Assembly: GCA_038823825.1 (NCBI GenBank)
Contig: JAWBCC010000001.1
Coordinates: 120,001 to 152,000, forward strand
Length of the DNA: 32,000 bases
Source of the DNA: Candidatus Hadarchaeales archaeon
GTDB lineage: Archaea > Hadarchaeota > Hadarchaeia > Hadarchaeales > Hadarchaeaceae
Direction of reading: 5' to 3'
Shown here: positions 1 to 32,000 of the stretch, in pieces
Numbering within the stretch: the first letter of the stretch is position 1
How the letters are laid out: each line of letters opens with the position of its first letter
Position numbers and translations under genes: made by a program
The notes under the pieces: model-generated
The model's database searches: none
Seen by the model: the letters and a program-made list of their open reading frames with translations, nothing else
What the model was told of the DNA's origin: nothing

Positions 1-108
1 GTCGTTGAGGATAAGGAAGGCGGGACCGAGCCACTTGAACGGGAGATTTCTTCCATCCCGGGCGTTGCAAGTGTCGAAGTTATCGGTCTCTCACGGATTT
101 TCTTATGA
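1..108 (+). CDS. 3' end of an upstream CDS cut by the window edge (..VVEDKEGGTEPLEREISSIPGVASVEVIGLSRIFL*), product unknown
   Basis: Frame +1 is open from nt 1 to TGA at 106-108. It is not in the ORF track because it has no start in the window. It is too short for a family call. Confidence 0.3.
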   Translation, partial: VVEDKEGGTEPLEREISSIPGVASVEVIGLSRIFL

Positions 109-141
109 ATTTTTAAGTCTTCATAGACTTTCTTTTATCTG

Positions 142-1041
142 ATGGGAAGAAAAGAAATAGAAAAAGTCTTTTTGATCTCTCTGCTTCTGACAACTTTAAT
201 CGGTCTGATGCAGATTTCCGCATCCTTTCTATTTGGAAGTTTGGCTCTTCTCGCCGTGGGCATAGAATCTTTATCGGACTCCATAACGACAGTAGTGGCT
301 CTAGGTGGATTCAGAATATCGAGGAAACCGGCGGACAAGAGACATCATTACGGCCACTGGCAGGCGGAGTCGCTTGTAGCCTTGCTTTTTGCCGTGGTTC
401 TTTTGGTCTCCGGAGCTAGAATTCTCTTATCTTCAGTGGATCGTCTCAGACACGGGACAAATTCAACTTTTTCTTCTGAGGTCCTCCTTACACCTTCACT
501 TTCAGCAATAGTTTTTGTTTTACTCGCATCATATAAGATGAAAGTTGGAAAGGAAGAAAAATGTCTGCCACTTATTTCTGACGCTTATCATACTTTCATG
601 GACTTTCTCTCAAGCATAAGCGTAGTAATAGGTCTGGTTCTCGCCATAAGAGGAAACATTCTAGCAGACCCGATTGTAGCTCTAATTATATCAGGAATTC
701 TTTTTTATCTCAGCTTCTCACTTGGTCGCTCGGCCTTGAGTGCGCTGATGGAAACAGCCCCATCAGAGGACACAGTCTTGAAGATAAGGAAAATCTGCGC
801 AGAGACACCAGGTGTTGAGAGCTTTCACAGGCTCAGAACTAGACGCTCCGGTCCAAAAATTTTTGTGGATGTTCACGTGCTCGTAGATTCCGAAATGAGT
901 TTACGAAAGGCACACGATGTTGCAACCGAAATAGAGCGCAGATTGAAGTCAAAAATTCCGGAGATAAGCTCTGTGACCGTTCACGTAGAACCTCATGCGA
1001 GGAAGGCTAAATCCTCCACTTCCAAGACAAAAAGTTCTTGA
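142..1041 (+). CDS. Cation diffusion facilitator (CDF) family metal-ion transporter
   Basis: 299 aa with about 6 predicted TM helices followed by a cytoplasmic C-terminal domain. CDF-like motifs: GSLALLAVGIESLSDS and HHYGHWQAESL. The 3' end overlaps the convergent deacetylase gene by 35 nt. Confidence 0.85.
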   Translation: MGRKEIEKVFLISLLLTTLIGLMQISASFLFGSLALLAVGIESLSDSITTVVALGGFRISRKPADKRHHYGHWQAESLVALLFAVVLLVSGARILLSSVDRLRHGTNSTFSSEVLLTPSLSAIVFVLLASYKMKVGKEEKCLPLISDAYHTFMDFLSSISVVIGLVLAIRGNILADPIVALIISGILFYLSFSLGRSALSALMETAPSEDTVLKIRKICAETPGVESFHRLRTRRSGPKIFVDVHVLVDSEMSLRKAHDVATEIERRLKSKIPEISSVTVHVEPHARKAKSSTSKTKSS

Positions 1042-2008
1042 GAGTTTCCACAACCTTGATTTCTCTTTTGATGGGGCTCCGGAATTTTGCACCTCTGAGA
1101 GCTTTGATGACGTTTGTCACGCTTTCGCCGAGCGCTTTTAAGTTGTAACCTCCCTCCAGCACAAAGACAACTCTTCCACCGCATACTTTCTTTGCAGTTT
1201 CCAGTATCCTTTCGGCCATCCATCCGTAAAATTCGCTGCTCAGTTCTAGCTGTGTAAGTGGATCCCAAATATGTCCGTCAAAACCGGCGGAGATAGCAAT
1301 CAGGCCAGGTTCAAACTGCTCCGCTATTGGACAAACGACTTCCTCAATGATAGTCGCATATTCACCGTCACCGGTTCCGGGAGGAACAGGCACATTTACA
1401 TTGAAACCTCTTCCTCTCCCTTCTCCAATCTCTTCCACCCGTCCAGTTCCAGGATACAGGGGAAACTGATGAATGGATAAATAGAGAACATCTGGATCGG
1501 TATAAAAAATGTCTTGCGTACCATTTCCGTGATGGGCGTCAAAATCAAAAATCATAATTCTATCGAAGACGTTCAGTAGATCCTTGGTCATTATTGCTAC
1601 GTTGTTCAGGTAACAGAATCCTCCACCAAAATCGCTTGAGGCGTGATGTCCAGGTGGTCTGACGAGAGCAAACGTGTTGTCCGCTTTTTTCTCCGCAACC
1701 AATCTTCCGGCTATTAGGGCTCCTCCAGCGGCTAAGAGTGCGATCTCGAGAGTGTTCTCTCTGGTCGGCGTGTCTGAATCTAAAAAAGCTTGATCCTTAG
1801 TCATCTCTTTGAGAAGCTCGATGTAATTTTTGCTGTGTACAGTCAGAATTTCGTTCATTTTCGCTGATTCAGGTTCTAGAACATTTGTCCACAGTTCATT
1901 TCGTTTAAGAGTTTCCACTATTGCATGCAACCTCTGTGGCGATTCAGGATGCCAAGCTCCAGGATTATGCTCCAGATATCTTGGAGAATAAATGAGAGCA
2001 AGTCTCAT
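1007..2008 (-). CDS. Histone deacetylase-family (AcuC/AphA-like) deacetylase
   Basis: Motifs RPPGHHA, DFDAHHGNGTQ and LEGGYN. I prefer the start at Met20 of the track ORF (MRLALIYSP, ATG at 2008-2006), which forms an ATGA overlap with the stop of the upstream gene. The track start at 2065 would overlap that gene by 61 nt. Confidence 0.85.
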   Translation of the reverse strand: MRLALIYSPRYLEHNPGAWHPESPQRLHAIVETLKRNELWTNVLEPESAKMNEILTVHSKNYIELLKEMTKDQAFLDSDTPTRENTLEIALLAAGGALIAGRLVAEKKADNTFALVRPPGHHASSDFGGGFCYLNNVAIMTKDLLNVFDRIMIFDFDAHHGNGTQDIFYTDPDVLYLSIHQFPLYPGTGRVEEIGEGRGRGFNVNVPVPPGTGDGEYATIIEEVVCPIAEQFEPGLIAISAGFDGHIWDPLTQLELSSEFYGWMAERILETAKKVCGGRVVFVLEGGYNLKALGESVTNVIKALRGAKFRSPIKREIKVVETLKNFLSWKWRI

Positions 2009-2679
2009 TTCTTTTCCTCCAGTTCGGCTTTTTTGACCAAATAAACCCCTCTTAAGCCGTCCCACAGAATCTCCGCTTCATCGATTTTTATTCTGAACTT
2101 GAAAAATGGTGCGTCCAGAACGAGAGTCTCGTATTCTCCTCCTTCCCCACAGGGGTTGATTCCATACTTCTTCGAGAGTTCAAGAAACTTTCTTACTTCA
2201 TCCTCCCCAACTTTTTTTCCTAACCACTCTTTTCCCAAACCCTCCGCAAAAACGCCGGTTATTATAAAGCTTATTCCGGATCTCAATTCTTCACGCAATA
2301 CCTCCTCCGGCTCTCTATTCCAGAGAGGAGCGATATGAGACTTCCGCAATTTGCGGCAGATTTCATCAAGGTTGTTTTTTTGAAATTTTGACGATATCAC
2401 ACCACTCACTATTCCTTCGACATCGGCTTTCTTCAGTATTTTCTCCAAGAATGGAATTTCTTCTCTCTTTCCTCCAGTGAATCTGAGCCCCTCAACCGGA
2501 ATTCCAATACATTTGGAAAAGAGTTCATACAGATGGACGTTAGGATGGTGAAACATCCATGAGTCTTCTCTTTGCGGTAAAACAAAGATGATCTTTTCGA
2601 TCTCATGTTCTTTCATTGCAAGCCAAAGAGCAAAAATGGAATCTTTACCACCACTACAGAGAGCGGCGAGTTTCATCAC
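2005..2679 (-). CDS. dph6: Diphthine-ammonia ligase-like PP-loop ATP pyrophosphatase (Dph6 / MJ0570 family)
   Basis: Intact N-terminal PP-loop (AALCSGGKDS) and the C-terminal GEGGEYETLVLDAPFF motif typical of the Diphthami_syn_2 family. About 224 aa. Confidence 0.8.
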   Translation of the reverse strand: MMKLAALCSGGKDSIFALWLAMKEHEIEKIIFVLPQREDSWMFHHPNVHLYELFSKCIGIPVEGLRFTGGKREEIPFLEKILKKADVEGIVSGVISSKFQKNNLDEICRKLRKSHIAPLWNREPEEVLREELRSGISFIITGVFAEGLGKEWLGKKVGEDEVRKFLELSKKYGINPCGEGGEYETLVLDAPFFKFRIKIDEAEILWDGLRGVYLVKKAELEEKK

Positions 2680-2721
2680 GTAATTCTTTCTCCAAAAGGG
2701 AATTTTAACAAGTAGGATGTT

Positions 2722-3948
2722 TTACGCAAGCCCGAACATGGAGAGCGTAGATTCTTTAACACCAGCAAAGAAGAGAATGCATGGTAACAAAATTACACCC
2801 ATCGCGTGGGTTCTTTTAACCTGAACGACTGCTGGAAGGACTCCAATCGATGTCGCTGTCGCAAAAACTAGAAGCCCGACAAATCCCGAGTAGAAGAAAA
2901 CGAGAAATGTGATGAAGACCAGAACTGCCGCACACAAACCCCTGTATGGAAGTTTTGACATTTCTCTGGCCATAATCTTGGAAAGTTTGAGCGTGAGAAG
3001 TCCAGCGATTCCGCCAGCGAAGAGAGAAACACCAACCATGATGATAAGTTCTCTACTTCCGATCTCGAGAATCTGCCCAACCGCAACCGCCGCTCCACTC
3101 CTGCCTCTTCCTATAGCATAAAGCGCGGCAAAAGAAAATAGAGCCTTCGAAGTATTGACGCTACTTACCGCTGCGAGAAAATCTTCTGTTCCCTTACAAC
3201 CACTCACAAGCTGCGCAAGCACGGTTCCTTGTGATGGTCCTATGCCCGGGATAATTCCAGTCACAGCTCCGGCGAATGCTCCAGTTAAAATCGGCTTCTT
3301 CAATCCGTCCGGTTCTCTATCATCTATCTTTTGTTCCGGAAGTTGGCAGTTGCTCGCTATGCTCGGAAGGAGAACACTGGCTCCAAAAAGTCCGGAGAGG
3401 AGGGGCATTAGGGCAGTCTCGGATTTCAGAATTCCTCCATCCAAAGCAACAAGTCCCAGAAAACCAGAGAGAACAAAGATTACACAAGACCAAACAATTT
3501 TACTAGGAGATCGCTCTATTGCGATCATAACAATCACCACAAACAGCAGAAGCCAGTGCATGTTTGGTTTTATCAATCCATATGCGGGTTCAACTATCAT
3601 GAGAAATGGAAAAAGAAAGGCGGCGCTCACTAGCAATCCTCCCAGGCATCCGAAAACTACGAGTTTTATGGCGTAGTGACCTCTTCCATCTAAAAGTAGC
3701 CTGTGTGCTGGAAGAACGGATAACTCAGTTCCCTCTTCCGGAACGCCCAAATATGTGGAAGGTATATAGCTGACAAAAACGTTTGTGATAGACATAGCAA
3801 CTATCAAGGAAGCGATTTCAACAGATCCCGAGCCTCCTGCTAAGATAACAAAAGCCGGCGTTAAATTGTTGACATGTAAACCCGGAATCATTCCAGTGAT
3901 TACTCCAAGAAGAACGCCCGCGAGCATCCATAGGATTAGCACAATCAT
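2722..3948 (-). CDS. TctA/DUF112-family integral membrane permease
   Basis: 408 aa and highly hydrophobic. It has two internally repeated G-x-IPG motifs (GVITGMIPGLHVNN and GAVTGIIPGIGPSQG) as in TctA-type large subunits. No TctB or TctC gene is adjacent. Confidence 0.55.
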   Translation of the reverse strand: MIVLILWMLAGVLLGVITGMIPGLHVNNLTPAFVILAGGSGSVEIASLIVAMSITNVFVSYIPSTYLGVPEEGTELSVLPAHRLLLDGRGHYAIKLVVFGCLGGLLVSAAFLFPFLMIVEPAYGLIKPNMHWLLLFVVIVMIAIERSPSKIVWSCVIFVLSGFLGLVALDGGILKSETALMPLLSGLFGASVLLPSIASNCQLPEQKIDDREPDGLKKPILTGAFAGAVTGIIPGIGPSQGTVLAQLVSGCKGTEDFLAAVSSVNTSKALFSFAALYAIGRGRSGAAVAVGQILEIGSRELIIMVGVSLFAGGIAGLLTLKLSKIMAREMSKLPYRGLCAAVLVFITFLVFFYSGFVGLLVFATATSIGVLPAVVQVKRTHAMGVILLPCILFFAGVKESTLSMFGLA

Positions 3949-4616
3949 TTTAGGAAAGTTTCAAGCTTTTGGATACAAAGATGACTCGTCACCTTAAGTT
4001 CGATTTCGTTATTATATAACTGCAACCATCCCCCAATCACGACTTCATCCCCAACGTGCACTTCGGGTATTCCTTCAACGATTTTTGACGGTATGAAGAC
4101 CTTCAGTTTCCTACCGTTTTCTCCTATGTTCAATATGATGTTTCCAGCACCAATTATCTCTCGGCTGGAAACTATACCGTAAACTTTGACGGGTTTTCCT
4201 AGATTCTCTTCCTTAATTTCTGAAATGCTAGCCGGAGCCGTATGCACGATTTTTATGTCTTCTGGCTTGGAAGGAATAACCTCCAGCTCGTTTTGGTAAA
4301 CCGAAACATTTCCCCTAATCTCCACGTAGTCAAGCAATCCTATTGTCAGGGTTAACTTTGACGCCAGATTGGAAAAGATTGGGACAGTTATAATCCCTCC
4401 GGAGTCATCTTTGATCTTAAGGAACATGTGCTTGTTGCCGGAACTCTGTACATCAATTATTTGTCCGGAGATTATCACTCTGGCGCCGATGAAACTATTA
4501 TCTATTTTTGCGATCGGAGTGATTCTCTGTGAAATCGATAAAGCAGTTGCGTAAACCGCGGCCAAGCCCGCGAGCGACGAGATAAGACTCAATCTGACTA
4601 TTTTTCCGTTCCCCAT
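3945..4616 (-). CDS. N-terminally membrane-anchored protein with two OB-fold (tRNA_anti-like) domains
   Basis: N-terminal TM or signal-anchor segment (LSLISSLAGLAAVYATAL). Two similar beta-rich segments follow, each ending in Y-(Q/N)-N-E-(L/I)-E-(V/L) (VSVYQNELEVI and LQLYNNEIELKV). ATGA overlap with the downstream permease gene at 3945-3948. Confidence 0.4.
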   Translation of the reverse strand: MGNGKIVRLSLISSLAGLAAVYATALSISQRITPIAKIDNSFIGARVIISGQIIDVQSSGNKHMFLKIKDDSGGIITVPIFSNLASKLTLTIGLLDYVEIRGNVSVYQNELEVIPSKPEDIKIVHTAPASISEIKEENLGKPVKVYGIVSSREIIGAGNIILNIGENGRKLKVFIPSKIVEGIPEVHVGDEVVIGGWLQLYNNEIELKVTSHLCIQKLETFLK

Positions 4617-4661
4617 CCGCGCCTAGGTTTTTGCGAAGGAGGTTTAAGCGTGCGAACGGAT

Positions 4662-4940
4662 TTAGCGAATATCTACTGGTAGTACTTCCTCGGGCCCCTT
4701 CTTTCCTATCGGCCAAGGTCGATCATTTGTGATCAGATAGAGATATCTGGCAACCAGTAGAGAGTAAGTGACGTATCGGTTGGTGAATTTTGCCATGCCG
4801 AGGTGTCGCTTGCCCAGAATGAGTGTATAGAGCCAGTGTATCACCACGACAAGCCCAGCGACAAAACCCCAGACAGCAAGAATTATTCCGTAGATGATGG
4901 CCAGAGGAATCCTTAAAATCAATTCTAATCGTTCTCCCAT
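4662..4940 (-). CDS. Small two-TM membrane protein, DUF4389-like
   Basis: 92 aa. The pattern LRIPLAIIYGII ... LILGKRHLGMAKF ... YLYLITNDRPWP resembles DUF4389. A strong SD (GGAGGTG) lies just upstream of the ATG on the minus strand. Confidence 0.5.
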   Translation of the reverse strand: MGERLELILRIPLAIIYGIILAVWGFVAGLVVVIHWLYTLILGKRHLGMAKFTNRYVTYSLLVARYLYLITNDRPWPIGKKGPEEVLPVDIR

Positions 4941-5063
4941 TGCACCTCCACAAACGATAACGCGAGAAAACTTATAAGGGTTGTTATGCGATTTTTCAGA
5001 TTGCTTCTTTTCAATGGCAAAGTTAAAAAGGATGATGTTTAATCAGTAATCGAGGTGAAAATT

Positions 5064-5294
5064 GTGAAAAGAGTTGGACAGCTTGTCGGTTTGAAAATCT
5101 ACACAGATAAAGCGAAATACGTTGGAGTCGTCGAAGATGTTCTGATAGATGACAGAGTTGGAGCTGTTGTAGGCTTGGTTATAGGGAAAAGAGCTGAAAA
5201 GGCCATAAGCGTGCCTTACAGCGGTGTTCTAGCAGTCGGCGACATAATAATCGTTCAATCGAAGAAAGAAGAGACCATCGGTGCCACGGCATGA
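5064..5294 (+). CDS. PRC-barrel domain protein
   Basis: The sequence GLKIYTDKAKYVGVVEDVLIDDRVGAVVGLVIG is PRC-barrel-like. The track start GTG 5055 lies inside a Shine-Dalgarno-like GAGGTGA (5052-5058). GTG 5064, 5 nt downstream of that SD, is the more likely start. Confidence 0.6.
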   Translation: MKRVGQLVGLKIYTDKAKYVGVVEDVLIDDRVGAVVGLVIGKRAEKAISVPYSGVLAVGDIIIVQSKKEETIGATA

Positions 5295-5836
5295 TTGAAG
5301 AATTCGAGGGCAAAAGGCCGAAGATATCAAAGAAAGCCTTTGTGCACCCCTCGGCCGTCGTGATAGGTGATGTTAGGATAGGAGATTTTTCGAGTGTATG
5401 GCCTGGCGCCGTCATCCGTGGAGATTTAGGCAGGATAACGATTGGGAAGTACACATGTATCCAAGACAACGTGGTTATCCACGCTGGAGACGTTTATGAC
5501 AGCCGAGTTAGAGCTTCTCCCACAAGGGTAGGAAACTATGTCATCGTTGGTCACCTAGCCTTGGTCCATGGCGCAACAATTGAGGATCAGACACTTATCG
5601 GCGGACAGGCCACAATTTTCAATGATGCTATTGTACGGAAAGGTGCGATGGTAGGTATTGGCGCTGTTGTTTTAAGAGGGGCGGAGGTACCTCGCAGAAC
5701 GGTGGTTGTGGGGATTCCGGCCAGACCGCTTAGGCAAGTTACGCCTGCGGAGTTCAAAGGAATAAAAACGCAGGCGATTCATTATTCGAAGCTTGCAACC
5801 CGTTATCTCAAAGCTTTCAAAGAGGGAAAAAGGTAG
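5291..5836 (+). CDS. Gamma-class carbonic anhydrase-like left-handed beta-helix (hexapeptide repeat) protein
   Basis: Hexapeptide repeats throughout. The N-terminus (PKISKKAFVHPSAVVIGDVRIGDFSSVWPGAVIRGD) and GHLALVHG (H-x4-H metal ligands) are typical of the Cam/YrdA family. ATGA overlap with the PRC-barrel gene. Confidence 0.85.
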   Translation: MIEEFEGKRPKISKKAFVHPSAVVIGDVRIGDFSSVWPGAVIRGDLGRITIGKYTCIQDNVVIHAGDVYDSRVRASPTRVGNYVIVGHLALVHGATIEDQTLIGGQATIFNDAIVRKGAMVGIGAVVLRGAEVPRRTVVVGIPARPLRQVTPAEFKGIKTQAIHYSKLATRYLKAFKEGKR

Positions 5837-6878
5837 TCTCCAACCTGTCCTGTGTTGGATACTCTTCGACAAGCGCGAATTTCAGGTTTTTCTCTAGTTT
5901 AGCCAGTTTTTCCGCTAACCTCCAGTGAAGTTCGATTCTTTTCTTTTCCCTGTTCAGATAGATTTCGTCTTGTTTTAATCGGTATTTTCTCATCAGATAT
6001 TTATGCACTTCGGTCAGTTCCTGAGTTTTTAATCCGGTTATGATTCCTTTGAAAAGGAGTCCATCTTCGTTCACCTCTTCGTGTGGTTTTGCCACGTTGA
6101 AGGCTTTTCTGATCAATCTCTTTCTCAGCTGAACAGAATCTTTCACAATGCTCGAGCAGTAATGAATCGTGAGCGTAGCGTTTTTCGCCCCCCATTTTGC
6201 GACGGTGAGGGCACATTCTCTACTTCCTTCTGCGGCAACGGCCGAGTCCTCTCTAAGTCTAAATCCCCTTCTATGAAGGTTTGCCGCGTTTGTCTCTGAA
6301 AACTCCAGCTCGTTCAGATTTATGAAGACTCCTTCTATTTCGTCAAGTTTTCTGATCAAATTTATTATTCTATCCTCCCAGCCAGGCACTGCTGGAATCT
6401 CTATCCCCGCATCCAGTCCTACGCCTATAGCCTTTACAACAGGCTCTGAAGTTAAGAGATGAAATCTAACTTCATCGATTCCGGCTTCTTTCATCTTTTT
6501 GAGTTTTTCGCGAGAAACATCCTCACAAAGGTAGACATGAATGTGGTGTTCTTTCCCAAATTTTTCTTTCAGGAGCTTGGAGTATCTAAGCATTCTTCGA
6601 AATCTGAGCATCGGGTCCCCACCGGTTATACCGGTACCAAGCGCGTCCATTTCCTCGGCCTCGGCAACGATATCTCTCCAGCTTCTGACAAGTCTCTCGT
6701 TCGCATAGACTACGTCTTTCTGTCTTCTCTTTTCGGAAAGAGGACAGTAGAAACATCTCCTTCTGCATAATCCCGTCAAGAAGAGGACGAGCTTGGCTCC
6801 TTGGAGACAGAGATCACATCCAAGGGGCAGGTTTCCAACGACGAATCCTCCGCCTTCAGTGTCTTTAAGCTTCCGCAT
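5817..6878 (-). CDS. Radical SAM protein (PflA-related, archaeal COG2108-like)
   Basis: CxxxCxxC cluster motif (GLCRRRCFYCP) near the N-terminus, followed by the glycine-rich GITGGDP. 353 aa. Confidence 0.8.
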   Translation of the reverse strand: MRKLKDTEGGGFVVGNLPLGCDLCLQGAKLVLFLTGLCRRRCFYCPLSEKRRQKDVVYANERLVRSWRDIVAEAEEMDALGTGITGGDPMLRFRRMLRYSKLLKEKFGKEHHIHVYLCEDVSREKLKKMKEAGIDEVRFHLLTSEPVVKAIGVGLDAGIEIPAVPGWEDRIINLIRKLDEIEGVFINLNELEFSETNAANLHRRGFRLREDSAVAAEGSRECALTVAKWGAKNATLTIHYCSSIVKDSVQLRKRLIRKAFNVAKPHEEVNEDGLLFKGIITGLKTQELTEVHKYLMRKYRLKQDEIYLNREKKRIELHWRLAEKLAKLEKNLKFALVEEYPTQDRLETTFFPL

Positions 6879-6891
6879 TTTCTCCCAATCC

Positions 6892-6900
6892 TTTTTTATA
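6892..6900 (+). promoter_or_regulatory. Candidate TATA box of tbp (TTTTTTATA)
   Basis: AT-rich box about 30 nt upstream of the tbp ATG (6929), in the 50-nt divergent intergenic region. This spacing implies a very short leader. Confidence 0.35.
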
Positions 6901-6928
6901 CCCCTAAGACCATTACTTTTAGGTAAAT

Positions 6929-7483
6929 ATGTCTAAGGTAAAAATCGAAGTCCAGAACATTGTTTTGTCCGTCATATACCCAAACACAGAGTTTGATCTT
7001 GAAAAATTAGCCCGCACGTTGGAAGATGCTAGATATGATCCTGAAGTTTTTCCCGGAATAGCCTATAAATCTGAAGACCCACCGGCATCTTTTCTGATTT
7101 TCGCCTCCGGAAAAATGAACTGTGTTGGGGCGAAAAGCATGAAAGACGCCAAGCTCGCTATAGAAAAGTTGACAAAGAAGCTGAAAGCGAGTGGGGCGAA
7201 AATAAAAGGCCCCCCGAAAGTCCAGGTTCAGAATATAGTCTCCTCTTTCGATTTTTTCAGAGAGTTTGACCTAGAGGCAATTGCAAGAAGCTTCGATAAC
7301 ACGGAGTACGAGCCGGAGGTATTTCCGGGCCTCGTCTTCAGGCTTGATGATCCAAAGGTTGTAATTCTGCTTTTCGTCTCTGGCAAGGGTGTGTGTGCTG
7401 GAGCAAAGACGATGGCAGAGATAAAGAGAACCGCCGAAAAAATGGATCGTCTGCTGGGTAACAAGTTCTCCGCAAAGGTCTAA
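6929..7483 (+). CDS. tbp: TATA-box binding protein
   Basis: 184 aa with two direct repeats (VQNIVLSV..YDPEVFPGIAYK..FASGKMNCVGAKS and VQNIVSSF..YEPEVFPGLVFRL..FVSGKGVCAGAKT). This is diagnostic of archaeal/eukaryotic TBP. Confidence 0.95.
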   Translation: MSKVKIEVQNIVLSVIYPNTEFDLEKLARTLEDARYDPEVFPGIAYKSEDPPASFLIFASGKMNCVGAKSMKDAKLAIEKLTKKLKASGAKIKGPPKVQVQNIVSSFDFFREFDLEAIARSFDNTEYEPEVFPGLVFRLDDPKVVILLFVSGKGVCAGAKTMAEIKRTAEKMDRLLGNKFSAKV

Positions 7484-7514
7484 TTTAAAGATAGTCCAGT
7501 CTACTTTTTAAAAG

Positions 7515-8552
7515 ATGAAGGTCGTCGTCGTTAGATACGGGGAGATTGCCCTAAAAAGCGGGCCTGTGCGCTCCAAATTTGAGAAAATCTTGCTTTCAAA
7601 CATACGGAGGATGATAAGAAGCTTCGGTCACGCTTATAAAAAATCCGCTAGGATAATCGTGGAAAGCGAATTTCCATGGAAAGTATGTAAAGTCATTTCG
7701 AAGATTCCGGGCGTTGTTTCCTGCAGCCCCGCGGTGCGTGTCAGATCTGTTTTACCGGAAATAGTGCAAAACGCCACGAAAATCGCAAAGAGAACGGTGA
7801 AAAAAGGTGAGACTTTTGCCGTCCGGACGAGCAGGGAGGGAAAGCACGAGTTCACAAGCATGGATGTCAATAGGATTGTGGGAGAGAGCATTCTCCGTTC
7901 GTTGCCCGGTTCTAAGGTAGATCTCTCTAATCCCGATCGCGAAATCTTCATAGATATTCGTGAAGATGAGACATACATCTTCACCGAGAAAATAAGTGGG
8001 GTTGGAGGCCTGCCTGTTGGTAGCGAGGGCAAGGCCATATGCATTTTTGATGGGAGCGGCAGGGACGTAAAGGCTGCCTTTTTGATGATGAAAAGAGGTT
8101 GCGTCATCCAGATTTTATCCGAAGCGTCAAATGTCCATAGAGCTAAGAGTCTATTGGTTCACCATCCTCATTTGACAGTTTTCATCCTGCCTGAAAGTTT
8201 CACAAAGTCGATCAAACAAACACCTCCCCGGCTTAGAACGATCGTCAAAAAGAGGGCTCTCGTCAAGATAGCCGACTTGCTTTCGGTTAGAACGGGTTCT
8301 GTTTGCCTAGTACTTCCAGATGGTCTGGAATTTGTTCGAAAATTTGGACTTGAAGGGATTCGTTTTGTTGACGAGGCTTCAAGCAATTCGCCTATACTTC
8401 GTCCCCTACTCGGGGGAGATCTGCTGAAAGCGGAGCCAAAGCCTTCAAGTAAAATTTTTCAAATTCAGAAAAAGCGAGTCCTAGAGCTAGAAAGGGAAAT
8501 CCTTAAAGATTTGGATGGAATTGTGAATTCTCTTGTGAGGAGGAAACTATGA
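7515..8552 (+). CDS. ThiI-like THUMP-domain protein with a degenerate PP-loop
   Basis: The N-terminus VVVVRYGEIALKSGPVRSKFEKIL, GGLPVGSEGKA and PILRPLLGGD are collinear with ThiI. The SGGxDS PP-loop reads DGSGRD and the GESLGQVASQT-type motif reads PDGLEFVRKFG. Confidence 0.65.
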   Translation: MKVVVVRYGEIALKSGPVRSKFEKILLSNIRRMIRSFGHAYKKSARIIVESEFPWKVCKVISKIPGVVSCSPAVRVRSVLPEIVQNATKIAKRTVKKGETFAVRTSREGKHEFTSMDVNRIVGESILRSLPGSKVDLSNPDREIFIDIREDETYIFTEKISGVGGLPVGSEGKAICIFDGSGRDVKAAFLMMKRGCVIQILSEASNVHRAKSLLVHHPHLTVFILPESFTKSIKQTPPRLRTIVKKRALVKIADLLSVRTGSVCLVLPDGLEFVRKFGLEGIRFVDEASSNSPILRPLLGGDLLKAEPKPSSKIFQIQKKRVLELEREILKDLDGIVNSLVRRKL

Positions 8553-9814
8553 AGCTTGTCGTGAAGCCTGCCGGCGAGATAAAGCCAAACTTCGAGATGT
8601 TGCCTTCAAAACTTCATACACAGCTGGCCAGTTCGCTGGCAATGCTCGCGAGAGGAAAAGTGGAAATTCGGTCACCTTTGCAAGTTTCCGACACGCGAGT
8701 AATTCTCAAAATTTTGGAGGATCTCGGTTTTCTAGTCAAGAAAAACCAGTCGTCTTGGACAATTTATCCCCCTGACAGGTTGACTCTCGTCAAAAAATCG
8801 ATCAGTGTTGGAGGATCAGCAACAGCTTTGGCGATGATATCGGCTGCTCTAAGCCTTTTTCAAGTTTCGATTGTGGTTTCTGGAGATTCTTCGCTCAGAG
8901 CAAGGAGGATGTCCGGTCTCCTTTCAGCATTTCATAAAATGGGGCTAGACGTTCATTCGACAAAAAAAGATGAAACACCGCCCTTCATCATTTTCGGTGG
9001 AGAAGTAAAAGGAGGAAGGATTTCGCTCACAGCCGAGGAAGTAAGATATCTGCCCGCGCTGGCGATTCCAGCTTGCGGGACCACAGAAGAAACCGTTTTC
9101 CAATTTCCACAAAAAGGAGCGCAGCCGTATGTAGAACCGGTTCTCGATGTCTTCGGCTCTGCACGTCTGAGAATCGAAAGCATGCGCGAAATATTGTCAT
9201 TTCCAAAGCAACTTGTTCCAGGATTCACGTACACGGTAAAAGAGGAGCTGTCAAGCTCTGCTCCTTTTGTAATTCTTTCTCTGCTCGGTGGCGAGGAAGT
9301 CAAAACGAAGCTAGGCAAAATCTCCGGAAGAGATCAGATATTTTTGTCCGCGCTCAGAAAGTTCGGCGTAAAAATCTCGCAAACCAAGCGCTCTATCTCC
9401 ATTTATCCCGGCAAACTGAGAGGCACCAATCTAGATATTTCACCAATCCCAGAACTGCTCCCGTTCTTCGCCTTATTTGCGTGCTTTGCGAAAGGTAGAA
9501 CAATCATCACAGGTATTGAGGCAGCCAAACAGTCGAAATCTAACAGAGCGGAGGCGATCTTTTCAGGCCTGAGGCGCATGGGAGCCGAAGTGATACTCTA
9601 CAAAGACAAGTTGATCGTCAAGGGACCATGTAAGCTGAAAGGAAGAGAAGTAGATGGGGCAAACGATTACGCCGTGACTGCAACTCTTGCAGTCGCAGGA
9701 GCTTTTGCAAATGGAGAAGTTTCGATAACAAACGGACCCGAGGCGTTGAAGCAAGCATATCCGAGCTTTATTTCCACACTTAAGCAAATGGGCGTAGAAA
9801 CATCATATATCTGA
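8549..9814 (+). CDS. EPSP synthase-fold (enolpyruvyl transferase superfamily) protein, divergent; probably not a canonical AroA
   Basis: 421 aa, collinear with AroA (LPSK.., VGGSATALAM, QPYVEP, IPELLPFFALFACFAKGRT, LRRMGAEV, YPSFISTLKQMG). Several substrate-binding residues appear substituted (see finding). ATGA overlap with the ThiI-like gene. Confidence 0.65.
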   Translation: MKLVVKPAGEIKPNFEMLPSKLHTQLASSLAMLARGKVEIRSPLQVSDTRVILKILEDLGFLVKKNQSSWTIYPPDRLTLVKKSISVGGSATALAMISAALSLFQVSIVVSGDSSLRARRMSGLLSAFHKMGLDVHSTKKDETPPFIIFGGEVKGGRISLTAEEVRYLPALAIPACGTTEETVFQFPQKGAQPYVEPVLDVFGSARLRIESMREILSFPKQLVPGFTYTVKEELSSSAPFVILSLLGGEEVKTKLGKISGRDQIFLSALRKFGVKISQTKRSISIYPGKLRGTNLDISPIPELLPFFALFACFAKGRTIITGIEAAKQSKSNRAEAIFSGLRRMGAEVILYKDKLIVKGPCKLKGREVDGANDYAVTATLAVAGAFANGEVSITNGPEALKQAYPSFISTLKQMGVETSYI

Positions 9815-9818
9815 GTCA

Positions 9819-10334
9819 TCATGTTATTAAGTGTTTTCCCCTCTCACTGGGAATAATCTTCAGCTTCCAATTTGGAAAATCTCTTTCAAGTTCCTTGCCT
9901 TCAAAAAGTCTGTCGAGGAAAACGGCGAGTGCGGCCACCTCCGAGTGAGGCTGGTTTCCTATTGCTACGTTGTAGTCGGCGAGTTCGAAAACCTCTGCCG
10001 GAACCTTAGCTGCTCCAACAACGATCATTAGGTCCTGCTGGCGTAGTTCTTTGATCACGCTAGACACCGGAACACCATACATGGTCAGATGCACAATTTT
10101 TCCTTTCTTTTTCTTCCATTCCTCAATCTCTTTTTTCCAAGGAACTCCGCTCTTCACGAAAAAATTTCCACCCCATCTTTCCACGACTTCTGTTATGCTC
10201 TTCTCCACTTCTTCATCACGGATGTCAGCGATTATTATTCCGTCCGCTCCAAAGGCCCTTGCAACAAGTCCAACATGTGTTGTAACTCTTTTATCTCTCT
10301 CTGGCCTGTGGCCCAATCTCAGAACGACGATCAT
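9819..10334 (-). CDS. trm56: tRNA (cytidine56-2'-O)-methyltransferase aTrm56 (SPOUT family)
   Basis: The N-terminus [35 protein letters not shown] is characteristic of archaeal Trm56. 171 aa. Confidence 0.85.
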
Positions 10335-11389
10335 GTATTCATCCTCAGAGTTTCGATCAAGGTGTCCAAATTTTCACCTTTAAGAGCTGAGATGGGGACA
10401 ACAGTTGAAGCCGCAGAGTTTAGGATTTTCAACTTCTCCTCAAGTTCTTCGGGGCTTTTCAGCAGATCTATTTTGTTCAAGGCAACCACGATTTTAGCAT
10501 CTAGATTCTCGAGAAACTGCATGCAAGCTTTATATTTTCTCATCATCTCGTGCACCGGGTCGCTTCCATCCAGAACCAGCAGTATAACATCGGCTAGATA
10601 AATCTCCTCGAGGGTGGCTTTAAAGGCCTCGACCACCATCGGTGGCATATCTTCGATGAATCCAACAGTGTCTGTCAGGAGAATTTTCGGGGATTTCTTT
10701 AAAGCTCTTGTTCGTGGGGCGAGAGTAGCAAAGTATTTATCGTCCACTTCTGCTCCACCTTCGGTCAGTGCGTTCAGCAGGGTCGATTTTCCAGAATTCG
10801 TATATCCCGCCAGCGTCACGAGTTTGAAACCTAGCTTTTTTCTTCTTTTCCTCAAGAGTTCCCTTCTTTTTTCAATGGTTGCGAGTTTCTTTCGAAGACT
10901 TACCAACCTTCGTTTTATAGCGTCATAGTGAACTTGAACCTCGTACTCTCCCCCTCCCATTCTACCCGGCTGCTCAACCGCAACTATTGATCTTATTCTT
11001 TCTCTTATCCTTGGGAGTTCATACTTGAGCTTGGCATACTCAACCTGAAGTTTCGCGTCGGGGGTTCCAGCACGCATGGCAAAGATCTCCAAAATCAGCT
11101 GGACTTTATCTAAAACCTCCACTCCCAATGCCTTGCTTAGGTTAAATGCTTGAGTTGGAGTCAGCTGATTAGCAAAGACAACCCTTTTCGCTCCATGAAG
11201 CTTTACTGCTCTTTCTATTTCTTTGACCTTACCTCTACCAATTTGATAAGCCGGGTCGGGCTCTCTAACCTGACTTATCTTTTCCACAACCTCATAACCA
11301 AGCGTTCTGGTTAAAGCCTCGATTTCCGGAAGCATTGAAAGCTGACCAGGATTTCTTCGTTCTACCAAGACGACTTTCATCAAATACAT
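10331..11389 (-). CDS. hflX: GTPase HflX
   Basis: HflX N-terminal domain, a coiled linker, and a G domain (G1 [16 protein letters not shown]3 DTVGF, G4 NKID). ATGA overlap with trm56. Confidence 0.9.
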
Positions 11390-11433
11390 CTTGGCTTTAT
11401 TATTGGAAATAGGTTAACTATTTTTGGTGTGGA

Positions 11434-13182
11434 GTGATGAGGAAAGCTGCGATTCTCGCGGTATTCATATTCTTGACTCTTCTTCCGGTACCGGTTCAGG
11501 CAAGAACAAACCTCATTTACTCGCTTTACCAAATAGAGCTTCTATCCCTAGAGGACACAAATGTGCTTGTTACAGAAACAATAAAATATCTGAACCTTGA
11601 CCAAACAATCTCTCTTTCTATTCAGAAAAGGATTCCAGCGAGAATGGTTGAGAACATTCAGGTGGTTGATGAAACGGGACCGCTTTCTTTTTCTTCGCGG
11701 AGTCTCGATAACTTTACAGAGATAACTTTTTCGACTAGGTGGATCGAGACGGGAAGAGAATATACCATTCGCATCTCTTATGTGCTCACAAAATGGGCTA
11801 AAGTCGCCGGTGGAAGTTATATCGTCAGTTTCTGGGGTCTGAAGGAGTTTGACTTTGACTGTCAGCAGTTTTTAATTAAGGTATATGGTCCTCCGGGTTA
11901 TGTACCATTTCTCTGCGATCTTTCGGCAACTTCGTTTAGGTCTCCTCCATCGTTTTTGTATTCAACAACGATTTCTCGCGGTCGGTCTTTTGCAGGTCTA
12001 ACAGCCATTTTTTCCAAACGAACATTTTACTCTATTTCGCTCGATTATGAAATAAACGCAGATGTCCGAAATTTGAGTTTAGACGTCATTCTTGTTAATC
12101 CTTATGTGGAATGGCAGTTTTCCTCGTTGGTTTCGGCAGATCCAATGCCCTCTGAAGTTTTTTTTGATAAAGATGGAAATCTCCATGGCGTTTTTAAATT
12201 TGTGAACCCGGAAGAAGTTTTTAGGCTTAGAATACAACTTTTCTTCGACGTTTCTGTTTACGATCCAGAAATAACATCGGAAAATGTGGAAGGAATATTC
12301 GAAATCCCACCGGAGCTAGCGGAGTTTCTTCTACCTACCGAATGGTGGCCATGTGATAACCCAACAATCTTGAGTATTGTAGAACAAATGACTCAAATGG
12401 AATCAAATTCTTTTTTGTTAGCCTCAGCTATCATGAAATTCGTTGAAGATAAGCTCTCTTACCAGCAGCAGGAGGTAAGGCGAGGCGTGTTCTGGTCACT
12501 GGAAAGTGGAATCGGTGACTGTAGCGAGTATACAGATCTCTTCATCACGTTGGCTAGGGCCTCAGGGCTTCCGGCAAGAGCTCTTTATGGTTGGGCTTAC
12601 ACGACCGAGAATTTTTCCCCTCATGCATTTGCTGAGATTTATCTTCCGATGGTAGGATGGCAGCCAGTCGATCCGAGCTGGGGAGATAGTCACGGAGACT
12701 ATTTCTGCAGGCTGGACTCCTCACATATTGTAAGATCAAGACGGGGAGTAAACGACTCAGAATCTTGGATAAATGTGAAATATGTTGGAAAGTCGGTTCA
12801 GATTTCTGAGAAAGTTTCAGAGGTGAAAATACTTTCGCCCGCCGAGGCTGCACAGTTGTACGTTCAATCCGCACGCACACATTTAGAGATTGCAAGGAAT
12901 CTAGCACGTGAGAATCGTGAACTCCTCGCCAAGATTTCAGAGGCCGAGCTCGAGTTAGCCTTGGCAGAAATCGCTTTAAATTTTGATGCCACCGTCCATC
13001 ATGCTAAAAGATCGGTGGAGCTTTCCAACGAGGTCATTCGAGCATGGAAACCTGAGACCCAATTTAGACAACTTTGGATTTTGCTGGTTGTTGGCTCTTT
13101 TCTTTTTGGGGTTTTATGCTTGATTGTCTCGTTTAAGTCTAGAAAACGTAAAGGCAGACGTTATCGGACAAGTTGTCTATGA
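11434..13182 (+). CDS. Secreted, C-terminally anchored transglutaminase-like cysteine protease-fold protein
   Basis: Signal peptide (AILAVFIFLTLLPVPVQA). Transglutaminase core triad context: GIGDCSEYTD (Cys), HAFAEIYL (His), WQPVDPS (Asp). C-terminal TM plus basic tail. The ATG at 11437 is an alternative to GTG 11434. Confidence 0.8.
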   Translation: MMRKAAILAVFIFLTLLPVPVQARTNLIYSLYQIELLSLEDTNVLVTETIKYLNLDQTISLSIQKRIPARMVENIQVVDETGPLSFSSRSLDNFTEITFSTRWIETGREYTIRISYVLTKWAKVAGGSYIVSFWGLKEFDFDCQQFLIKVYGPPGYVPFLCDLSATSFRSPPSFLYSTTISRGRSFAGLTAIFSKRTFYSISLDYEINADVRNLSLDVILVNPYVEWQFSSLVSADPMPSEVFFDKDGNLHGVFKFVNPEEVFRLRIQLFFDVSVYDPEITSENVEGIFEIPPELAEFLLPTEWWPCDNPTILSIVEQMTQMESNSFLLASAIMKFVEDKLSYQQQEVRRGVFWSLESGIGDCSEYTDLFITLARASGLPARALYGWAYTTENFSPHAFAEIYLPMVGWQPVDPSWGDSHGDYFCRLDSSHIVRSRRGVNDSESWINVKYVGKSVQISEKVSEVKILSPAEAAQLYVQSARTHLEIARNLARENRELLAKISEAELELALAEIALNFDATVHHAKRSVELSNEVIRAWKPETQFRQLWILLVVGSFLFGVLCLIVSFKSRKRKGRRYRTSCL

Positions 13183-13229
13183 GAGCTAAAGCTATATTAC
13201 CGAGTTATGTAAGATAAACTGGGGATAGT

Positions 13230-14426
13230 TTGGCGGAAAAGAACACGCATGAAGAATACGTCACTGATTACATCCAAAGTTTGGAACAGAGAATAAGAGA
13301 ACTTGAGCGTGAGAAAAGGGAGTTCGAAGCCCGTTGCCTCAGACTGGAGAAGGAAATAGCCTCTTTGAGGAATGAGCTGAGAAGGCTGCAGACACCGCCT
13401 CTGCTAACCGCAACTCTAGTAGATCTTCTAGAGGATGGGAGGGCAATTGTCAGAAGCAGTGCAGGTCCGAGTTTCATAGTCCCAGTTCATGGATTTATAA
13501 ATCATAAAGATTTAAAGCCAGGCGCGCGCGTGGCACTGAATCAAAGAACCTATGCCGTGGTTGAGGTCCTCCCATCAAAAAAGGACCCCTATGTTTTGGG
13601 CATGGAAGTGGAAGAAGCGCCACAGGTTACCTATAACGACATAGGAGGACTGGAAGAGCAGATAAGGGAGATAAGGGAAGCTGTGGAGCTTCCGCTTCTC
13701 AAACCGGAGATTTTCAAGAAGGTAGGCATAGATCCGCCAAAAGGAATTCTTCTCTACGGAATGCCGGGAACCGGAAAAACATTGGTCGCTCGTGCGGTTG
13801 CTCACGAAACCAAAGCTACCTTCATAAGGTTAATAGGTTCTGAGTTGGTTCAGAAATACATCGGGGAGGGCGCAAGAATAGTTAGGGAGCTCTTCGATCT
13901 GGCAAGAGAAAAAGCTCCATCAATAGTCTTCATAGATGAGTTAGACGCAATCGGGGCAAGACGTCTAGACTCTGCCACTAGTGGAGACAGAGAGGTCTAC
14001 AGAACCTTCCTGCAACTTCTTGCGGAAATCGACGGCTTTGACCCCTGCGATAATGTGAAAATAATCGGCGCCACAAACCGTCCGGATATCTTAGATCCAG
14101 CCATTCTGAGACCAGGAAGACTGGATCGTCTAATTCACTTCCCACTCCCCGATGAGCAGGCAAGACTCGCAATCTTCCAGATTCACACGAGGAGAATGAA
14201 TCTAGGGAAATCCGTTAATCTTAAAAGGTTGGCCAAGTCCACAGCCGGAGCGACGGGTGCCGATATAAAAGCGATATGTACCGAGGCGGGAATGTTCGCA
14301 ATCAGAGAAGGGCGGGAAATAGTGGAAGAAGTAGACTTTGAAAAAGCTATTGCCAAAGTTCTCCCACCGAACAGATTGGAGATCTCTGATGTCGTTCCAA
14401 AACCGGAAAAAATGTATGGCTACTGA
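13230..14426 (+). CDS. pan: Proteasome-activating nucleotidase (AAA+ ATPase)
   Basis: N-terminal coiled coil, an OB domain, Walker A GMPGTGKT, Walker B IVFIDELD, second region of homology, and a C-terminal hydrophobic-Tyr-X tail (MYGY). The only in-frame start upstream of the coiled coil is TTG at 13230. Confidence 0.95.
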
Positions 14427-15787
14427 GAAAGGCGTTTCTCCAGAATATGCCTTATCTCTCTGGGGTCTCCTTTTCCTTTGATTTTTTTCATAACCACACC
14501 AACAAGAAAATCCAAGGCTTTTTCTTTTCCTTTTCGGTAATCTTCAACGGCTTTGTTTTCTTCTTGCAGGGTCTCTTCTATAGCCTTTAAAATTTCGCTG
14601 GCTTCAATAGCTAAAAAGCCCATCTCTCTCGCGATTTCCTTAGGATCTCCGGGCTCAACAACCATCTTGCGTAGAACCAGCTCTCCTTGCTCGGGAGTTA
14701 TTTCCCCAGATCTCACCATCTCAAGCAGTTTGGCGATATCATTGGGCGAAACTCTCAAATCTTTTGCTCTTAGCTTTAAGTAATTCAAAACTTTTTTCAA
14801 TCTCGTTCTAATCCAATTGGCTGCCAGAACCGAATCTGTTAGTTTGGCTACCTCTTCAAAGAAATCGGCAAGTTCTTTTTCACCCACGATAGCCTCAGCC
14901 ATCTCCTCTGTTATTCCGTACTGTCTAATCAATCTCTCCTTTCGCAGATGAGGAGCCTCAGGCATTTTCCTTCTTATTTCTTCAACCCATTGTTCATCGA
15001 TTATGAGTGGCATGATGTCTGGGTCAGGAATGTATCTGTAGTCCTCCTCGAACTCCTTAGTCCTCATCGGGACAGTAATCATTTGATTTTCAAGGTAAGC
15101 TCTGGTTTCTCTTGCCACAATTTCCTTTCTCTTGATCTTTTCACTTTGTCTCATTATCTCAAACTTCAGCGCTCTGTACGCCCCATGTACTGAGTTTATG
15201 TTTTTTATCTCAACCCTCCCGCCCCCCTCCATCGAGATGTTGACGTCAGTTCTCATCGCTCCTCCGGCCTCCGGTCTGACGACTCCTGTGTACTCAAGAG
15301 TACGCGTTAAAATTCTGAGAAATTCTCTTGCTTCTTCCGGTGATGAAATGTCCGGTTCTGTTACGATTTCGACCAGCGGTATCCCAGATCTATTGAAATC
15401 CACAGTTCCGTTCGCCGGATTATATTGACCTGGATCCTCTTCGATGTGTATTTCTCTTATGCGAACTCCGCTGAGATTTCCATCCTTGGCTATTGGCATG
15501 CTTGTTCTCTGATAGCCTGAAGGAAGATCGGGATAATCGTAGTGCTTACGCAATATATAAATCGGTTCTCCGGTTATCACTCGGCATCCGAGCATGAGCG
15601 CAATTTCTATCGCCGCATCTATTGCTTTCTTATTAGGTGGCATTGGTTTAGCTCCGGGAGTACCCGTACATATCGCACATATGTTTGTATTTGGAGGAAC
15701 ATCCTGGTAGTTTGTTGGACACTCACAGAATAGCTTCTGCTCGGTGGCCAGCTGTAAATGAACTTCAAATCCTATCTTTACATTCAT
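14420..15787 (-). CDS. gatB: Asp-tRNA(Asn)/Glu-tRNA(Gln) amidotransferase subunit B
   Basis: [15 protein letters not shown], and a YqeY-like C-terminal domain ([16 protein letters not shown]). About 455 aa, which matches GatB rather than GatE. I prefer ATG 15787 ([10 protein letters not shown]). The track start 15832 adds 15 atypical residues but would give an ATGA overlap with the upstream permease gene. Confidence 0.9.
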
Positions 15788-15810
15788 CAAAGCAGAATCG
15801 CTTTTATCAG

Positions 15811-15818
15811 ATATTAAA
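15811..15818 (-). promoter_or_regulatory. Candidate TATA box (TTTAATAT on the minus strand) for a leaderless gatB transcript
   Basis: It lies between the malG-like stop (15829) and the gatB ATG (15787), centred about 27 nt upstream of that ATG. No SD is visible. Confidence 0.3.
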
Positions 15819-15828
15819 TCTCTCCGCT

Positions 15829-16644
15829 TCATTTGATAGCTCCGCGCGTGAGGCCCATTATCAGATACCTCTGGAAGATAAGAAAGACCACCAAAAGCGG
15901 AATCGAGGCTAGCAAAACGCCCGCAGCCAAAAGCGGATAATCTGGAGCTCTTCCGCCTATTCCGGCCAAAGTCGCTAAGCCATAGACGAGAGTCGTGTCA
16001 GGATACTCGAGCATGAAAGACGGAAGTATAAAGTCGTTGTATGGGACCAAGAACGCCATAAAGGCTATCACTCCTAGAGCCGGTTTTGCGAGGGGAAGTA
16101 TTACTTTTACGAAAGTCTTGAAGTGTCCGGCTCCGTCCATAATCGATGCTTCTACGAGTGTTTTCGGTATGGTATCCATGTATCCCTTTAAGAACCAAGT
16201 ATAGAACGGGACACTTGAACCCGCATAGATGAGTATCATTCCGGCCAAGTTAACTAAACCCAAGCTGCTCATTATCTTGTATATAGCGACCATTCCGACC
16301 AGCGAGGGGAACATTTGAGCAAAAAGCATAAAGGCAAGCATCTGTTTACGCCCGGCAAACTTCATAAAAGAGAAGGCGTATGCTGCCGGACATATCATCA
16401 CAAAGGTTAGAATTATCGTTCCAAGACAGATTATAGCCGTATTCACCGCCCAAAGGATGAAGTGCTGCTCACGGAATAACTTCACGAAGTTTTGGAAAGT
16501 TATGGATTCGGGCATAAGGCTCGGCGGTATGAACGTGCTTCTGAGAGAGGCCGTAAATATAAAGAAGACCGGGAACAACACGGCCAAAACGACGATGATC
16601 AGCATAAAATGACTGAGCAAAATTTCCAGCTTCTCTTTCTTCAT
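15829..16644 (-). CDS. Sugar ABC transporter permease (MalG-like)
   Basis: 6 TM helices and the EAA loop EASIMDGAGHFKTFVKVILPLAKP. ATGA overlap with the upstream permease gene. Confidence 0.9.
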   Translation of the reverse strand: MKKEKLEILLSHFMLIIVVLAVLFPVFFIFTASLRSTFIPPSLMPESITFQNFVKLFREQHFILWAVNTAIICLGTIILTFVMICPAAYAFSFMKFAGRKQMLAFMLFAQMFPSLVGMVAIYKIMSSLGLVNLAGMILIYAGSSVPFYTWFLKGYMDTIPKTLVEASIMDGAGHFKTFVKVILPLAKPALGVIAFMAFLVPYNDFILPSFMLEYPDTTLVYGLATLAGIGGRAPDYPLLAAGVLLASIPLLVVFLIFQRYLIMGLTRGAIK

Positions 16645-17522
16645 CTGACCACCTCTTTTGTGGCTCCAGTAATCTTGAGGTTTATGAAGGTCAGGCCGGC
16701 TAGGATGAAGAAGAGAATGACAGAGAAAGCCGCGGCTATAGCATAGAAGTGTCCTTCACCAAAGGCGAGCCTGTAGAAGTATGTTATCATTATGTCACTA
16801 CCTCCCGGGGCATTTGTAACTCCCGTCGGCGGTCCTCCCTCCGAAAGCATCCACACGACCGTAAAATTGTTGAAATGGAATGCGAATGTGAATATAAGAA
16901 TTGGGACTATCACAGACTTTAGAAGCGGAAGGGTAATTTTCCAAAATTTACGGATCTTACTTGCACCGTCAATTGCTGCGGCTTCATAGACACTCGGTGG
17001 AATGCTTTGGAGGCCTCCGAGGCAAGCACACATCATGAATGGAAAGGCGGTCCAAACATTCACAAGAAGTATTATCATCCTTGCTCCCCAGACGCTTTGA
17101 AATCCTCCCTTAAGGTAAAGGGACCAACTTGTTCCTAACAAACCTCTCCAAGCCATTATCGTTATCGTGGATGGAAGGGCCCAGGGGATTATCAGAAGAG
17201 TCCTGTAGATTGCCCTACCCTTGAGCTTAGGATTGTTCAGGATTATTGCGAGGACAAGTCCGATTGAGAATGCGATTCCAACTGAAAGAGCAGCGAACAA
17301 GAGGTTCCAACTGAAGACACCTAAGAAATATCTGGTGTAGCCTCCTTTGACGATCTCAGCGTAGTTCTGAAGTCCGACAAATTCGTAATGCGGATCATGA
17401 CCAGGACCCCAGTTTGTGAGGGAGATATAAATGTTGTATGTGCTGATGGCAAGGATCGCAAAGCTCATCCCTATGACCGCAGGGAGGATAAAAAGATATG
17501 CGCTTTTTTCTCCGATTTTCAT
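16641..17522 (-). CDS. Sugar ABC transporter permease (MalF-like)
   Basis: 6 TM helices and the EAA loop YEAAAIDGASKIRKFWKITLPLL. Confidence 0.9.
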   Translation of the reverse strand: MKIGEKSAYLFILPAVIGMSFAILAISTYNIYISLTNWGPGHDPHYEFVGLQNYAEIVKGGYTRYFLGVFSWNLLFAALSVGIAFSIGLVLAIILNNPKLKGRAIYRTLLIIPWALPSTITIMAWRGLLGTSWSLYLKGGFQSVWGARMIILLVNVWTAFPFMMCACLGGLQSIPPSVYEAAAIDGASKIRKFWKITLPLLKSVIVPILIFTFAFHFNNFTVVWMLSEGGPPTGVTNAPGGSDIMITYFYRLAFGEGHFYAIAAAFSVILFFILAGLTFINLKITGATKEVVR

Positions 17523-17526
17523 AACA

Positions 17527-18756
17527 TCACCTTCTCTTCGCTATCGACTCTTTCATCTGTTGCACAGCCTCCTCCAACGTGGATGCAGGATCCTGCCCTA
17601 GGACGATCATCTTCAGAGCGTTTGTCCAAGGCGTCCACACACTGTCCATTTCAGGGATTTTGGGCATTATTATTCCATTCTCTATCTGGGCGAGAACTAT
17701 TCTAACCTCTTCCTTATTTTCCATTTCAGCAAGCACATCAAGTCTGCTTGGGATTCTCCAGCCGGCCTGATGCAGAGTTCTTTGGGAATTTTCACTACTG
17801 AGGAATTTCGCAAGATTCATCGCTGTTTCAAAGTTCTTGGATTTTGGGTTGACCATGCAGACTTGAACCCCCACAAACGTTTTCGGATATTCTCCGTTCG
17901 GGAGCTTCGGAAAGTTTGATATCCTATAGGTTATTCCCGCTCTTCTTATTTCCTCGAAGGCCCAAGGTCCATCGATTATCACAGCCGCCCTGCCCGCTTT
18001 GAAATACTCACGCACCGAGTAGGGATTAAGAGTAGTATCTATCGGTAGGACACCGTCCTTTACCATTTGCTGGATGAATCGTGCGCCATCAATGGCGCCG
18101 GGATTTGCGAGTCCTATATTTTCAACATTCTCTTCATCCCCGAAAACATATGCCCCGTAGCCCGACATAATCGGAAAAGAGTAATAAGGATCGACATGTG
18201 GATAATAGAAACCAAAGAAGTCAGGTCTTCTCACGGATTTCGCATAATTGAGAAGGTCCTCCCAGTCTTCAAAAGTGTTCTCAACCAAGCCAGAATTGTA
18301 AATTAAAACTAAGCTCTCCATCAGGCATGGAAAACCCCATATCTTGTTTTCATATGTTACCGCAGAAAGAGCCTTTTCAAAGAATTTGCTTTTCTCGCTT
18401 TCGGGGAAATATTCGTCCGTGATTGGGGCGATAACGCCCATTTCTGCAAACTCTCCTATCCAGTCATGTGGACCGAGCAAAACATCTGGTCCCTTTCCGA
18501 TGGGAACACCAACTCGGTATCTCGATCTTAGATCTTCGATGTTTGCTACCCAGACAACTCTTACGGTGGTTCCTTCTTCTTTCTCAAAGATTTTGACGAG
18601 ATTCTCAACAGCTTCGACTTCGCTCCTGACTAATCCAATCCAGAGCGTGATTTCACCTCTGGGTATTAGCATTTGTCTAGTAGGGATGAGGATTACAAAA
18701 GCAACAACTGCAAGCAACATATATGTGAAGAGCCCAGGTGTTCGACTCAACCTCAC
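17527..18756 (-). CDS. Extracellular sugar (maltodextrin-type) ABC substrate-binding protein, N-terminally anchored
   Basis: 409 aa family-1 SBP pattern (GPDVLLGPHDWIGEF; IIDGPWA) with an N-terminal hydrophobic anchor. It is the first gene of the E-F-G operon. The start is GTG 18756, or ATG 18720. Confidence 0.85.
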   Translation of the reverse strand: MRLSRTPGLFTYMLLAVVAFVILIPTRQMLIPRGEITLWIGLVRSEVEAVENLVKIFEKEEGTTVRVVWVANIEDLRSRYRVGVPIGKGPDVLLGPHDWIGEFAEMGVIAPITDEYFPESEKSKFFEKALSAVTYENKIWGFPCLMESLVLIYNSGLVENTFEDWEDLLNYAKSVRRPDFFGFYYPHVDPYYSFPIMSGYGAYVFGDEENVENIGLANPGAIDGARFIQQMVKDGVLPIDTTLNPYSVREYFKAGRAAVIIDGPWAFEEIRRAGITYRISNFPKLPNGEYPKTFVGVQVCMVNPKSKNFETAMNLAKFLSSENSQRTLHQAGWRIPSRLDVLAEMENKEEVRIVLAQIENGIIMPKIPEMDSVWTPWTNALKMIVLGQDPASTLEEAVQQMKESIAKRR

Positions 18757-18763
18757 ACCAAAA

Positions 18764-18785
18764 AATATTCAAAAATTTCAATATT
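18764..18785. promoter_or_regulatory. Imperfect 22-nt palindrome AATATTCAAAAATTTCAATATT in the malE-like/malK-like divergent promoter region
   Basis: 18 of 22 positions are self-complementary. It overlaps the candidate minus-strand TATA (18780-18787) and the TATA-to-start interval of the SBP gene. The region is AT-rich, so a chance occurrence is plausible. Confidence 0.25.
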
Positions 18786-18838
18786 AACTTTTTTGGATTG
18801 AGAGAAATTAATAAATCCCAGTTCTGTGTAAAAATTAT

Positions 18839-19930
18839 TTGATAAACTTGGCAAGCGTTACCCTGGAAAACGTCACCAAAAAATTTGGTCAAGTAACTGC
18901 AGTTGATAACGTTTCTTTAGAGGTTAAGGATGGGGAACTCGTTGTTCTTGTTGGGCCGAGTGGATGTGGAAAATCAACCTTGATCAGAATGATAGCAGGG
19001 CTTGAGACACCGGACGAAGGAAACATCTATTTAGATGATTTGCTTGTAAACGACTTGCCTCCCAAAGACCGGAACGTTGCAATGGTTTTTCAAGATTACG
19101 CTCTCTATCCACACATGACAGTTTTTGAGAATATGGCATTCGCTTTAGAGAATTTTGGATATGATGAGAGAGAAATTCGAAAGAGAGTCAAAGAGGCGGC
19201 CCATCTACTGGGAATCGAGAATCTTCTAGACAGGAAACCGGCGCAGTTATCTGGAGGTCAAAGGCAAAGAGTTGCACTTGGAAGAGCCATCGTTCGTGAA
19301 CCGAAAGTTTTCCTGTGGGATGAGCCGCTCAGCAATATTGACGCAAAACTGAGAGTCGAAATGAGGGCAGAACTGAGAAAGCTTCAGCGCAGGCTCAAGG
19401 TGACGACCATTCATGTTACGCACGATCAAGTCGAAGCAATGACAATGGCCGATAGGGTTGCCGTAATGAAGGACGGGAGGATAAGACAATTCGATTCACC
19501 GGAAAAAGTTTACAGCAAGCCTGCGGATGAATTCGTCGCGAGTTTCATAGGAAGCCCACCAATGAACTTCTTTGACTGTGTTTTGACGAGAAAGCGAGGA
19601 AAGCTCGTTATAGAGGCTGAAGAGTTTGTGTTGGATGTCCCAAGAGAACTGAAAGATATCCTCAAGGGTTTGGTTGGCAAGGAACTGAGATTTGGAATAA
19701 GACCCGAGGACATATGCTTTTCGACGAAGAAAGGCGGAATAAAAGCAAAGGTGGATGTTGTTGAGCCATTGGGAGCAGAAGTTCTTGTTCATCTTCTAAT
19801 CGGCAAATCTCCAGCCATGATGCGGACGGATCCGAAGAGTGCACCGAAACCTGGTGAAATGGTTTTACTCGAGTTCCCATCGGAGAAGTGGCACATCTTT
19901 GATAGAAAGACGACAAAGGCGATTATCTGA
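18839..19930 (+). CDS. Sugar ABC transporter ATP-binding protein (MalK/MsiK-like) with a C-terminal TOBE-like regulatory domain
   Basis: Walker A GPSGCGKST, signature LSGGQRQR, Walker B VFLWDEPLS, H-loop HVTHD. Candidate starts are TTG 18839 or TTG 18848 (MASVTLENV). Confidence 0.95.
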   Translation: MINLASVTLENVTKKFGQVTAVDNVSLEVKDGELVVLVGPSGCGKSTLIRMIAGLETPDEGNIYLDDLLVNDLPPKDRNVAMVFQDYALYPHMTVFENMAFALENFGYDEREIRKRVKEAAHLLGIENLLDRKPAQLSGGQRQRVALGRAIVREPKVFLWDEPLSNIDAKLRVEMRAELRKLQRRLKVTTIHVTHDQVEAMTMADRVAVMKDGRIRQFDSPEKVYSKPADEFVASFIGSPPMNFFDCVLTRKRGKLVIEAEEFVLDVPRELKDILKGLVGKELRFGIRPEDICFSTKKGGIKAKVDVVEPLGAEVLVHLLIGKSPAMMRTDPKSAPKPGEMVLLEFPSEKWHIFDRKTTKAII

Positions 19931-22900
19931 GACTGAGAAGGATCTTTAAGATTATGCCAGCCACCACTGCGATTCCGATACTTACTCCTATGAATGTGTA
20001 GTCGAGCTTGGGTTTTTCTTCGAATATTTCGACCGAATATCCCAAATTGTTCTCTCCTCGATCCCAGACGGTTTCACCTCCGCCAATGGCTTTAATCATG
20101 AATGTGAGTTTTACATCCGCGAATGGTCCCAATTCTGCGATCCACCACCCGGTGGTTGGATCGATTTGCATCTGCGTTTCTCCGCTACTACCTTTGTTGG
20201 TCCACCAAACGACAAAAACGCTTTCAATTGTCCCTTCGGTCTGGCATGAAACTCGCACGAAATTACCAAAAAGAACATAGCTCGTGTTTTTTATTTTTAG
20301 ACCGACAGGAGGCAAAGGAGTTCTAACTTTTACAGTCAGAGTTTTCCTCTTTTCTAAAGATCCAGACTTAGCCGTGACTGTTATCTCATAATCTCCGTCT
20401 GAGGTTTCCCTTCCAACCGATATGAACAGGCTTGCCGTGAATGGCGGATAGCCATTTTCAGGATAGACCGAGAGCAGAAAACCTGACGGACCGGAAATTT
20501 TGAGTTCCACCAGATTTTCATACACCCCCAAATTTTCGATTCTTAACTCCACAGTTTGATTTTCACCTGCTCTCGCCTGAATCTGAGATGGTATGATTTC
20601 AAGTCGGAAGTCTGCCACGGGCAGCGCGACCGTATAGTATACAATGACTGTTTTTGTATTAACATCTTTCAGATTTAACCTAAGTTTTTCTCCGTCGACG
20701 TGCACTATGTCGTTTTCGCCATCTATTTCCACTGTTACAGCAGGAAGTCCAGCCGGTAGGGTCAGCTCAAGCAGAATCTGTTCATTTTGCGCAGAGATAT
20801 CGACCTTTTGCATATTTTCATTCCAAGAGTAACTGACCTTCAGCGGCTTCCCTCTCACAATAGTTCTGCCAGAAAGGAGATTCGTGTTCTCAAGAGGTTT
20901 AGGAGATATAACTGTATAGTTCTCGAACGGCTTTACCCCGAGGAACACTTGATAATACGTTCTCAAAAATTCTGCAATCGACCAAGCCTGCGTCCAGCAA
21001 CCTTTTGGCTTATCTCTATCACCATCGCTAATCTCGTGAATGGCCCCAACGTTTGCTTGCTGGAGTAGTTGCTTTTTGAATAAATGAAAGAGATGTGAAG
21101 CTTCCCCAAGCTTATTCGATTCTGCCATGACTTCTATCGCAGGACCAGATAACCACGGCCAGACATCTCCGTTGTGATATGCGGGTGGATCCCACGTTTG
21201 ATCGTCAATTCCAACGTAAAGCGGATCCGCCGGATTTAGCGATCTTACACCATGCGCCGCTATCAGTCCGCTTGAGATCGCAGTTTTAATGGCTTGCTCT
21301 ATTTTCTCTGAGGGAAGCAAATTCTCGGCTACGGAGATAGCTATTAGAGCGTTCGGTCGGATTCTAGCCACTGCCTGCCCTGCGGGTGTAATATAATCGT
21401 TGAGGTATCCTGTCGATTGGTTCCAGAATTTAGCTTCAAAGTTCTTACGCGCATTTTCGGCTATCTCCCACCACTTCGCACTCTTTTGATTTTGTCCCAA
21501 AATTCCAGCAATTTTTGCCGCATCATCCAGAGCCTTTATCCACAAAGCCTGTATCTCTACGGGTTTTCCTATCCTAGGATCTCTCGAAGTGTCCATCCAA
21601 GTTTCCAAATTGTCACTTCTGACGAAGCCGTCTGTTGGATCACCGTAGACCGCCCAAGTTCTCTCGATCGCTCTTTCGATCACCGGGAAGATGTCGGAGA
21701 GAAATCCACTATCTCCACTGTACAGATAATACTCATAGCATCTGATGATGAACCACAAGGTGGCGTCGGAGGTCGTATAGGCGCGCCAGTCACCAATCCT
21801 GTTCGGAATGCGACCGTCGCTTTCCCTCTGAAATCCTGCGAAGCTTAGGATTATCTCTTTTGCTTCTTGAAGTCTACCAGTAACGAGTGCAGACCCGCTC
21901 AGACTTATGAAAGTGTCTCTTCCCCACCCCTGATTGAACCAAGGAAGACCAGCCCATATCACTTTTCCAAATTCTTCATTCACGATCAAACTGTCAACGG
22001 AGGCTACAGCAAGCTTTAGAGCTTTTGTTAATGAAGGATCCGAGGTCTGAATCTCGCATGACTGTATGAGCGAAAGAATTCTGGATCTCTTTGTGTCCAG
22101 CAGGTCGGAATAGCTATTGATCGCCGATCTCGCTAAAGATATGGCTTCCTGAGAGGTTTTACCAACAGCAATGGCAAATAGGACATCCCGAGCATTTTCA
22201 ACGACAAGAGTTCCACTTCTATAAACGTTCCAAAAAATCCGTTGTTTGTTTTCTATTCTCATTTCATCGAAAGGATATTCGTGCGTGGCGCTTCCCCCTC
22301 CCGACTGATAGGTGGCTCCTTCTCGACAGGTGATTGCCACATATGCCACATTCTCTCTGTCGGACGCCCTAGAATGAAGTACAAGCACACCATTCTCGAA
22401 GTATTCCTCGTCGCTATATGAGATATCCAGAAATGGTGTGAATCTGATGGTAGACTGTGAATCTCCTGCGTATCTTACGAAGAAAACGTTTAGGTTATCT
22501 GGAAGGAAAATTTCTTCGGTCCAGCCACCGGCGGATCTGAGCAGTTTGTAAGGCAGATATGTAAAAGTTGATGGGGCGGGCGTAATTCTTTGCCCGCCGA
22601 TTTCGGTTGCCCAGCTTTCAACGACTCGTTTATTCTTCACAGTAAAACCGGAAAACTGCGAAATTGGCTCACCAGTAGTTGAAATCCAGAGAAAAGAGTC
22701 TTTCTTGTTTGTGAAAGTGCAAGCCAAAGACCATTCCGAGTTACCGGTGATTGAAAATTCGGGTTCACCGAATTCTATTGATGAGTTGAGCCACATCGGA
22801 AAATTCTCAAAGATTCCCAGTTCGCTTGGAACTTCTCCGGACATCCCCACAGATTTTACCGCGTTTTCGGCAGCTTGGAGCGCAAGATTCAGGGCTGTGT

Positions 22901-24191
22901 AGCACTTCTGTGCCCAATCCTGAGAATCCCAGAACCAGTAGCAACTTGTTTCTGCCATCGCAAAATATCCCCAAGCCCTTTTCATGTAGCTCTCTGCCAG
23001 TGATCCGTAAATTTGAGAATCGATTTGTTTGAGTTGTTGTCTAACCTCCGCAACTCTTTGCCACATCTCTCTGTCTAGCTGGCTACCGGCCCAAGTCGAG
23101 AGGTCTAATCTTGCTCCGCCTACTCCCCAGGAGCCGGTTTTTATCTTTATCACGTCGGTCGGGCGGTAGACTTCACGCAGATACTCGCTGATAGTGGTTA
23201 ACCTTATCCAACCTTCATTTTTGATTCGCTCAAGAAATCCTGGCCAGAACCAGTCGTAATATCCGGCTCCTGCCTGTCGCATCCATCCGTTTTCACCATC
23301 GCTTAGTATGACTACGAGGAAAGGTTTGCTCGGATCGTTGTTCCACTGCTGAATTATTCTGAGTTGATCAATCAGGTAAGCCGGATCGAAGCCATCCTGC
23401 TGGTTCTGACCGAGCCAGTGCTCCCTTGGAATGACGATTATAAAAACTCCAGCATATTCGGCTAGGTGCGGCCTGAAAGCCAGCTCACAGTATGTTCTGG
23501 ACCATTTGGTGTTATCCGATCCAATGATGTGAAAGCTGTCGAAAAAGACCCACTCTATTCCAAAACTTTTCAACCATGGGATTATATTTTCGCTGAAGGC
23601 GAGTTCGGGTGGAAAGAATCCCTTCGGAGTAACTCCAAAATATTTCTTACACCACGCCAGCATCTTCTGGAAGTGGATTTGTGCATCCTCTCTTTCGATT
23701 AGCGGGAATATTGGGTGATAGAAACCATCGATCACGAGTTCCAATCTACCTGTTTGAATCGCCCGTCTGTACTCGTCCCAGATACCCGCCAGACTTGTGT
23801 CTTTTGAAACGAAATTCTCTTTTGCCAGAAAATCGAGTTGCCACAGAAGCGAACCCGTAAAGTGGACAGTTATCTTTGCTTCCGGATAGGTGTTTACGAG
23901 CGTCGCTGGCCTAAGATAGCAGAAGCCACACTCTTCGAAGACATCTTTAACAGTCATGCTTGAACCAGGACTCGTTGGACTGTTGAAATAATCCCAGCCG
24001 ATCTGCATTCCAGGATGGTAGATCGGTTGGTGAAAATGAACAGCGAATGCGATGTAAAGGGGGACTTGTGTCTGGCTTTTTGATGGTCTTGGGAGTAGTG
24101 CGACAGCACCCAAAAGGACAAGTATAACCAACAGTATCGCAAGTCGCATTCGAATGTTTGTATTATCTCTTGCTGGTAATAAATGTTTCAT
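19923..24191 (-). CDS. Cell-surface multidomain glycoside hydrolase: GH57 domain + amylo-alpha-1,6-glucosidase (GDE_C-like) domain + Ig/NEW3-like domain + putative starch-binding module + C-terminal TM anchor
   Basis: Signal peptide (LAILLVILVLLGAVALLPRPSKSQ). GH57 conserved regions are all present: HFHQPIY (24018-24038), GRLELV, FPPELAFS (Glu codon at 23604-23606), LSDGENGW (Asp codon at 23298-23300), AETSCYWFW. GDE_C motifs: GLPWFNQGWGRDTFISLSG (about 21909-21929) and YHNGDVWPW (21153-21179). C-terminal module: WW..GWW..WDRGENNLGYSV (about 20022-20303). TM plus basic tail at the 3' end. Confidence 0.85.
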   Translation of the reverse strand: MKHLLPARDNTNIRMRLAILLVILVLLGAVALLPRPSKSQTQVPLYIAFAVHFHQPIYHPGMQIGWDYFNSPTSPGSSMTVKDVFEECGFCYLRPATLVNTYPEAKITVHFTGSLLWQLDFLAKENFVSKDTSLAGIWDEYRRAIQTGRLELVIDGFYHPIFPLIEREDAQIHFQKMLAWCKKYFGVTPKGFFPPELAFSENIIPWLKSFGIEWVFFDSFHIIGSDNTKWSRTYCELAFRPHLAEYAGVFIIVIPREHWLGQNQQDGFDPAYLIDQLRIIQQWNNDPSKPFLVVILSDGENGWMRQAGAGYYDWFWPGFLERIKNEGWIRLTTISEYLREVYRPTDVIKIKTGSWGVGGARLDLSTWAGSQLDREMWQRVAEVRQQLKQIDSQIYGSLAESYMKRAWGYFAMAETSCYWFWDSQDWAQKCYTALNLALQAAENAVKSVGMSGEVPSELGIFENFPMWLNSSIEFGEPEFSITGNSEWSLACTFTNKKDSFLWISTTGEPISQFSGFTVKNKRVVESWATEIGGQRITPAPSTFTYLPYKLLRSAGGWTEEIFLPDNLNVFFVRYAGDSQSTIRFTPFLDISYSDEEYFENGVLVLHSRASDRENVAYVAITCREGATYQSGGGSATHEYPFDEMRIENKQRIFWNVYRSGTLVVENARDVLFAIAVGKTSQEAISLARSAINSYSDLLDTKRSRILSLIQSCEIQTSDPSLTKALKLAVASVDSLIVNEEFGKVIWAGLPWFNQGWGRDTFISLSGSALVTGRLQEAKEIILSFAGFQRESDGRIPNRIGDWRAYTTSDATLWFIIRCYEYYLYSGDSGFLSDIFPVIERAIERTWAVYGDPTDGFVRSDNLETWMDTSRDPRIGKPVEIQALWIKALDDAAKIAGILGQNQKSAKWWEIAENARKNFEAKFWNQSTGYLNDYITPAGQAVARIRPNALIAISVAENLLPSEKIEQAIKTAISSGLIAAHGVRSLNPADPLYVGIDDQTWDPPAYHNGDVWPWLSGPAIEVMAESNKLGEASHLFHLFKKQLLQQANVGAIHEISDGDRDKPKGCWTQAWSIAEFLRTYYQVFLGVKPFENYTVISPKPLENTNLLSGRTIVRGKPLKVSYSWNENMQKVDISAQNEQILLELTLPAGLPAVTVEIDGENDIVHVDGEKLRLNLKDVNTKTVIVYYTVALPVADFRLEIIPSQIQARAGENQTVELRIENLGVYENLVELKISGPSGFLLSVYPENGYPPFTASLFISVGRETSDGDYEITVTAKSGSLEKRKTLTVKVRTPLPPVGLKIKNTSYVLFGNFVRVSCQTEGTIESVFVVWWTNKGSSGETQMQIDPTTGWWIAELGPFADVKLTFMIKAIGGGETVWDRGENNLGYSVEIFEEKPKLDYTFIGVSIGIAVVAGIILKILLSLR

Positions 24192-26239
24192 TTCCTTTTC
24201 ATCAGTGCAACGGCGGCAACGATTATCACAATCACAATCACACCGATGATCGGAAGAACTGGAATCTCGGTGGGTTTTTCTACGGGCGCTTCGACCTCCG
24301 CCACGAGCGGAACCGCAGGCACGACCGTGTATCCCTCAACGCCAAAGGCGTTCGTGTTGAATCCCGAGAGCACGGTTCTTTGATCACGACCAGGTGGCAC
24401 AATTATGTCTAGAACGTTCGGTGAGACACCGACGGCATATGCGGCCGAGTCAGCGCCCAAAATCTTCCACTCTCTCTCCGCTGGAGTTGCTTCGTTTTCT
24501 GGAAGCGCCAATCTCCAGCTCCAATATTCGCTGAAGCCATCCTGTGAGCCAGAAATGATTACCGCGTGCCATTTGTAATCAGTTGGAAGATCACCTAGGT
24601 ATTGTCTGACAATACTTTTTGGCAAGGAAGCCAAGACCGTTCTCGAAGCCAAGTCGCAGGAGACGGTAAGAACTCCAGTTATGACATCATATTGTCCTGC
24701 GAAGACCACCCAATTCCTTCTAGCCTTATGTGGCTTGTAGAATCCGGTTATTTGAATTCCGAAATCCCAAGCGTGGGCTTCTTCTATTTTAATTCTCGGC
24801 CCCTCCCTGCTAAATGGTATGGTCTCTCCTCCAGGCTTACAATCCACCCAGACTTCCACGAGTTGATAGGAGAAACCAGCTTCTCCGCTCCACACGTTTC
24901 CTCCAAGCCTGTCGGCGGCGAACTCCACGGCGAAATAATAGTTCTGCGCATCCTCGAAAAACATGAATTTTGTGATATCAAACAGACCCGTCTTGCCTTG
25001 GAAATATGCGCTTTCCGGATATCTGTAGGTGCCAGGTCCGTAATCATCACCCACTGGGTCGGTAATTTCAACAACTCTTTCTGCAACCCATATCTTGAGC
25101 GGAGCAGTGTGCGAAATTGTGCCGTCGCTTGCTCTAACGGTGATTTCATAGATGCCCGAGGTGGTTTCTTTTGCAACTGAGATCGTCAAAGTTGAGGTAA
25201 ACGGTGGGGTCCCACTGGTTGGACTGAAGTTTACACTAACCCCACTGGGCAATCCTGTTGCTTCAAGCGAAACCGTCTGTGAATATCCGAGGAATCTTTT
25301 AACATTAACAGAAACCTGTGCAGACTTTCCGACCTGAATAATCCTGCTGCTAGGTGTTACCGCGATTGTGAAATATGGTCTTCCCGGAATTGGTCCCACG
25401 GCTGGAACCCTAGCATAGGTCCCAGTGTTTTCATTGAATCCGAGGAGAACACTCTTCTGAGTCATACCTTCAGGAACAAGTATGTCCATCGGTCTCGGTT
25501 CGACTTTTGCAGCCATTACCCTTGATTGCCAAGTTGCTCTGGCAGCATCTGGATCGGGTAACCAGCGAATGAAGATGAGAGATTTTTCAACCATGGCTAC
25601 CTTTCTCCACGCTCCAAGGTTGTCAGAGCCGACGAGTACTGTGCAATACCAAGGAGCTGATTCACTTGGGGATCCAACGACGGATTTTGGCACGCTTATT
25701 TGAACTTTCCCAGTTGCTTGGTTAGCTGTTACGAAGACATCGAAAACTTCTCCCGTTTGCCATCTTCCATGTGTGTTGTATCTTCCGCCGTAATTTCTCG
25801 GCCAGCCGTTCGCTCTCACCGCCCACTTCCAGCCATTCTGAATTACGACCTTCGCCGAATCCTCTGTTTCCGTGTCCGAGACGGGGATGACCGACGTGGC
25901 AGTCCCTGTTCCATCGTTTACGTAAATCTCTATGAGTTGAATGGAGAATCCATGTGGAGCACCATCTGGGTTCCCGCCGAGATTTTTGAATGTGAGTTCG
26001 AAGATTATGTTTGTTCCATCATCCTTGACCGCAAAGTAAGTCAGATCGAAAACTCCAGGAGCAAACTTGGGGTCCTCCGGATACATGAAGTCGTCAATTC
26101 CGTGGTCATCATCCTCCGGATCCTCCATCTCAAACAGGACGTTTACAGCTTGAGCTTTCGACGGTCTCGGTAGAATTATGAGCGAGAGCATCAGAAAGCC
26201 CACAATCAATATACATATTTCTCTCTTCATTCCCTCCAT
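24188..26239 (-). CDS. Cell-surface, apparently non-catalytic protein with two glucodextranase-C-like (SLH-like binding module) domains flanking an Ig/NEW3-like domain; C-terminal TM anchor
   Basis: Signal peptide (ICILIVGFLMLSLIILPRPSKAQA). Copy 1 (about 25395-26137) has EDPEDDDHGIDDFMYPEDPKFAPGVFDLTYF. Copy 2 (about 24310-25075) has TDPVGDDYGPGTYRYPESAYFQGKTGLFDITKF. The copies end in ILVPEGMTQKSVLLGFN and IIVPPGRDQRTVLSGFN. No glycosidase motifs were recognised. The C-terminus is IIGVIVIVIIVAAVALMKRK. Confidence 0.6.
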   Translation of the reverse strand: MEGMKREICILIVGFLMLSLIILPRPSKAQAVNVLFEMEDPEDDDHGIDDFMYPEDPKFAPGVFDLTYFAVKDDGTNIIFELTFKNLGGNPDGAPHGFSIQLIEIYVNDGTGTATSVIPVSDTETEDSAKVVIQNGWKWAVRANGWPRNYGGRYNTHGRWQTGEVFDVFVTANQATGKVQISVPKSVVGSPSESAPWYCTVLVGSDNLGAWRKVAMVEKSLIFIRWLPDPDAARATWQSRVMAAKVEPRPMDILVPEGMTQKSVLLGFNENTGTYARVPAVGPIPGRPYFTIAVTPSSRIIQVGKSAQVSVNVKRFLGYSQTVSLEATGLPSGVSVNFSPTSGTPPFTSTLTISVAKETTSGIYEITVRASDGTISHTAPLKIWVAERVVEITDPVGDDYGPGTYRYPESAYFQGKTGLFDITKFMFFEDAQNYYFAVEFAADRLGGNVWSGEAGFSYQLVEVWVDCKPGGETIPFSREGPRIKIEEAHAWDFGIQITGFYKPHKARRNWVVFAGQYDVITGVLTVSCDLASRTVLASLPKSIVRQYLGDLPTDYKWHAVIISGSQDGFSEYWSWRLALPENEATPAEREWKILGADSAAYAVGVSPNVLDIIVPPGRDQRTVLSGFNTNAFGVEGYTVVPAVPLVAEVEAPVEKPTEIPVLPIIGVIVIVIIVAAVALMKRK

Positions 26240-26258
26240 CTAAAGTATTCTTCTGCGG

Positions 26259-26275
26259 TTTTTATATCTTTCGAA
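26259..26275 (-). promoter_or_regulatory. Candidate BRE+TATA (minus strand: CGAAAG-ATATAAAA) for the 24188-26239 gene
   Basis: The TATA is centred about 25 nt upstream of ATG 26239, which implies a leaderless or near-leaderless mRNA. Confidence 0.35.
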
Positions 26276-26295
26276 AAAGTTTCCAGCTTCAGGCG

Positions 26296-26307
26296 AAACT
26301 TTTATTA
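26296..26307 (+). promoter_or_regulatory. Candidate BRE+TATA (CGAAAC-TTTTATTA) for the giant + strand ORF
   Basis: The TATA is centred about 28 nt upstream of GTG 26332, which implies a leaderless or near-leaderless mRNA. It mirrors the minus-strand element in the same 92-nt intergenic region. Confidence 0.35.
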
Positions 26308-26331
26308 GGAATATATGGAAAAAATTAAAAG

Positions 26332-29300
26332 GTGACGTTGAAAAAAATCTTTCCTGCATTTGTTTTTTTGGCGCTTTTCTTTATGGCGCCATTTGCTTCT
26401 TCGTCTAAAATTTTGGACGTTGGAGCGGCTGCTTCACCTTCGACATATCGGGCGCCCGATTGGGTAATGAACGCAGTTTTTTATCAGATAATGGTCGACC
26501 GTTTTTACAACGGAGACCCGTCTAATGATCCGGACAATAACACCCTTCTCCTTCGCTCCTGGACTAATATAAACGGTGTCACTTTCCCAGATCTCTATGC
26601 TAGAAAAATGCGCTGGACGGAGGATGTTGAAACAAACGTACTCTGGCCGGACGATTATGGAAACTTGAGATATGCACCTACACTCGGAAGAGACTATTAT
26701 GGCGGCGATTTCAAGGGGATAATGGACAAACTTCCTTATCTTGAGAATCTCGGAATAACAGCAATATACTTTAATCCGATTCATGACGGTCCGCACTTCC
26801 ACGGTTATACGGTTGAAAACTATGAATCAGCCAACAAGTTTTATGGCGGGCTCGACATGTTCAAACAAATGCTCTCCGCGCTAAAGGAGAAGGGAATAAG
26901 GGTGATTCTTGACGGTGTGTTCAACCACACGAGTTGTACACATCCATGGTTTGACCGCGAAAATAGATTCCCAGATTATCTGGGTGCATACGAAAGTCAA
27001 AATTCACCATATTTCAGTTGGTACAAATTTTGGCAATGGCCTCTGAACTATGAGGGATGGAACAATTTTTCTCATGTTCCGCAGCTCCAACTTACTGAAG
27101 GATACAAAGACTACCTTTACCGAAGTTCAAACAGTCTGTTGAAATACTGGAACGATATAGGAATAGACGGCTGGCGTCTCGATGTCGCCATGCAGATGAA
27201 AGATAGATTTGGCTGGGCGTTCTGGCGGGAATTCAGTCAAGCCTTCAGCCAGCTGAATTCAGAGGGATACCTCGTCGCGGAACCAGACCATGGAACGGCA
27301 GCTCAGCCAGATTACGTTACTCAGGGTTACCTAGACGGCGTCATGAACTATGCTTGGATGCACGCGGTTATAGACTGGGTTAATGGAACGGCTAGTCCGA
27401 GCAGCTTCGCGGGGAGACTGGAGTACATAAAGAATGCATATCCGGCAGATGCTTTCTACACACAGCTTAACATTCTGAGTTCGCATGACGATCACAGACT
27501 GAGAACGCGTGTTGGTGGAAGAATTGACAGGGTTAAGCTTGCCGTGATTTTCCAGATGACATACCCAGGCGCCCCGTGCATATGGTATGGGGATGAGGTC
27601 GGGATGACGAGCGACTATCCGAGGGGGAGTGGAACAGTCAGAGATGCGGATCCGTTTACTAGAAGACCGTTCCCCTGGCCAGAGCTAGGATACCCGGTCC
27701 CTGAACAACCAGACGTTCCGAACTGGGATATCTTCAGGCACTACCAAAACTTGATTTCGATAAGAAAGAGTTATCAAGTCCTTAGAACTGGAACGGTCGA
27801 GACTCTGATGACGGATGATGGTAAGAAGATTTTGGCACTATTCCGAAAACTTCCAAATCCAAGTTTAACAAAATATTCGAACTGGAGAACTGAATATGCG
27901 GTTCTCGTCTACAACAGTGGCGCTTCCCCGCAGAGCGTTACTCTCAATCTCACCGGAAAAGTTCCCAATGGTACGGAGCTCGTCGATGTTCTAAATGGAA
28001 ATCGAAAGTATACGGTAACAAACGGAACTGTTTCGCTAACTGTCGAAAACATGTGGGCAGCGATTCTGGTTTACACATCAAACCAACCACCGGTTGCAGA
28101 TTTCACGTTTTCTCCCACTTCTCCCGCTCCAGGTGAAACCGTGCAGTTTACTGATAACTCGAGAGATCCAGATGGGACAATAGTTTCCTGGCTATGGGAT
28201 TTTGGCGACGGGACTTCGAGCACCCAGCGTAATCCAACAAAGGTCTATACAGCATCCGGAACATACACAGTAAAGCTGACGGTGACTGACGATGGAGGCG
28301 CGAGCGCGACAGTCTCCAAATTGGTGGTTGTGTCAGAAGCTCCGGCGCCACCTCCGGGAGTCAAGCCAACAACCTTAACAATAGATCCTACCTCCTTTTC
28401 GCTAGCTTCAGGAGCTTCGAGAACTCTGATGGCGATTTTGAAGGATAACGAAAACAATCCGGTCGCAGGAAAGACGATTTTGTGGTCGGCAACTGTCGGG
28501 AGCATATCGTCCTCCTCCGTCACAGATTCAAACGGAATGGCTGCCGCAACCTACACGGCCCCATCTGTTACCGCTCAAACTTCAGTGACCATTACCGCAA
28601 CTTTTCAAGGTGACAGTCAGTATGCTTCATCAACCGGTCAAAGCATTGGAAGCATCTCGCCCATATCGGCTCAGTTGAGTCTGAGACCAATACCATCCAC
28701 TATAGCGGGTTCTGACATTATACTCAGCGGGGTGGTCGAAGATCAAGCCGGTAATCCTATACCAGGAGCATCTTTGAAAGTTCTCATAAATGGTCAGGTC
28801 GTTCAGACGGCAACGGCTGGTGGAGATGGAAGTTTCAGCATAGCCGTCACACTTCCTCCTGGCTCAAGCAGTCTAAGGCTAGAAGCCTACAGCGGAGAAG
28901 GAGAACTTCTTGCGTCATTCTCCCAAAATGTTACAACTTCTGCTGAATATTCTCCACCCACGGGAATTGACAGTGGAATGATTGTAACATATGGCAGTAT
29001 TCTTTCTGCGATCGGCTTGGCAATAGGTGTTCTTATCGGCAAAATCCGGATAACGGGCAAACTCTTCTCACTAATTTTTGCAGTCTTTCTTCTGCTTTCT
29101 TTGGTTCATACAGTTCCAGTCAATGCGCCCACTAGGACCGTTGATGGTTCTCCAGCCGACTGGACTGGCACCCCGCCAACAACTGTAAACACGTTTACTG
29201 TTTCCGCCGGGGAATTCATATGGAAGGATGCGCAAGGCGACGAGCGTACAGACCTGAATAATTGGCAACCGGATAGAAGAGTGGATCTTTTAGAGTTCAG

Positions 29301-32000
29301 AATCACTGCCGATACACAATATATATACTTCATGGCAAAAATGGTCGATATCGACATAGAATCTGGAAGTGGAGCTCCGTGTGTCCAAGTTGCAGTGGAT
29401 ACCGATAGGATAGCCGGATCAGGGGAGAACTGGTTTGGTGGATGGTCAGACACAGCGACGAGCAACTCCGCGCGTTGGGAGCGTCTGATTATGACGAGAT
29501 TTGGGAGCGGATCACAGAGGGTTTATGTGTTTAATACAAGTTGGGTGGATCAGGCGACATCAGATGACACTCAAGCGATATCTGCCCAAAATGAAACAAT
29601 CGAGTTCAGAGTTGGATGGGCGAGACTTGGAGTTTCGCCACCTTGCACCCTGAGGTTCACGGTGATAACTCACAGACAGAATACCGACGACAATTCTGTG
29701 GACATTTCTAATACCTCCGATGCTCTTGATGCGATAACAACAACCGGACCAACCACTTGGAACGAGGTCCAAGATCAAATAGTCGATTATTATTTTGACG
29801 TGAGTTTTGCTTCGAATGGCGAGGTCGTAGGATCTGTCCCTGTAGGCGCTTCAATAGATAGCGATATCTGGTGGGAGGGCGTTTTACATGATCAAGACAA
29901 TTCCTTCTACTTCTCACCCCAAGGGGAAACGACAGTACTCCCCCCATTGCTTGATAGAGGAAGGCGCATTCTATATGATCAAAACGTAACTGTCAGGCTT
30001 AGAACAAATGAGAACGACCTGAGCGAAGTTTGGCTTAGAATCTGGTGGGAGAACATTTATGAAAACAATGTTGTTGAAAATGCCGCCGTGAGATATCGGA
30101 TGTCAAAAGAAAGCTCGGATGGGACGTACGAATACTGGGTTACCACAATTCCCGCTCCGGGAAGGCCGGCAAGAATGTGGTATAGGTTCTATCTCGTTGA
30201 CAACGGCGGAACGGGCACATACAGCTGGGACATCTGGCAAAATCCGGTGAATATAGGAACGCAGGTGGACATCGATAGTTACGCCGATGACACTTTTCCG
30301 AGGAACGGAGGAACAGGAAAAATGTATGATTTTCCGCAAACTAGAACGGAGAGCACAGTTCAGCCTGTGGACAACTATGACTTCATGATCATCTTTTACG
30401 AAAACATACCGCCAGCCGCTGTTTCTCTTATTTCGCCAGAGAACGACGCTTTGCTGACATCGGTTCCGACCTTACGCTGGACGGCGTCAGTAGATCCGCA
30501 ACCATCCTCCGGTCTCGGATATCGCCTTCAGATTTCTAAAGTTTCCGACTTTTCCACAACTGTTGTTGATATATATGTGAAAGAAAACTCTTATCAGCCG
30601 AGCATCGGAGAAGGAGTATACTTCTGGAGGGTTAGAGCAGAAGACTATGATGGAAACGCGAGCAACTGGTCGGAGGTCAGACGCTTTCGGCTAGATCTCG
30701 GACCACCACCGGCTCCAACGCCGATTTCTCCGCCCGATAACTTCTGCACAAAAGAAAATCGAATAACCTTAAGCTGGACGAGAGTTCCGGATGCATCAGA
30801 GCCGGTTCTGTATCGTGTCGCTCTGAGTGATGATGCAGGTTTTCCATACGAAAACTTCACATCCGGCTGGGTCATGGAGAATAGCTGGCAGGTTGAGCTT
30901 CCCGAGGGAATATGGTACTGGAGAGTTTGCGCGAAGGACAACCTCGACCAGATCGGTGAGAATTCCGTGACCAAAAGATTTATCGTCGACATTACTCCAC
31001 CACAACCACCAGAGATCTTGTATCCTGAAAATGGTGAAAGCGTGAATGTGAGGAGACCAACACTCAGATGGTCGACTGTGACCGACGTAAGCATGCCTGT
31101 GACGTACGATCTTCAACTGAGTGGCTCCCCAACTTTCTCTACCCTTATCGTAGACAATTCTGGTCTCACGGAGAACTCGTATACTCTCACAATCGACCTA
31201 GAGGAAAGGGTTTACTACTGGAGAGTGAGAGCGAAGGACAATGCCGGAAATCTGAGTGATTGGGTTGTGTCCTCTTTCATTGTTGATCTCACGGCGCTAC
31301 CAGCCCCCACGGGCCTCTCCCCCACGGGTTTCATCAACACGAAAAGACCGCAGTTCCGTTGGTCTCCTGTACAAAGCATTTTTGATGTGGTGTACATCTT
31401 TGAACTCGATGATAGCCAAGACTTCTCAAGTCCTCTCGTGGTCGAAAACGCTCTAACAGATACTTCTTACCAGCTTCAGTTTGATCTATCAGATGGAAAA
31501 TATTATTGGAGGGTAAGAGCGAAGACAGAATTAAAAACGGGACCAGCGGCCAGCGCATCCTTTACGGTAGATACTATACCCCCATCAGCTCCAGAGATTT
31601 TGACATCCTTGCCGGCCAGCACTAGGGTTAGGAGATGGATGATAGTTGGAACAGCGGAGGCGAATGCAACCGTTCAGTGTTTTGTTAACGATTCCCTAGT
31701 TGCGGAAAATGTGGCAGAGAATGGAAGCTTCACGCTGTGGGTTACCTTCCAACTCGGACAGAATAGCGTAAAGTTCAGAGCCGTTGACAGAGCAGGAAAC
31801 GCGAGCGTCTTTACGTCTTCGATCGGAATTAAGGTTACCGGAGGACTCGGAATTCGTCTGACTGCAGACCGACTCCAAGCAGGAGTTGAGCGTGCCTTCG
31901 CACTAGTCGGATATCAAACAAGCATTCAAGAAATAAGAGTGAAGACAAATAAGGATGTCGCTGCTCCGGCGATTTACGTCGAAGAGCTTATGCCCTGGGA
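26332..32000 (+). CDS. Giant secreted multidomain alpha-glucan-active protein (partial, 3' end beyond the window): signal peptide, GH13 catalytic domain, PKD, 2 Ig-like domains, TM hairpin, binding-module-like domain, Alpha-amylase_N/CBM34-like domain, 4 FN3-like repeats, Ig-like domain
   Basis: Frame +1 has no stop from the TAA at 26326-26328 to nt 32000 (1889 codons, verified by hand). GH13 regions: FYQIMVDRFYNGDPSND, VILDGVFNH, GIDGWRLDVA, YLVAEP, LSSHDD. PKD domain (28096-28332): WDFGDGTSS..GTYTVKLTVTDDGG. The ORF is missing from the supplied track. The start codon is uncertain (GTG 26332 or TTG 26338). Confidence 0.88.
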   Translation, partial: MTLKKIFPAFVFLALFFMAPFASSSKILDVGAAASPSTYRAPDWVMNAVFYQIMVDRFYNGDPSNDPDNNTLLLRSWTNINGVTFPDLYARKMRWTEDVETNVLWPDDYGNLRYAPTLGRDYYGGDFKGIMDKLPYLENLGITAIYFNPIHDGPHFHGYTVENYESANKFYGGLDMFKQMLSALKEKGIRVILDGVFNHTSCTHPWFDRENRFPDYLGAYESQNSPYFSWYKFWQWPLNYEGWNNFSHVPQLQLTEGYKDYLYRSSNSLLKYWNDIGIDGWRLDVAMQMKDRFGWAFWREFSQAFSQLNSEGYLVAEPDHGTAAQPDYVTQGYLDGVMNYAWMHAVIDWVNGTASPSSFAGRLEYIKNAYPADAFYTQLNILSSHDDHRLRTRVGGRIDRVKLAVIFQMTYPGAPCIWYGDEVGMTSDYPRGSGTVRDADPFTRRPFPWPELGYPVPEQPDVPNWDIFRHYQNLISIRKSYQVLRTGTVETLMTDDGKKILALFRKLPNPSLTKYSNWRTEYAVLVYNSGASPQSVTLNLTGKVPNGTELVDVLNGNRKYTVTNGTVSLTVENMWAAILVYTSNQPPVADFTFSPTSPAPGETVQFTDNSRDPDGTIVSWLWDFGDGTSSTQRNPTKVYTASGTYTVKLTVTDDGGASATVSKLVVVSEAPAPPPGVKPTTLTIDPTSFSLASGASRTLMAILKDNENNPVAGKTILWSATVGSISSSSVTDSNGMAAATYTAPSVTAQTSVTITATFQGDSQYASSTGQSIGSISPISAQLSLRPIPSTIAGSDIILSGVVEDQAGNPIPGASLKVLINGQVVQTATAGGDGSFSIAVTLPPGSSSLRLEAYSGEGELLASFSQNVTTSAEYSPPTGIDSGMIVTYGSILSAIGLAIGVLIGKIRITGKLFSLIFAVFLLLSLVHTVPVNAPTRTVDGSPADWTGTPPTTVNTFTVSAGEFIWKDAQGDERTDLNNWQPDRRVDLLEFRITADTQYIYFMAKMVDIDIESGSGAPCVQVAVDTDRIAGSGENWFGGWSDTATSNSARWERLIMTRFGSGSQRVYVFNTSWVDQATSDDTQAISAQNETIEFRVGWARLGVSPPCTLRFTVITHRQNTDDNSVDISNTSDALDAITTTGPTTWNEVQDQIVDYYFDVSFASNGEVVGSVPVGASIDSDIWWEGVLHDQDNSFYFSPQGETTVLPPLLDRGRRILYDQNVTVRLRTNENDLSEVWLRIWWENIYENNVVENAAVRYRMSKESSDGTYEYWVTTIPAPGRPARMWYRFYLVDNGGTGTYSWDIWQNPVNIGTQVDIDSYADDTFPRNGGTGKMYDFPQTRTESTVQPVDNYDFMIIFYENIPPAAVSLISPENDALLTSVPTLRWTASVDPQPSSGLGYRLQISKVSDFSTTVVDIYVKENSYQPSIGEGVYFWRVRAEDYDGNASNWSEVRRFRLDLGPPPAPTPISPPDNFCTKENRITLSWTRVPDASEPVLYRVALSDDAGFPYENFTSGWVMENSWQVELPEGIWYWRVCAKDNLDQIGENSVTKRFIVDITPPQPPEILYPENGESVNVRRPTLRWSTVTDVSMPVTYDLQLSGSPTFSTLIVDNSGLTENSYTLTIDLEERVYYWRVRAKDNAGNLSDWVVSSFIVDLTALPAPTGLSPTGFINTKRPQFRWSPVQSIFDVVYIFELDDSQDFSSPLVVENALTDTSYQLQFDLSDGKYYWRVRAKTELKTGPAASASFTVDTIPPSAPEILTSLPASTRVRRWMIVGTAEANATVQCFVNDSLVAENVAENGSFTLWVTFQLGQNSVKFRAVDRAGNASVFTSSIGIKVTGGLGIRLTADRLQAGVERAFALVGYQTSIQEIRVKTNKDVAAPAIYVEELMPW
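28978..29127 (+). other. Internal TM hairpin: an anchor-like TM (MIVTYGSILSAIGLAIGVLIG), the basic loop KIRITGK, and a signal-peptide-like segment (LFSLIFAVFLLLSLVHTVPVNA) inside the giant ORF
   Basis: Two hydrophobic stretches of about 15-21 residues are separated by a loop with three positive charges. The second ends in V-N-A followed by Pro. Confidence 0.6.
30409..31578 (+). repeat. Four tandem protein-level repeats (98, 98, 99 and 95 aa) of an FN3-like beta-sandwich module inside the giant ORF
   Basis: Unit boundaries are 30409, 30703, 30997, 31294 and 31578. Each unit carries P-x-L-(R/S)-W near its start, and then (Y/W/F)-(Y/F)-W-R-V-(R/C)-A-(K/E)-(D/T) and, in three of the four units, G-(N/E)-x-S. 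Each ends in F-x-(V/L)-D followed by a Pro-rich linker. The DNA copies are strongly diverged. Confidence 0.7.

Follow-up and report, generated by a model that had tools for sequence, protein, structure and literature searches.

In the Thermococcales, the genes mdxEFG and mdxK are linked to an amylopullulanase gene (PMC2246101). In this Mdx (Mal-II) cluster, PF1938 to PF1933 in Pyrococcus furiosus, a maltodextrin ABC importer accompanies a secreted or anchored GH57 enzyme, and the malK-type gene lies near the EFG operon but outside it (PMC2246101). The GH57 enzyme comes with Glucodextran_C modules (PMC10074034). We found the linkage of a maltodextrin importer to a predicted anchored GH57 enzyme, the malK outside the EFG operon, and the Glucodextran_C modules, again in a thermophilic archaeal host, in a locus of Candidatus Hadarchaeales archaeon. 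We also found that the locus departs from the Mdx cluster in several ways. Its malK separates malEFG from the enzyme genes and is divergent from malEFG, its GH57 unit shares one chain with a GDE_C unit, Glucodextran_C modules sit on a separate, coupled protein, and two further predicted GH13 surface enzymes are added. An earlier note on this DNA had read the locus as a much expanded Thermococcales cluster. The top PDB matches of its binding protein, however, are Thermotoga MalE1/2 (about 1e-64), versus 6e-39 for P. furiosus MdxE (1elj), a comparison of match scores and not a phylogeny. In addition to the difference in gene order, the Thermococcales TGM operator is absent, with matches only at 3 mismatches and fewer of them than expected by chance. 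Because bacterial MalE, and not MdxE, is the closer match of the binding protein, we regard the locus as an analogue of the Thermococcales cluster; descent is not supported.

The window that we analyzed is a stretch of 32,000 nucleotides, and the alpha-glucan island takes up positions 15829 to 32000 of it (Table 1). The island appears to serve the surface digestion of starch-like sugars and the import of the fragments by an uncultured archaeon from a hot environment. This strategy is familiar; the combinations of fused enzymes are almost unmatched in public sequence data. The malG, malF, and malE genes are followed by malK, by the genes for the 1422-aa and 683-aa proteins, and by a giant GH13 open reading frame (ORF). 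This is the neighborhood that the earlier note had described, and the ORFs and their strands bear it out. Its GH13, GH57, and GDE_C assignments likewise held, with strong Pfam HMM matches, the catalytic residues of GH57 and GH13 in place, and those of GDE_C probably so. All three large proteins (1422, 683, and 2020 aa, more than 4000 aa in total, as the note had it) begin with a hydrophobic signal-like segment and end with a transmembrane (TM) segment and a basic K/R tail. On this hydropathy, which is the basis of localization for all three, the enzyme domains are predicted to lie outside the membrane and not in the cytoplasm, again as the note had predicted. Scans of the window and island for tRNAs, Rfam families, and DNA tandem repeats found none.

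Table 1. Features of the island, in window positions
Feature	Position	Strand	Basis
malG-like ABC permease, 271 aa, about 6 TM segments	15829..16644	-	Pfam BPD_transp_1 4.5e-19; hydropathy
malF-like ABC permease, 293 aa	16641..17522	-	Pfam BPD_transp_1 1.4e-17
malE-like maltose/maltodextrin-binding protein, 409 aa	17527..18756	-	SBP_bac_8 and SBP_bac_1 (1e-31)
malK-like ATPase, 363 aa from TTG 18839	18839..19930	+	ABC_tran 2.3e-38, OB_MalK, TOBE_2
Predicted 1422-aa surface enzyme, GH57+GDE_C fusion	19923..24191	-	Pfam; hydropathy
Fusion tail: three Ig-like beta-sandwich domains (aa 1100-1395), TM aa 1401-1419	19935..20894	-	AF2, Foldseek
GDE unit, aa 477-1100	20892..22763	-	PF06202 7e-78; limits from P0130 and P0132
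GH57 unit, aa 18-466	22794..24140	-	PF03065 1e-31; limits from half-only relatives P0131 and P0134
Predicted 683-aa noncatalytic surface protein	24188..26239	-	PF09985 2.4e-90, 302.5 bits, 2 stretches
Divergent intergenic region, 683-aa gene/giant gene	26240..26331	.	Inverted repeat within
Giant ORF of a predicted surface protein, running off the window end after at least 1889 aa	26332..32000	+	Pfam, TIGR04213, hydropathy
GH13 catalytic region, aa 38-580, neopullulanase/TVAI-like	26443..28071	+	PF00128 1.4e-54
Internal membrane hairpin: TM1 aa 884-902, loop GKIRITGK, TM2 aa 907-925	28981..29106	+	Hydropathy
Third Glucodextran_C/CBM9-like (DOMON-like) module, aa 930-1175	29119..29856	+	BLASTP, AF2, Foldseek
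CBM34-like module (Alpha-amylase_N), aa 1205-1298	29944..30225	+	PF02903 5.9e-07, isolated segment
Four Fn3/Ig-like repeats of about 95 aa, '...PTLRW...YYWRVRA...'	30400..31581	+	Weak Pfam: Ig_Rha78A_N, Big_13, DUF4962

The importer has the makeup of a CUT1-type maltose/maltodextrin transporter: a solute-binding protein, two BPD_transp_1 permeases, and an ATPase with a MalK OB/TOBE domain. The malE-like protein carries an N-terminal membrane anchor (TM aa 6 to 24 by hydropathy) and matches NCBIfam MalE at 2.7e-66, and its best PDB matches are maltose or maltodextrin binders. The malF-like permease is a short form without the large enteric P2 loop and matches NCBIfam MalF (1.4e-61) over model positions 264 to 516 only. 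MalG is the top NCBIfam match of the other permease, below the equivalog cutoff, and the ATPase falls in the NCBIfam UgpC/MalK subfamily. Because all NCBIfam equivalog scores were below cutoff, we infer the substrate specificity of the importer. The malK start is probably TTG 18848, which gives a 360-aa protein beginning MASVTLENV; the same 360-aa call is found in a second contig carrying the locus (L001). The 3' end of malK overlaps that of the fusion gene by 8 nt, and the malG stop overlaps an ATG of the downstream gatB ORF (ATGA).

The 1422-aa protein is identical to a public protein (P0001) named 'MAG: amylo-alpha-1,6-glucosidase [Candidatus Hadarchaeales archaeon]'. After its signal-like segment come the GH57 unit, the GDE_C unit, three Ig-like beta-sandwich domains, and the TM anchor with its basic tail. 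The Glyco_hydro_57 match covers aa 48 to 350 (110.8 bits; cutoff, 21.2), and all five conserved regions of the GH57 scheme (PMC6037648) are present (HFHQP, GRLELV, FPPELA, LSDGENGWMR, and AETSCYWFW). We found that E196 and D298 align with the nucleophile E123 and the acid/base D214 of the Thermococcus litoralis 4-alpha-glucanotransferase (1k1w). The fifth motif ends in F-W, the fingerprint of maltogenic amylases, versus W-W in amylopullulanases, and the sole amylopullulanase-type PDB match of the unit is weak (9kyq/9jlq, 1.5e-5). The GH57 unit would act as a retaining endo- or maltogenic-type hydrolase.

The GDE unit consists of an N-terminal beta domain and an (alpha/alpha)6 GDE_C catalytic domain (Pfam aa 734 to 1077), which matches PF06202 at 262.6 bits (cutoff, 21) over model positions 5 to 367 of 367. 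Like eukaryotic GDE/AGL and the archaeal-type GDE (TIGR01561; PDB 7vma), it has the (alpha/alpha)6 fold with WGRD, TWMD, and E...QAWS. D759 of the WGRD motif aligns to D1078 of CgGDE (PMC4837477). TWMD (with D867), E1053, and QAWS are 95 to 100% conserved among 150 homologues, D867 and E1053 at 99%; these two residues would correspond to D1241 (acid) and E1492 (base) of CgGDE by motif position, not by direct alignment (PMC4837477). We propose that the unit would be an inverting exo-glucosidase related to amylo-alpha-1,6-glucosidase, trimming branch stubs left exposed by the GH57 unit. Since both units are in one chain, we further propose that successive debranching steps are coupled. Eukaryotic GDE also joins a glucan-active domain and a glucosidase in one chain, but there the partner is a GH13-type transferase and not GH57. 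Moreover, the island protein is predicted to be extracellular and membrane anchored, whereas eukaryotic and archaeal GDEs are cytoplasmic.

The GDE_C unit could instead be some other (alpha/alpha)6 exo-hydrolase, for example a glucoamylase-like alpha-1,4, trehalose, or glucosylglycerate-type enzyme, in which case the fusion would couple endo- and exo-acting saccharification and not debranching. In this direction point its score against the archaeal GDE model TIGR01561 (164.1 bits, below the equivalog cutoff of 364.15), its cross-matches to the MGH1-like, GH116, trehalase, and rhamnosidase six-hairpin families, and its relatives, which are uncharacterized proteins of KSB1 bacteria, Blastocatellia, and Thermoplasmata, none of them a close characterized one. 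However, no other family comes near GDE_C (7e-78 versus 1e-11 or weaker for the cross-matches), and the glucose-coordinating WGRD Asp is conserved together with the PNxxG, TWMD, and QAWS motifs of GDE. We therefore consider a different exo-hydrolase possible but rather unlikely and retain the assignment as an alpha-1,6-glucosidase-related unit.

An AF2 model of the fusion tail (mean pLDDT, 79) gave only generic Ig/Fn3-like tandem matches in Foldseek and no specific CBM, and the same tail aligns in a GH57-only relative (P0005). The pattern WW...WDRGENNLGY in the last Ig-like domain had raised the suspicion of a CBM20/25-like starch-binding module; this was not supported, and the domain has no Pfam match at an E value of 1 or less. 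When aa 1 to 1100 were used as the query against 1.84 billion representative proteins, the GH57+GDE_C fusion formed a single cluster.

The 683-aa gene overlaps the start of the fusion gene with its stop (ATGA), an arrangement suggesting translational coupling, and the pair may be coregulated. Its product runs from a signal-like segment through a first Glucodextran_C module (aa ~37 to 281), an Ig-like domain, and a second Glucodextran_C module (aa ~389 to 643) to a TM segment at aa 661 to 679. The two modules are 30% identical to each other (E = 5e-24), and the protein matches the glucodextranase structure 1ug9 at 1.2e-13. The earlier note had called it a tandem binding-module protein. The tandem is there, but Glucodextran_C is not a proven CBM, as sugar binding has not been demonstrated for the family (PMC10074034). 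The module is present in GH57 amylopullulanases, where kinetic data suggest recognition of alpha-glucan chains (PMC10074034), and the Pfam title records that it was first described as SLH-like.

At its full length, the giant ORF is represented by a public protein of 2020 aa with 99% identity (P0010). The first half consists of a signal-like segment, the GH13 catalytic region, PKD, Big_1, and CarboxypepD_reg-like domains, a TM segment, and a short basic loop. The second half begins with a signal-like TM segment and continues with Glucodextran_C/CBM9-like and CBM34-like modules, four Fn3-like repeats, a Big_6 domain, a PGF-pre-PGF domain, and a TM segment with a basic tail. The GH13 head has the motifs DGVFNH, GWRLDVA, AEPDH, and SSHDDHR, and its top PDB match is the extracellular neopullulanase 1 (TVAI) of Thermoactinomyces vulgaris (1e-67). 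The Asp-Glu-Asp triad is present, as GWRLD, AEPDH, and SSHDD align to regions II, III, and IV of TVAI. The NCBIfam matches to maltodextrin glucosidase (MalZ-type) and cyclomaltodextrinase are below cutoff. We expect the head to cut alpha-1,4 bonds and probably to act on pullulan-type substrates as well. TVAI is, however, a 637-aa soluble enzyme with CBM34 ahead of the catalytic domain. In the giant no CBM34 precedes the catalytic domain, which begins at aa 38. A CBM34-like module, aligning to residues 18 to 104 of the TVAI N-domain, lies about 700 residues downstream of the catalytic domain, past the hairpin, in an anchored protein. The nearest relatives of the head outside Hadarchaeota (31 to 36% identity) are large GH13 amylases of Chloroflexota (Anaerolineae and Caldilineales). 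These are also multidomain extracellular proteins of 1100 to 1900 aa with CBM/Fn3/Ig arrays, but they are bacterial and carry other accessory modules (CBM20, Fn3, and Alpha-amylase_N), and we noted neither an internal TM hairpin nor a PGF-pre-PGF domain in them.

The earlier note had described this ORF as one giant GH13 protein. It is one continuous ORF, but it appears to be two ancestral surface proteins fused via a conserved two-helix membrane hairpin. TM2 of the hairpin ends in VNA, followed by P, and an A/V-x-A motif after TM2 is conserved in three orthologues, P0010, P0011 (72% identical over its full length, as P0010 is at 99%), and P0012 (54% in the best local alignment). The hairpin itself is conserved in all three. 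In P0012 its loop is long and Pro/Lys rich, and TM2 takes the form of a complete signal peptide that starts with M and ends in AQA. The reading frame through the hairpin is identical in the independent assemblies L001 and L008.

Just past the hairpin, aa 930 to 1175 have no direct Pfam match. This segment does match a region of P0016 that overlaps a PF09985 match in that protein (BLASTP, 1e-18), and its AF2 model (pLDDT, 90.6) has the 1ug9 glucodextranase (1e-7) and CBM9 1i82 (1.8e-4) as top Foldseek matches. A glucan role for this DOMON-like module was sought in the genomic context of its stand-alone relatives; their neighborhoods are unrelated to alpha-glucan genes and gave no support. The Fn3/Ig-like repeats show no tandem repeat at the DNA level. 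TIGR04213 (PGF_pre_PGF) is matched at 64.7 bits (cutoff, 28; 9e-18). P0010, P0011, and P0012 contain no PGF tripeptide, so the giant is not classed as a PGF-CTERM/archaeosortase A substrate.

These observations are probably best explained by a system that captures, degrades, and imports alpha-glucan of the starch, glycogen, or pullulan type. In this model, the three large proteins would be exported as type I membrane proteins, tethered by their C-terminal TM segments with the enzyme domains outside. Three Glucodextran_C/CBM9-like modules, two in the coupled 683-aa protein and the third in the second half of the giant, would together with the CBM34-like module hold the polymer, or else hold the enzymes in the envelope. 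The membrane-anchored MalE-type protein would capture the released maltodextrins, MalFGK2 would import them, and GH77, GH57, and GH13 enzymes encoded just past the window would process them inside the cell.

The earlier note had compared this arrangement to a polysaccharide utilization locus or an amylosome. As in the Bacteroides Sus/PUL systems and the Ruminococcus bromii amylosome, the genes for surface enzymes, noncatalytic putative binding proteins, and an importer lie side by side. Unlike in those systems, Pfam found no SusC/SusD, cohesin, or dockerin domain in any island protein, tethering would be by single C-terminal TM helices, and import would be by an ABC transporter. The likeness is a functional analogy only. 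A bolder reading is an archaeal cell surface multienzyme assembly for starch degradation on a principle so far undescribed, built from the 2020-aa polyprotein, the extracellular debranching fusion, and docking Glucodextran_C modules; we think this unlikely. Under it, an anchored GH13 amylase and an anchored binding or scaffold protein may be translated as one polyprotein. A hairpin of stop-transfer segment and signal peptide may thread both halves outside, with a cut by signal peptidase, and the DOMON-like Glucodextran_C modules may dock components to the envelope or to each other.

Returning to the capture, degradation, and import system, its polymer might be narrower than bulk starch. The system could be specialized for cyclodextrins or pullulan, as in the cyclodextrin route of Thermococcus and Archaeoglobus, with a neopullulanase/cyclomaltodextrinase-type GH13 enzyme at the surface and a transporter for cyclo- or branched dextrins. 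The best GH13 matches (neopullulanase TVAI, cyclomaltodextrinase, and MalZ-type enzymes) and the match of the binding protein to the T. vulgaris cyclo/maltodextrin-binding protein (2zyk, 2.6e-49) are consistent with this. In contrast, the binding protein is closer to linear-maltodextrin binders, GH57 together with GDE_C indicates processing of a branched polymer, and no CGTase is found in the window or in the contig L008. Such specialization is, in our view, quite improbable.

L008, a contig of the same species, also shows that the 16-kb extent given in the earlier note was too small, although the content it listed was confirmed: the island goes more than 10 kb past the window end. There we found genes for a predicted fourth anchored surface protein, a GH13 enzyme, and for a GT5 glycogen synthase, CBM48-GH13, GH57-DUF3536, and GH77 proteins. 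This direct continuation into glycogen synthase, branching enzyme, and GH77 genes could mean that the surface enzymes remodel or recycle an extracellular or envelope alpha-glucan of the cell's own. The Glucodextran_C/DOMON-like modules would then attach to the envelope and not bind glucan, which the first description of the family as SLH-like, the unproven sugar binding, and the unlinked stand-alone module relatives would also allow. However, GT5, GlgB, and GH77 lack signal sequences and make up a glycogen set of the usual cytoplasmic kind, machinery for exporting glucan was not seen, and the adjoining maltodextrin importer suits foraging better. We judge recycling of the cell's own glucan to be very unlikely and prefer the reading of the island as a foraging system.

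Contigs carrying the same island at 99.4 to 99.7% identity are present in NCBI, JGI, and Logan. They are machine annotated and uncharacterized, which agrees with the earlier note's remark that it knew of no characterized equivalent. The core of Glucodextran_C protein, fusion, and malK is syntenic in three species (the window, L007, and L009; 63 to 100% identity). The giant gene is found in the window and L007, and the 6.4-kb L009 contig ends before it; in L007, malEFG do not adjoin the core. A search of GTDB representative genomes for relatives returned one locus, L009, at 63% identity. The public contigs of the species break in or near the large genes, L001 contains two indels and has its Glucodextran_C region split into two gene calls, and a related Hadesarchaea genome (MAG) has the GH57 and GDE halves as separate genes. 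Even so, we reject the explanation that the fusion and the 2020-aa hairpin ORF are assembly or frameshift artifacts joining neighboring genes as extremely improbable, because the architectures recur in separate assemblies and in diverged orthologues: gene calls from six independent assemblies give the identical 1422-aa product, full-length fusion orthologues exist at 64 to 65% identity, and the giant ORF is continuous in P0010, P0011, and P0012, from different samples.

Hadarchaeota occur widely in hot springs and the subsurface, and we know of no cultured members other than hydrocarbon-degrading ones. Their genomes have generally been read as those of sugar and amino acid heterotrophs (PMC10811742). 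The island refines this generic description with a concrete apparatus for polysaccharide foraging and points to starch or glycogen as a substrate for enrichments. The fusion of GH57 and GDE_C would be an independent parallel to eukaryotic GDE, with two debranching steps in one chain, and as a predicted extracellular and probably thermostable protein, it is of interest for saccharifying starch in one step. The internal hairpin would be an unusual way of delivering two surface partners in fixed stoichiometry. Current understanding is not overturned by these results; a known strategy is extended with new architectures.

No regulator or conserved operator was identified at the island. An operator shared by both divergent intergenic regions was considered and rejected, as the malE/malK region offers nothing beyond imperfect, AT-rich repeats. 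In the stretch that separates the 683-aa gene from the giant gene, we found a perfect 9-bp inverted repeat, AAAAGTTTC-N11-GAAACTTTT, at positions 26275 to 26303, with 0 expected by chance. The repeat is absent from the locus with the 72% orthologue (L007) and is kept in the same-species loci L001 and L008, and on its sequence it is a candidate operator.

The pairing of surface amylolytic enzymes with a maltodextrin ABC importer is already known; this locus, from a poorly known archaeal phylum, is best seen as a new architectural variant of it. Its unusual features, as predicted from sequence, are a near-unique GH57+GDE_C fusion and a hairpin-joined double surface protein; the substrates, localisation, module function and regulation of the island are those we infer. 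ORF calls bore out the map that the earlier note had drawn from 15829 to the window end, and Pfam backed every one of its family assignments. Its observation of a surface alpha-glucan utilisation locus with an importer, and its interpretation of it, both hold. The stop codon of the 683-aa gene overlaps the start codon of the 1422-aa gene (ATGA). The left half of the window encodes TBP, aTrm56, PAN proteasome ATPase, diphthamide synthase, GatB and other housekeeping proteins; the source is archaeal.

Features of the alpha-glucan island and of its continuation on same-species contig L008
Feature	Position	Strand	Evidence or content
malG-like	15829-16644	-	ORF map; BPD_transp_1 (Pfam)
malF-like	16641-17522	-	ORF map; BPD_transp_1 (Pfam)
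malE-like	17527-18756	-	ORF map; SBP_bac_1/8 binding protein (Pfam)
malK-like	18839-19930	+	ORF map; ABC_tran, OB_MalK and TOBE_2 ATPase (Pfam)
1422-aa fusion	19923-24191	-	Glyco_hydro_57 (1e-31) and GDE_C (7e-78) in a single chain (Pfam)
683-aa ORF	24188-26239	-	Glucodextran_C x2, 2.4e-90 (Pfam)
Giant GH13 ORF	from 26332, open at 32000	+	Alpha-amylase (1.4e-54), then PKD and Ig-like domains (Pfam)
DOMON-like module	giant aa 930-1175; 29119-29856	+	Fold match and P0016 similarity
CBM34-like module	giant aa 1205-1298	+	Aligns to TVAI N-domain
Four Fn3-like repeats	giant second half	+	
Big_6 and PGF-pre-PGF domains, then TM anchor	giant second half	+	
1162-aa protein	L008:6410-9898		N-terminal anchor, Fn3-like repeat of the giant, alkaline-phosphatase/phosphodiesterase/sulfatase-superfamily domain, GH13, weak CBM20 match
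GT5 glycogen synthase, CBM48-GH13 (branching- or debranching-type), GH57-DUF3536, GH77	L008:9995-16435		Directly after the 1162-aa gene

Residues 1-1100 of the fusion were searched against 1.84 billion cluster representatives. Among the matches listed, only P0003, which represents the fusion's own cluster, covered both halves; the other 149 matched one half alone, either GDE (aa ~477-1100) or GH57 (aa ~18-466). Four fusion sequences occur among 5.8 billion proteins, all Hadarchaeales or Hadarchaeota where a taxon is given, and among 185,579 species-representative genomes a single locus turned up (L009, 63% identity). Another Hadesarchaea genome, GCA_030018345.1, has the two parts as separate genes on different contigs: one for P0005 (791 aa), a GH57 protein that shares the fusion's Ig-like tail and TM segment, and one for P0130, a secreted GDE unit. 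The fusion thus arose as a lineage-specific event. Signal peptides are found in many GDE_C relatives (hosts KSB1 bacteria, Blastocatellia and one Thermoplasmata archaeon), and secreted or anchored GDE_C proteins are not unique in themselves. In the related Hadesarchaea MAG (L010:1692-5302), the GH57-only gene and a gene for a 915-aa surface GH13 protein have a TnpB-like gene (OrfB_IS605/Cas12f1-like) immediately upstream, which hints at mobile elements near the GH13/GH57 loci of that MAG.

All three catalytic units look competent from their aligned residues. In the alignment of the GH57 unit to T. litoralis 4-alpha-glucanotransferase, E196 matches the nucleophile E123 and D298 the acid/base D214, and each of the five conserved motifs can be recognised (HFHQP, GRLELV, FPPELA, LSDGENGWMR and AETSCYWFW). 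The last motif ends in F-W. In published fingerprints, F-W marks maltogenic amylase and W-W amylopullulanases (PMC6037648); GH57 specificity is therefore not fixed. The GDE_C unit falls short of the archaeal-GDE equivalog cutoff. Its WGRD Asp, D759, pairs with D1078 of CgGDE in the alignment (CgGDE residues per PMC4837477), and D867 (TWMD), E1053 and QAWS are 95-100% conserved across 150 homologues. From motif position, we infer that D867 and E1053 are the equivalents of the CgGDE acid D1241 and base E1492. The best solved relative of the GH13 unit is extracellular Thermoactinomyces vulgaris TVAI/neopullulanase 1 (1e-67), to which motifs DGVFNH, GWRLD, AEPDH and SSHDD align.

The full length of the giant, 2020 aa, was taken from a 99%-identical public protein, P0010. 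Its orthologues P0011 (2017 aa; 72% identity, full length) and P0012 (2112 aa; 54% identity in the best local alignment, covering 41% of the query) share with P0010 an internal hydrophobic pair (aa 884-902 and 907-925). In all three, the second segment is signal-peptide-like, with an A/V-x-A motif at its end; a long Pro/Lys-rich loop separates the segments of P0012, whose second segment is a complete M-initiated signal peptide. The simplest reading is that the giant represents two fused surface-protein genes, for a GH13 amylase and a noncatalytic protein, each anchored, and the hairpin would position both halves outside the cell. Proline at +1 disfavours canonical cleavage by bacterial signal peptidase I. 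Both the giant and P0011 have Pro at +1 after TM2, which speaks against a canonical cut there.

A Pfam search gave no match for aa 930-1175 of the giant, the DOMON-like module. Its model (pLDDT 90.6) best matched the folds of glucodextranase 1ug9 (1e-7) and CBM9 (1.8e-4), and the module matches the Glucodextran_C-bearing region of P0016 (1e-18). Its stand-alone relatives, P0279-P0299, are 314-645 aa long (30-52% identity). Bacterial T9SS Por_Secre_tail or lamin-tail domains are present in some of them, and one is encoded on an archaeal contig. Pfam does not cover the module in any of these, so that it and its relatives form an undescribed secreted domain family, in which inter-domain transfer may have occurred. 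The PGF motif is absent from the giant despite its PGF-pre-PGF domain.

Kyte-Doolittle hydropathy supports a predicted type I tethering of the large proteins at the cell surface. The fusion has a signal-like segment (aa 15-33) and a TM segment (aa 1401-1419) followed by a basic tail, the 683-aa protein has segments at aa 8-26 and 661-679, and the giant has an N-terminal segment and a C-terminal TM segment (aa 1992-2010). MalE has an N-terminal anchor. The fusion (24093-24149) and the 683-aa protein (26162-26218) have a nearly identical signal C-region, (I/L)LPRPSK(S/A)Q, which suggests that the two leaders are processed in the same way or diverged only recently.

The core of Glucodextran_C gene, fusion gene and convergent malK is syntenic in L009 and in L007, a 72%-ortholog locus. 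L007 also has the giant GH13 gene; the 6.4-kb L009 contig stops before it. In L007, malEFG lies away from the core. A 2050-aa NosD/beta-helix protein occupies its place (L007:1-1518), and an extra 203-aa Gly-rich membrane-anchored ORF (L007:9217-9828) lies between the Glucodextran_C and giant genes. L008 overlaps 25961-32000 at 99.4% identity and runs on for ~10 kb through a further surface GH13 gene and glycogen genes. Thus, the alpha-glucan neighbourhood spans at least 26 kb and links extracellular degradation to cytoplasmic glucan metabolism. The unusual phosphatase-like and GH13 pairing of the 1162-aa protein might serve phosphorylated alpha-glucans.

The closest functional analogue is the Thermococcales Mdx cluster, in which mdxEFG and mdxK typically flank the amylopullulanase gene (PMC2246101); Glucodextran_C domains are carried by GH57 amylopullulanases (PMC10074034). 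The earlier note had seen the island as an expanded Thermococcales cluster. Descent from that cluster is not supported, because gene order differs, the Thermococcales TGM operator is absent from the island, and the MalE-type binding protein is nearer to bacterial MalE (Thermotoga MalE1/2, ~1e-64) than to P. furiosus MdxE (6e-39), with the T. vulgaris cyclo/maltodextrin-binding protein between them (2.6e-49). The relatives of two other parts also weigh against it: the GH13 head is closest to Chloroflexota enzymes, and among the nearest relatives of the DOMON-like module are bacterial proteins (46-52% identity) that carry T9SS (type IX secretion) sorting tails. Together with the bacterial-like binding protein, these relatives suggest a mosaic origin. 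The likeness to a PUL or amylosome stands only as an analogy, since SusC/D, cohesin and dockerin domains are lacking.

The fusion is identical to NCBI [quoted passage not shown] and six public contigs (NCBI GCA_038858875.1, JGI 3300022544 and 3300008000, and three Logan runs) match the window DNA at 99.5-99.7% identity. The locus is therefore already public, with automatic annotation only. All six end inside or beside large genes, so none is as complete as the window. Literature searches on Hadarchaeota/Hadesarchaea with starch or amylase yielded no description of the locus; from metagenome-assembled genomes, most members of the phylum are taken to live as heterotrophs on sugars and amino acids (PMC10811742).

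Every public same-species contig breaks in or near the large surface-protein genes (~24300-29700; the ends of L001-L006 and the start of L008), and at ~25961-25982 two contigs from JGI sample 3300022544 meet end to end, which points to heterogeneous strains or a difficult assembly there. The Glucodextran_C gene (24188-26239) is called as two genes, of 424 and 251 aa, in the GCA_038858875.1 contig (L001:3433-5472), which reflects a strain-level pseudogene or else a fault in the assembly; the L001-window alignment has two indels over its whole length. The 683-aa and giant genes diverge from a 92-bp intergenic region that contains a perfect 9-bp inverted repeat, AAAAGTTTC-N11-GAAACTTTT (26275-26303; 0 expected by chance); same-species loci have the repeat, and L007 lacks it. 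At 15829-15832 (ATGA), the stop codon of malG shares bases with an ATG of the gatB ORF, and housekeeping gatB and malEFG may be cotranscribed or translationally coupled; other assemblies place the gatB start later (455 aa versus 470 aa). A 582-aa transglutaminase-core protein (11434-13182), encoded between the HflX-like GTPase and PAN genes, is kept in all same-species loci.

Follow-up and report, generated by a model that had tools for sequence, protein, structure and literature searches.

A very rare GH57–GDE_C fusion protein encoded in a starch-uptake locus of a Candidatus Hadarchaeales archaeon

Background

A single open reading frame in the genome of a Candidatus Hadarchaeales archaeon appears to join a GH57 glycoside hydrolase to a GDE_C (GH133-like) amylo-alpha-1,6-glucosidase, which raises the question of whether the pairing is real and what the two heads could accomplish together. 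The frame lies in a window of 32,000 nucleotides (the whole stretch of DNA analysed), and its extent is exactly that given in a preliminary description (Table 1). Its product is identical to three NCBI records (MEM1689024.1, MEM1704267.1, and MEM1823066.1), all bearing the generic annotation 'MAG: amylo-alpha-1,6-glucosidase [Candidatus Hadarchaeales archaeon]'. Because orthologues and some NCBI annotations begin at Met15 (codon 24147-24149), the true start may be this residue rather than Met1, giving a protein of 1408 aa. Whichever start is used, the protein combines known enzyme families, GH57 and GDE_C, in a real, very rare pairing.

Table 1. Coordinates of the fusion gene, its domains and the neighbouring genes in the window
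Feature	Coordinates	Strand	Basis
Whole ORF, 1422 aa + stop	19923..24191	(-)	NCBI-identical records
Predicted Sec-type signal peptide, aa 1-39	24075..24191	(-)	Hydrophobicity scan; heuristic call
GH57 catalytic region, five conserved sequence regions, aa 43-460	22812..24065	(-)	Pfam PF03065, alignments
Fusion junction, aa 461-476	22764..22811	(-)	Gap between similarity to P0005 and P0013
N-terminal beta-sandwich of GDE module, aa 477-678	22158..22763	(-)	AlphaFold2 model, homologue alignments
(alpha/alpha)6-barrel GDE_C catalytic domain, aa 679-1085	20937..22157	(-)	Pfam PF06202, alignments, model
Beta-sandwich after barrel, aa 1086-1190	20622..20936	(-)	Structure models
Ig-like domain, aa 1192-1289	20325..20618	(-)	BLASTP, model
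Trp-rich beta-sandwich module, not demonstrably CBM, aa 1296-1392	20016..20306	(-)	Structure model
Predicted C-terminal transmembrane anchor, aa 1398-1422	19926..20000	(-)	Hydrophobicity scan
Upstream gene, 683 aa: predicted signal peptide, two Glucodextran_C, Ig, C-terminal TM anchor	24188..26239	(-)	Pfam, BLASTP
Divergent secreted GH13 protein, >1890 aa, PKD/Ig domains; continues past window end	26332..32000	(+)	
Sugar ABC importer, whole	15829..19930	both	Pfam domains typical of binding-protein-dependent sugar uptake
MalK-like ATPase	18839-19930	(+)	Pfam
Solute-binding protein	17527-18756	(-)	Pfam
Two permeases	16641-17522 and 15829-16644	(-)	Pfam

Domain architecture and catalytic residues

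Pfam places both catalytic domains in the one frame, as had been proposed. Glyco_hydro_57 (PF03065) matches aa 48-350 (E=1e-31, 110.8 bits, cut-off 21.2), and the five conserved sequence regions (CSR) lie where they had been described: HFHQP (52-56), GRLELV (148-153), FPPELAFS (193-200), SDGENGW (297-303), and ETSCYWFW (414-421). The nucleophile Glu196 (codon 23604-23606) and the acid/base Asp298 (codon 23298-23300) fall on Glu123 and Asp214 of the Thermococcus litoralis enzyme (PDB ID: 1K1W). The fingerprint reads as amylopullulanase-like: FPPELA and DGENGW in CSR-3 and CSR-4 correspond to WPPEAS/DGENCW in the characterised amylopullulanase AaApu and to WTPEMA/DGENWM in SmApu, while position 23 is Asn, in contrast to the almost invariant Lys of 4-alpha-glucanotransferases. 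Because of this fingerprint, the GH57 head may already debranch by itself. CSR-5 ends in FW, a maltogenic-amylase pattern, whereas amylopullulanases typically have WW. Among solved structures, the GH57 half matches the T. litoralis 4-alpha-glucanotransferase best (57.7 bits, E=8.7e-15); the solved amylopullulanases reach 27-30 bits. A stand-alone Hadesarchaea GH57 protein (P0005) shares 69% identity with this region.

The central region matches GDE_C (PF06202) at aa 734-1077 (E=7e-78, 262.6 bits, cut-off 21) rather than a GH15 glucoamylase or a trehalase, and the hallmarks PWFNQGWGRDTFISLSG (750-766) and YHNGDVWPW (1005-1013) are present at the places first described. The AlphaFold2 model of the module (pLDDT 94, pTM 0.94) shows a beta-sandwich followed by an (alpha/alpha)6 barrel. 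Alignments of GDE homologues begin at aa ~477-492 and, in stand-alone relatives, reach aa ~1136, so the post-barrel sandwich is partly common to them. Asp759 (WGRD, codon 21915-21917) and Asp867 (TWMD, general acid, codon 21591-21593) are invariant across 67 homologues, and Glu1053 (IHEIS, general base, codon 21033-21035) is at least 90% conserved. The two aspartates align to D1078 and D1241 of Candida glabrata GDE (CgGDE), both mutationally proven, and the glutamate to E1502 of human GDE (hsGDE) (PMC4837477, PMC12219210). Together with Trp756 and Tyr1005, these three residues match the glucose pocket of the GDE glucosidase site. The main-chain cleft of CgGDE is only partly kept; in the alignment, H1066 is replaced by Trp751 and R1123 lacks a clear counterpart. 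With the family profile, GH133 GDE reaches 127 bits and GH176 TgAMY 58 bits; the GDE head is complete and lies nearer GH133 than GH176. All catalytic residues are intact, and both heads look catalytically competent.

The tail was originally read as an 'Ig/NEW3-like' domain followed by a starch-binding module. The first call holds only weakly, as the NEW3 profile (NPCBM_assoc) reaches E=0.013, below the cut-off. Models predict a beta-sandwich of Ig type there, and BLASTP finds 35% identity (E=3e-15) with the homologous Ig domain encoded by the upstream gene of the operon, besides 31% with the P0005 tail. The Trp-rich module is modelled as a beta-sandwich (pLDDT ~90) with generic Ig/FN3 fold matches, and WDRGENNLGYSV is located at 1376-1387. 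A CBM25/CBM20-type identity is not supported: the Pfam search gave no match at E<=10, hhalign against CBM25/53 returned a probability of 2.8%, and orthologues keep VVWWTNKGSSG but not WDRGENNLGY, so that the WD..N.GY motif is missing from them.

A hydrophobicity scan picks out two segments and no others, aa ~11-33 and aa ~1396-1420, one at each terminus, in agreement with the signal and anchor already suggested; signal peptide and topology are heuristic predictions. In the putative signal, the n-region is positive, the h-region reads LAILLVILVLLGAVALL and the c-region PRPSKS ends before Gln, and the mature N-terminus QVPLY..HxHQP is kept in orthologues. The predicted anchor ends in a short basic tail (..KILLSLR). 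C-terminal TM segments also terminate P0002, P0003, P0005, and P0017.

Reality, rarity and origin of the fusion

Approximately 20 contigs from NCBI, JGI, ENA, and Logan, produced by different assemblers and up to 463 kb long, carry an identical or near-identical ORF; four of them match the window at 99.5-99.7% identity. Because these contigs are independent and the synteny around the gene is conserved across them, the fusion is not a mis-assembly, a concern that the preliminary description had itself voiced. The window consists of metagenome-assembled data, which could raise the suspicion of a mis-join or of read-through of two adjacent genes. The probability of such an artefact is negligible: orthologues sharing 64% identity keep this architecture in an uninterrupted frame, GC content is uniform along the gene, folded domains flank the junction, and no separate signal peptide precedes the GDE part.

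When 1.84 billion cluster representatives were searched exhaustively, the only cluster to span both halves was that of the fusion itself, and no published description of a GH57-GDE_C fusion was found in the literature. The architecture is very rare, neither common nor characterised. Stand-alone P0005 aligns up to aa 460 and a stand-alone GDE protein (P0013) from aa 477; the intervening junction shows 43-50% identity among orthologues. Among the fused orthologues, identity amounts to 77% in the GH57 region, 68-71% in the GDE module, and ~40% in the accessory domains. In a sister Hadesarchaea MAG (GCA_030018345.1), the halves occur as the separate secreted genes P0005 (GH57 + Ig + tail + TM) and P0013 (signal peptide + GDE); therefore, the fusion most likely arose by insertion of a stand-alone gene for a secreted GDE, without the signal-peptide part, between GH57 and the Ig/anchor tail.

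The premise that GDE_C enzymes are stand-alone and intracellular is valid for the ~650-700-aa GDE_N+GDE_C type, with a signal-like N-terminus in 0/11, but not for the clade of the module itself, where signal peptides are found in 41 of 66 members (25 of 33 among those of at least 900 aa). As this clade, including P0013, the closest stand-alone Hadesarchaea homologue, is mostly signal-peptide-bearing, the novelty is the covalent link to GH57 and not the secretion of the GDE module. Bacterial secreted relatives have Glucodextran_C fused in cis, and fusions to pullulanase (GH13 + CBM48) and to starch-binding CBMs occur among the relatives as well.

Genomic context

The gene cluster around the fusion is an ordinary one for starch uptake, devoted to starch and maltodextrin. 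Its ATG overlaps the TGA of the upstream gene (ATGA), an arrangement of translational coupling. The Glucodextran_C gene stays upstream of the fusion in loci L001, L003, and L007-L009, and the ABC importer is syntenic in the last three.

Proposed function and alternatives

The analysis establishes the identity of the domains, the integrity of their catalytic residues, the predicted topology, and the rarity, origin, and context of the gene. The function proposed here goes further: which substrates and linkages each head attacks, and whether the two are kinetically coupled, is what we infer. The protein is somewhat probably a surface-tethered two-headed alpha-glucan hydrolase of a starch/glycogen-scavenging locus. 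The Sec signal would export it, and the C-terminal TM helix would hold it on the outer membrane face. Head 1 (aa 43-460), a retaining GH57 enzyme, would cleave starch, glycogen or pullulan internally at alpha-1,4 and probably also at alpha-1,6 bonds. Head 2 (aa 477-1190), an inverting GDE_C enzyme, would act as an exo-alpha-glucosidase trimming off whatever is out of reach of head 1. The analogy with the GDE glucosidase pocket suggests single alpha-1,6-linked glucose stubs or short branches on limit dextrins. Partners would be the Glucodextran_C surface protein, co-transcribed with the fusion, and the giant GH13 nearby, and the adjacent ABC transporter would import the resulting maltodextrins and glucose. 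Extracellular endo-cleavage with exo-trimming of branched alpha-glucans would fit the locus, and the originally suggested coupling of depolymerisation and debranching is plausible. As the two active sites of eukaryotic GDE work without channelling of the intermediate (PMC4837477), the fusion alone is no proof of coupling. Counterpoints to the hydrolase reading are the only partly conserved CgGDE cleft residues, the GH57 bit scores favouring the T. litoralis transferase, and the FW of CSR-5.

Which linkage prokaryotic GDE_C enzymes cleave is currently a matter of dispute (bioRxiv 10.64898/2026.07.01.735942). The characterised prokaryotic relatives all belong to GH176 and conflict: alpha-1,6-debranching was reported for TgAMY without direct evidence of bond cleavage, while A8F5 is a strict alpha-1,2-glucosidase (bioRxiv 10.64898/2026.07.01.735942; PMC9142091). 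Head 2 might be an exo-alpha-glucosidase of another specificity, either glucoamylase-like alpha-1,4 or directed at alpha-1,2, alpha-1,3 or other alpha-glucosides, and what the fusion gains would then be a head for saccharification or a side activity instead of a debrancher. This agrees with the alpha-1,2-glucosidase in GH176, the nearest characterised prokaryotic group, with the dispute over TgAMY, with the many function-unknown clusters in the similarity network (bioRxiv 10.64898/2026.07.01.735942), with the purely automatic names in the secreted clade, with the partly conserved cleft, and with an amylopullulanase-like GH57 head that may supply alpha-1,6 cleavage and leave a second debrancher partly redundant. 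Such a specificity is nevertheless rather unlikely, considering the family profile much nearer GH133 than GH176, the matching glucose pocket, the starch/maltodextrin-dedicated locus, and the relatives fused to pullulanase or starch-binding CBMs.

The protein could also be a convergent, extracellular analogue of eukaryotic GDE that debranches indirectly, a GH57 4-alpha-glucanotransferase moving branch chains and leaving single alpha-1,6-glucose stubs for the GH133-like head to remove. The order of an N-terminal transferase-family barrel and a C-terminal GH133-type glucosidase with a conserved pocket would be the same, and the best solved GH57 match is such a transferase. However, Asn at position 23, CSR-3, and CSR-4 point to amylopullulanases, disproportionation outside the cell brings no obvious uptake benefit, and the stand-alone P0005 functions with no GDE domain in cis, which makes the proposal improbable. 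That one head is catalytically dead and serves only glucan binding or scaffolding is conceivable, GH57 being known to include 'like' groups missing catalytic residues (PMC6037648), but here these residues are invariant among fused orthologues in both heads, which are far better conserved than the accessory domains, and the idea is very doubtful.

Comparison with known systems

The fusion is close to the secreted, membrane-anchored archaeal GH57 amylopullulanases of Thermococcus hydrothermalis, Pyrococcus furiosus, and Sulfolobus acidocaldarius (Apu), and to the solved enzymes from A. aeolicus (AaApu) and S. marinus (PDB ID: 7E1Y). Common to them are the GH57 core with five conserved regions and the Glu/Asp dyad, the DGEN(x)W CSR-4 and aromatic-x-PE-x-A/S CSR-3, a signal peptide with C-terminal anchoring regions, and a starch-utilisation context (PMC11046441), represented in the window by the adjoining sugar importer; growth on starch requires the secreted archaeal amylopullulanases (PMC11046441). 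None of these contains a GDE_C/GH133 module, and similarity to the solved members is low, with the CSR-5 difference in addition.

Eukaryotic GDE (GH13 transferase + GH133 amylo-alpha-1,6-glucosidase; PDB ID: 5D06 and 8ZEQ) likewise carries two alpha-glucan-active domains in one chain and in the same N-to-C order, with a C-terminal (alpha/alpha)6 glucosidase, the same catalytic Asp/Glu, and the WGRD Asp. It differs in its GH13 partner in place of GH57 and in being cytosolic, whereas the fusion is predicted to be extracellular and membrane-anchored and has a prokaryotic N-terminal beta-sandwich; TIGR01531 scores only 73.5 bits (cut-off 1399.55). The intracellular 'archaeal-type GDE' of archaea and bacteria (GDE_N + GDE_C, ~650-700 aa, Sulfolobus GH133, TIGR01561) and GH176 TgAMY (PDB ID: 7VMA) share the beta-sandwich plus (alpha/alpha)6 fold, Pfam GDE_C, and the same clan-level catalytic arrangement. 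Unlike the fusion, these enzymes are cytosolic and stand-alone; GDE_N has no Pfam match in the fusion protein, TIGR01561 gives 164.1 bits on its GDE module (cut-off 364.15), and structural alignment with TgAMY yields 16% identity.

The nearest GDE relatives, 29-53% identical over the whole module, form the secreted GDE_C clade (Hadesarchaea P0013/P0015 and ~1000-aa proteins of Calditrichota, Ignavibacteria, Bacteroidota, and KSB1). They resemble the fusion in their signal peptides and in the association with Glucodextran_C, which the ~1000-aa proteins combine with GDE_C; no GH57 occurs in the clade, and the fusion obtains Glucodextran_C in trans from the translationally coupled upstream gene.

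Architecture and authenticity of the fusion protein

The preliminary description had placed a GH57 domain and a GDE_C-type debranching module in one anchored chain. This is borne out by the open reading frame, the Pfam matches (see the table), the quoted motifs, each of which lies where it had been reported, and the hydrophobic segments, of which a hydropathy scan finds exactly two, close to the termini (aa ~11-33 and aa ~1396-1420). Some annotations start the protein at the equivalent of M15 (1408 aa), as do the orthologues; a signal peptide is predicted from either start, M1 or M15. Weak Pfam matches of other six-hairpin families (GH116, rhamnosidase, MGH1-like, and trehalase) all lie beneath the GDE_C match. 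The central region is not a GH15 or trehalase domain: trehalase reaches 25.5 bits on a sub-stretch, under the 262.6 bits of GDE_C, and GH15 is absent among the Pfam matches.

Features of the starch-utilization locus (nucleotide positions in the window; aa, residues of the fusion protein)
Feature	Position	Strand	Size or score	Remarks
MalK-type ATPase gene	18839-19930	+		Convergent with the fusion gene
Overlap of the 3' ends of the MalK-type ATPase and fusion genes	19923-19930		8 bp	
Fusion gene	19923-24191	-	1422 aa	
Glyco_hydro_57 (PF03065)	aa 48-350		110.8 bits (cut-off 21.2)	Profile positions 1-290 of 291
GDE_C (PF06202)	aa 734-1077		262.6 bits (cut-off 21)	Profile positions 5-367 of 367
Glucodextran_C gene	24188-26239	-	683 aa	Signal peptide, two Glucodextran_C, Ig, C-terminal TM anchor
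Divergent intergenic region	26240-26331		~90 bp	AT-rich; TATA-like boxes in both directions (ttttatat, cttttatta)
Secreted GH13 protein gene	26332-32000, past window end	+	>1890 aa	Divergent from the fusion operon

Mis-assembly of two genes, which had been raised as a concern, and read-through are excluded for practical purposes, because contigs of four other assemblies (NCBI, JGI, and Logan) share 99.5-99.7% DNA identity with the window, the orthologues are unbroken, and the GC content is uniform along the gene. The protein is identical to MEM1689024.1, MEM1704267.1, and MEM1823066.1, all named 'MAG: amylo-alpha-1,6-glucosidase [Candidatus Hadarchaeales archaeon]' by NCBI, and its cluster at 90% identity comprises 11 sequences. 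The clusters of two fused orthologues, P0002 and P0003 (1402 aa, 64-65% identity), keep the same frame and the same neighbors. Among the fused orthologues, identity is 77% in the GH57 domain, 68-71% in the GDE module, and ~40% in the accessory domains; the higher conservation of the two heads fits with both being functional.

The GDE module

Mapping of the catalytic residues of the GDE module is based on alignments with GH133 enzymes. Among 67 aligned homologs, the motifs WGRD (D759), TWMD (D867), YHNGxVWxW, and TQAW are invariant, while E1053 is kept in 90% or more of the sequences. In HMMER alignments, D759 and D867 correspond to D1078 and D1241 of the Candida glabrata enzyme (CgGDE), and E1053 to E1502 of the human enzyme (hsGDE). 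Mutational work has verified these three as, respectively, the glucose-coordinating aspartate, the general acid, and the general base in the glucosidase site of GH133 (PMC4837477, PMC12219210). The AlphaFold2 model of aa 470-1140 (pLDDT 94, pTM 0.94) predicts an N-terminal β-sandwich, an (α/α)6 barrel, and the beginning of a C-terminal β domain. Its Foldseek matches belong to the group combining a β-sandwich with an (α/α)6 barrel (GH94, GH63, and GH116), the highest sequence identity among them being 16%, to TgAMY (PDB ID: 7VMA).

The family placement matters because the 'archaeal-type GDE' is now divided in CAZy, with TgAMY as the founder of GH176 (PMC9142091), and because GH176 specificity is contested: another member is a strict α-1,2-glucosidase, and debranching by TgAMY has been questioned (2026 preprint, bioRxiv 10.64898/2026.07.01.735942). 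Judged by profile score, which is distinct from a formal CAZy assignment, the module appears nearer to GH133 than to GH176, as a profile of its family gives 122-127 bits (E ~1e-35) for GH133 GDEs and 58 bits for TgAMY of GH176. The archaeal model TIGR01561 (gde_arch) matches below its cut-off (164.1 against 364.15 bits) and only over profile positions 255-563; the eukaryotic-type model TIGR01531 (73.5 against 1399.55 bits) matches only within the glucosidase region. Eukaryotic-type GDEs possess a GH13 transferase domain, whereas the fusion protein has no full-length TIGR01531 match.

GDE_C enzymes had been assumed to be intracellular, a premise that fails for the relatives of this module. By a simple rule of N-terminal hydrophobicity and charge, a signal-like N-terminus occurs in 41 of the 66 nearest relatives, including 25 of the 33 with at least 900 residues, and in none of 11 shorter GDE_N+GDE_C proteins (<720 aa). 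After Hadarchaeia, the nearest relatives (P0164-P0253, ~950-1050 aa) have a GDE_C domain and, at the C-terminus, Glucodextran_C; where the source names an organism, it belongs to Calditrichota, Ignavibacteria, Bacteroidota, or KSB1. They form a large secreted clade that is apparently uncharacterized. Other combinations include GDE_C with CBM48 and a GH13 pullulanase (P0105, 1533 aa), an esterase with GDE_C and Glucodextran_C (P0087, 1325 aa), and a CBM48/53-like domain with GDE_C (P0143, 1083 aa).

The GH57 domain

All five GH57 conserved sequence regions (CSRs) are present: HFHQP, GRLELV, FPPELA, LSDGENGWMR, and AETSCYWFW. E196 and D298, invariant among the orthologues, align with the nucleophile E123 and the acid/base D214 of the T. 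litoralis 4-α-glucanotransferase (PDB ID: 1K1W, E=8.7e-15). The solved structures matching next are the amylopullulanases of S. marinus (SmApu, PDB ID: 7E1Y) and A. aeolicus (AaApu) (PMC12106739), in which CSR-3/CSR-4 read WTPEMA/DGENWM and WPPEAS/DGENCW, respectively, compared with FPPELA/DGENGW in the fusion. At position 23 of the GH57 fingerprint, the fusion shares Asn with AaApu and SmApu; 4-α-glucanotransferases have an almost invariant Lys there, and the amylase groups have Thr, Ser, or Ala (PMC6037648). CSR-5 ends in FW (positions 35-36) rather than in the WW typical of amylopullulanases. Because position 23 and CSR-3/4 agree with amylopullulanases but CSR-5 does not, the domain is best described, from its sequence, as amylopullulanase-like without a subgroup.

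The C-terminal tail

Three β-sandwich domains are predicted in the model of aa 1100-1395 (pLDDT 82.6), for which Foldseek matches are dominated by generic Ig tandems. The middle domain (aa ~1195-1289) had been described as Ig/NEW3-like; the Ig part holds, with the upstream protein carrying an Ig domain 35% identical to it (E=3e-15), but the NEW3 match is below threshold. The CBM20/25-type starch-binding module proposed for the Trp-rich segment that follows (aa ~1296-1392) finds no support: the isolated segment has no Pfam match at E<=10, hhalign gives 2.8% probability against CBM25/53, the generic β-sandwich fold matches only generic Ig/FN3 domains, and the orthologs have METREPAEGSY in place of WDRGENNLGY. 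A carbohydrate-binding role for the segment is still conceivable.

Genomic context

The fusion gene is translationally coupled to the gene upstream, its ATG overlapping the TGA of the latter (ATGA). The upstream product, a Glucodextran_C protein that may be a surface scaffold or glucan binder, shares with the fusion the signal-peptide c-region LPRPSK(A/S)Q. An archaeosortase sorting signal of the PGF-CTERM type was rejected on direct reading, no such motif being present before either C-terminal TM helix. The operon pairing mirrors a fusion found elsewhere, since bacterial relatives carry Glucodextran_C on the GDE module itself; the pair, one protein in bacteria and two coupled genes in Hadarchaeales, constitutes a Rosetta-stone-type link. 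In the assembly GCA_038858875.1 (L007), which is otherwise 99.5% identical, the Glucodextran_C gene (positions 3433-5472) is split into two called ORFs (424 + 251 aa); this suggests a frameshift or sequencing error in that MAG.

On its other side, the fusion gene is neighbored by genes for a MalK-type ATPase, a solute-binding protein, and two permeases (Pfam). The divergent GH13 protein contains an Alpha-amylase domain (aa 53-488) followed by PKD, Big_1, CarboxypepD_reg, and Big_13 domains, with a second Alpha-amylase_N-like segment at aa 1217-1298. The intergenic region upstream of it is presumably a control region shared with the Glucodextran_C/fusion operon. Interpretation of 27-32 kb as an ORF-free stretch was rejected, as the large GH13 reading frame leaves the window there; Rfam and tRNA scans of this stretch gave no match. 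The entire arrangement is syntenic in other assemblies, and its gene content points to scavenging of external α-glucans by at least one lineage of the Hadarchaeales.

Rarity and origin of the architecture

To assess rarity, aa 1-1150 were compared exhaustively, by phmmer, with the representatives of 1.84 billion clusters formed at 50% identity. A match across both halves (aa 17-1149) was obtained for a single representative, P0003, which stands for the cluster of the query itself. All other top matches cover one half each: the GDE half (aa ~477-1136) in P0013 (53-54% identity), P0015 (43%), and P0016 (40%), and the GH57 half (aa ~18-466) in P0014 (62%) and P0017 (50%). A distant protein with both halves would rank near the top, and no such protein is found there. 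One further genome, also of Candidatus Hadarchaeota, was found among GTDB species representatives using two narrow GH57 peptide patterns, a scan that reaches close relatives only. Literature searches on Hadarchaeota with starch, amylase, or GH57, and on GH57 with GH133, yielded no description of the architecture; no paper linking Hadarchaeota with GH57 was found, and the phylum appears alongside starch and amylase in one review only. The possibility that the architecture is common and already characterized is thus not borne out.

The Hadesarchaea MAG GCA_030018345.1 encodes the GH57 and GDE parts in separate genes, located on different contigs. One product, P0005 (791 aa), is an anchored stand-alone GH57 protein that shares 69% identity with aa 36-460 of the fusion; directly beyond this region it has a pair of Ig-like domains, then a module with 31% identity to aa 1192-1397, and finally a TM anchor. 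P0013, a stand-alone GDE with its own signal peptide, aligns to aa 477-1136. In the fusion protein, a complete GDE module lacking a signal peptide lies between a GH57 domain and the tail that the sister-lineage GH57 protein bears, with the GH57/GDE junction at aa 461-476. Stand-alone relatives of both kinds, secreted GDE and anchored GH57, are widespread, from which we infer the fusion to be the derived state. At locus L002 (positions 1692-7756) of the same MAG, an IS605 OrfB/TnpB-like gene lies directly upstream of a GH13 (915 aa) and P0005 gene pair; mobile elements near these starch genes could have contributed to rearrangement.

Proposed function and alternatives

On balance, the fusion protein is probably a surface-tethered, two-headed hydrolase. 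The GH57 head would make endo cuts at α-1,4 bonds, and probably at α-1,6 bonds too; the GH133-like head would trim the remainder, and the products would pass to the adjacent ABC importer. Single α-1,6-glucose stubs are the most plausible substrate of the second head because the shallow pocket of the yeast GDE accepts nothing else (PMC4837477). The GDE_C head might possess a different exo-specificity, as the α-1,2-glucosidase in GH176 illustrates; the closer profile match to GH133 and the mapped catalytic residues point the other way, and we regard this as rather unlikely, if the most serious of the alternatives. That one head is catalytically dead is very improbable, given the conserved catalytic residues in both, and with several concordant assemblies the chance that the fusion is an artefact is negligible.

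The remaining alternatives concern the resemblance to eukaryotic GDE. The protein might be its independently evolved extracellular counterpart, with GH57 replacing GH13 and preparing single-glucose α-1,6 stubs, through transfer or amylopullulanase-type trimming, for removal by the GH133-like head; this is doubtful. Still less probable is a convergent analog in which GH57 acts as a transferase: the best match among solved structures is a 4-α-glucanotransferase, but Asn occupies the position where such enzymes almost invariably have Lys. As the yeast GDE releases its intermediate between its two sites (PMC4837477), the fusion is no proof of channeling in the two-headed hydrolase.

Significance and comparison with known systems

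Few genomic signs that two activities share a substrate are as strong as the fusion of their domains. Here, a GH133-like glucosidase is covalently tied to an amylopullulanase-like GH57 domain, outside the cell as predicted, at a time when the specificity of prokaryotic GDE_C enzymes (GH133/GH176) is disputed. Together with the split-gene relatives and the Glucodextran_C link, the fusion offers a concrete and cheap test system for this specificity. Its main value lies in the access it gives to that question and to the secreted GDE_C clade; if the protein were indeed a counterpart of eukaryotic GDE, it would provide the first functional handle on this clade in Hadarchaeia, Calditrichota, Ignavibacteria, Bacteroidota, and KSB1. 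One-step starch saccharification could also profit from having endo- and exo-acting α-glucan hydrolases paired in a single chain.

Both enzyme families, the anchoring mode, and the type of locus are already known, and the gene has been deposited under a generic name. What is new is a real and very rare architecture of two known families, located in a conventional starch-utilization locus of an uncultivated archaeon.

Follow-up and report, generated by a model that had tools for sequence, protein, structure and literature searches.

In the Mal-II/MD cluster of the Thermococcales (Pyrococcus furiosus, Thermococcus), a surface amylopullulanase is encoded together with a maltodextrin ABC transporter. 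The Sus system of Bacteroides displays the GH13 amylase SusG and the starch-binding proteins SusE/F as separate lipoproteins on the Gram-negative outer membrane, alongside a TonB-dependent porter. Two single enzymes serve as further points of reference. Alpha-amylase I of Thermoactinomyces vulgaris R-47 (TVAI; PDB 1JI1, 5Z0U) is a secreted, soluble protein of 637 aa with an N-terminal CBM34, whose substrates are starch and pullulan, and the glucodextranase of Arthrobacter globiformis (1UG9) carries a catalytic domain of family GH15.

We analysed a 32,000-nucleotide stretch of DNA (the window) in which a very long gene runs off the right-hand edge. With a probability of roughly 0.78, we read it as an intact gene of 2018-2020 codons encoding a three-pass surface GH13 enzyme that is fused to a second, likely binding, surface protein and that feeds an importer. 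The enzyme family is an ordinary one; the fused architecture, with three membrane passes in the predicted topology, is unusual. As in the Thermococcales, a gene for a membrane-anchored extracellular alpha-glucan hydrolase lies beside malEFG-malK-type importer genes in an archaeon, and Glucodextran_C-type domains and a C-terminal transmembrane (TM) anchor occur in the locus. The thermococcal enzyme, however, is a GH57 protein with one ectodomain and one anchor, whereas the enzyme of the present locus belongs to GH13 and shares one chain, predicted to cross the membrane three times, with a second surface protein; a GH57-GDE protein is encoded separately. The resemblance to Sus lies in a surface GH13 enzyme beside multi-domain Ig-like starch binders (putative in the present case) and a dedicated importer, and SusG is among the PDB sequence matches. 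The difference is that here enzyme and putative binder form one polypeptide in an archaeal cytoplasmic membrane, served by an ABC importer.

The alpha-glucan locus and its giant gene

The features of the locus and of the giant gene are as follows; residue numbers are those of the giant protein.

15829-16644 and 16641-17522, minus strand: two permeases (Pfam)
17527-18756, minus strand: solute-binding protein (Pfam)
18839-19930, plus strand: MalK-like ATPase (Pfam)
19923-24191, minus strand: GH57+GDE_C protein of 1422 aa (Pfam), with signal peptide and C-terminal TM anchor
24188-26239, minus strand: Glucodextran_C protein of 683 aa (Pfam), with signal peptide and C-terminal TM anchor
26240-26331, no strand: A/T-rich divergent intergenic region of 92 nt (sequence and ORF map)
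26332-26340, plus strand: candidate start codons of the giant gene, GTG 26332 (giving 2020 aa) and TTG 26338 (giving 2018 aa)
26332-26403, plus strand: predicted N-terminal signal peptide, aa 1 to about 24, ending ...IFPAFVFLALFFMAPFASS (Kyte-Doolittle peak 1.97, aa 6-24)
26437-28074, plus strand: GH13 alpha-amylase-family module, domains A, B and C, aa ~36-581 (PF00128)
28081-28317, plus strand: PKD domain, aa 584-662 (PF18911, E 7.4e-24, 84.1 bits; PF00801, E 9.5e-18, 64.4 bits)
28402-28887, plus strand: stalk of a Big_1 Ig-like domain, aa 691-766, and a CarboxypepD_reg-like domain, aa 798-852 (Pfam)
28981-29127, plus strand: predicted TM hairpin, with TM1 at aa 884-905, the basic loop GKIRITGK, and TM2 at aa 907-932 ending ...VPVNA-P (hydropathy, codons)
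29128-29850, plus strand: NTD2, a predicted beta-sandwich of ~240 aa, aa 933-1173 (AF2 model, pLDDT 92.4)
29860-30408, plus strand: module with a CBM34-type 'Alpha-amylase N-terminal Ig-like' domain, match at aa 1216-1297 (PF02903)
30409-31578, plus strand: four tandem FN3-fold repeats of ~97 aa each, aa 1360-1749 (pairwise identity, AF2), divided as R1 30409-30702, R2 30703-30996, R3 30997-31293 and R4 31294-31578
31639-31809, plus strand: Ig-like domain resembling Big_6 and Glucodextran_B, aa 1770-1826 (PF17936, 38.4 bits, above cut-off; PF09136, weak)
31867-32000, plus strand: start of a PGF-pre-PGF domain that spans aa 1846-1981 of the full protein and is cut by the window edge (TIGR04213)

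Proteins encoded in the window match those of Candidatus Hadarchaeales MAGs exactly, and TBP, PAN and diphthamide synthase mark the organism as an archaeon; a tRNA search of the window returned nothing. The anchored hydrolases beside a solute-binding protein, two permeases and a MalK-type ATPase suggest a locus of the archaeal surface starch-utilisation type. Termini and hydropathy give the same plan for the neighbours of 683, 1422 and 582 aa, namely a signal peptide, a C-terminal TM segment and a basic tail. The synteny of the alpha-glucan locus is kept in L002, beside an orthologue of the giant protein that is 72% identical, and L001 has glycogen/alpha-glucan genes downstream. An exact look-up of the 683-aa neighbour gave no match, probably owing to a different start call.

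In frame +1, positions 26329-32000 contain 1890 codons and no stop. The preceding stop is the TAA at 26326-26328, and a start at the GTG at 26332 leaves 1889 full codons inside the window, in agreement with the first-pass annotation, which had claimed at least 1889 stop-free codons between that TAA and nucleotide 32000. Given the stop frequency in the window (0.0389 per codon), the probability of 1889 open codons is about 3e-33, and the longest open run among 200 shuffles of the giant-gene region was 273 codons, so chance does not explain the frame. The ORF track supplied with the window lists only antisense ORFs of at most 149 aa opposite the gene, as had been pointed out. The giant ORF is missing from it because the track omits ORFs that run off the window end, which is a rule of the track and not biology. 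It is indeed the largest gene of the window, the runner-up encoding 1422 aa.

The true length and C-terminus, initially given as unknown, are settled by a GenBank protein, MEM1689026.1 (P0345), which shows no mismatch to the window translation over the 1862 aa shared and continues for 131 residues past the window edge. Followed through this record to its real stop, the frame closes 131 codons beyond the window, for a full protein of 2018-2020 aa; the stop would fall at about window position 32392-32394. The same protein has also been deposited as MEM1704265.1 and MEM1874390.1 (Candidatus Hadarchaeales archaeon MAG), under the automatically assigned title 'alpha amylase N-terminal ig-like domain-containing protein'. 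It is therefore already in GenBank, uncharacterised, in a record that makes no mention of the TM hairpin, the fusion or a function. Our literature searches found no description of the protein or of Hadarchaeota amylases.

Two predicted ectodomains and the hairpin between them

The GH13 module matches PF00128 over the whole profile (positions 1-446 of 446) with an E-value of 1.4e-54 and 186.5 bits against a cut-off of 22. All four conserved regions are present (DGVFNH at 194-199, GWRLDVA at 280-286, LVAEP at 314-318 and SSHDD at 383-387); they align with the catalytic positions of TVAI and are invariant in the orthologues P0002 and P0003. The predicted nucleophile is D284 and the predicted acid/base E317, followed by H385-D386, and the D/E/D triad is intact, which bears out the complete GH13 catalytic set proposed in the first-pass annotation. 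In the PDB sequence search the best solved relative is TVAI, or neopullulanase 1 (5z0u, E 8e-66, chain residues 123-625). Domains A, B and C align between the two proteins, which also have in common a long insert before the GGD motif and the catalytic Asp/Glu/Asp. The differences concern the periphery. A CBM34 before the catalytic domain, a trait of GH13_20/21, is absent from the giant protein, whose catalytic module comes first and begins about 12 residues after the signal peptide; its only PF02903 match lies at aa 1216-1297 in the second ectodomain, so that the CBM34-like module stands some 1200 residues downstream of the enzyme, past two predicted TM helices. The CSR-V-like motif reads VPQLQ (249-253) in place of the LPKLN of TVAI and the MPKLN of typical neopullulanases. 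Every NCBIfam equivalog scores below its cut-off (MalZ 271.6 against 568, cyclomaltodextrinase 244.5 against 540), and the substrate therefore cannot be read from homology.

The PKD domain that had been picked out by eye is confirmed by two profiles above their gathering scores (PF18911 at E 7e-24, with PF00801), and both stalk domains also exceed their cut-offs (PF02369 at 46.2 bits, PF13620 at 34.3 bits). Pfam likewise accounts for the Ig-like domains claimed earlier, with matches to Big_1, CarboxypepD_reg, Big_13 and Big_6.

The stalk leads into the TM hairpin, the existence of which had also been proposed. Its two hydrophobic segments, aa 884-905 and 907-929, are conserved in the orthologues P0002 and P0003, and linker length among fused orthologues ranges from 8 to about 90 aa. 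Related contigs carry the two halves apart, as adjacent genes. In L007, from a Hadesarchaea MAG (GCA_030018345.1), a GH13 gene 44% identical to ours terminates ...LPILGGILAIVIALFFILRKK at a stop codon, and 160 nt later a separate gene encodes a signal peptide and then TRTIDGSSGDW. L006 carries the second half as a gene in its own right, complete with a signal peptide. When stand-alone P0271 is aligned with fused P0003, its start Met falls on internal M1000 of the latter, and in most of the 447 relatives of NTD2 described below this domain directly follows a signal peptide. By these comparisons, the hairpin is apparently an in-frame junction between what was the C-terminal anchor of one gene and what was the signal peptide of the next, and the giant protein apparently combines two surface proteins that each followed the 'signal peptide ... 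C-terminal anchor' plan. A degenerate TM1 remnant in another frame hints that the L006 copy may be a secondary split, and the two arrangements may be linked by fusion or by fission.

Two records had to be judged separately. P0270 (1049 aa, in L005) was considered as a stand-alone second half and rejected: its N-terminus still holds both hairpin helices (TM1 and TM2), sequence homologous to the giant gene extends upstream of its ATG, and the adjoining solute-binding protein gene is shortened (264 aa against 409 aa), so we take it for the remnant of a deletion of ~10 kb or possibly an assembly join. P0121 is flagged 'partial' by NCBI, yet in the L007 DNA a genuine stop codon is followed, after 160 nt, by a gene with a signal peptide of its own.

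The hairpin might be processed. Signal peptidase could cut after TM2 to leave two separately anchored surface proteins in a fixed 1:1 ratio, GH13-stalk-TM1-loop-TM2 and NTD2...PGF-pre-PGF-TM3, a polyprotein that would refine the preferred reading and is compatible with it. TM2 retains the n-h-c layout of a signal peptide with small residues at -3/-1 of its end (VNA in the window, VMA in P0002, AQA in P0003), and that end coincides exactly with the VEA-G, AQA-S and ALA-H of stand-alone homologues. However, proline at +1 blocks cleavage by type I signal peptidases, and the +1 residue is proline in the window and in P0002/P0359 (VNA-P, VMA-P) where an unfused homologue has glycine. We regard cleavage as doubtful.

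NTD2 opens the second ectodomain. It found no match at E<=1 in Pfam (including PF09985) or NCBIfam, and none among PDB sequences or in a PDB profile search. A library of 1.84 billion proteins nevertheless contains 447 representatives, mostly at positions ~25-275. When its model was searched with Foldseek, the top structure was the A. globiformis glucodextranase (1ug9, E 1.4e-6, TMq 0.55), followed by the CBM9 structure 1i82. Similarity to the Glucodextran_C domain of the neighbouring protein is weak, both by hhalign (E 0.004, probability 8%) and by BLASTP. The link of NTD2 to domain C of glucodextranase and to CBM9 is a tentative one, drawn from the predicted fold. The likeness to glucodextranase extends to the Ig domain at aa 1770-1826, which weakly matches Glucodextran_B; against it stand the catalytic domains, GH15 there and GH13 here, and the lack of a significant PF09985 match. 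The CBM34-type match that follows NTD2 (28.3 bits, cut-off 23, E 2e-6) belongs to a module that is duplicated in P0003, P0270 and P0271. Where the first-pass annotation spoke of 'binding modules', this match and the glucodextranase/CBM9-like predicted fold give the claim partial support, and binding itself stays putative.

The four FN3-like repeats also noted at first pass extend over aa 1360-1749 at 28-43% pairwise identity, with the signature YYWRVRA.D..GN. They match only weak Pfam models (Ig_Rha78A_N, Big_13, Ig_J) and not PF00041, and no DNA-level tandem repeats underlie them. The AF2 model of R3 (pLDDT 97.8) matches FN3 structures, among them the Fn3 of CDO, the FN3 of GH84C and the Fn3 of titin, at TM 0.6-0.72 with probability 1.00, and on this modelling the four repeats appear to share the seven-strand FN3 beta-sandwich fold. 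With the full-length C-terminus as query, the PGF-pre-PGF domain scores 69.7 bits (cut-off 28), only its first ~44 residues lying inside the window. Beyond the window edge come the final TM anchor (aa 1992-2010) and the tail KIFKRSGKRQ, as seen from P0345, P0001 and hydropathy. The C-terminus, ...PLIEYVTIAVLFCVGAVVGFFLSSKIFKRSGKRQ, lacks a PGF motif and matched no PGF-CTERM model at E<=1, so we assume a plain TM anchor and not a substrate of archaeosortase A.

Such parts raise the question of whether the second half is mainly a structural or adhesion protein of the cell envelope, unrelated to starch and only incidentally fused to a GH13 enzyme. PGF-pre-PGF domains and FN3/Ig arrays are generic parts of archaeal surface proteins, and NTD2 occurs in many proteins without a CAZyme domain (for example LTD, DUF11 and MYXO-CTERM proteins). 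We nonetheless consider this unlikely: a CBM34-type amylase N-domain is part of the second half, which also shows likeness to domains B and C of a glucan hydrolase, and in all the contexts observed, fused and unfused alike, it has a GH13 gene beside it.

Start codon, predicted export and integrity of the frame

The intergenic region at 26240-26331 separates the giant gene on the plus strand from the Glucodextran_C/GH57-GDE operon on the minus strand. TATA-like boxes (TTTTATTA and AATATAT) lie 15-30 nt 5' of the giant-gene start and may act as a promoter. A scan with sigma-70 promoter and terminator models was empty, as expected, the sigma-70 model not being relevant to an archaeon. Of the two candidate start codons we prefer TTG 26338, with which the ATG of the 72% orthologue P0002 aligns. 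The NCBI PGAP pipeline places the start 27 codons later, on codon 28 (a TTG, 26413), and so cuts off the signal peptide, whereas the JGI, ENA and Logan callers chose an upstream start. The hydrophobic N-terminal segment (aa 6-24) has a counterpart in P0002 and is conserved in orthologues, which upholds the signal peptide claimed in the first-pass annotation; its cleavage is probable from the sequence.

If the GenBank start were correct, the protein could be a cytoplasmic enzyme acting on imported maltodextrins in the manner of MalZ or TVAII. Beyond the PGAP choice of 26413 in MEM1689026.1, this would fit the closest NCBIfam similarities, which are MalZ and cyclomaltodextrinase. We find it highly improbable. 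The 27 upstream codons encode a classic hydrophobic signal segment whose position is conserved in the 72% orthologue, other callers start upstream, the full-length best structural relative is the secreted TVAI, and the PKD, Ig and FN3 arrays together with the TM pattern make topological sense only with ectodomain 1 outside.

The frame itself is well conserved. The cluster of the giant protein has 20 members from NCBI, ENA, Logan and JGI assemblies, and these ~20 near-identical copies all keep it open. Comparison with L001 gave 34 substitutions in 5669 nt, no indels and a dN/dS of 0.30, and comparison with L010 gave no indels. Orthologues at 72% (P0002, P0359) and 54% identity (P0003) are open throughout and carry the same four hydrophobic segments. 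Since dS against the 72% orthologue is saturated, only pN and pS are reported for it; in every region pN (0.10-0.40) is far below pS (0.76-0.92), indicating purifying selection on both halves. A family-alignment scan that took in the species genomes of GTDB and metagenome contigs from JGI returned only unrelated matches and the near-identical contig L010. The initial worry about a frameshift or chimeric assembly is thereby put to rest, the open frame in orthologues and in ~20 copies from other assemblies effectively refuting misassembly. That two adjacent genes were merged by a lost stop or frameshift, or joined in a chimeric contig, can be dismissed, for although L007 and L006 carry the halves as separate genes and MAG assemblies can hold errors, the continuous frame recurs in near-identical copies from four independent data sources and in orthologues with differing linker lengths, with zero indels against L001 or L010 and both halves under purifying selection.

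A proposed mechanism and its meaning

The most likely role of the giant protein is to hydrolyse alpha-glucans at the cell surface and so supply a MalEFGK-type importer. After the signal peptide, ectodomain 1 would present a TVAI/neopullulanase-like GH13 hydrolase, distanced from the membrane by the stalk of PKD, Big_1 and CarboxypepD_reg domains. The chain would then pass through TM1, make its turn on the cytoplasmic side through the 8-residue Lys/Arg loop and return through TM2 to ectodomain 2, a set of likely binding and spacer modules (the glucodextranase-C/CBM9-like sandwich, the CBM34-like module, the four FN3-fold repeats, the Ig domain and PGF-pre-PGF), to be closed by a third TM helix and a basic tail. 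At the cell surface the GH13 module would cut starch, glycogen or pullulan-type alpha-glucans to malto-oligosaccharides, in concert with the two anchored proteins of the divergent neighbouring operon, GH57-GDE and Glucodextran_C, and the products would enter the cell through the adjoining MalEFGK-type ABC transporter. Fusion to the second half would keep enzyme and binding scaffold side by side in a 1:1 ratio.

More tentatively, the hairpin may be a working device and not a mere scar, either as a cleaved internal signal peptide or through a +1 proline that evolved to block cleavage, and NTD2 may represent a new and widespread glycan-binding family. If so, a cleaved hairpin would make the protein a prokaryotic surface 'polyprotein', an uncleaved one would tether catalytic and binding ectodomains side by side, and either role would be an undescribed archaeal route to a surface enzyme-plus-binder complex of fixed stoichiometry.

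There is a practical lesson for annotation in that the GenBank start deletes the signal peptide, and the enzyme would be mislocalised if it were taken at face value. The giant protein is also a clear natural case of two 'signal peptide ... TM anchor' proteins merged into a three-pass one, and the survival of both fused and unfused forms makes the pair useful for studies of how membrane-protein topology evolves. One paper characterises most Hadarchaeota MAGs as sugar and amino-acid heterotrophs (PMC10811742). The phylum is mostly uncultured, and the sugar heterotrophy inferred for it rests on gene lists alone. The present locus offers a concrete, testable picture of how starch-like polymers could be captured and broken down extracellularly by one Hadarchaeota lineage.

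Extent and integrity of the giant frame

Frame +1 translates without a stop from 26329 to 32000 (1890 sense codons), and, since the preceding TAA occupies 26326-26328 and a GTG follows with its first base at 26332, the 1889 codons counted in the first-pass annotation are exact. Given the window's stop rate of 0.0389 per codon, the probability of an open run this long is ~3e-33; 200 shuffled versions of the region gave no run longer than 273 codons. The gene is, as had been claimed, the largest in the window (the runner-up encodes 1422 aa). Its absence from the mechanical ORF list, where every entry in this region is antisense and none exceeds 149 aa, has the cause that had been guessed: by its own documentation, the list leaves out ORFs running off an end.

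Protein searches matched P0001 (2020 aa, 99% identity, 100% coverage) and two orthologues, P0002 (2017 aa, 72%) and P0003 (2112 aa, 54%). Exact look-up identified ten flanking window proteins as NCBI MEM1689003-MEM1689024 of a Candidatus Hadarchaeales archaeon MAG, and the P0001 cluster includes MEM1689026.1 (P0345, 1993 aa), named 'alpha amylase N-terminal ig-like domain-containing protein'. The giant protein is already deposited in GenBank, as an automatic, uncharacterised annotation. P0345 has 0 mismatches over 1862 residues and then adds 131 further residues (ENWVEVPLPK...GLSWFAITSPPSTPLIEYVTIAVLFCVGAVVGFFLSSKIFKRSGKRQ), which places the stop ~393 nt beyond the window and supplies the true end that the first-pass annotation had proposed to find by translating onward. 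Start calls differ between sources.

Start calls for the giant gene
GTG 26332, 2020 aa: JGI and ENA
TTG 26338, 2018 aa: Logan
TTG of codon 28 (window 26413-26415), 1993 aa: PGAP (MEM1689026.1)

The PGAP start is probably wrong, because TTG 26338 aligns with the ATG of P0002 and the codons that PGAP skips encode a hydrophobic signal segment. With this start the 27 residues of the signal-peptide region are lost, and the enzyme would be taken, wrongly, for a cytoplasmic one.

An assembly artefact is ruled out by the absence of indels against the JGI contig L001 (34 substitutions in 5669 nt), by the ~20 members of the P0001 cluster from four separate data sources, and by a single frame kept along the full length in the 72% and 54% orthologues; the in-frame stops, indels or mis-assembly that had been named as grounds for refutation did not appear in these comparisons. 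Comparison with a further related contig, L010, gave 32 substitutions. A pseudogene is likewise ruled out, since the L001 substitutions (17 synonymous, 17 non-synonymous) give dN/dS = 0.30 and, in comparison with the 72% orthologue, each region has a pS of 0.76-0.92 but a much lower pN: 0.10 in the GH13 module, 0.35-0.40 in signal and TM segments and 0.13-0.25 elsewhere. GC content is 43-49% overall, with no compositional break at the gene. The finding is real and its first interpretation was largely correct.

Domain architecture

Features of the giant protein (residues counted from GTG 26332)
aa 1 to ~24: signal peptide (hydrophobic segment)
aa ~36-581: GH13 module (PF00128, E 1.4e-54)
aa 584-662: PKD domain (Pfam)
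aa 691-766: Big_1 domain (Pfam)
aa 798-852: CarboxypepD_reg domain (Pfam)
aa 884-932: hairpin; TM1 884-905, loop GKIRITGK, TM2 907-932, ending VPVNA|P
aa 933-1173 (window 29128-29850): NTD2, a beta-sandwich domain of ~240 aa
aa 1216-1297: CBM34-type Alpha-amylase_N (28.3 bits, cut-off 23)
aa 1360-1749: four repeats of ~97 aa each (28-43% mutual identity)
aa 1770-1826: Big_6/Glucodextran_B-like domain (Pfam)
aa 1846-1981: PGF-pre-PGF (TIGR04213, 69.7 bits, cut-off 28)
aa 1992-2010: last TM (hydrophobic segment), then a basic C-terminal tail

The PKD domain, the TM hairpin and the complete GH13 catalytic set of the first-pass annotation are all recovered here, the last with its four conserved regions located (DGVFNH 194-199, GWRLD with D284, AEP with E317, SHD with H385-D386). 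Among proteins of solved structure the best match is Thermoactinomyces vulgaris TVAI (5z0u, 1ji1; E 8e-66), in an alignment that spans TVAI domains A, B and C and leaves the N domain outside. On these matches the predicted catalytic module clearly belongs to GH13 and lies nearest to TVAI; unlike TVAI-type enzymes, it has neither an N-terminal CBM34 nor an MPKLN-type motif. It reached no NCBIfam equivalog cut-off (best MalZ, 271.6 against 568).

NTD2 matched no family in Pfam or NCBIfam and is a candidate new domain family. Its relatives, 447 cluster representatives among 1.84 billion, occur in archaea and bacteria (hosts include Anaerolineae and MYXO-CTERM proteins), mostly at positions ~25-275, straight after a signal peptide, and carry the motifs GE[FY]IW.DA.GDERTD and RFTV.T.R. 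In a set of these relatives (P0121-P0269) a lamin-tail domain, DUF11 repeats or MYXO-CTERM often follows. The AF2 model (pLDDT 92.4) finds its best PDB folds in Arthrobacter glucodextranase (1ug9; E 1.4e-6, TMq 0.55) and CBM9 (1i82), with weak links to such domains at the sequence level. The 'binding modules' reported earlier thus stand in part: the CBM34-type match is above its cut-off, and the glucodextranase/CBM9 likeness is one of predicted fold. The four repeats are indeed FN3-like, as the R3 model (pLDDT 97.8) matches FN3 domains at TM 0.6-0.72; none matched PF00041.

Fused and separate halves

In layout the giant protein looks like a tandem of two 'signal peptide ... C-terminal TM + basic tail' proteins, the hairpin being the anchor of the first joined to the signal peptide of the second. 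Fused and unfused forms coexist in the clade, because the halves are separate genes on two related contigs. On L007 (Hadesarchaea MAG GCA_030018345.1) the GH13 gene, 44% identical to that in the window, stops directly after domain C (...LPILGGILAIVIALFFILRKK); a 160-nt A/T-rich gap precedes a separate gene encoding a signal peptide (...LLMIACFLAAMSGFVEA) and then GTRTIDGSSGDW, which is NTD2 and the remaining second half. On L006 the first-half gene terminates after the CarboxypepD_reg domain and the second half (P0271) begins 87 nt later with a signal peptide that belongs to it alone, MWMKHVNKTTGGKFPKKLGTIVLFVSLGLMLTLTTARVFAQA|SLDNDIWW; its alignment with the fused P0003 begins exactly at the internal Met-1000 of P0003. 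A degenerate, out-of-frame TM1-like stretch on L006 could mark a secondary split.

The loop of P0003 is ~90 residues long and Lys/Pro-rich, like the C-terminal cytoplasmic tails of these proteins. In this subclade the C-termini of P0003 and P0271 have KPPxEKP-repeat, Lys/Pro/Glu-rich low-complexity tails after their TM anchors, and the same sequence type forms the P0003 hairpin loop (contig L003, residues ~925-1000).

A further contig, L005, was rejected as a stand-alone second half: at 8100-9100 (Logan SRR17863203_11090) an SBP gene truncated to 264 aa runs straight into the giant gene at codon ~870. This syntenic relative is short of ~10 kb (MalK, GH57-GDE, Glucodextran_C and the entire GH13 half) and is either a natural ~10-kb deletion variant or an assembly join.

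The alpha-glucan locus and proposed function

Neighbouring genes in the window
19923-24191, minus strand: GH57 + GDE_C (amylo-alpha-1,6-glucosidase) fusion, 1422 aa, signal peptide and C-terminal TM anchor
24188-26239, minus strand: Glucodextran_C protein, 683 aa (PF09985, two stretches, E 2e-90)
11434-13182, plus strand: transglutaminase-core protein, 582 aa
13230-14426, plus strand: proteasome-activating nucleotidase
6929-7483, plus strand: TATA-binding protein
2005-2679, minus strand: diphthamide synthase

The last three mark the window as archaeal. Only 92 nt separate the giant gene from the divergently transcribed genes for two anchored proteins, whose 4-nt overlap suggests an operon. Its signal peptide and C-terminal TM suggest that the 1422-aa protein is a debranching/amylopullulanase-type fusion anchored outside the cell. 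The 683-aa protein is almost wholly Glucodextran_C; it has a signal peptide, its C-terminal anchor is very hydrophobic, and it may be a non-catalytic protein that binds glucans at the surface or belongs to the envelope. Farther out, Pfam identifies a MalK-type ATPase, a solute-binding protein and two permeases, and the gene order is the same beside the 72% orthologue. Downstream of the giant gene and beyond the window (L001 6410-16435), a convergent gene for a 1162-aa sulfatase/phosphodiesterase + GH13 fusion shares ~25 nt with the 3' end of the giant gene, and after it come genes for a GT5 glycogen synthase, a CBM48-GH13 branching enzyme, GH57 and GH77; together with the starch locus they form a large alpha-glucan metabolism island.

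The 582-aa protein has the signal peptide, C-terminal TM and basic tail of the starch-locus proteins. This arrangement, common to the 683-, 1422- and 582-aa proteins, appears to be the organism's general surface anchoring, rather than PGF-CTERM, a motif not found at the giant protein's C-terminus.

The positive-inside rule would place the basic loop and tail in the cytoplasm and both large regions outside. The best-supported function is that of a putative surface alpha-glucan hydrolase which, with the neighbouring anchored proteins, would release malto-oligosaccharides for the adjacent ABC importer; the fused second half may serve as a binding and spacer scaffold. In overall logic the locus is like the Thermococcales amylopullulanase with its maltodextrin-transporter cluster, and like SusG/E/F of Bacteroides. 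The literature searched yielded no described counterpart of a three-pass polypeptide that unites a GH13 enzyme with a PGF-pre-PGF surface protein, and the family appears confined to a few Hadarchaeales lineages. Most Hadarchaeota MAGs are described as heterotrophs living on sugars and amino acids (PMC10811742), a picture that a surface alpha-glucan hydrolase would fit. The enzyme family is ordinary, the fused architecture unusual and the overall interest moderate.

Follow-up and report, generated by a model that had tools for sequence, protein, structure and literature searches.

In the window, the 32,000-nucleotide stretch of Hadarchaeales DNA that was analysed, two adjacent surface-protein genes have been fused into one, the C-terminal anchor of a secreted GH13 amylase being joined in frame to what is, judging from its homologues, the former signal peptide of the second gene. 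Comparison of assemblies and lineages confirmed, at the level of sequence, that this fusion is genuine and selectively maintained and not an artefact. The ribosome yields a single chain of 2020 amino acids, the junction having no stop, start, promoter-like or RBS-like signal, and we lean towards an uncleaved mid-protein hairpin over a cleaved polyprotein. The features of the ORF and its surroundings are the following, in window positions unless stated otherwise:

26332..32000, + strand: fused ORF, with the second half running past the window edge (P0009, 100% identical)
26332..26403, + strand: N-terminal signal peptide MTLKKIFPAFVFLALFFMAPFASS, the start being GTG 26332 or TTG 26338
26485..27792, + strand: GH13 alpha-amylase catalytic domain, residues 52-487 (PF00128, E 1.7e-55)
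28081..28887, + strand: first-half stalk, made of PKD (584-666), Big_1 (691-766) and CarboxypepD_reg (798-852)
28978..29040, + strand: TM1, M883-G903, 21 residues, the former GH13 C-terminal anchor, homologous to the C-terminal end ILGGILAIVIALFFILRKK of split locus L005
29041..29061, + strand: loop KIRITGK, residues 904-910, three positive charges (RKISTGR and KLRVRGT in other lineages)
29062..29106, + strand: TM2, the former signal-peptide h-region LFSLIFAVFLLLSLV, residues 911-925, 15 residues
29107..29130, + strand: former c-region HTVPVNA (926-932) and Pro933, at +1 of the ancestral cleavage bond
29131..29841, + strand: predicted CBM9-like or glucodextranase-C-like beta-sandwich, about residues 934-1170, first domain of the second half (AlphaFold2, Foldseek)
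29977..30222, + strand: CBM34-like domain (Pfam Alpha-amylase_N), residues 1216-1297
30415..31881, + strand: second-half stalk of FN3/Ig-like repeats and Big_6
L001, about 13400-14017, beyond the window: PGF-pre-PGF domain (TIGR04213, 65.8 bits), C-terminal TM and KRSGKRQ tail
15829..26239: genomic context, comprising genes for a maltodextrin ABC transporter (SBP, two permeases and MalK) and for two further anchored surface proteins

The complete ORF (6063 nt, 2020 aa) was obtained from the metagenome contig Ga0105163_1000030 (L001, positions 7955-14017), whose DNA is 99.56% identical, and there it ends with its own TM and the KRSGKRQ basic tail (TIAVLFCVGAVVGFFLSSKIFKRSGKRQ before the stop). 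From GTG 26332, frame 1 contains no stop codon and reads SPPTGIDSG-MIVTYGSILSAIGLAIGVLIG (883-903)-KIRITGK (904-910)-LFSLIFAVFLLLSLV (911-925)-HTVPVNA (926-932)-P933-TRTVDG, the stretch from TM2 through the TR of TRTVDG (residues 911-935) being LFSLIFAVFLLLSLVHTVPVNAPTR. The initial annotation had described a junction without a stop codon and without in-frame ATG, GTG or TTG between 29041 and 29100, and both statements were borne out, the next such codon being TTG 29101, within the hydrophobic core. Also present are the A4 run (29041-29044) and the out-of-frame TAA (29051-29053) that it had pointed to, and the C-termini it had quoted for the neighbouring surface proteins are correct. PGAP annotates an intact CDS across the junction, and the true N-terminal signal peptide is missing from its model of the fused gene. 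Expression signals were sought with a simple TATA/SD motif scan, a sigma-70 promoter/terminator scanner being unsuited to an archaeon, and no TATA-like element, SD with a start or in-frame start was found in 28800-29135. A 15-residue hydropathy scan picked out exactly four hydrophobic segments in the fused protein: its signal peptide at the N-terminus, TM1, TM2 (the strongest of the four, at 2.95) and the TM at its C-terminus. In each neighbouring surface protein it picked out just two, one N-terminal and one C-terminal.

As in a C-terminal anchor, TM1 is a hydrophobic helix of about 20 residues with a Lys/Arg cluster behind it (K904, R906 and K910 after 883-903), comparable to the ends of the neighbours (AVALMKRK and ILKILLSLR before the stop) and of the GH13 protein of L005 (FFILRKK before the stop). 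No stop codon comes next, however, and the ORF runs 1110 residues beyond position 910. Residues 904-932 have the architecture of a class I signal peptide, with the n-region KIRITGK (3+), a 15-residue h-region, inside the expected span of about 7-18 residues, and the c-region HTVPVNA, in which Pro stands at -4 and small uncharged residues stand at -3 (Val930) and -1 (Ala932), the same c-region positions reading V-M-A in P0010. They depart from that architecture in carrying Pro933 at +1 and in lying inside a 2020-aa ORF instead of at an N-terminus behind an initiator codon. Their position nevertheless corresponds to that of a signal peptide in 105 homologues, where the downstream domain starts at residue 12-75 behind one, and the cut in homologues falls three residues before an xVDG motif, a spacing kept in the fused protein. 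The c-region is also similar to that of a true signal peptide encoded by this genome (LLPVPVQA↓R as against HTVPVNA↓P, the arrow marking the bond). The KIRITGK loop merges what were once a basic tail and the n-region of a signal peptide. In the AlphaFold model the junction helices span residues 881-903 and 909-924 (16 residues) and are followed by an extended VHTVPVNAPTR stretch. As in a polyprotein, a stop-transfer anchor stands before an internal signal peptide in an orientation that obeys the positive-inside rule, and the proposed topology of outside, TM, positive loop, TM and outside is self-consistent.

The GH13 assignment of the first half rests on the conserved blocks DGVFNH, GWRLD and SSHDD, readable in the translation, in addition to the Pfam match; the nearest NCBIfam models, maltodextrin glucosidase and cyclomaltodextrinase, both fell under the cut-off. 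The first domain of the second half had no Pfam match, and a PDB sequence search with this N-terminal region gave only matches at E about 0.4, to the N-domain of maltogenic amylase, so that a fold search was needed to place it. The AlphaFold2 model (pLDDT >90 over the domain) matched 1ug9 (E 2.6e-6) and the CBM9 structure 1i82 (E 1.4e-4) in Foldseek, as expected of a CBM9-like/glucodextranase-type module, a putative sugar binder. Of the two other anchored surface proteins in the context, one carries GH57 and GDE_C and the other Glucodextran_C; the transporter genes and the genes of these surface proteins together form a starch-utilisation locus, with synteny retained in L002. An exact-sequence lookup of the neighbouring Glucodextran_C protein returned no match, which a start-region indel relative to other strains may explain.

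The origin of the fused gene from two genes is documented by a Hadesarchaea MAG (GCA_030018345.1, split locus L005), in which the GH13 protein ends in ILRKK and a stop, followed by a spacer and then by [M..]KGK-FLGFLKLLMIACFLAAMSGFVEA↓GTRTIDG. Gene order is the same as in the fused locus, the proteins are homologous (the second half being about 46-56% identical) and the parts of the junction are recognisable, the GH13 protein ending with a TM and an LRKK tail and the next gene opening with a signal peptide before GTRTIDG. The two loci differ in that L005 has a stop codon, a spacer of at least 47 nt (161 nt to the start annotated by PGAP) and a change of frame, and in that its GH13 protein lacks the PKD/Big/CarboxypepD_reg stalk of the fused first half. 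In the 105 homologues the CBM9-like domain comes directly behind an N-terminal signal peptide. Among about 40 internal matches, in other proteins, to the pattern of the downstream-domain start, an anchor plus a signal-peptide-like segment was seen only in this clade and in the bacterial protein P0301. The split locus, the 105 homologues and the c-region likeness together argue that two adjacent genes were fused and that TM2 was once the signal peptide of the second one, and the proposed in-frame joining of an anchor to the signal peptide of the next protein is well supported by the homologue positions and the split MAG. Ancestral gene 1 would have been a secreted GH13 amylase held to the cell by a C-terminal TM and basic tail, and gene 2 a non-catalytic glucan-binding stalk protein made, in order, of a signal peptide, CBM9-like and CBM34-like domains, FN3-like repeats, a PGF-pre-PGF domain and a C-terminal TM with basic tail; deletion of the stop codon, spacer and start codon would then have joined the tail in frame to the signal peptide.

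In the bacterial P0301 a MYXO-CTERM-like anchor leads into a signal-peptide-like segment without an intervening Met; the BLASTP alignment of P0301 with P0005 is dominated by Cys-rich repeats. As an apparently independent case, P0301 supports the idea that such junctions may tolerate fusion in general.

The junction is identical in 12 same-species assemblies produced by several pipelines (NCBI, ENA, JGI, Logan) and in a strain 59 SNPs apart. The comparison of orthologous loci that the initial annotation had proposed found the genes fused in three further Hadarchaeales-type lineages (GC 61, 57 and 54%; protein identity to the window protein 71% and 46% for two of them), all with the junction in frame, and split in the Hadesarchaea MAG. 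P0010 and P0157 (71% identity, syntenic L002, GC 61%) retain TM1, a positively charged loop and TM2, the one indel there being of 2 codons and leaving the frame intact, P0320 (L004, GC 57%) retains the anchor-loop-TM2 arrangement, and P0011 (L003, GC 54%) retains it with an 85-aa loop. Both halves are under purifying selection, with within-species dN/dS of about 0.26 and 0.33 and, between species, pN of 0.09-0.25 in the domains at a saturated pS of 0.7-0.9. In a full-length homologue search, the GH13 matches beyond the three fused clusters were all bacterial (30-35% identity), with no standalone close orthologue of the first half among the matches. A GTDB scan with the junction protein gave no match and one with a profile of the conserved second-half core gave only distant Chloroflexi/actinobacterial CBM34-like matches (27-30% identity), so that neither added fused or split lineages from reference genomes.

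These data bear directly on the idea that a sequencing or assembly indel merged two genes, or that the ORF is a decaying pseudogene. The A4 run with its out-of-frame TAA in the loop and the split arrangement of the other MAG would fit an artefact, but the junction is the same in all 12 assemblies with the PGAP CDS intact, and the frame is kept in the three other lineages despite saturated synonymous divergence and differing GC, where the A-run and TAA are not conserved. In addition, no single-base indel supplies a start codon for the second gene, and purifying selection on both halves argues against a lesion as well as an artefact. The merger by an indel suggested in the initial annotation is thereby refuted, and we consider any artefact or recent lesion to have a negligible probability. 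Frameshifting or read-through at the A4 run was also considered and rejected, the run being absent in L002 and no start codon following it. Scarcely more probable is an internal translation start, by which the second half would also, or only, be made separately, from Met883 or from the Met that precedes the signal-peptide-like segment of P0011. A Met at the first position of TM1 is common to P0009, P0010, P0157 and P0320, the gene caller begins at this Met in the deletion variant L004, where the loss of 9 kb may be real or may reflect a chimeric assembly, and P0011 retains an ATG preceded by AGGGAGAAGGGG; Met is, however, a common hydrophobic residue, no conserved SD-like motif or promoter-like element precedes ATG 28978, the upstream sequence of L002 is unrelated, and the window lineage has no start codon ahead of TM2.

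For the single chain, we infer from the positive-inside rule and from the homology of each segment that the N-terminal signal peptide would export the GH13 half until TM1 acts as a stop-transfer sequence, the KIRITGK loop would stay cytoplasmic, TM2 would act as a start-transfer sequence that re-opens the translocon and exports the second half, and the last TM would anchor the end of the chain. Because loss of one helix alone would invert the downstream half, the hairpin would be locked in. If the chain then stays uncut, to which we assign a roughly even chance, the product would be a three-TM protein with two ectodomains.

The main competitor, somewhat less probable but a serious one, shares this origin and topology and adds a cut by signal peptidase I after TM2, at or near the c-region, giving GH13 on a TM1-loop-TM2 hairpin and a separate glucan-binding stalk protein with its own C-terminal TM, in 1:1 ratio from one message. 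In all four lineages TM2 still shows every hallmark of a signal peptide (positive n-region, h-region of 14-19 residues, helix breaker, small residues at -3 and -1), and in the window protein its 15-residue h-region, with Pro at -4, Val at -3 and Ala at -1, falls short of the h-region limit of roughly 18 residues described for the signal-peptidase ruler (PMC13385932); the predicted 16-residue helix followed by extended VHTVPVNAPTR also fits a cut. The sister lineages have ordinary, apparently cleavable sites (SRSA↓A in P0320, VSAQ↓A or VSA↓Q in P0011), and the way each half is built, as head, stalk and anchor, speaks for a free N-terminus such as the split homologue P0172 has, whereas an uncut chain would pin the N-terminal head of the second half to the membrane. 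Cleavage would also account for the tolerance of stop-codon loss, and it has cellular precedent in the astrotactins, cut after the second TM (bioRxiv 10.1101/493858), as well as viral precedent in glycoprotein precursors. Against it stands the residue at +1 of the positionally homologous bond, which is Pro in P0009, P0010 and P0157 and in 0/105 of the signal-peptide-bearing homologues (His 61, Tyr 12, Gly 8, Ala 7, others), although this Pro counts as one evolutionary event, in two sister species. With Pro at P1', neither the human Sec11A complex nor S. aureus SpsB cleaves its substrate (PMC13385932), and by analogy the block is presumed to hold for the archaeal signal peptidase. A cut at VNA↓P, as written in the initial annotation, which overlooked that Pro at +1 blocks type I signal peptidases, is therefore unlikely. 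P0009 and P0010 do have a conserved alternative site, SLV-x-[T/A]↓V, 4-5 residues upstream of the Pro-blocked bond, but such sites are weak: the window protein has Thr at -1, P0010 has Pro at -2, and the c-region would be just 3 residues long. The CBM9-like domain is found at internal positions in other proteins, which counts against a need for cleavage. It is the derived, conserved Pro at +1 of VNA↓P, expected to block signal peptidases, that makes us lean to the uncleaved hairpin. Improbable, finally, is that an archaeosortase-like enzyme or some other protease recognises the first anchor as a sorting signal and removes it, separating the halves independently of signal peptidase. Ahead of TM1 there is a semi-conserved motif, P-x-G-[IL]-D-x-x-M-[IV]-x-x-Y-G, the second half contains a PGF-pre-PGF domain, and the bacterial P0301 has its MYXO-CTERM-like internal anchor; on the other hand, neither residues 837-932 nor the C-terminal 105 residues matched PGF-CTERM or any other NCBIfam CTERM model at E <= 1, no PGF, PEF or VPXXXP motif directly precedes the TM, and we know of no sorting enzymes acting on internal signals.

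Several known systems resemble the fused protein in part. The vertebrate Astrotactin 1/2 have the same layout of signal peptide, ectodomain, TM1, short cytoplasmic loop, TM2 and large ectodomain, and signal peptidase cuts them after the second TM, which acts as an internal signal peptide (bioRxiv 10.1101/493858). They are, however, eukaryotic and unrelated in sequence, and their cleavage is experimentally shown, with disulfide-linked fragments, whereas the archaeal fusion has Pro at +1 of the ancestral bond, a two-gene origin documented by a split relative and a putative cleavage. Envelope glycoprotein polyproteins of flavi-, bunya- and alphaviruses likewise thread ectodomains from one ORF by alternating anchors and signal peptides, but there the host signal peptidase demonstrably cuts each junction, while the fusion is encoded by a cellular archaeon and has a single junction, where a cut is uncertain. 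The multidomain GH13/GH57 surface enzymes P0279, P0317 and P0179 also combine a catalytic and a CBM9-like domain in one polypeptide with a C-terminal anchor, but a plain linker joins the domain and no anchor or signal peptide is left between the parts. In the literature searched, no natural prokaryotic precedent was found for an internal signal peptide, a polyprotein or a stop-transfer fusion of this kind. The cytochrome b/c1 precursor FbcH of Bradyrhizobium japonicum, in work attributed to Thony-Meyer et al. 1991, is said to give two membrane-associated proteins from one ORF and, like the fusion, to have an internal signal-peptide-like segment. Its parts are reportedly a pair of respiratory complex subunits, the upstream one polytopic, in contrast to the glycoside hydrolase and binding protein joined here.

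The same protein pair, split in one lineage and fused in four, provides a natural experiment on topogenic signals, in which an anchor and a signal peptide have been long retained as a mid-protein hairpin. The case illustrates how the stop codon that separates two secreted anchored proteins can be lost and the loss tolerated, and how one step can turn two bitopic proteins into a polytopic membrane protein; since topology is preserved, junctions between an anchor and the signal peptide of the next gene may tolerate fusion in general. If the chain is cut, it would join the rare polyproteins of cellular prokaryotes that signal peptidase processes, and if it is uncut, the derived Pro at +1 would be a natural conversion of a cleavable signal into a permanent helix. 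The case also calls for caution in annotation, as signal-peptide and TM predictors are tuned to N-terminal signals. For the Hadarchaeota, an uncultured phylum, the locus describes an extracellular starch-degrading apparatus.

The open reading frame that crosses window positions 28978-29130 (frame 1) starts at GTG 26332 or TTG 26338 and is open past the window end; in full, as recovered from the JGI metagenome contig Ga0105163_1000030 (L001) of the same species, it encodes 2020 aa and finishes with TIAVLFCVGAVVGFFLSSKIFKRSGKRQ before the stop codon. Its junction is translated as MIVTYGSILSAIGLAIGVLIG-KIRITGK-LFSLIFAVFLLLSLV-HTVPVNA-P, followed by TRTVDG. Our reading agrees with the initial annotation that frame 1 lacks a stop codon here and that no in-frame ATG, GTG or TTG occurs at 29041-29100, and a search of the junction for a TATA-like element, an SD plus start, or an internal start codon detected none. 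The PGAP model of the gene is an intact CDS. This NCBI model (1993 aa; MEM1689026 and others) begins at Leu28 (TTG), in the 26332-26415 region, and is missing the N-terminal signal peptide, which gene calls from ENA, JGI and Logan retain. The parts of the protein are as follows.

5' of the junction: GH13 (Pfam, E 1.7e-55)
5' of the junction: PKD, Big_1 and CarboxypepD_reg (Pfam)
3' of the junction: domain of about 240 aa without Pfam assignment
Second half: Alpha-amylase_N, CBM34-like (Pfam)
Second half: Ig-like (Pfam) and FN3-like repeats
Second half: PGF-pre-PGF domain (TIGR04213, 65.8 bits)
End of second half: C-terminal TM

In an AlphaFold2 model of residues 837-1173 (mean pLDDT 80.5, above 90 for the post-junction domain), helices 881-903 and 909-924 are followed by the coil VHTVPVNAPTR and a beta-sandwich. 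In the PDB this sandwich is closest in fold to Arthrobacter glucodextranase 1ug9 (E 2.6e-6) and CBM9 1i82 (E 1.4e-4). This CBM9-like domain is also found in GH57 and GH13 enzymes of other organisms, and the second half looks, from its domains, like a glucan-binding stalk protein without a catalytic domain.

The window also encodes TBP, aTrm56, PAN, GatB and diphthamide synthase, and database entries that match its proteins exactly carry the annotation Candidatus Hadarchaeales archaeon (MAGs). The fused gene belongs to a starch/maltodextrin locus that further comprises an ABC transporter and two more anchored surface proteins, one carrying GH57 and GDE_C catalytic domains and the other Glucodextran_C. 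These two and a transglutaminase-like protein served as the neighbouring surface proteins for comparison.

11434-13182, plus strand: transglutaminase-like protein, signal peptide and C-terminal TM/basic tail layout
19923-24191, minus strand: 1422-aa protein, GH57 and GDE_C (amylo-alpha-1,6-glucosidase), signal peptide and C-terminal TM anchor; also in L002
26235-26246: 5' end of the divergent Glucodextran_C gene, differing from L001 by two SNPs and a 1-nt indel

The 1422-aa protein is a predicted extracellular debranching-type enzyme with two catalytic domains. The start of the Glucodextran_C gene varies between strains, given that its ORF has 683 aa in the window and 680 aa in L001.

A hydropathy scan identified exactly four hydrophobic segments in the window protein, namely the N-terminal signal peptide, the two junction segments (TM1 and TM2) and the C-terminal TM, whereas in each neighbouring surface protein there are just two, the signal peptide and the C-terminal TM with its basic tail. 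The proposed likeness of TM1 to these C-termini is thereby borne out, except that no stop codon follows TM1. The likeness of TM2 to the neighbours' signal peptides, with a VNA site, also gains support, since the c-region of the transglutaminase-like protein (LLPVPVQA↓R) closely matches the internal HTVPVNA↓P; TM2 differs from a normal cleavable signal peptide in lying inside the chain and in having Pro at +1. CTERM sorting models matched neither TM1 nor the C-terminal TM.

Within the species, L001 is 99.56% identical to the window over 13.6 kb (59 SNPs and one indel) and its junction is identical. The 90%-identity cluster of the window protein comprises 20 members from NCBI, ENA, JGI and Logan, and the 12 that cover the junction all have it uninterrupted and identical; dN/dS is about 0.26 in the first half and 0.33 in the second. 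Fused orthologues were found in other lineages.

P0010: 2017 aa, ENA, locus L002, GC 61%, 71% identical to the window protein
P0157: about 90% identity with P0010, whose junction it shares
P0320: locus L004, GC 57%, fused type, junction MIATYGGILFIVGLFVGLLLG-KLRVRGT-LLALSVVFFILLLSSASPSRSA-ALDNN
P0011: locus L003, GC 54%, 46% identical to the window protein

L002 is syntenic with the window locus (MalK, GH57-GDE, Glucodextran_C), and the P0010 junction, MVSIYGGVALVAGLLIGFLAG-RKISTGR-ILSLSLAVLLLLSLV-PAVMA-PGRTIDG, differs from that of the window protein by two codons, in frame. Because the frame is unbroken between L001 and L002 at saturated synonymous divergence (pS 0.7-0.9; non-synonymous divergence 0.09-0.25 in domains, 0.37 in the junction), the junction must be translated. 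The initial annotation had also considered two genes merged by an indel, pointing to an A4 run and an out-of-frame TAA, both of which are in the window sequence; however, identical junctions in 12/12 members and in-frame junctions in other species speak against the indel or artefact reading, which we regard as extremely improbable.

In P0011, the most distant fused orthologue, TM1 is followed by an 85-aa loop and then MRYIGEIVRRSPKK-LGIIVLFASLGPMLVLTAA-QVSAQ-ASLDN. Both of its cytoplasmic segments (L003 about 2790-3090 and 6240-6371) are long and Pro/Glu/Lys-rich; the one behind TM1 has 85 aa and the one behind the C-terminal TM about 40. An SD-like AGGGAGAAGGGG lies directly 5' of the internal ATG of its signal-peptide-like segment. 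L004 lacks MalK, GH57-GDE, Glucodextran_C and the GH13 half; at 8928-9054 (Logan SRR17863203_11090) an SBP gene shortened to 264 aa adjoins the last ~35 first-half codons just upstream of TM1, so that either about 9 kb has truly been lost or the contig is chimeric. For what is left of the ORF, the gene caller placed the start at the conserved Met of TM1.

An exhaustive search with the post-junction domain retrieved 422 relatives. In 105 of the homologues examined the domain starts at residue 12-75, immediately after an N-terminal signal peptide, and the predicted cut falls three residues ahead of an xVDG motif, as in the window protein. Internal copies in other proteins have a plain linker in front, except in this fused clade and in the bacterial P0301. 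Comparison of orthologous loci, suggested earlier, revealed both states, with P0010, P0157, P0320 and P0011 fused and the Hadesarchaea MAG GCA_030018345.1 (L005) split. There, the GH13 gene homologous to the first half ends in GGLEVLPILGGILAIVIALFFILRKK before its stop codon and an AT-rich spacer, and a second gene in a different frame encodes P0172, a second-half homologue (46-56% identical) starting KGKFLGFLKLLMIACFLAAMSGFVEA↓GTRTIDG. From this arrangement, the loop KIRITGK looks like a basic tail and a signal-peptide n-region joined. The fusion is a true and conserved one, with an evolutionary origin that is accounted for.

P0301 (1947 aa; a single sequence) has at residues about 720-770 a stop-less junction, TGCASAGGAGWVGALAALLALGRALGRRRR-GGATNG-VAALLLAFGGVFHAWNAAHA↓HTITVNG, in which a MYXO-CTERM-like anchor and a signal-peptide-like segment without Met precede the same CBM9-like domain; it apparently arose independently of the archaeal fusion. 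The predicted first mature residue of the signal-peptide-bearing homologues is His in 61/105 (pattern A↓H-P/T/S-V/I-TVDG) and Tyr in 12/105, and the archaeal xTR-TIDG subtype has no N-terminal His. Such strong conservation of His directly behind the cut suggests a functional free N-terminus, possibly in metal binding.

One ORF encodes the whole junction. The N-terminal signal peptide would export the GH13 half, TM1 would halt transfer with the positive loop kept inside, and TM2 would restart it, the end being anchored by the last TM. Such a hairpin would be topologically locked, since loss of a single helix would misplace the downstream half. That the hairpin stays uncleaved we consider an even chance. 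Cleavage of the chain by signal peptidase is a lesser but serious possibility: TM2 is still signal-peptide-like (Pro at -4, Val at -3, Ala at -1), with an h-region of 15 residues that stays below the ruler of Sec11-type peptidase, roughly 18 (PMC13385932); its c-region is very similar to that of a true signal peptide encoded in this genome; both halves are laid out as head, stalk and anchor; and in astrotactin signal peptidase cuts at exactly such a position (bioRxiv 10.1101/493858). Furthermore, the +1 residues of P0320 and P0011 are ordinary, and upstream there is a second, conserved candidate site, V-x-[T/A]↓V. Nevertheless, the alternative sites are weak, and +1 is Pro in the window protein, P0010 and P0157, a residue found there in 0/105 signal-peptide-bearing homologues. 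This Pro required two nucleotide changes, given the Gly of the split relative, and was kept once acquired; with Pro at P1', neither human Sec11A nor S. aureus SpsB can cleave (PMC13385932). Other processing and internal initiation, even taken together, are unlikely.

The arrangement of the window protein works like that of astrotactins and of viral glycoprotein precursors. It also resembles that reported for the B. japonicum FbcH precursor. Our literature search found no description of such a fusion for archaeal surface enzymes; the fused junction is a variant of gene fusion and of the internal signal/anchor, both already known.
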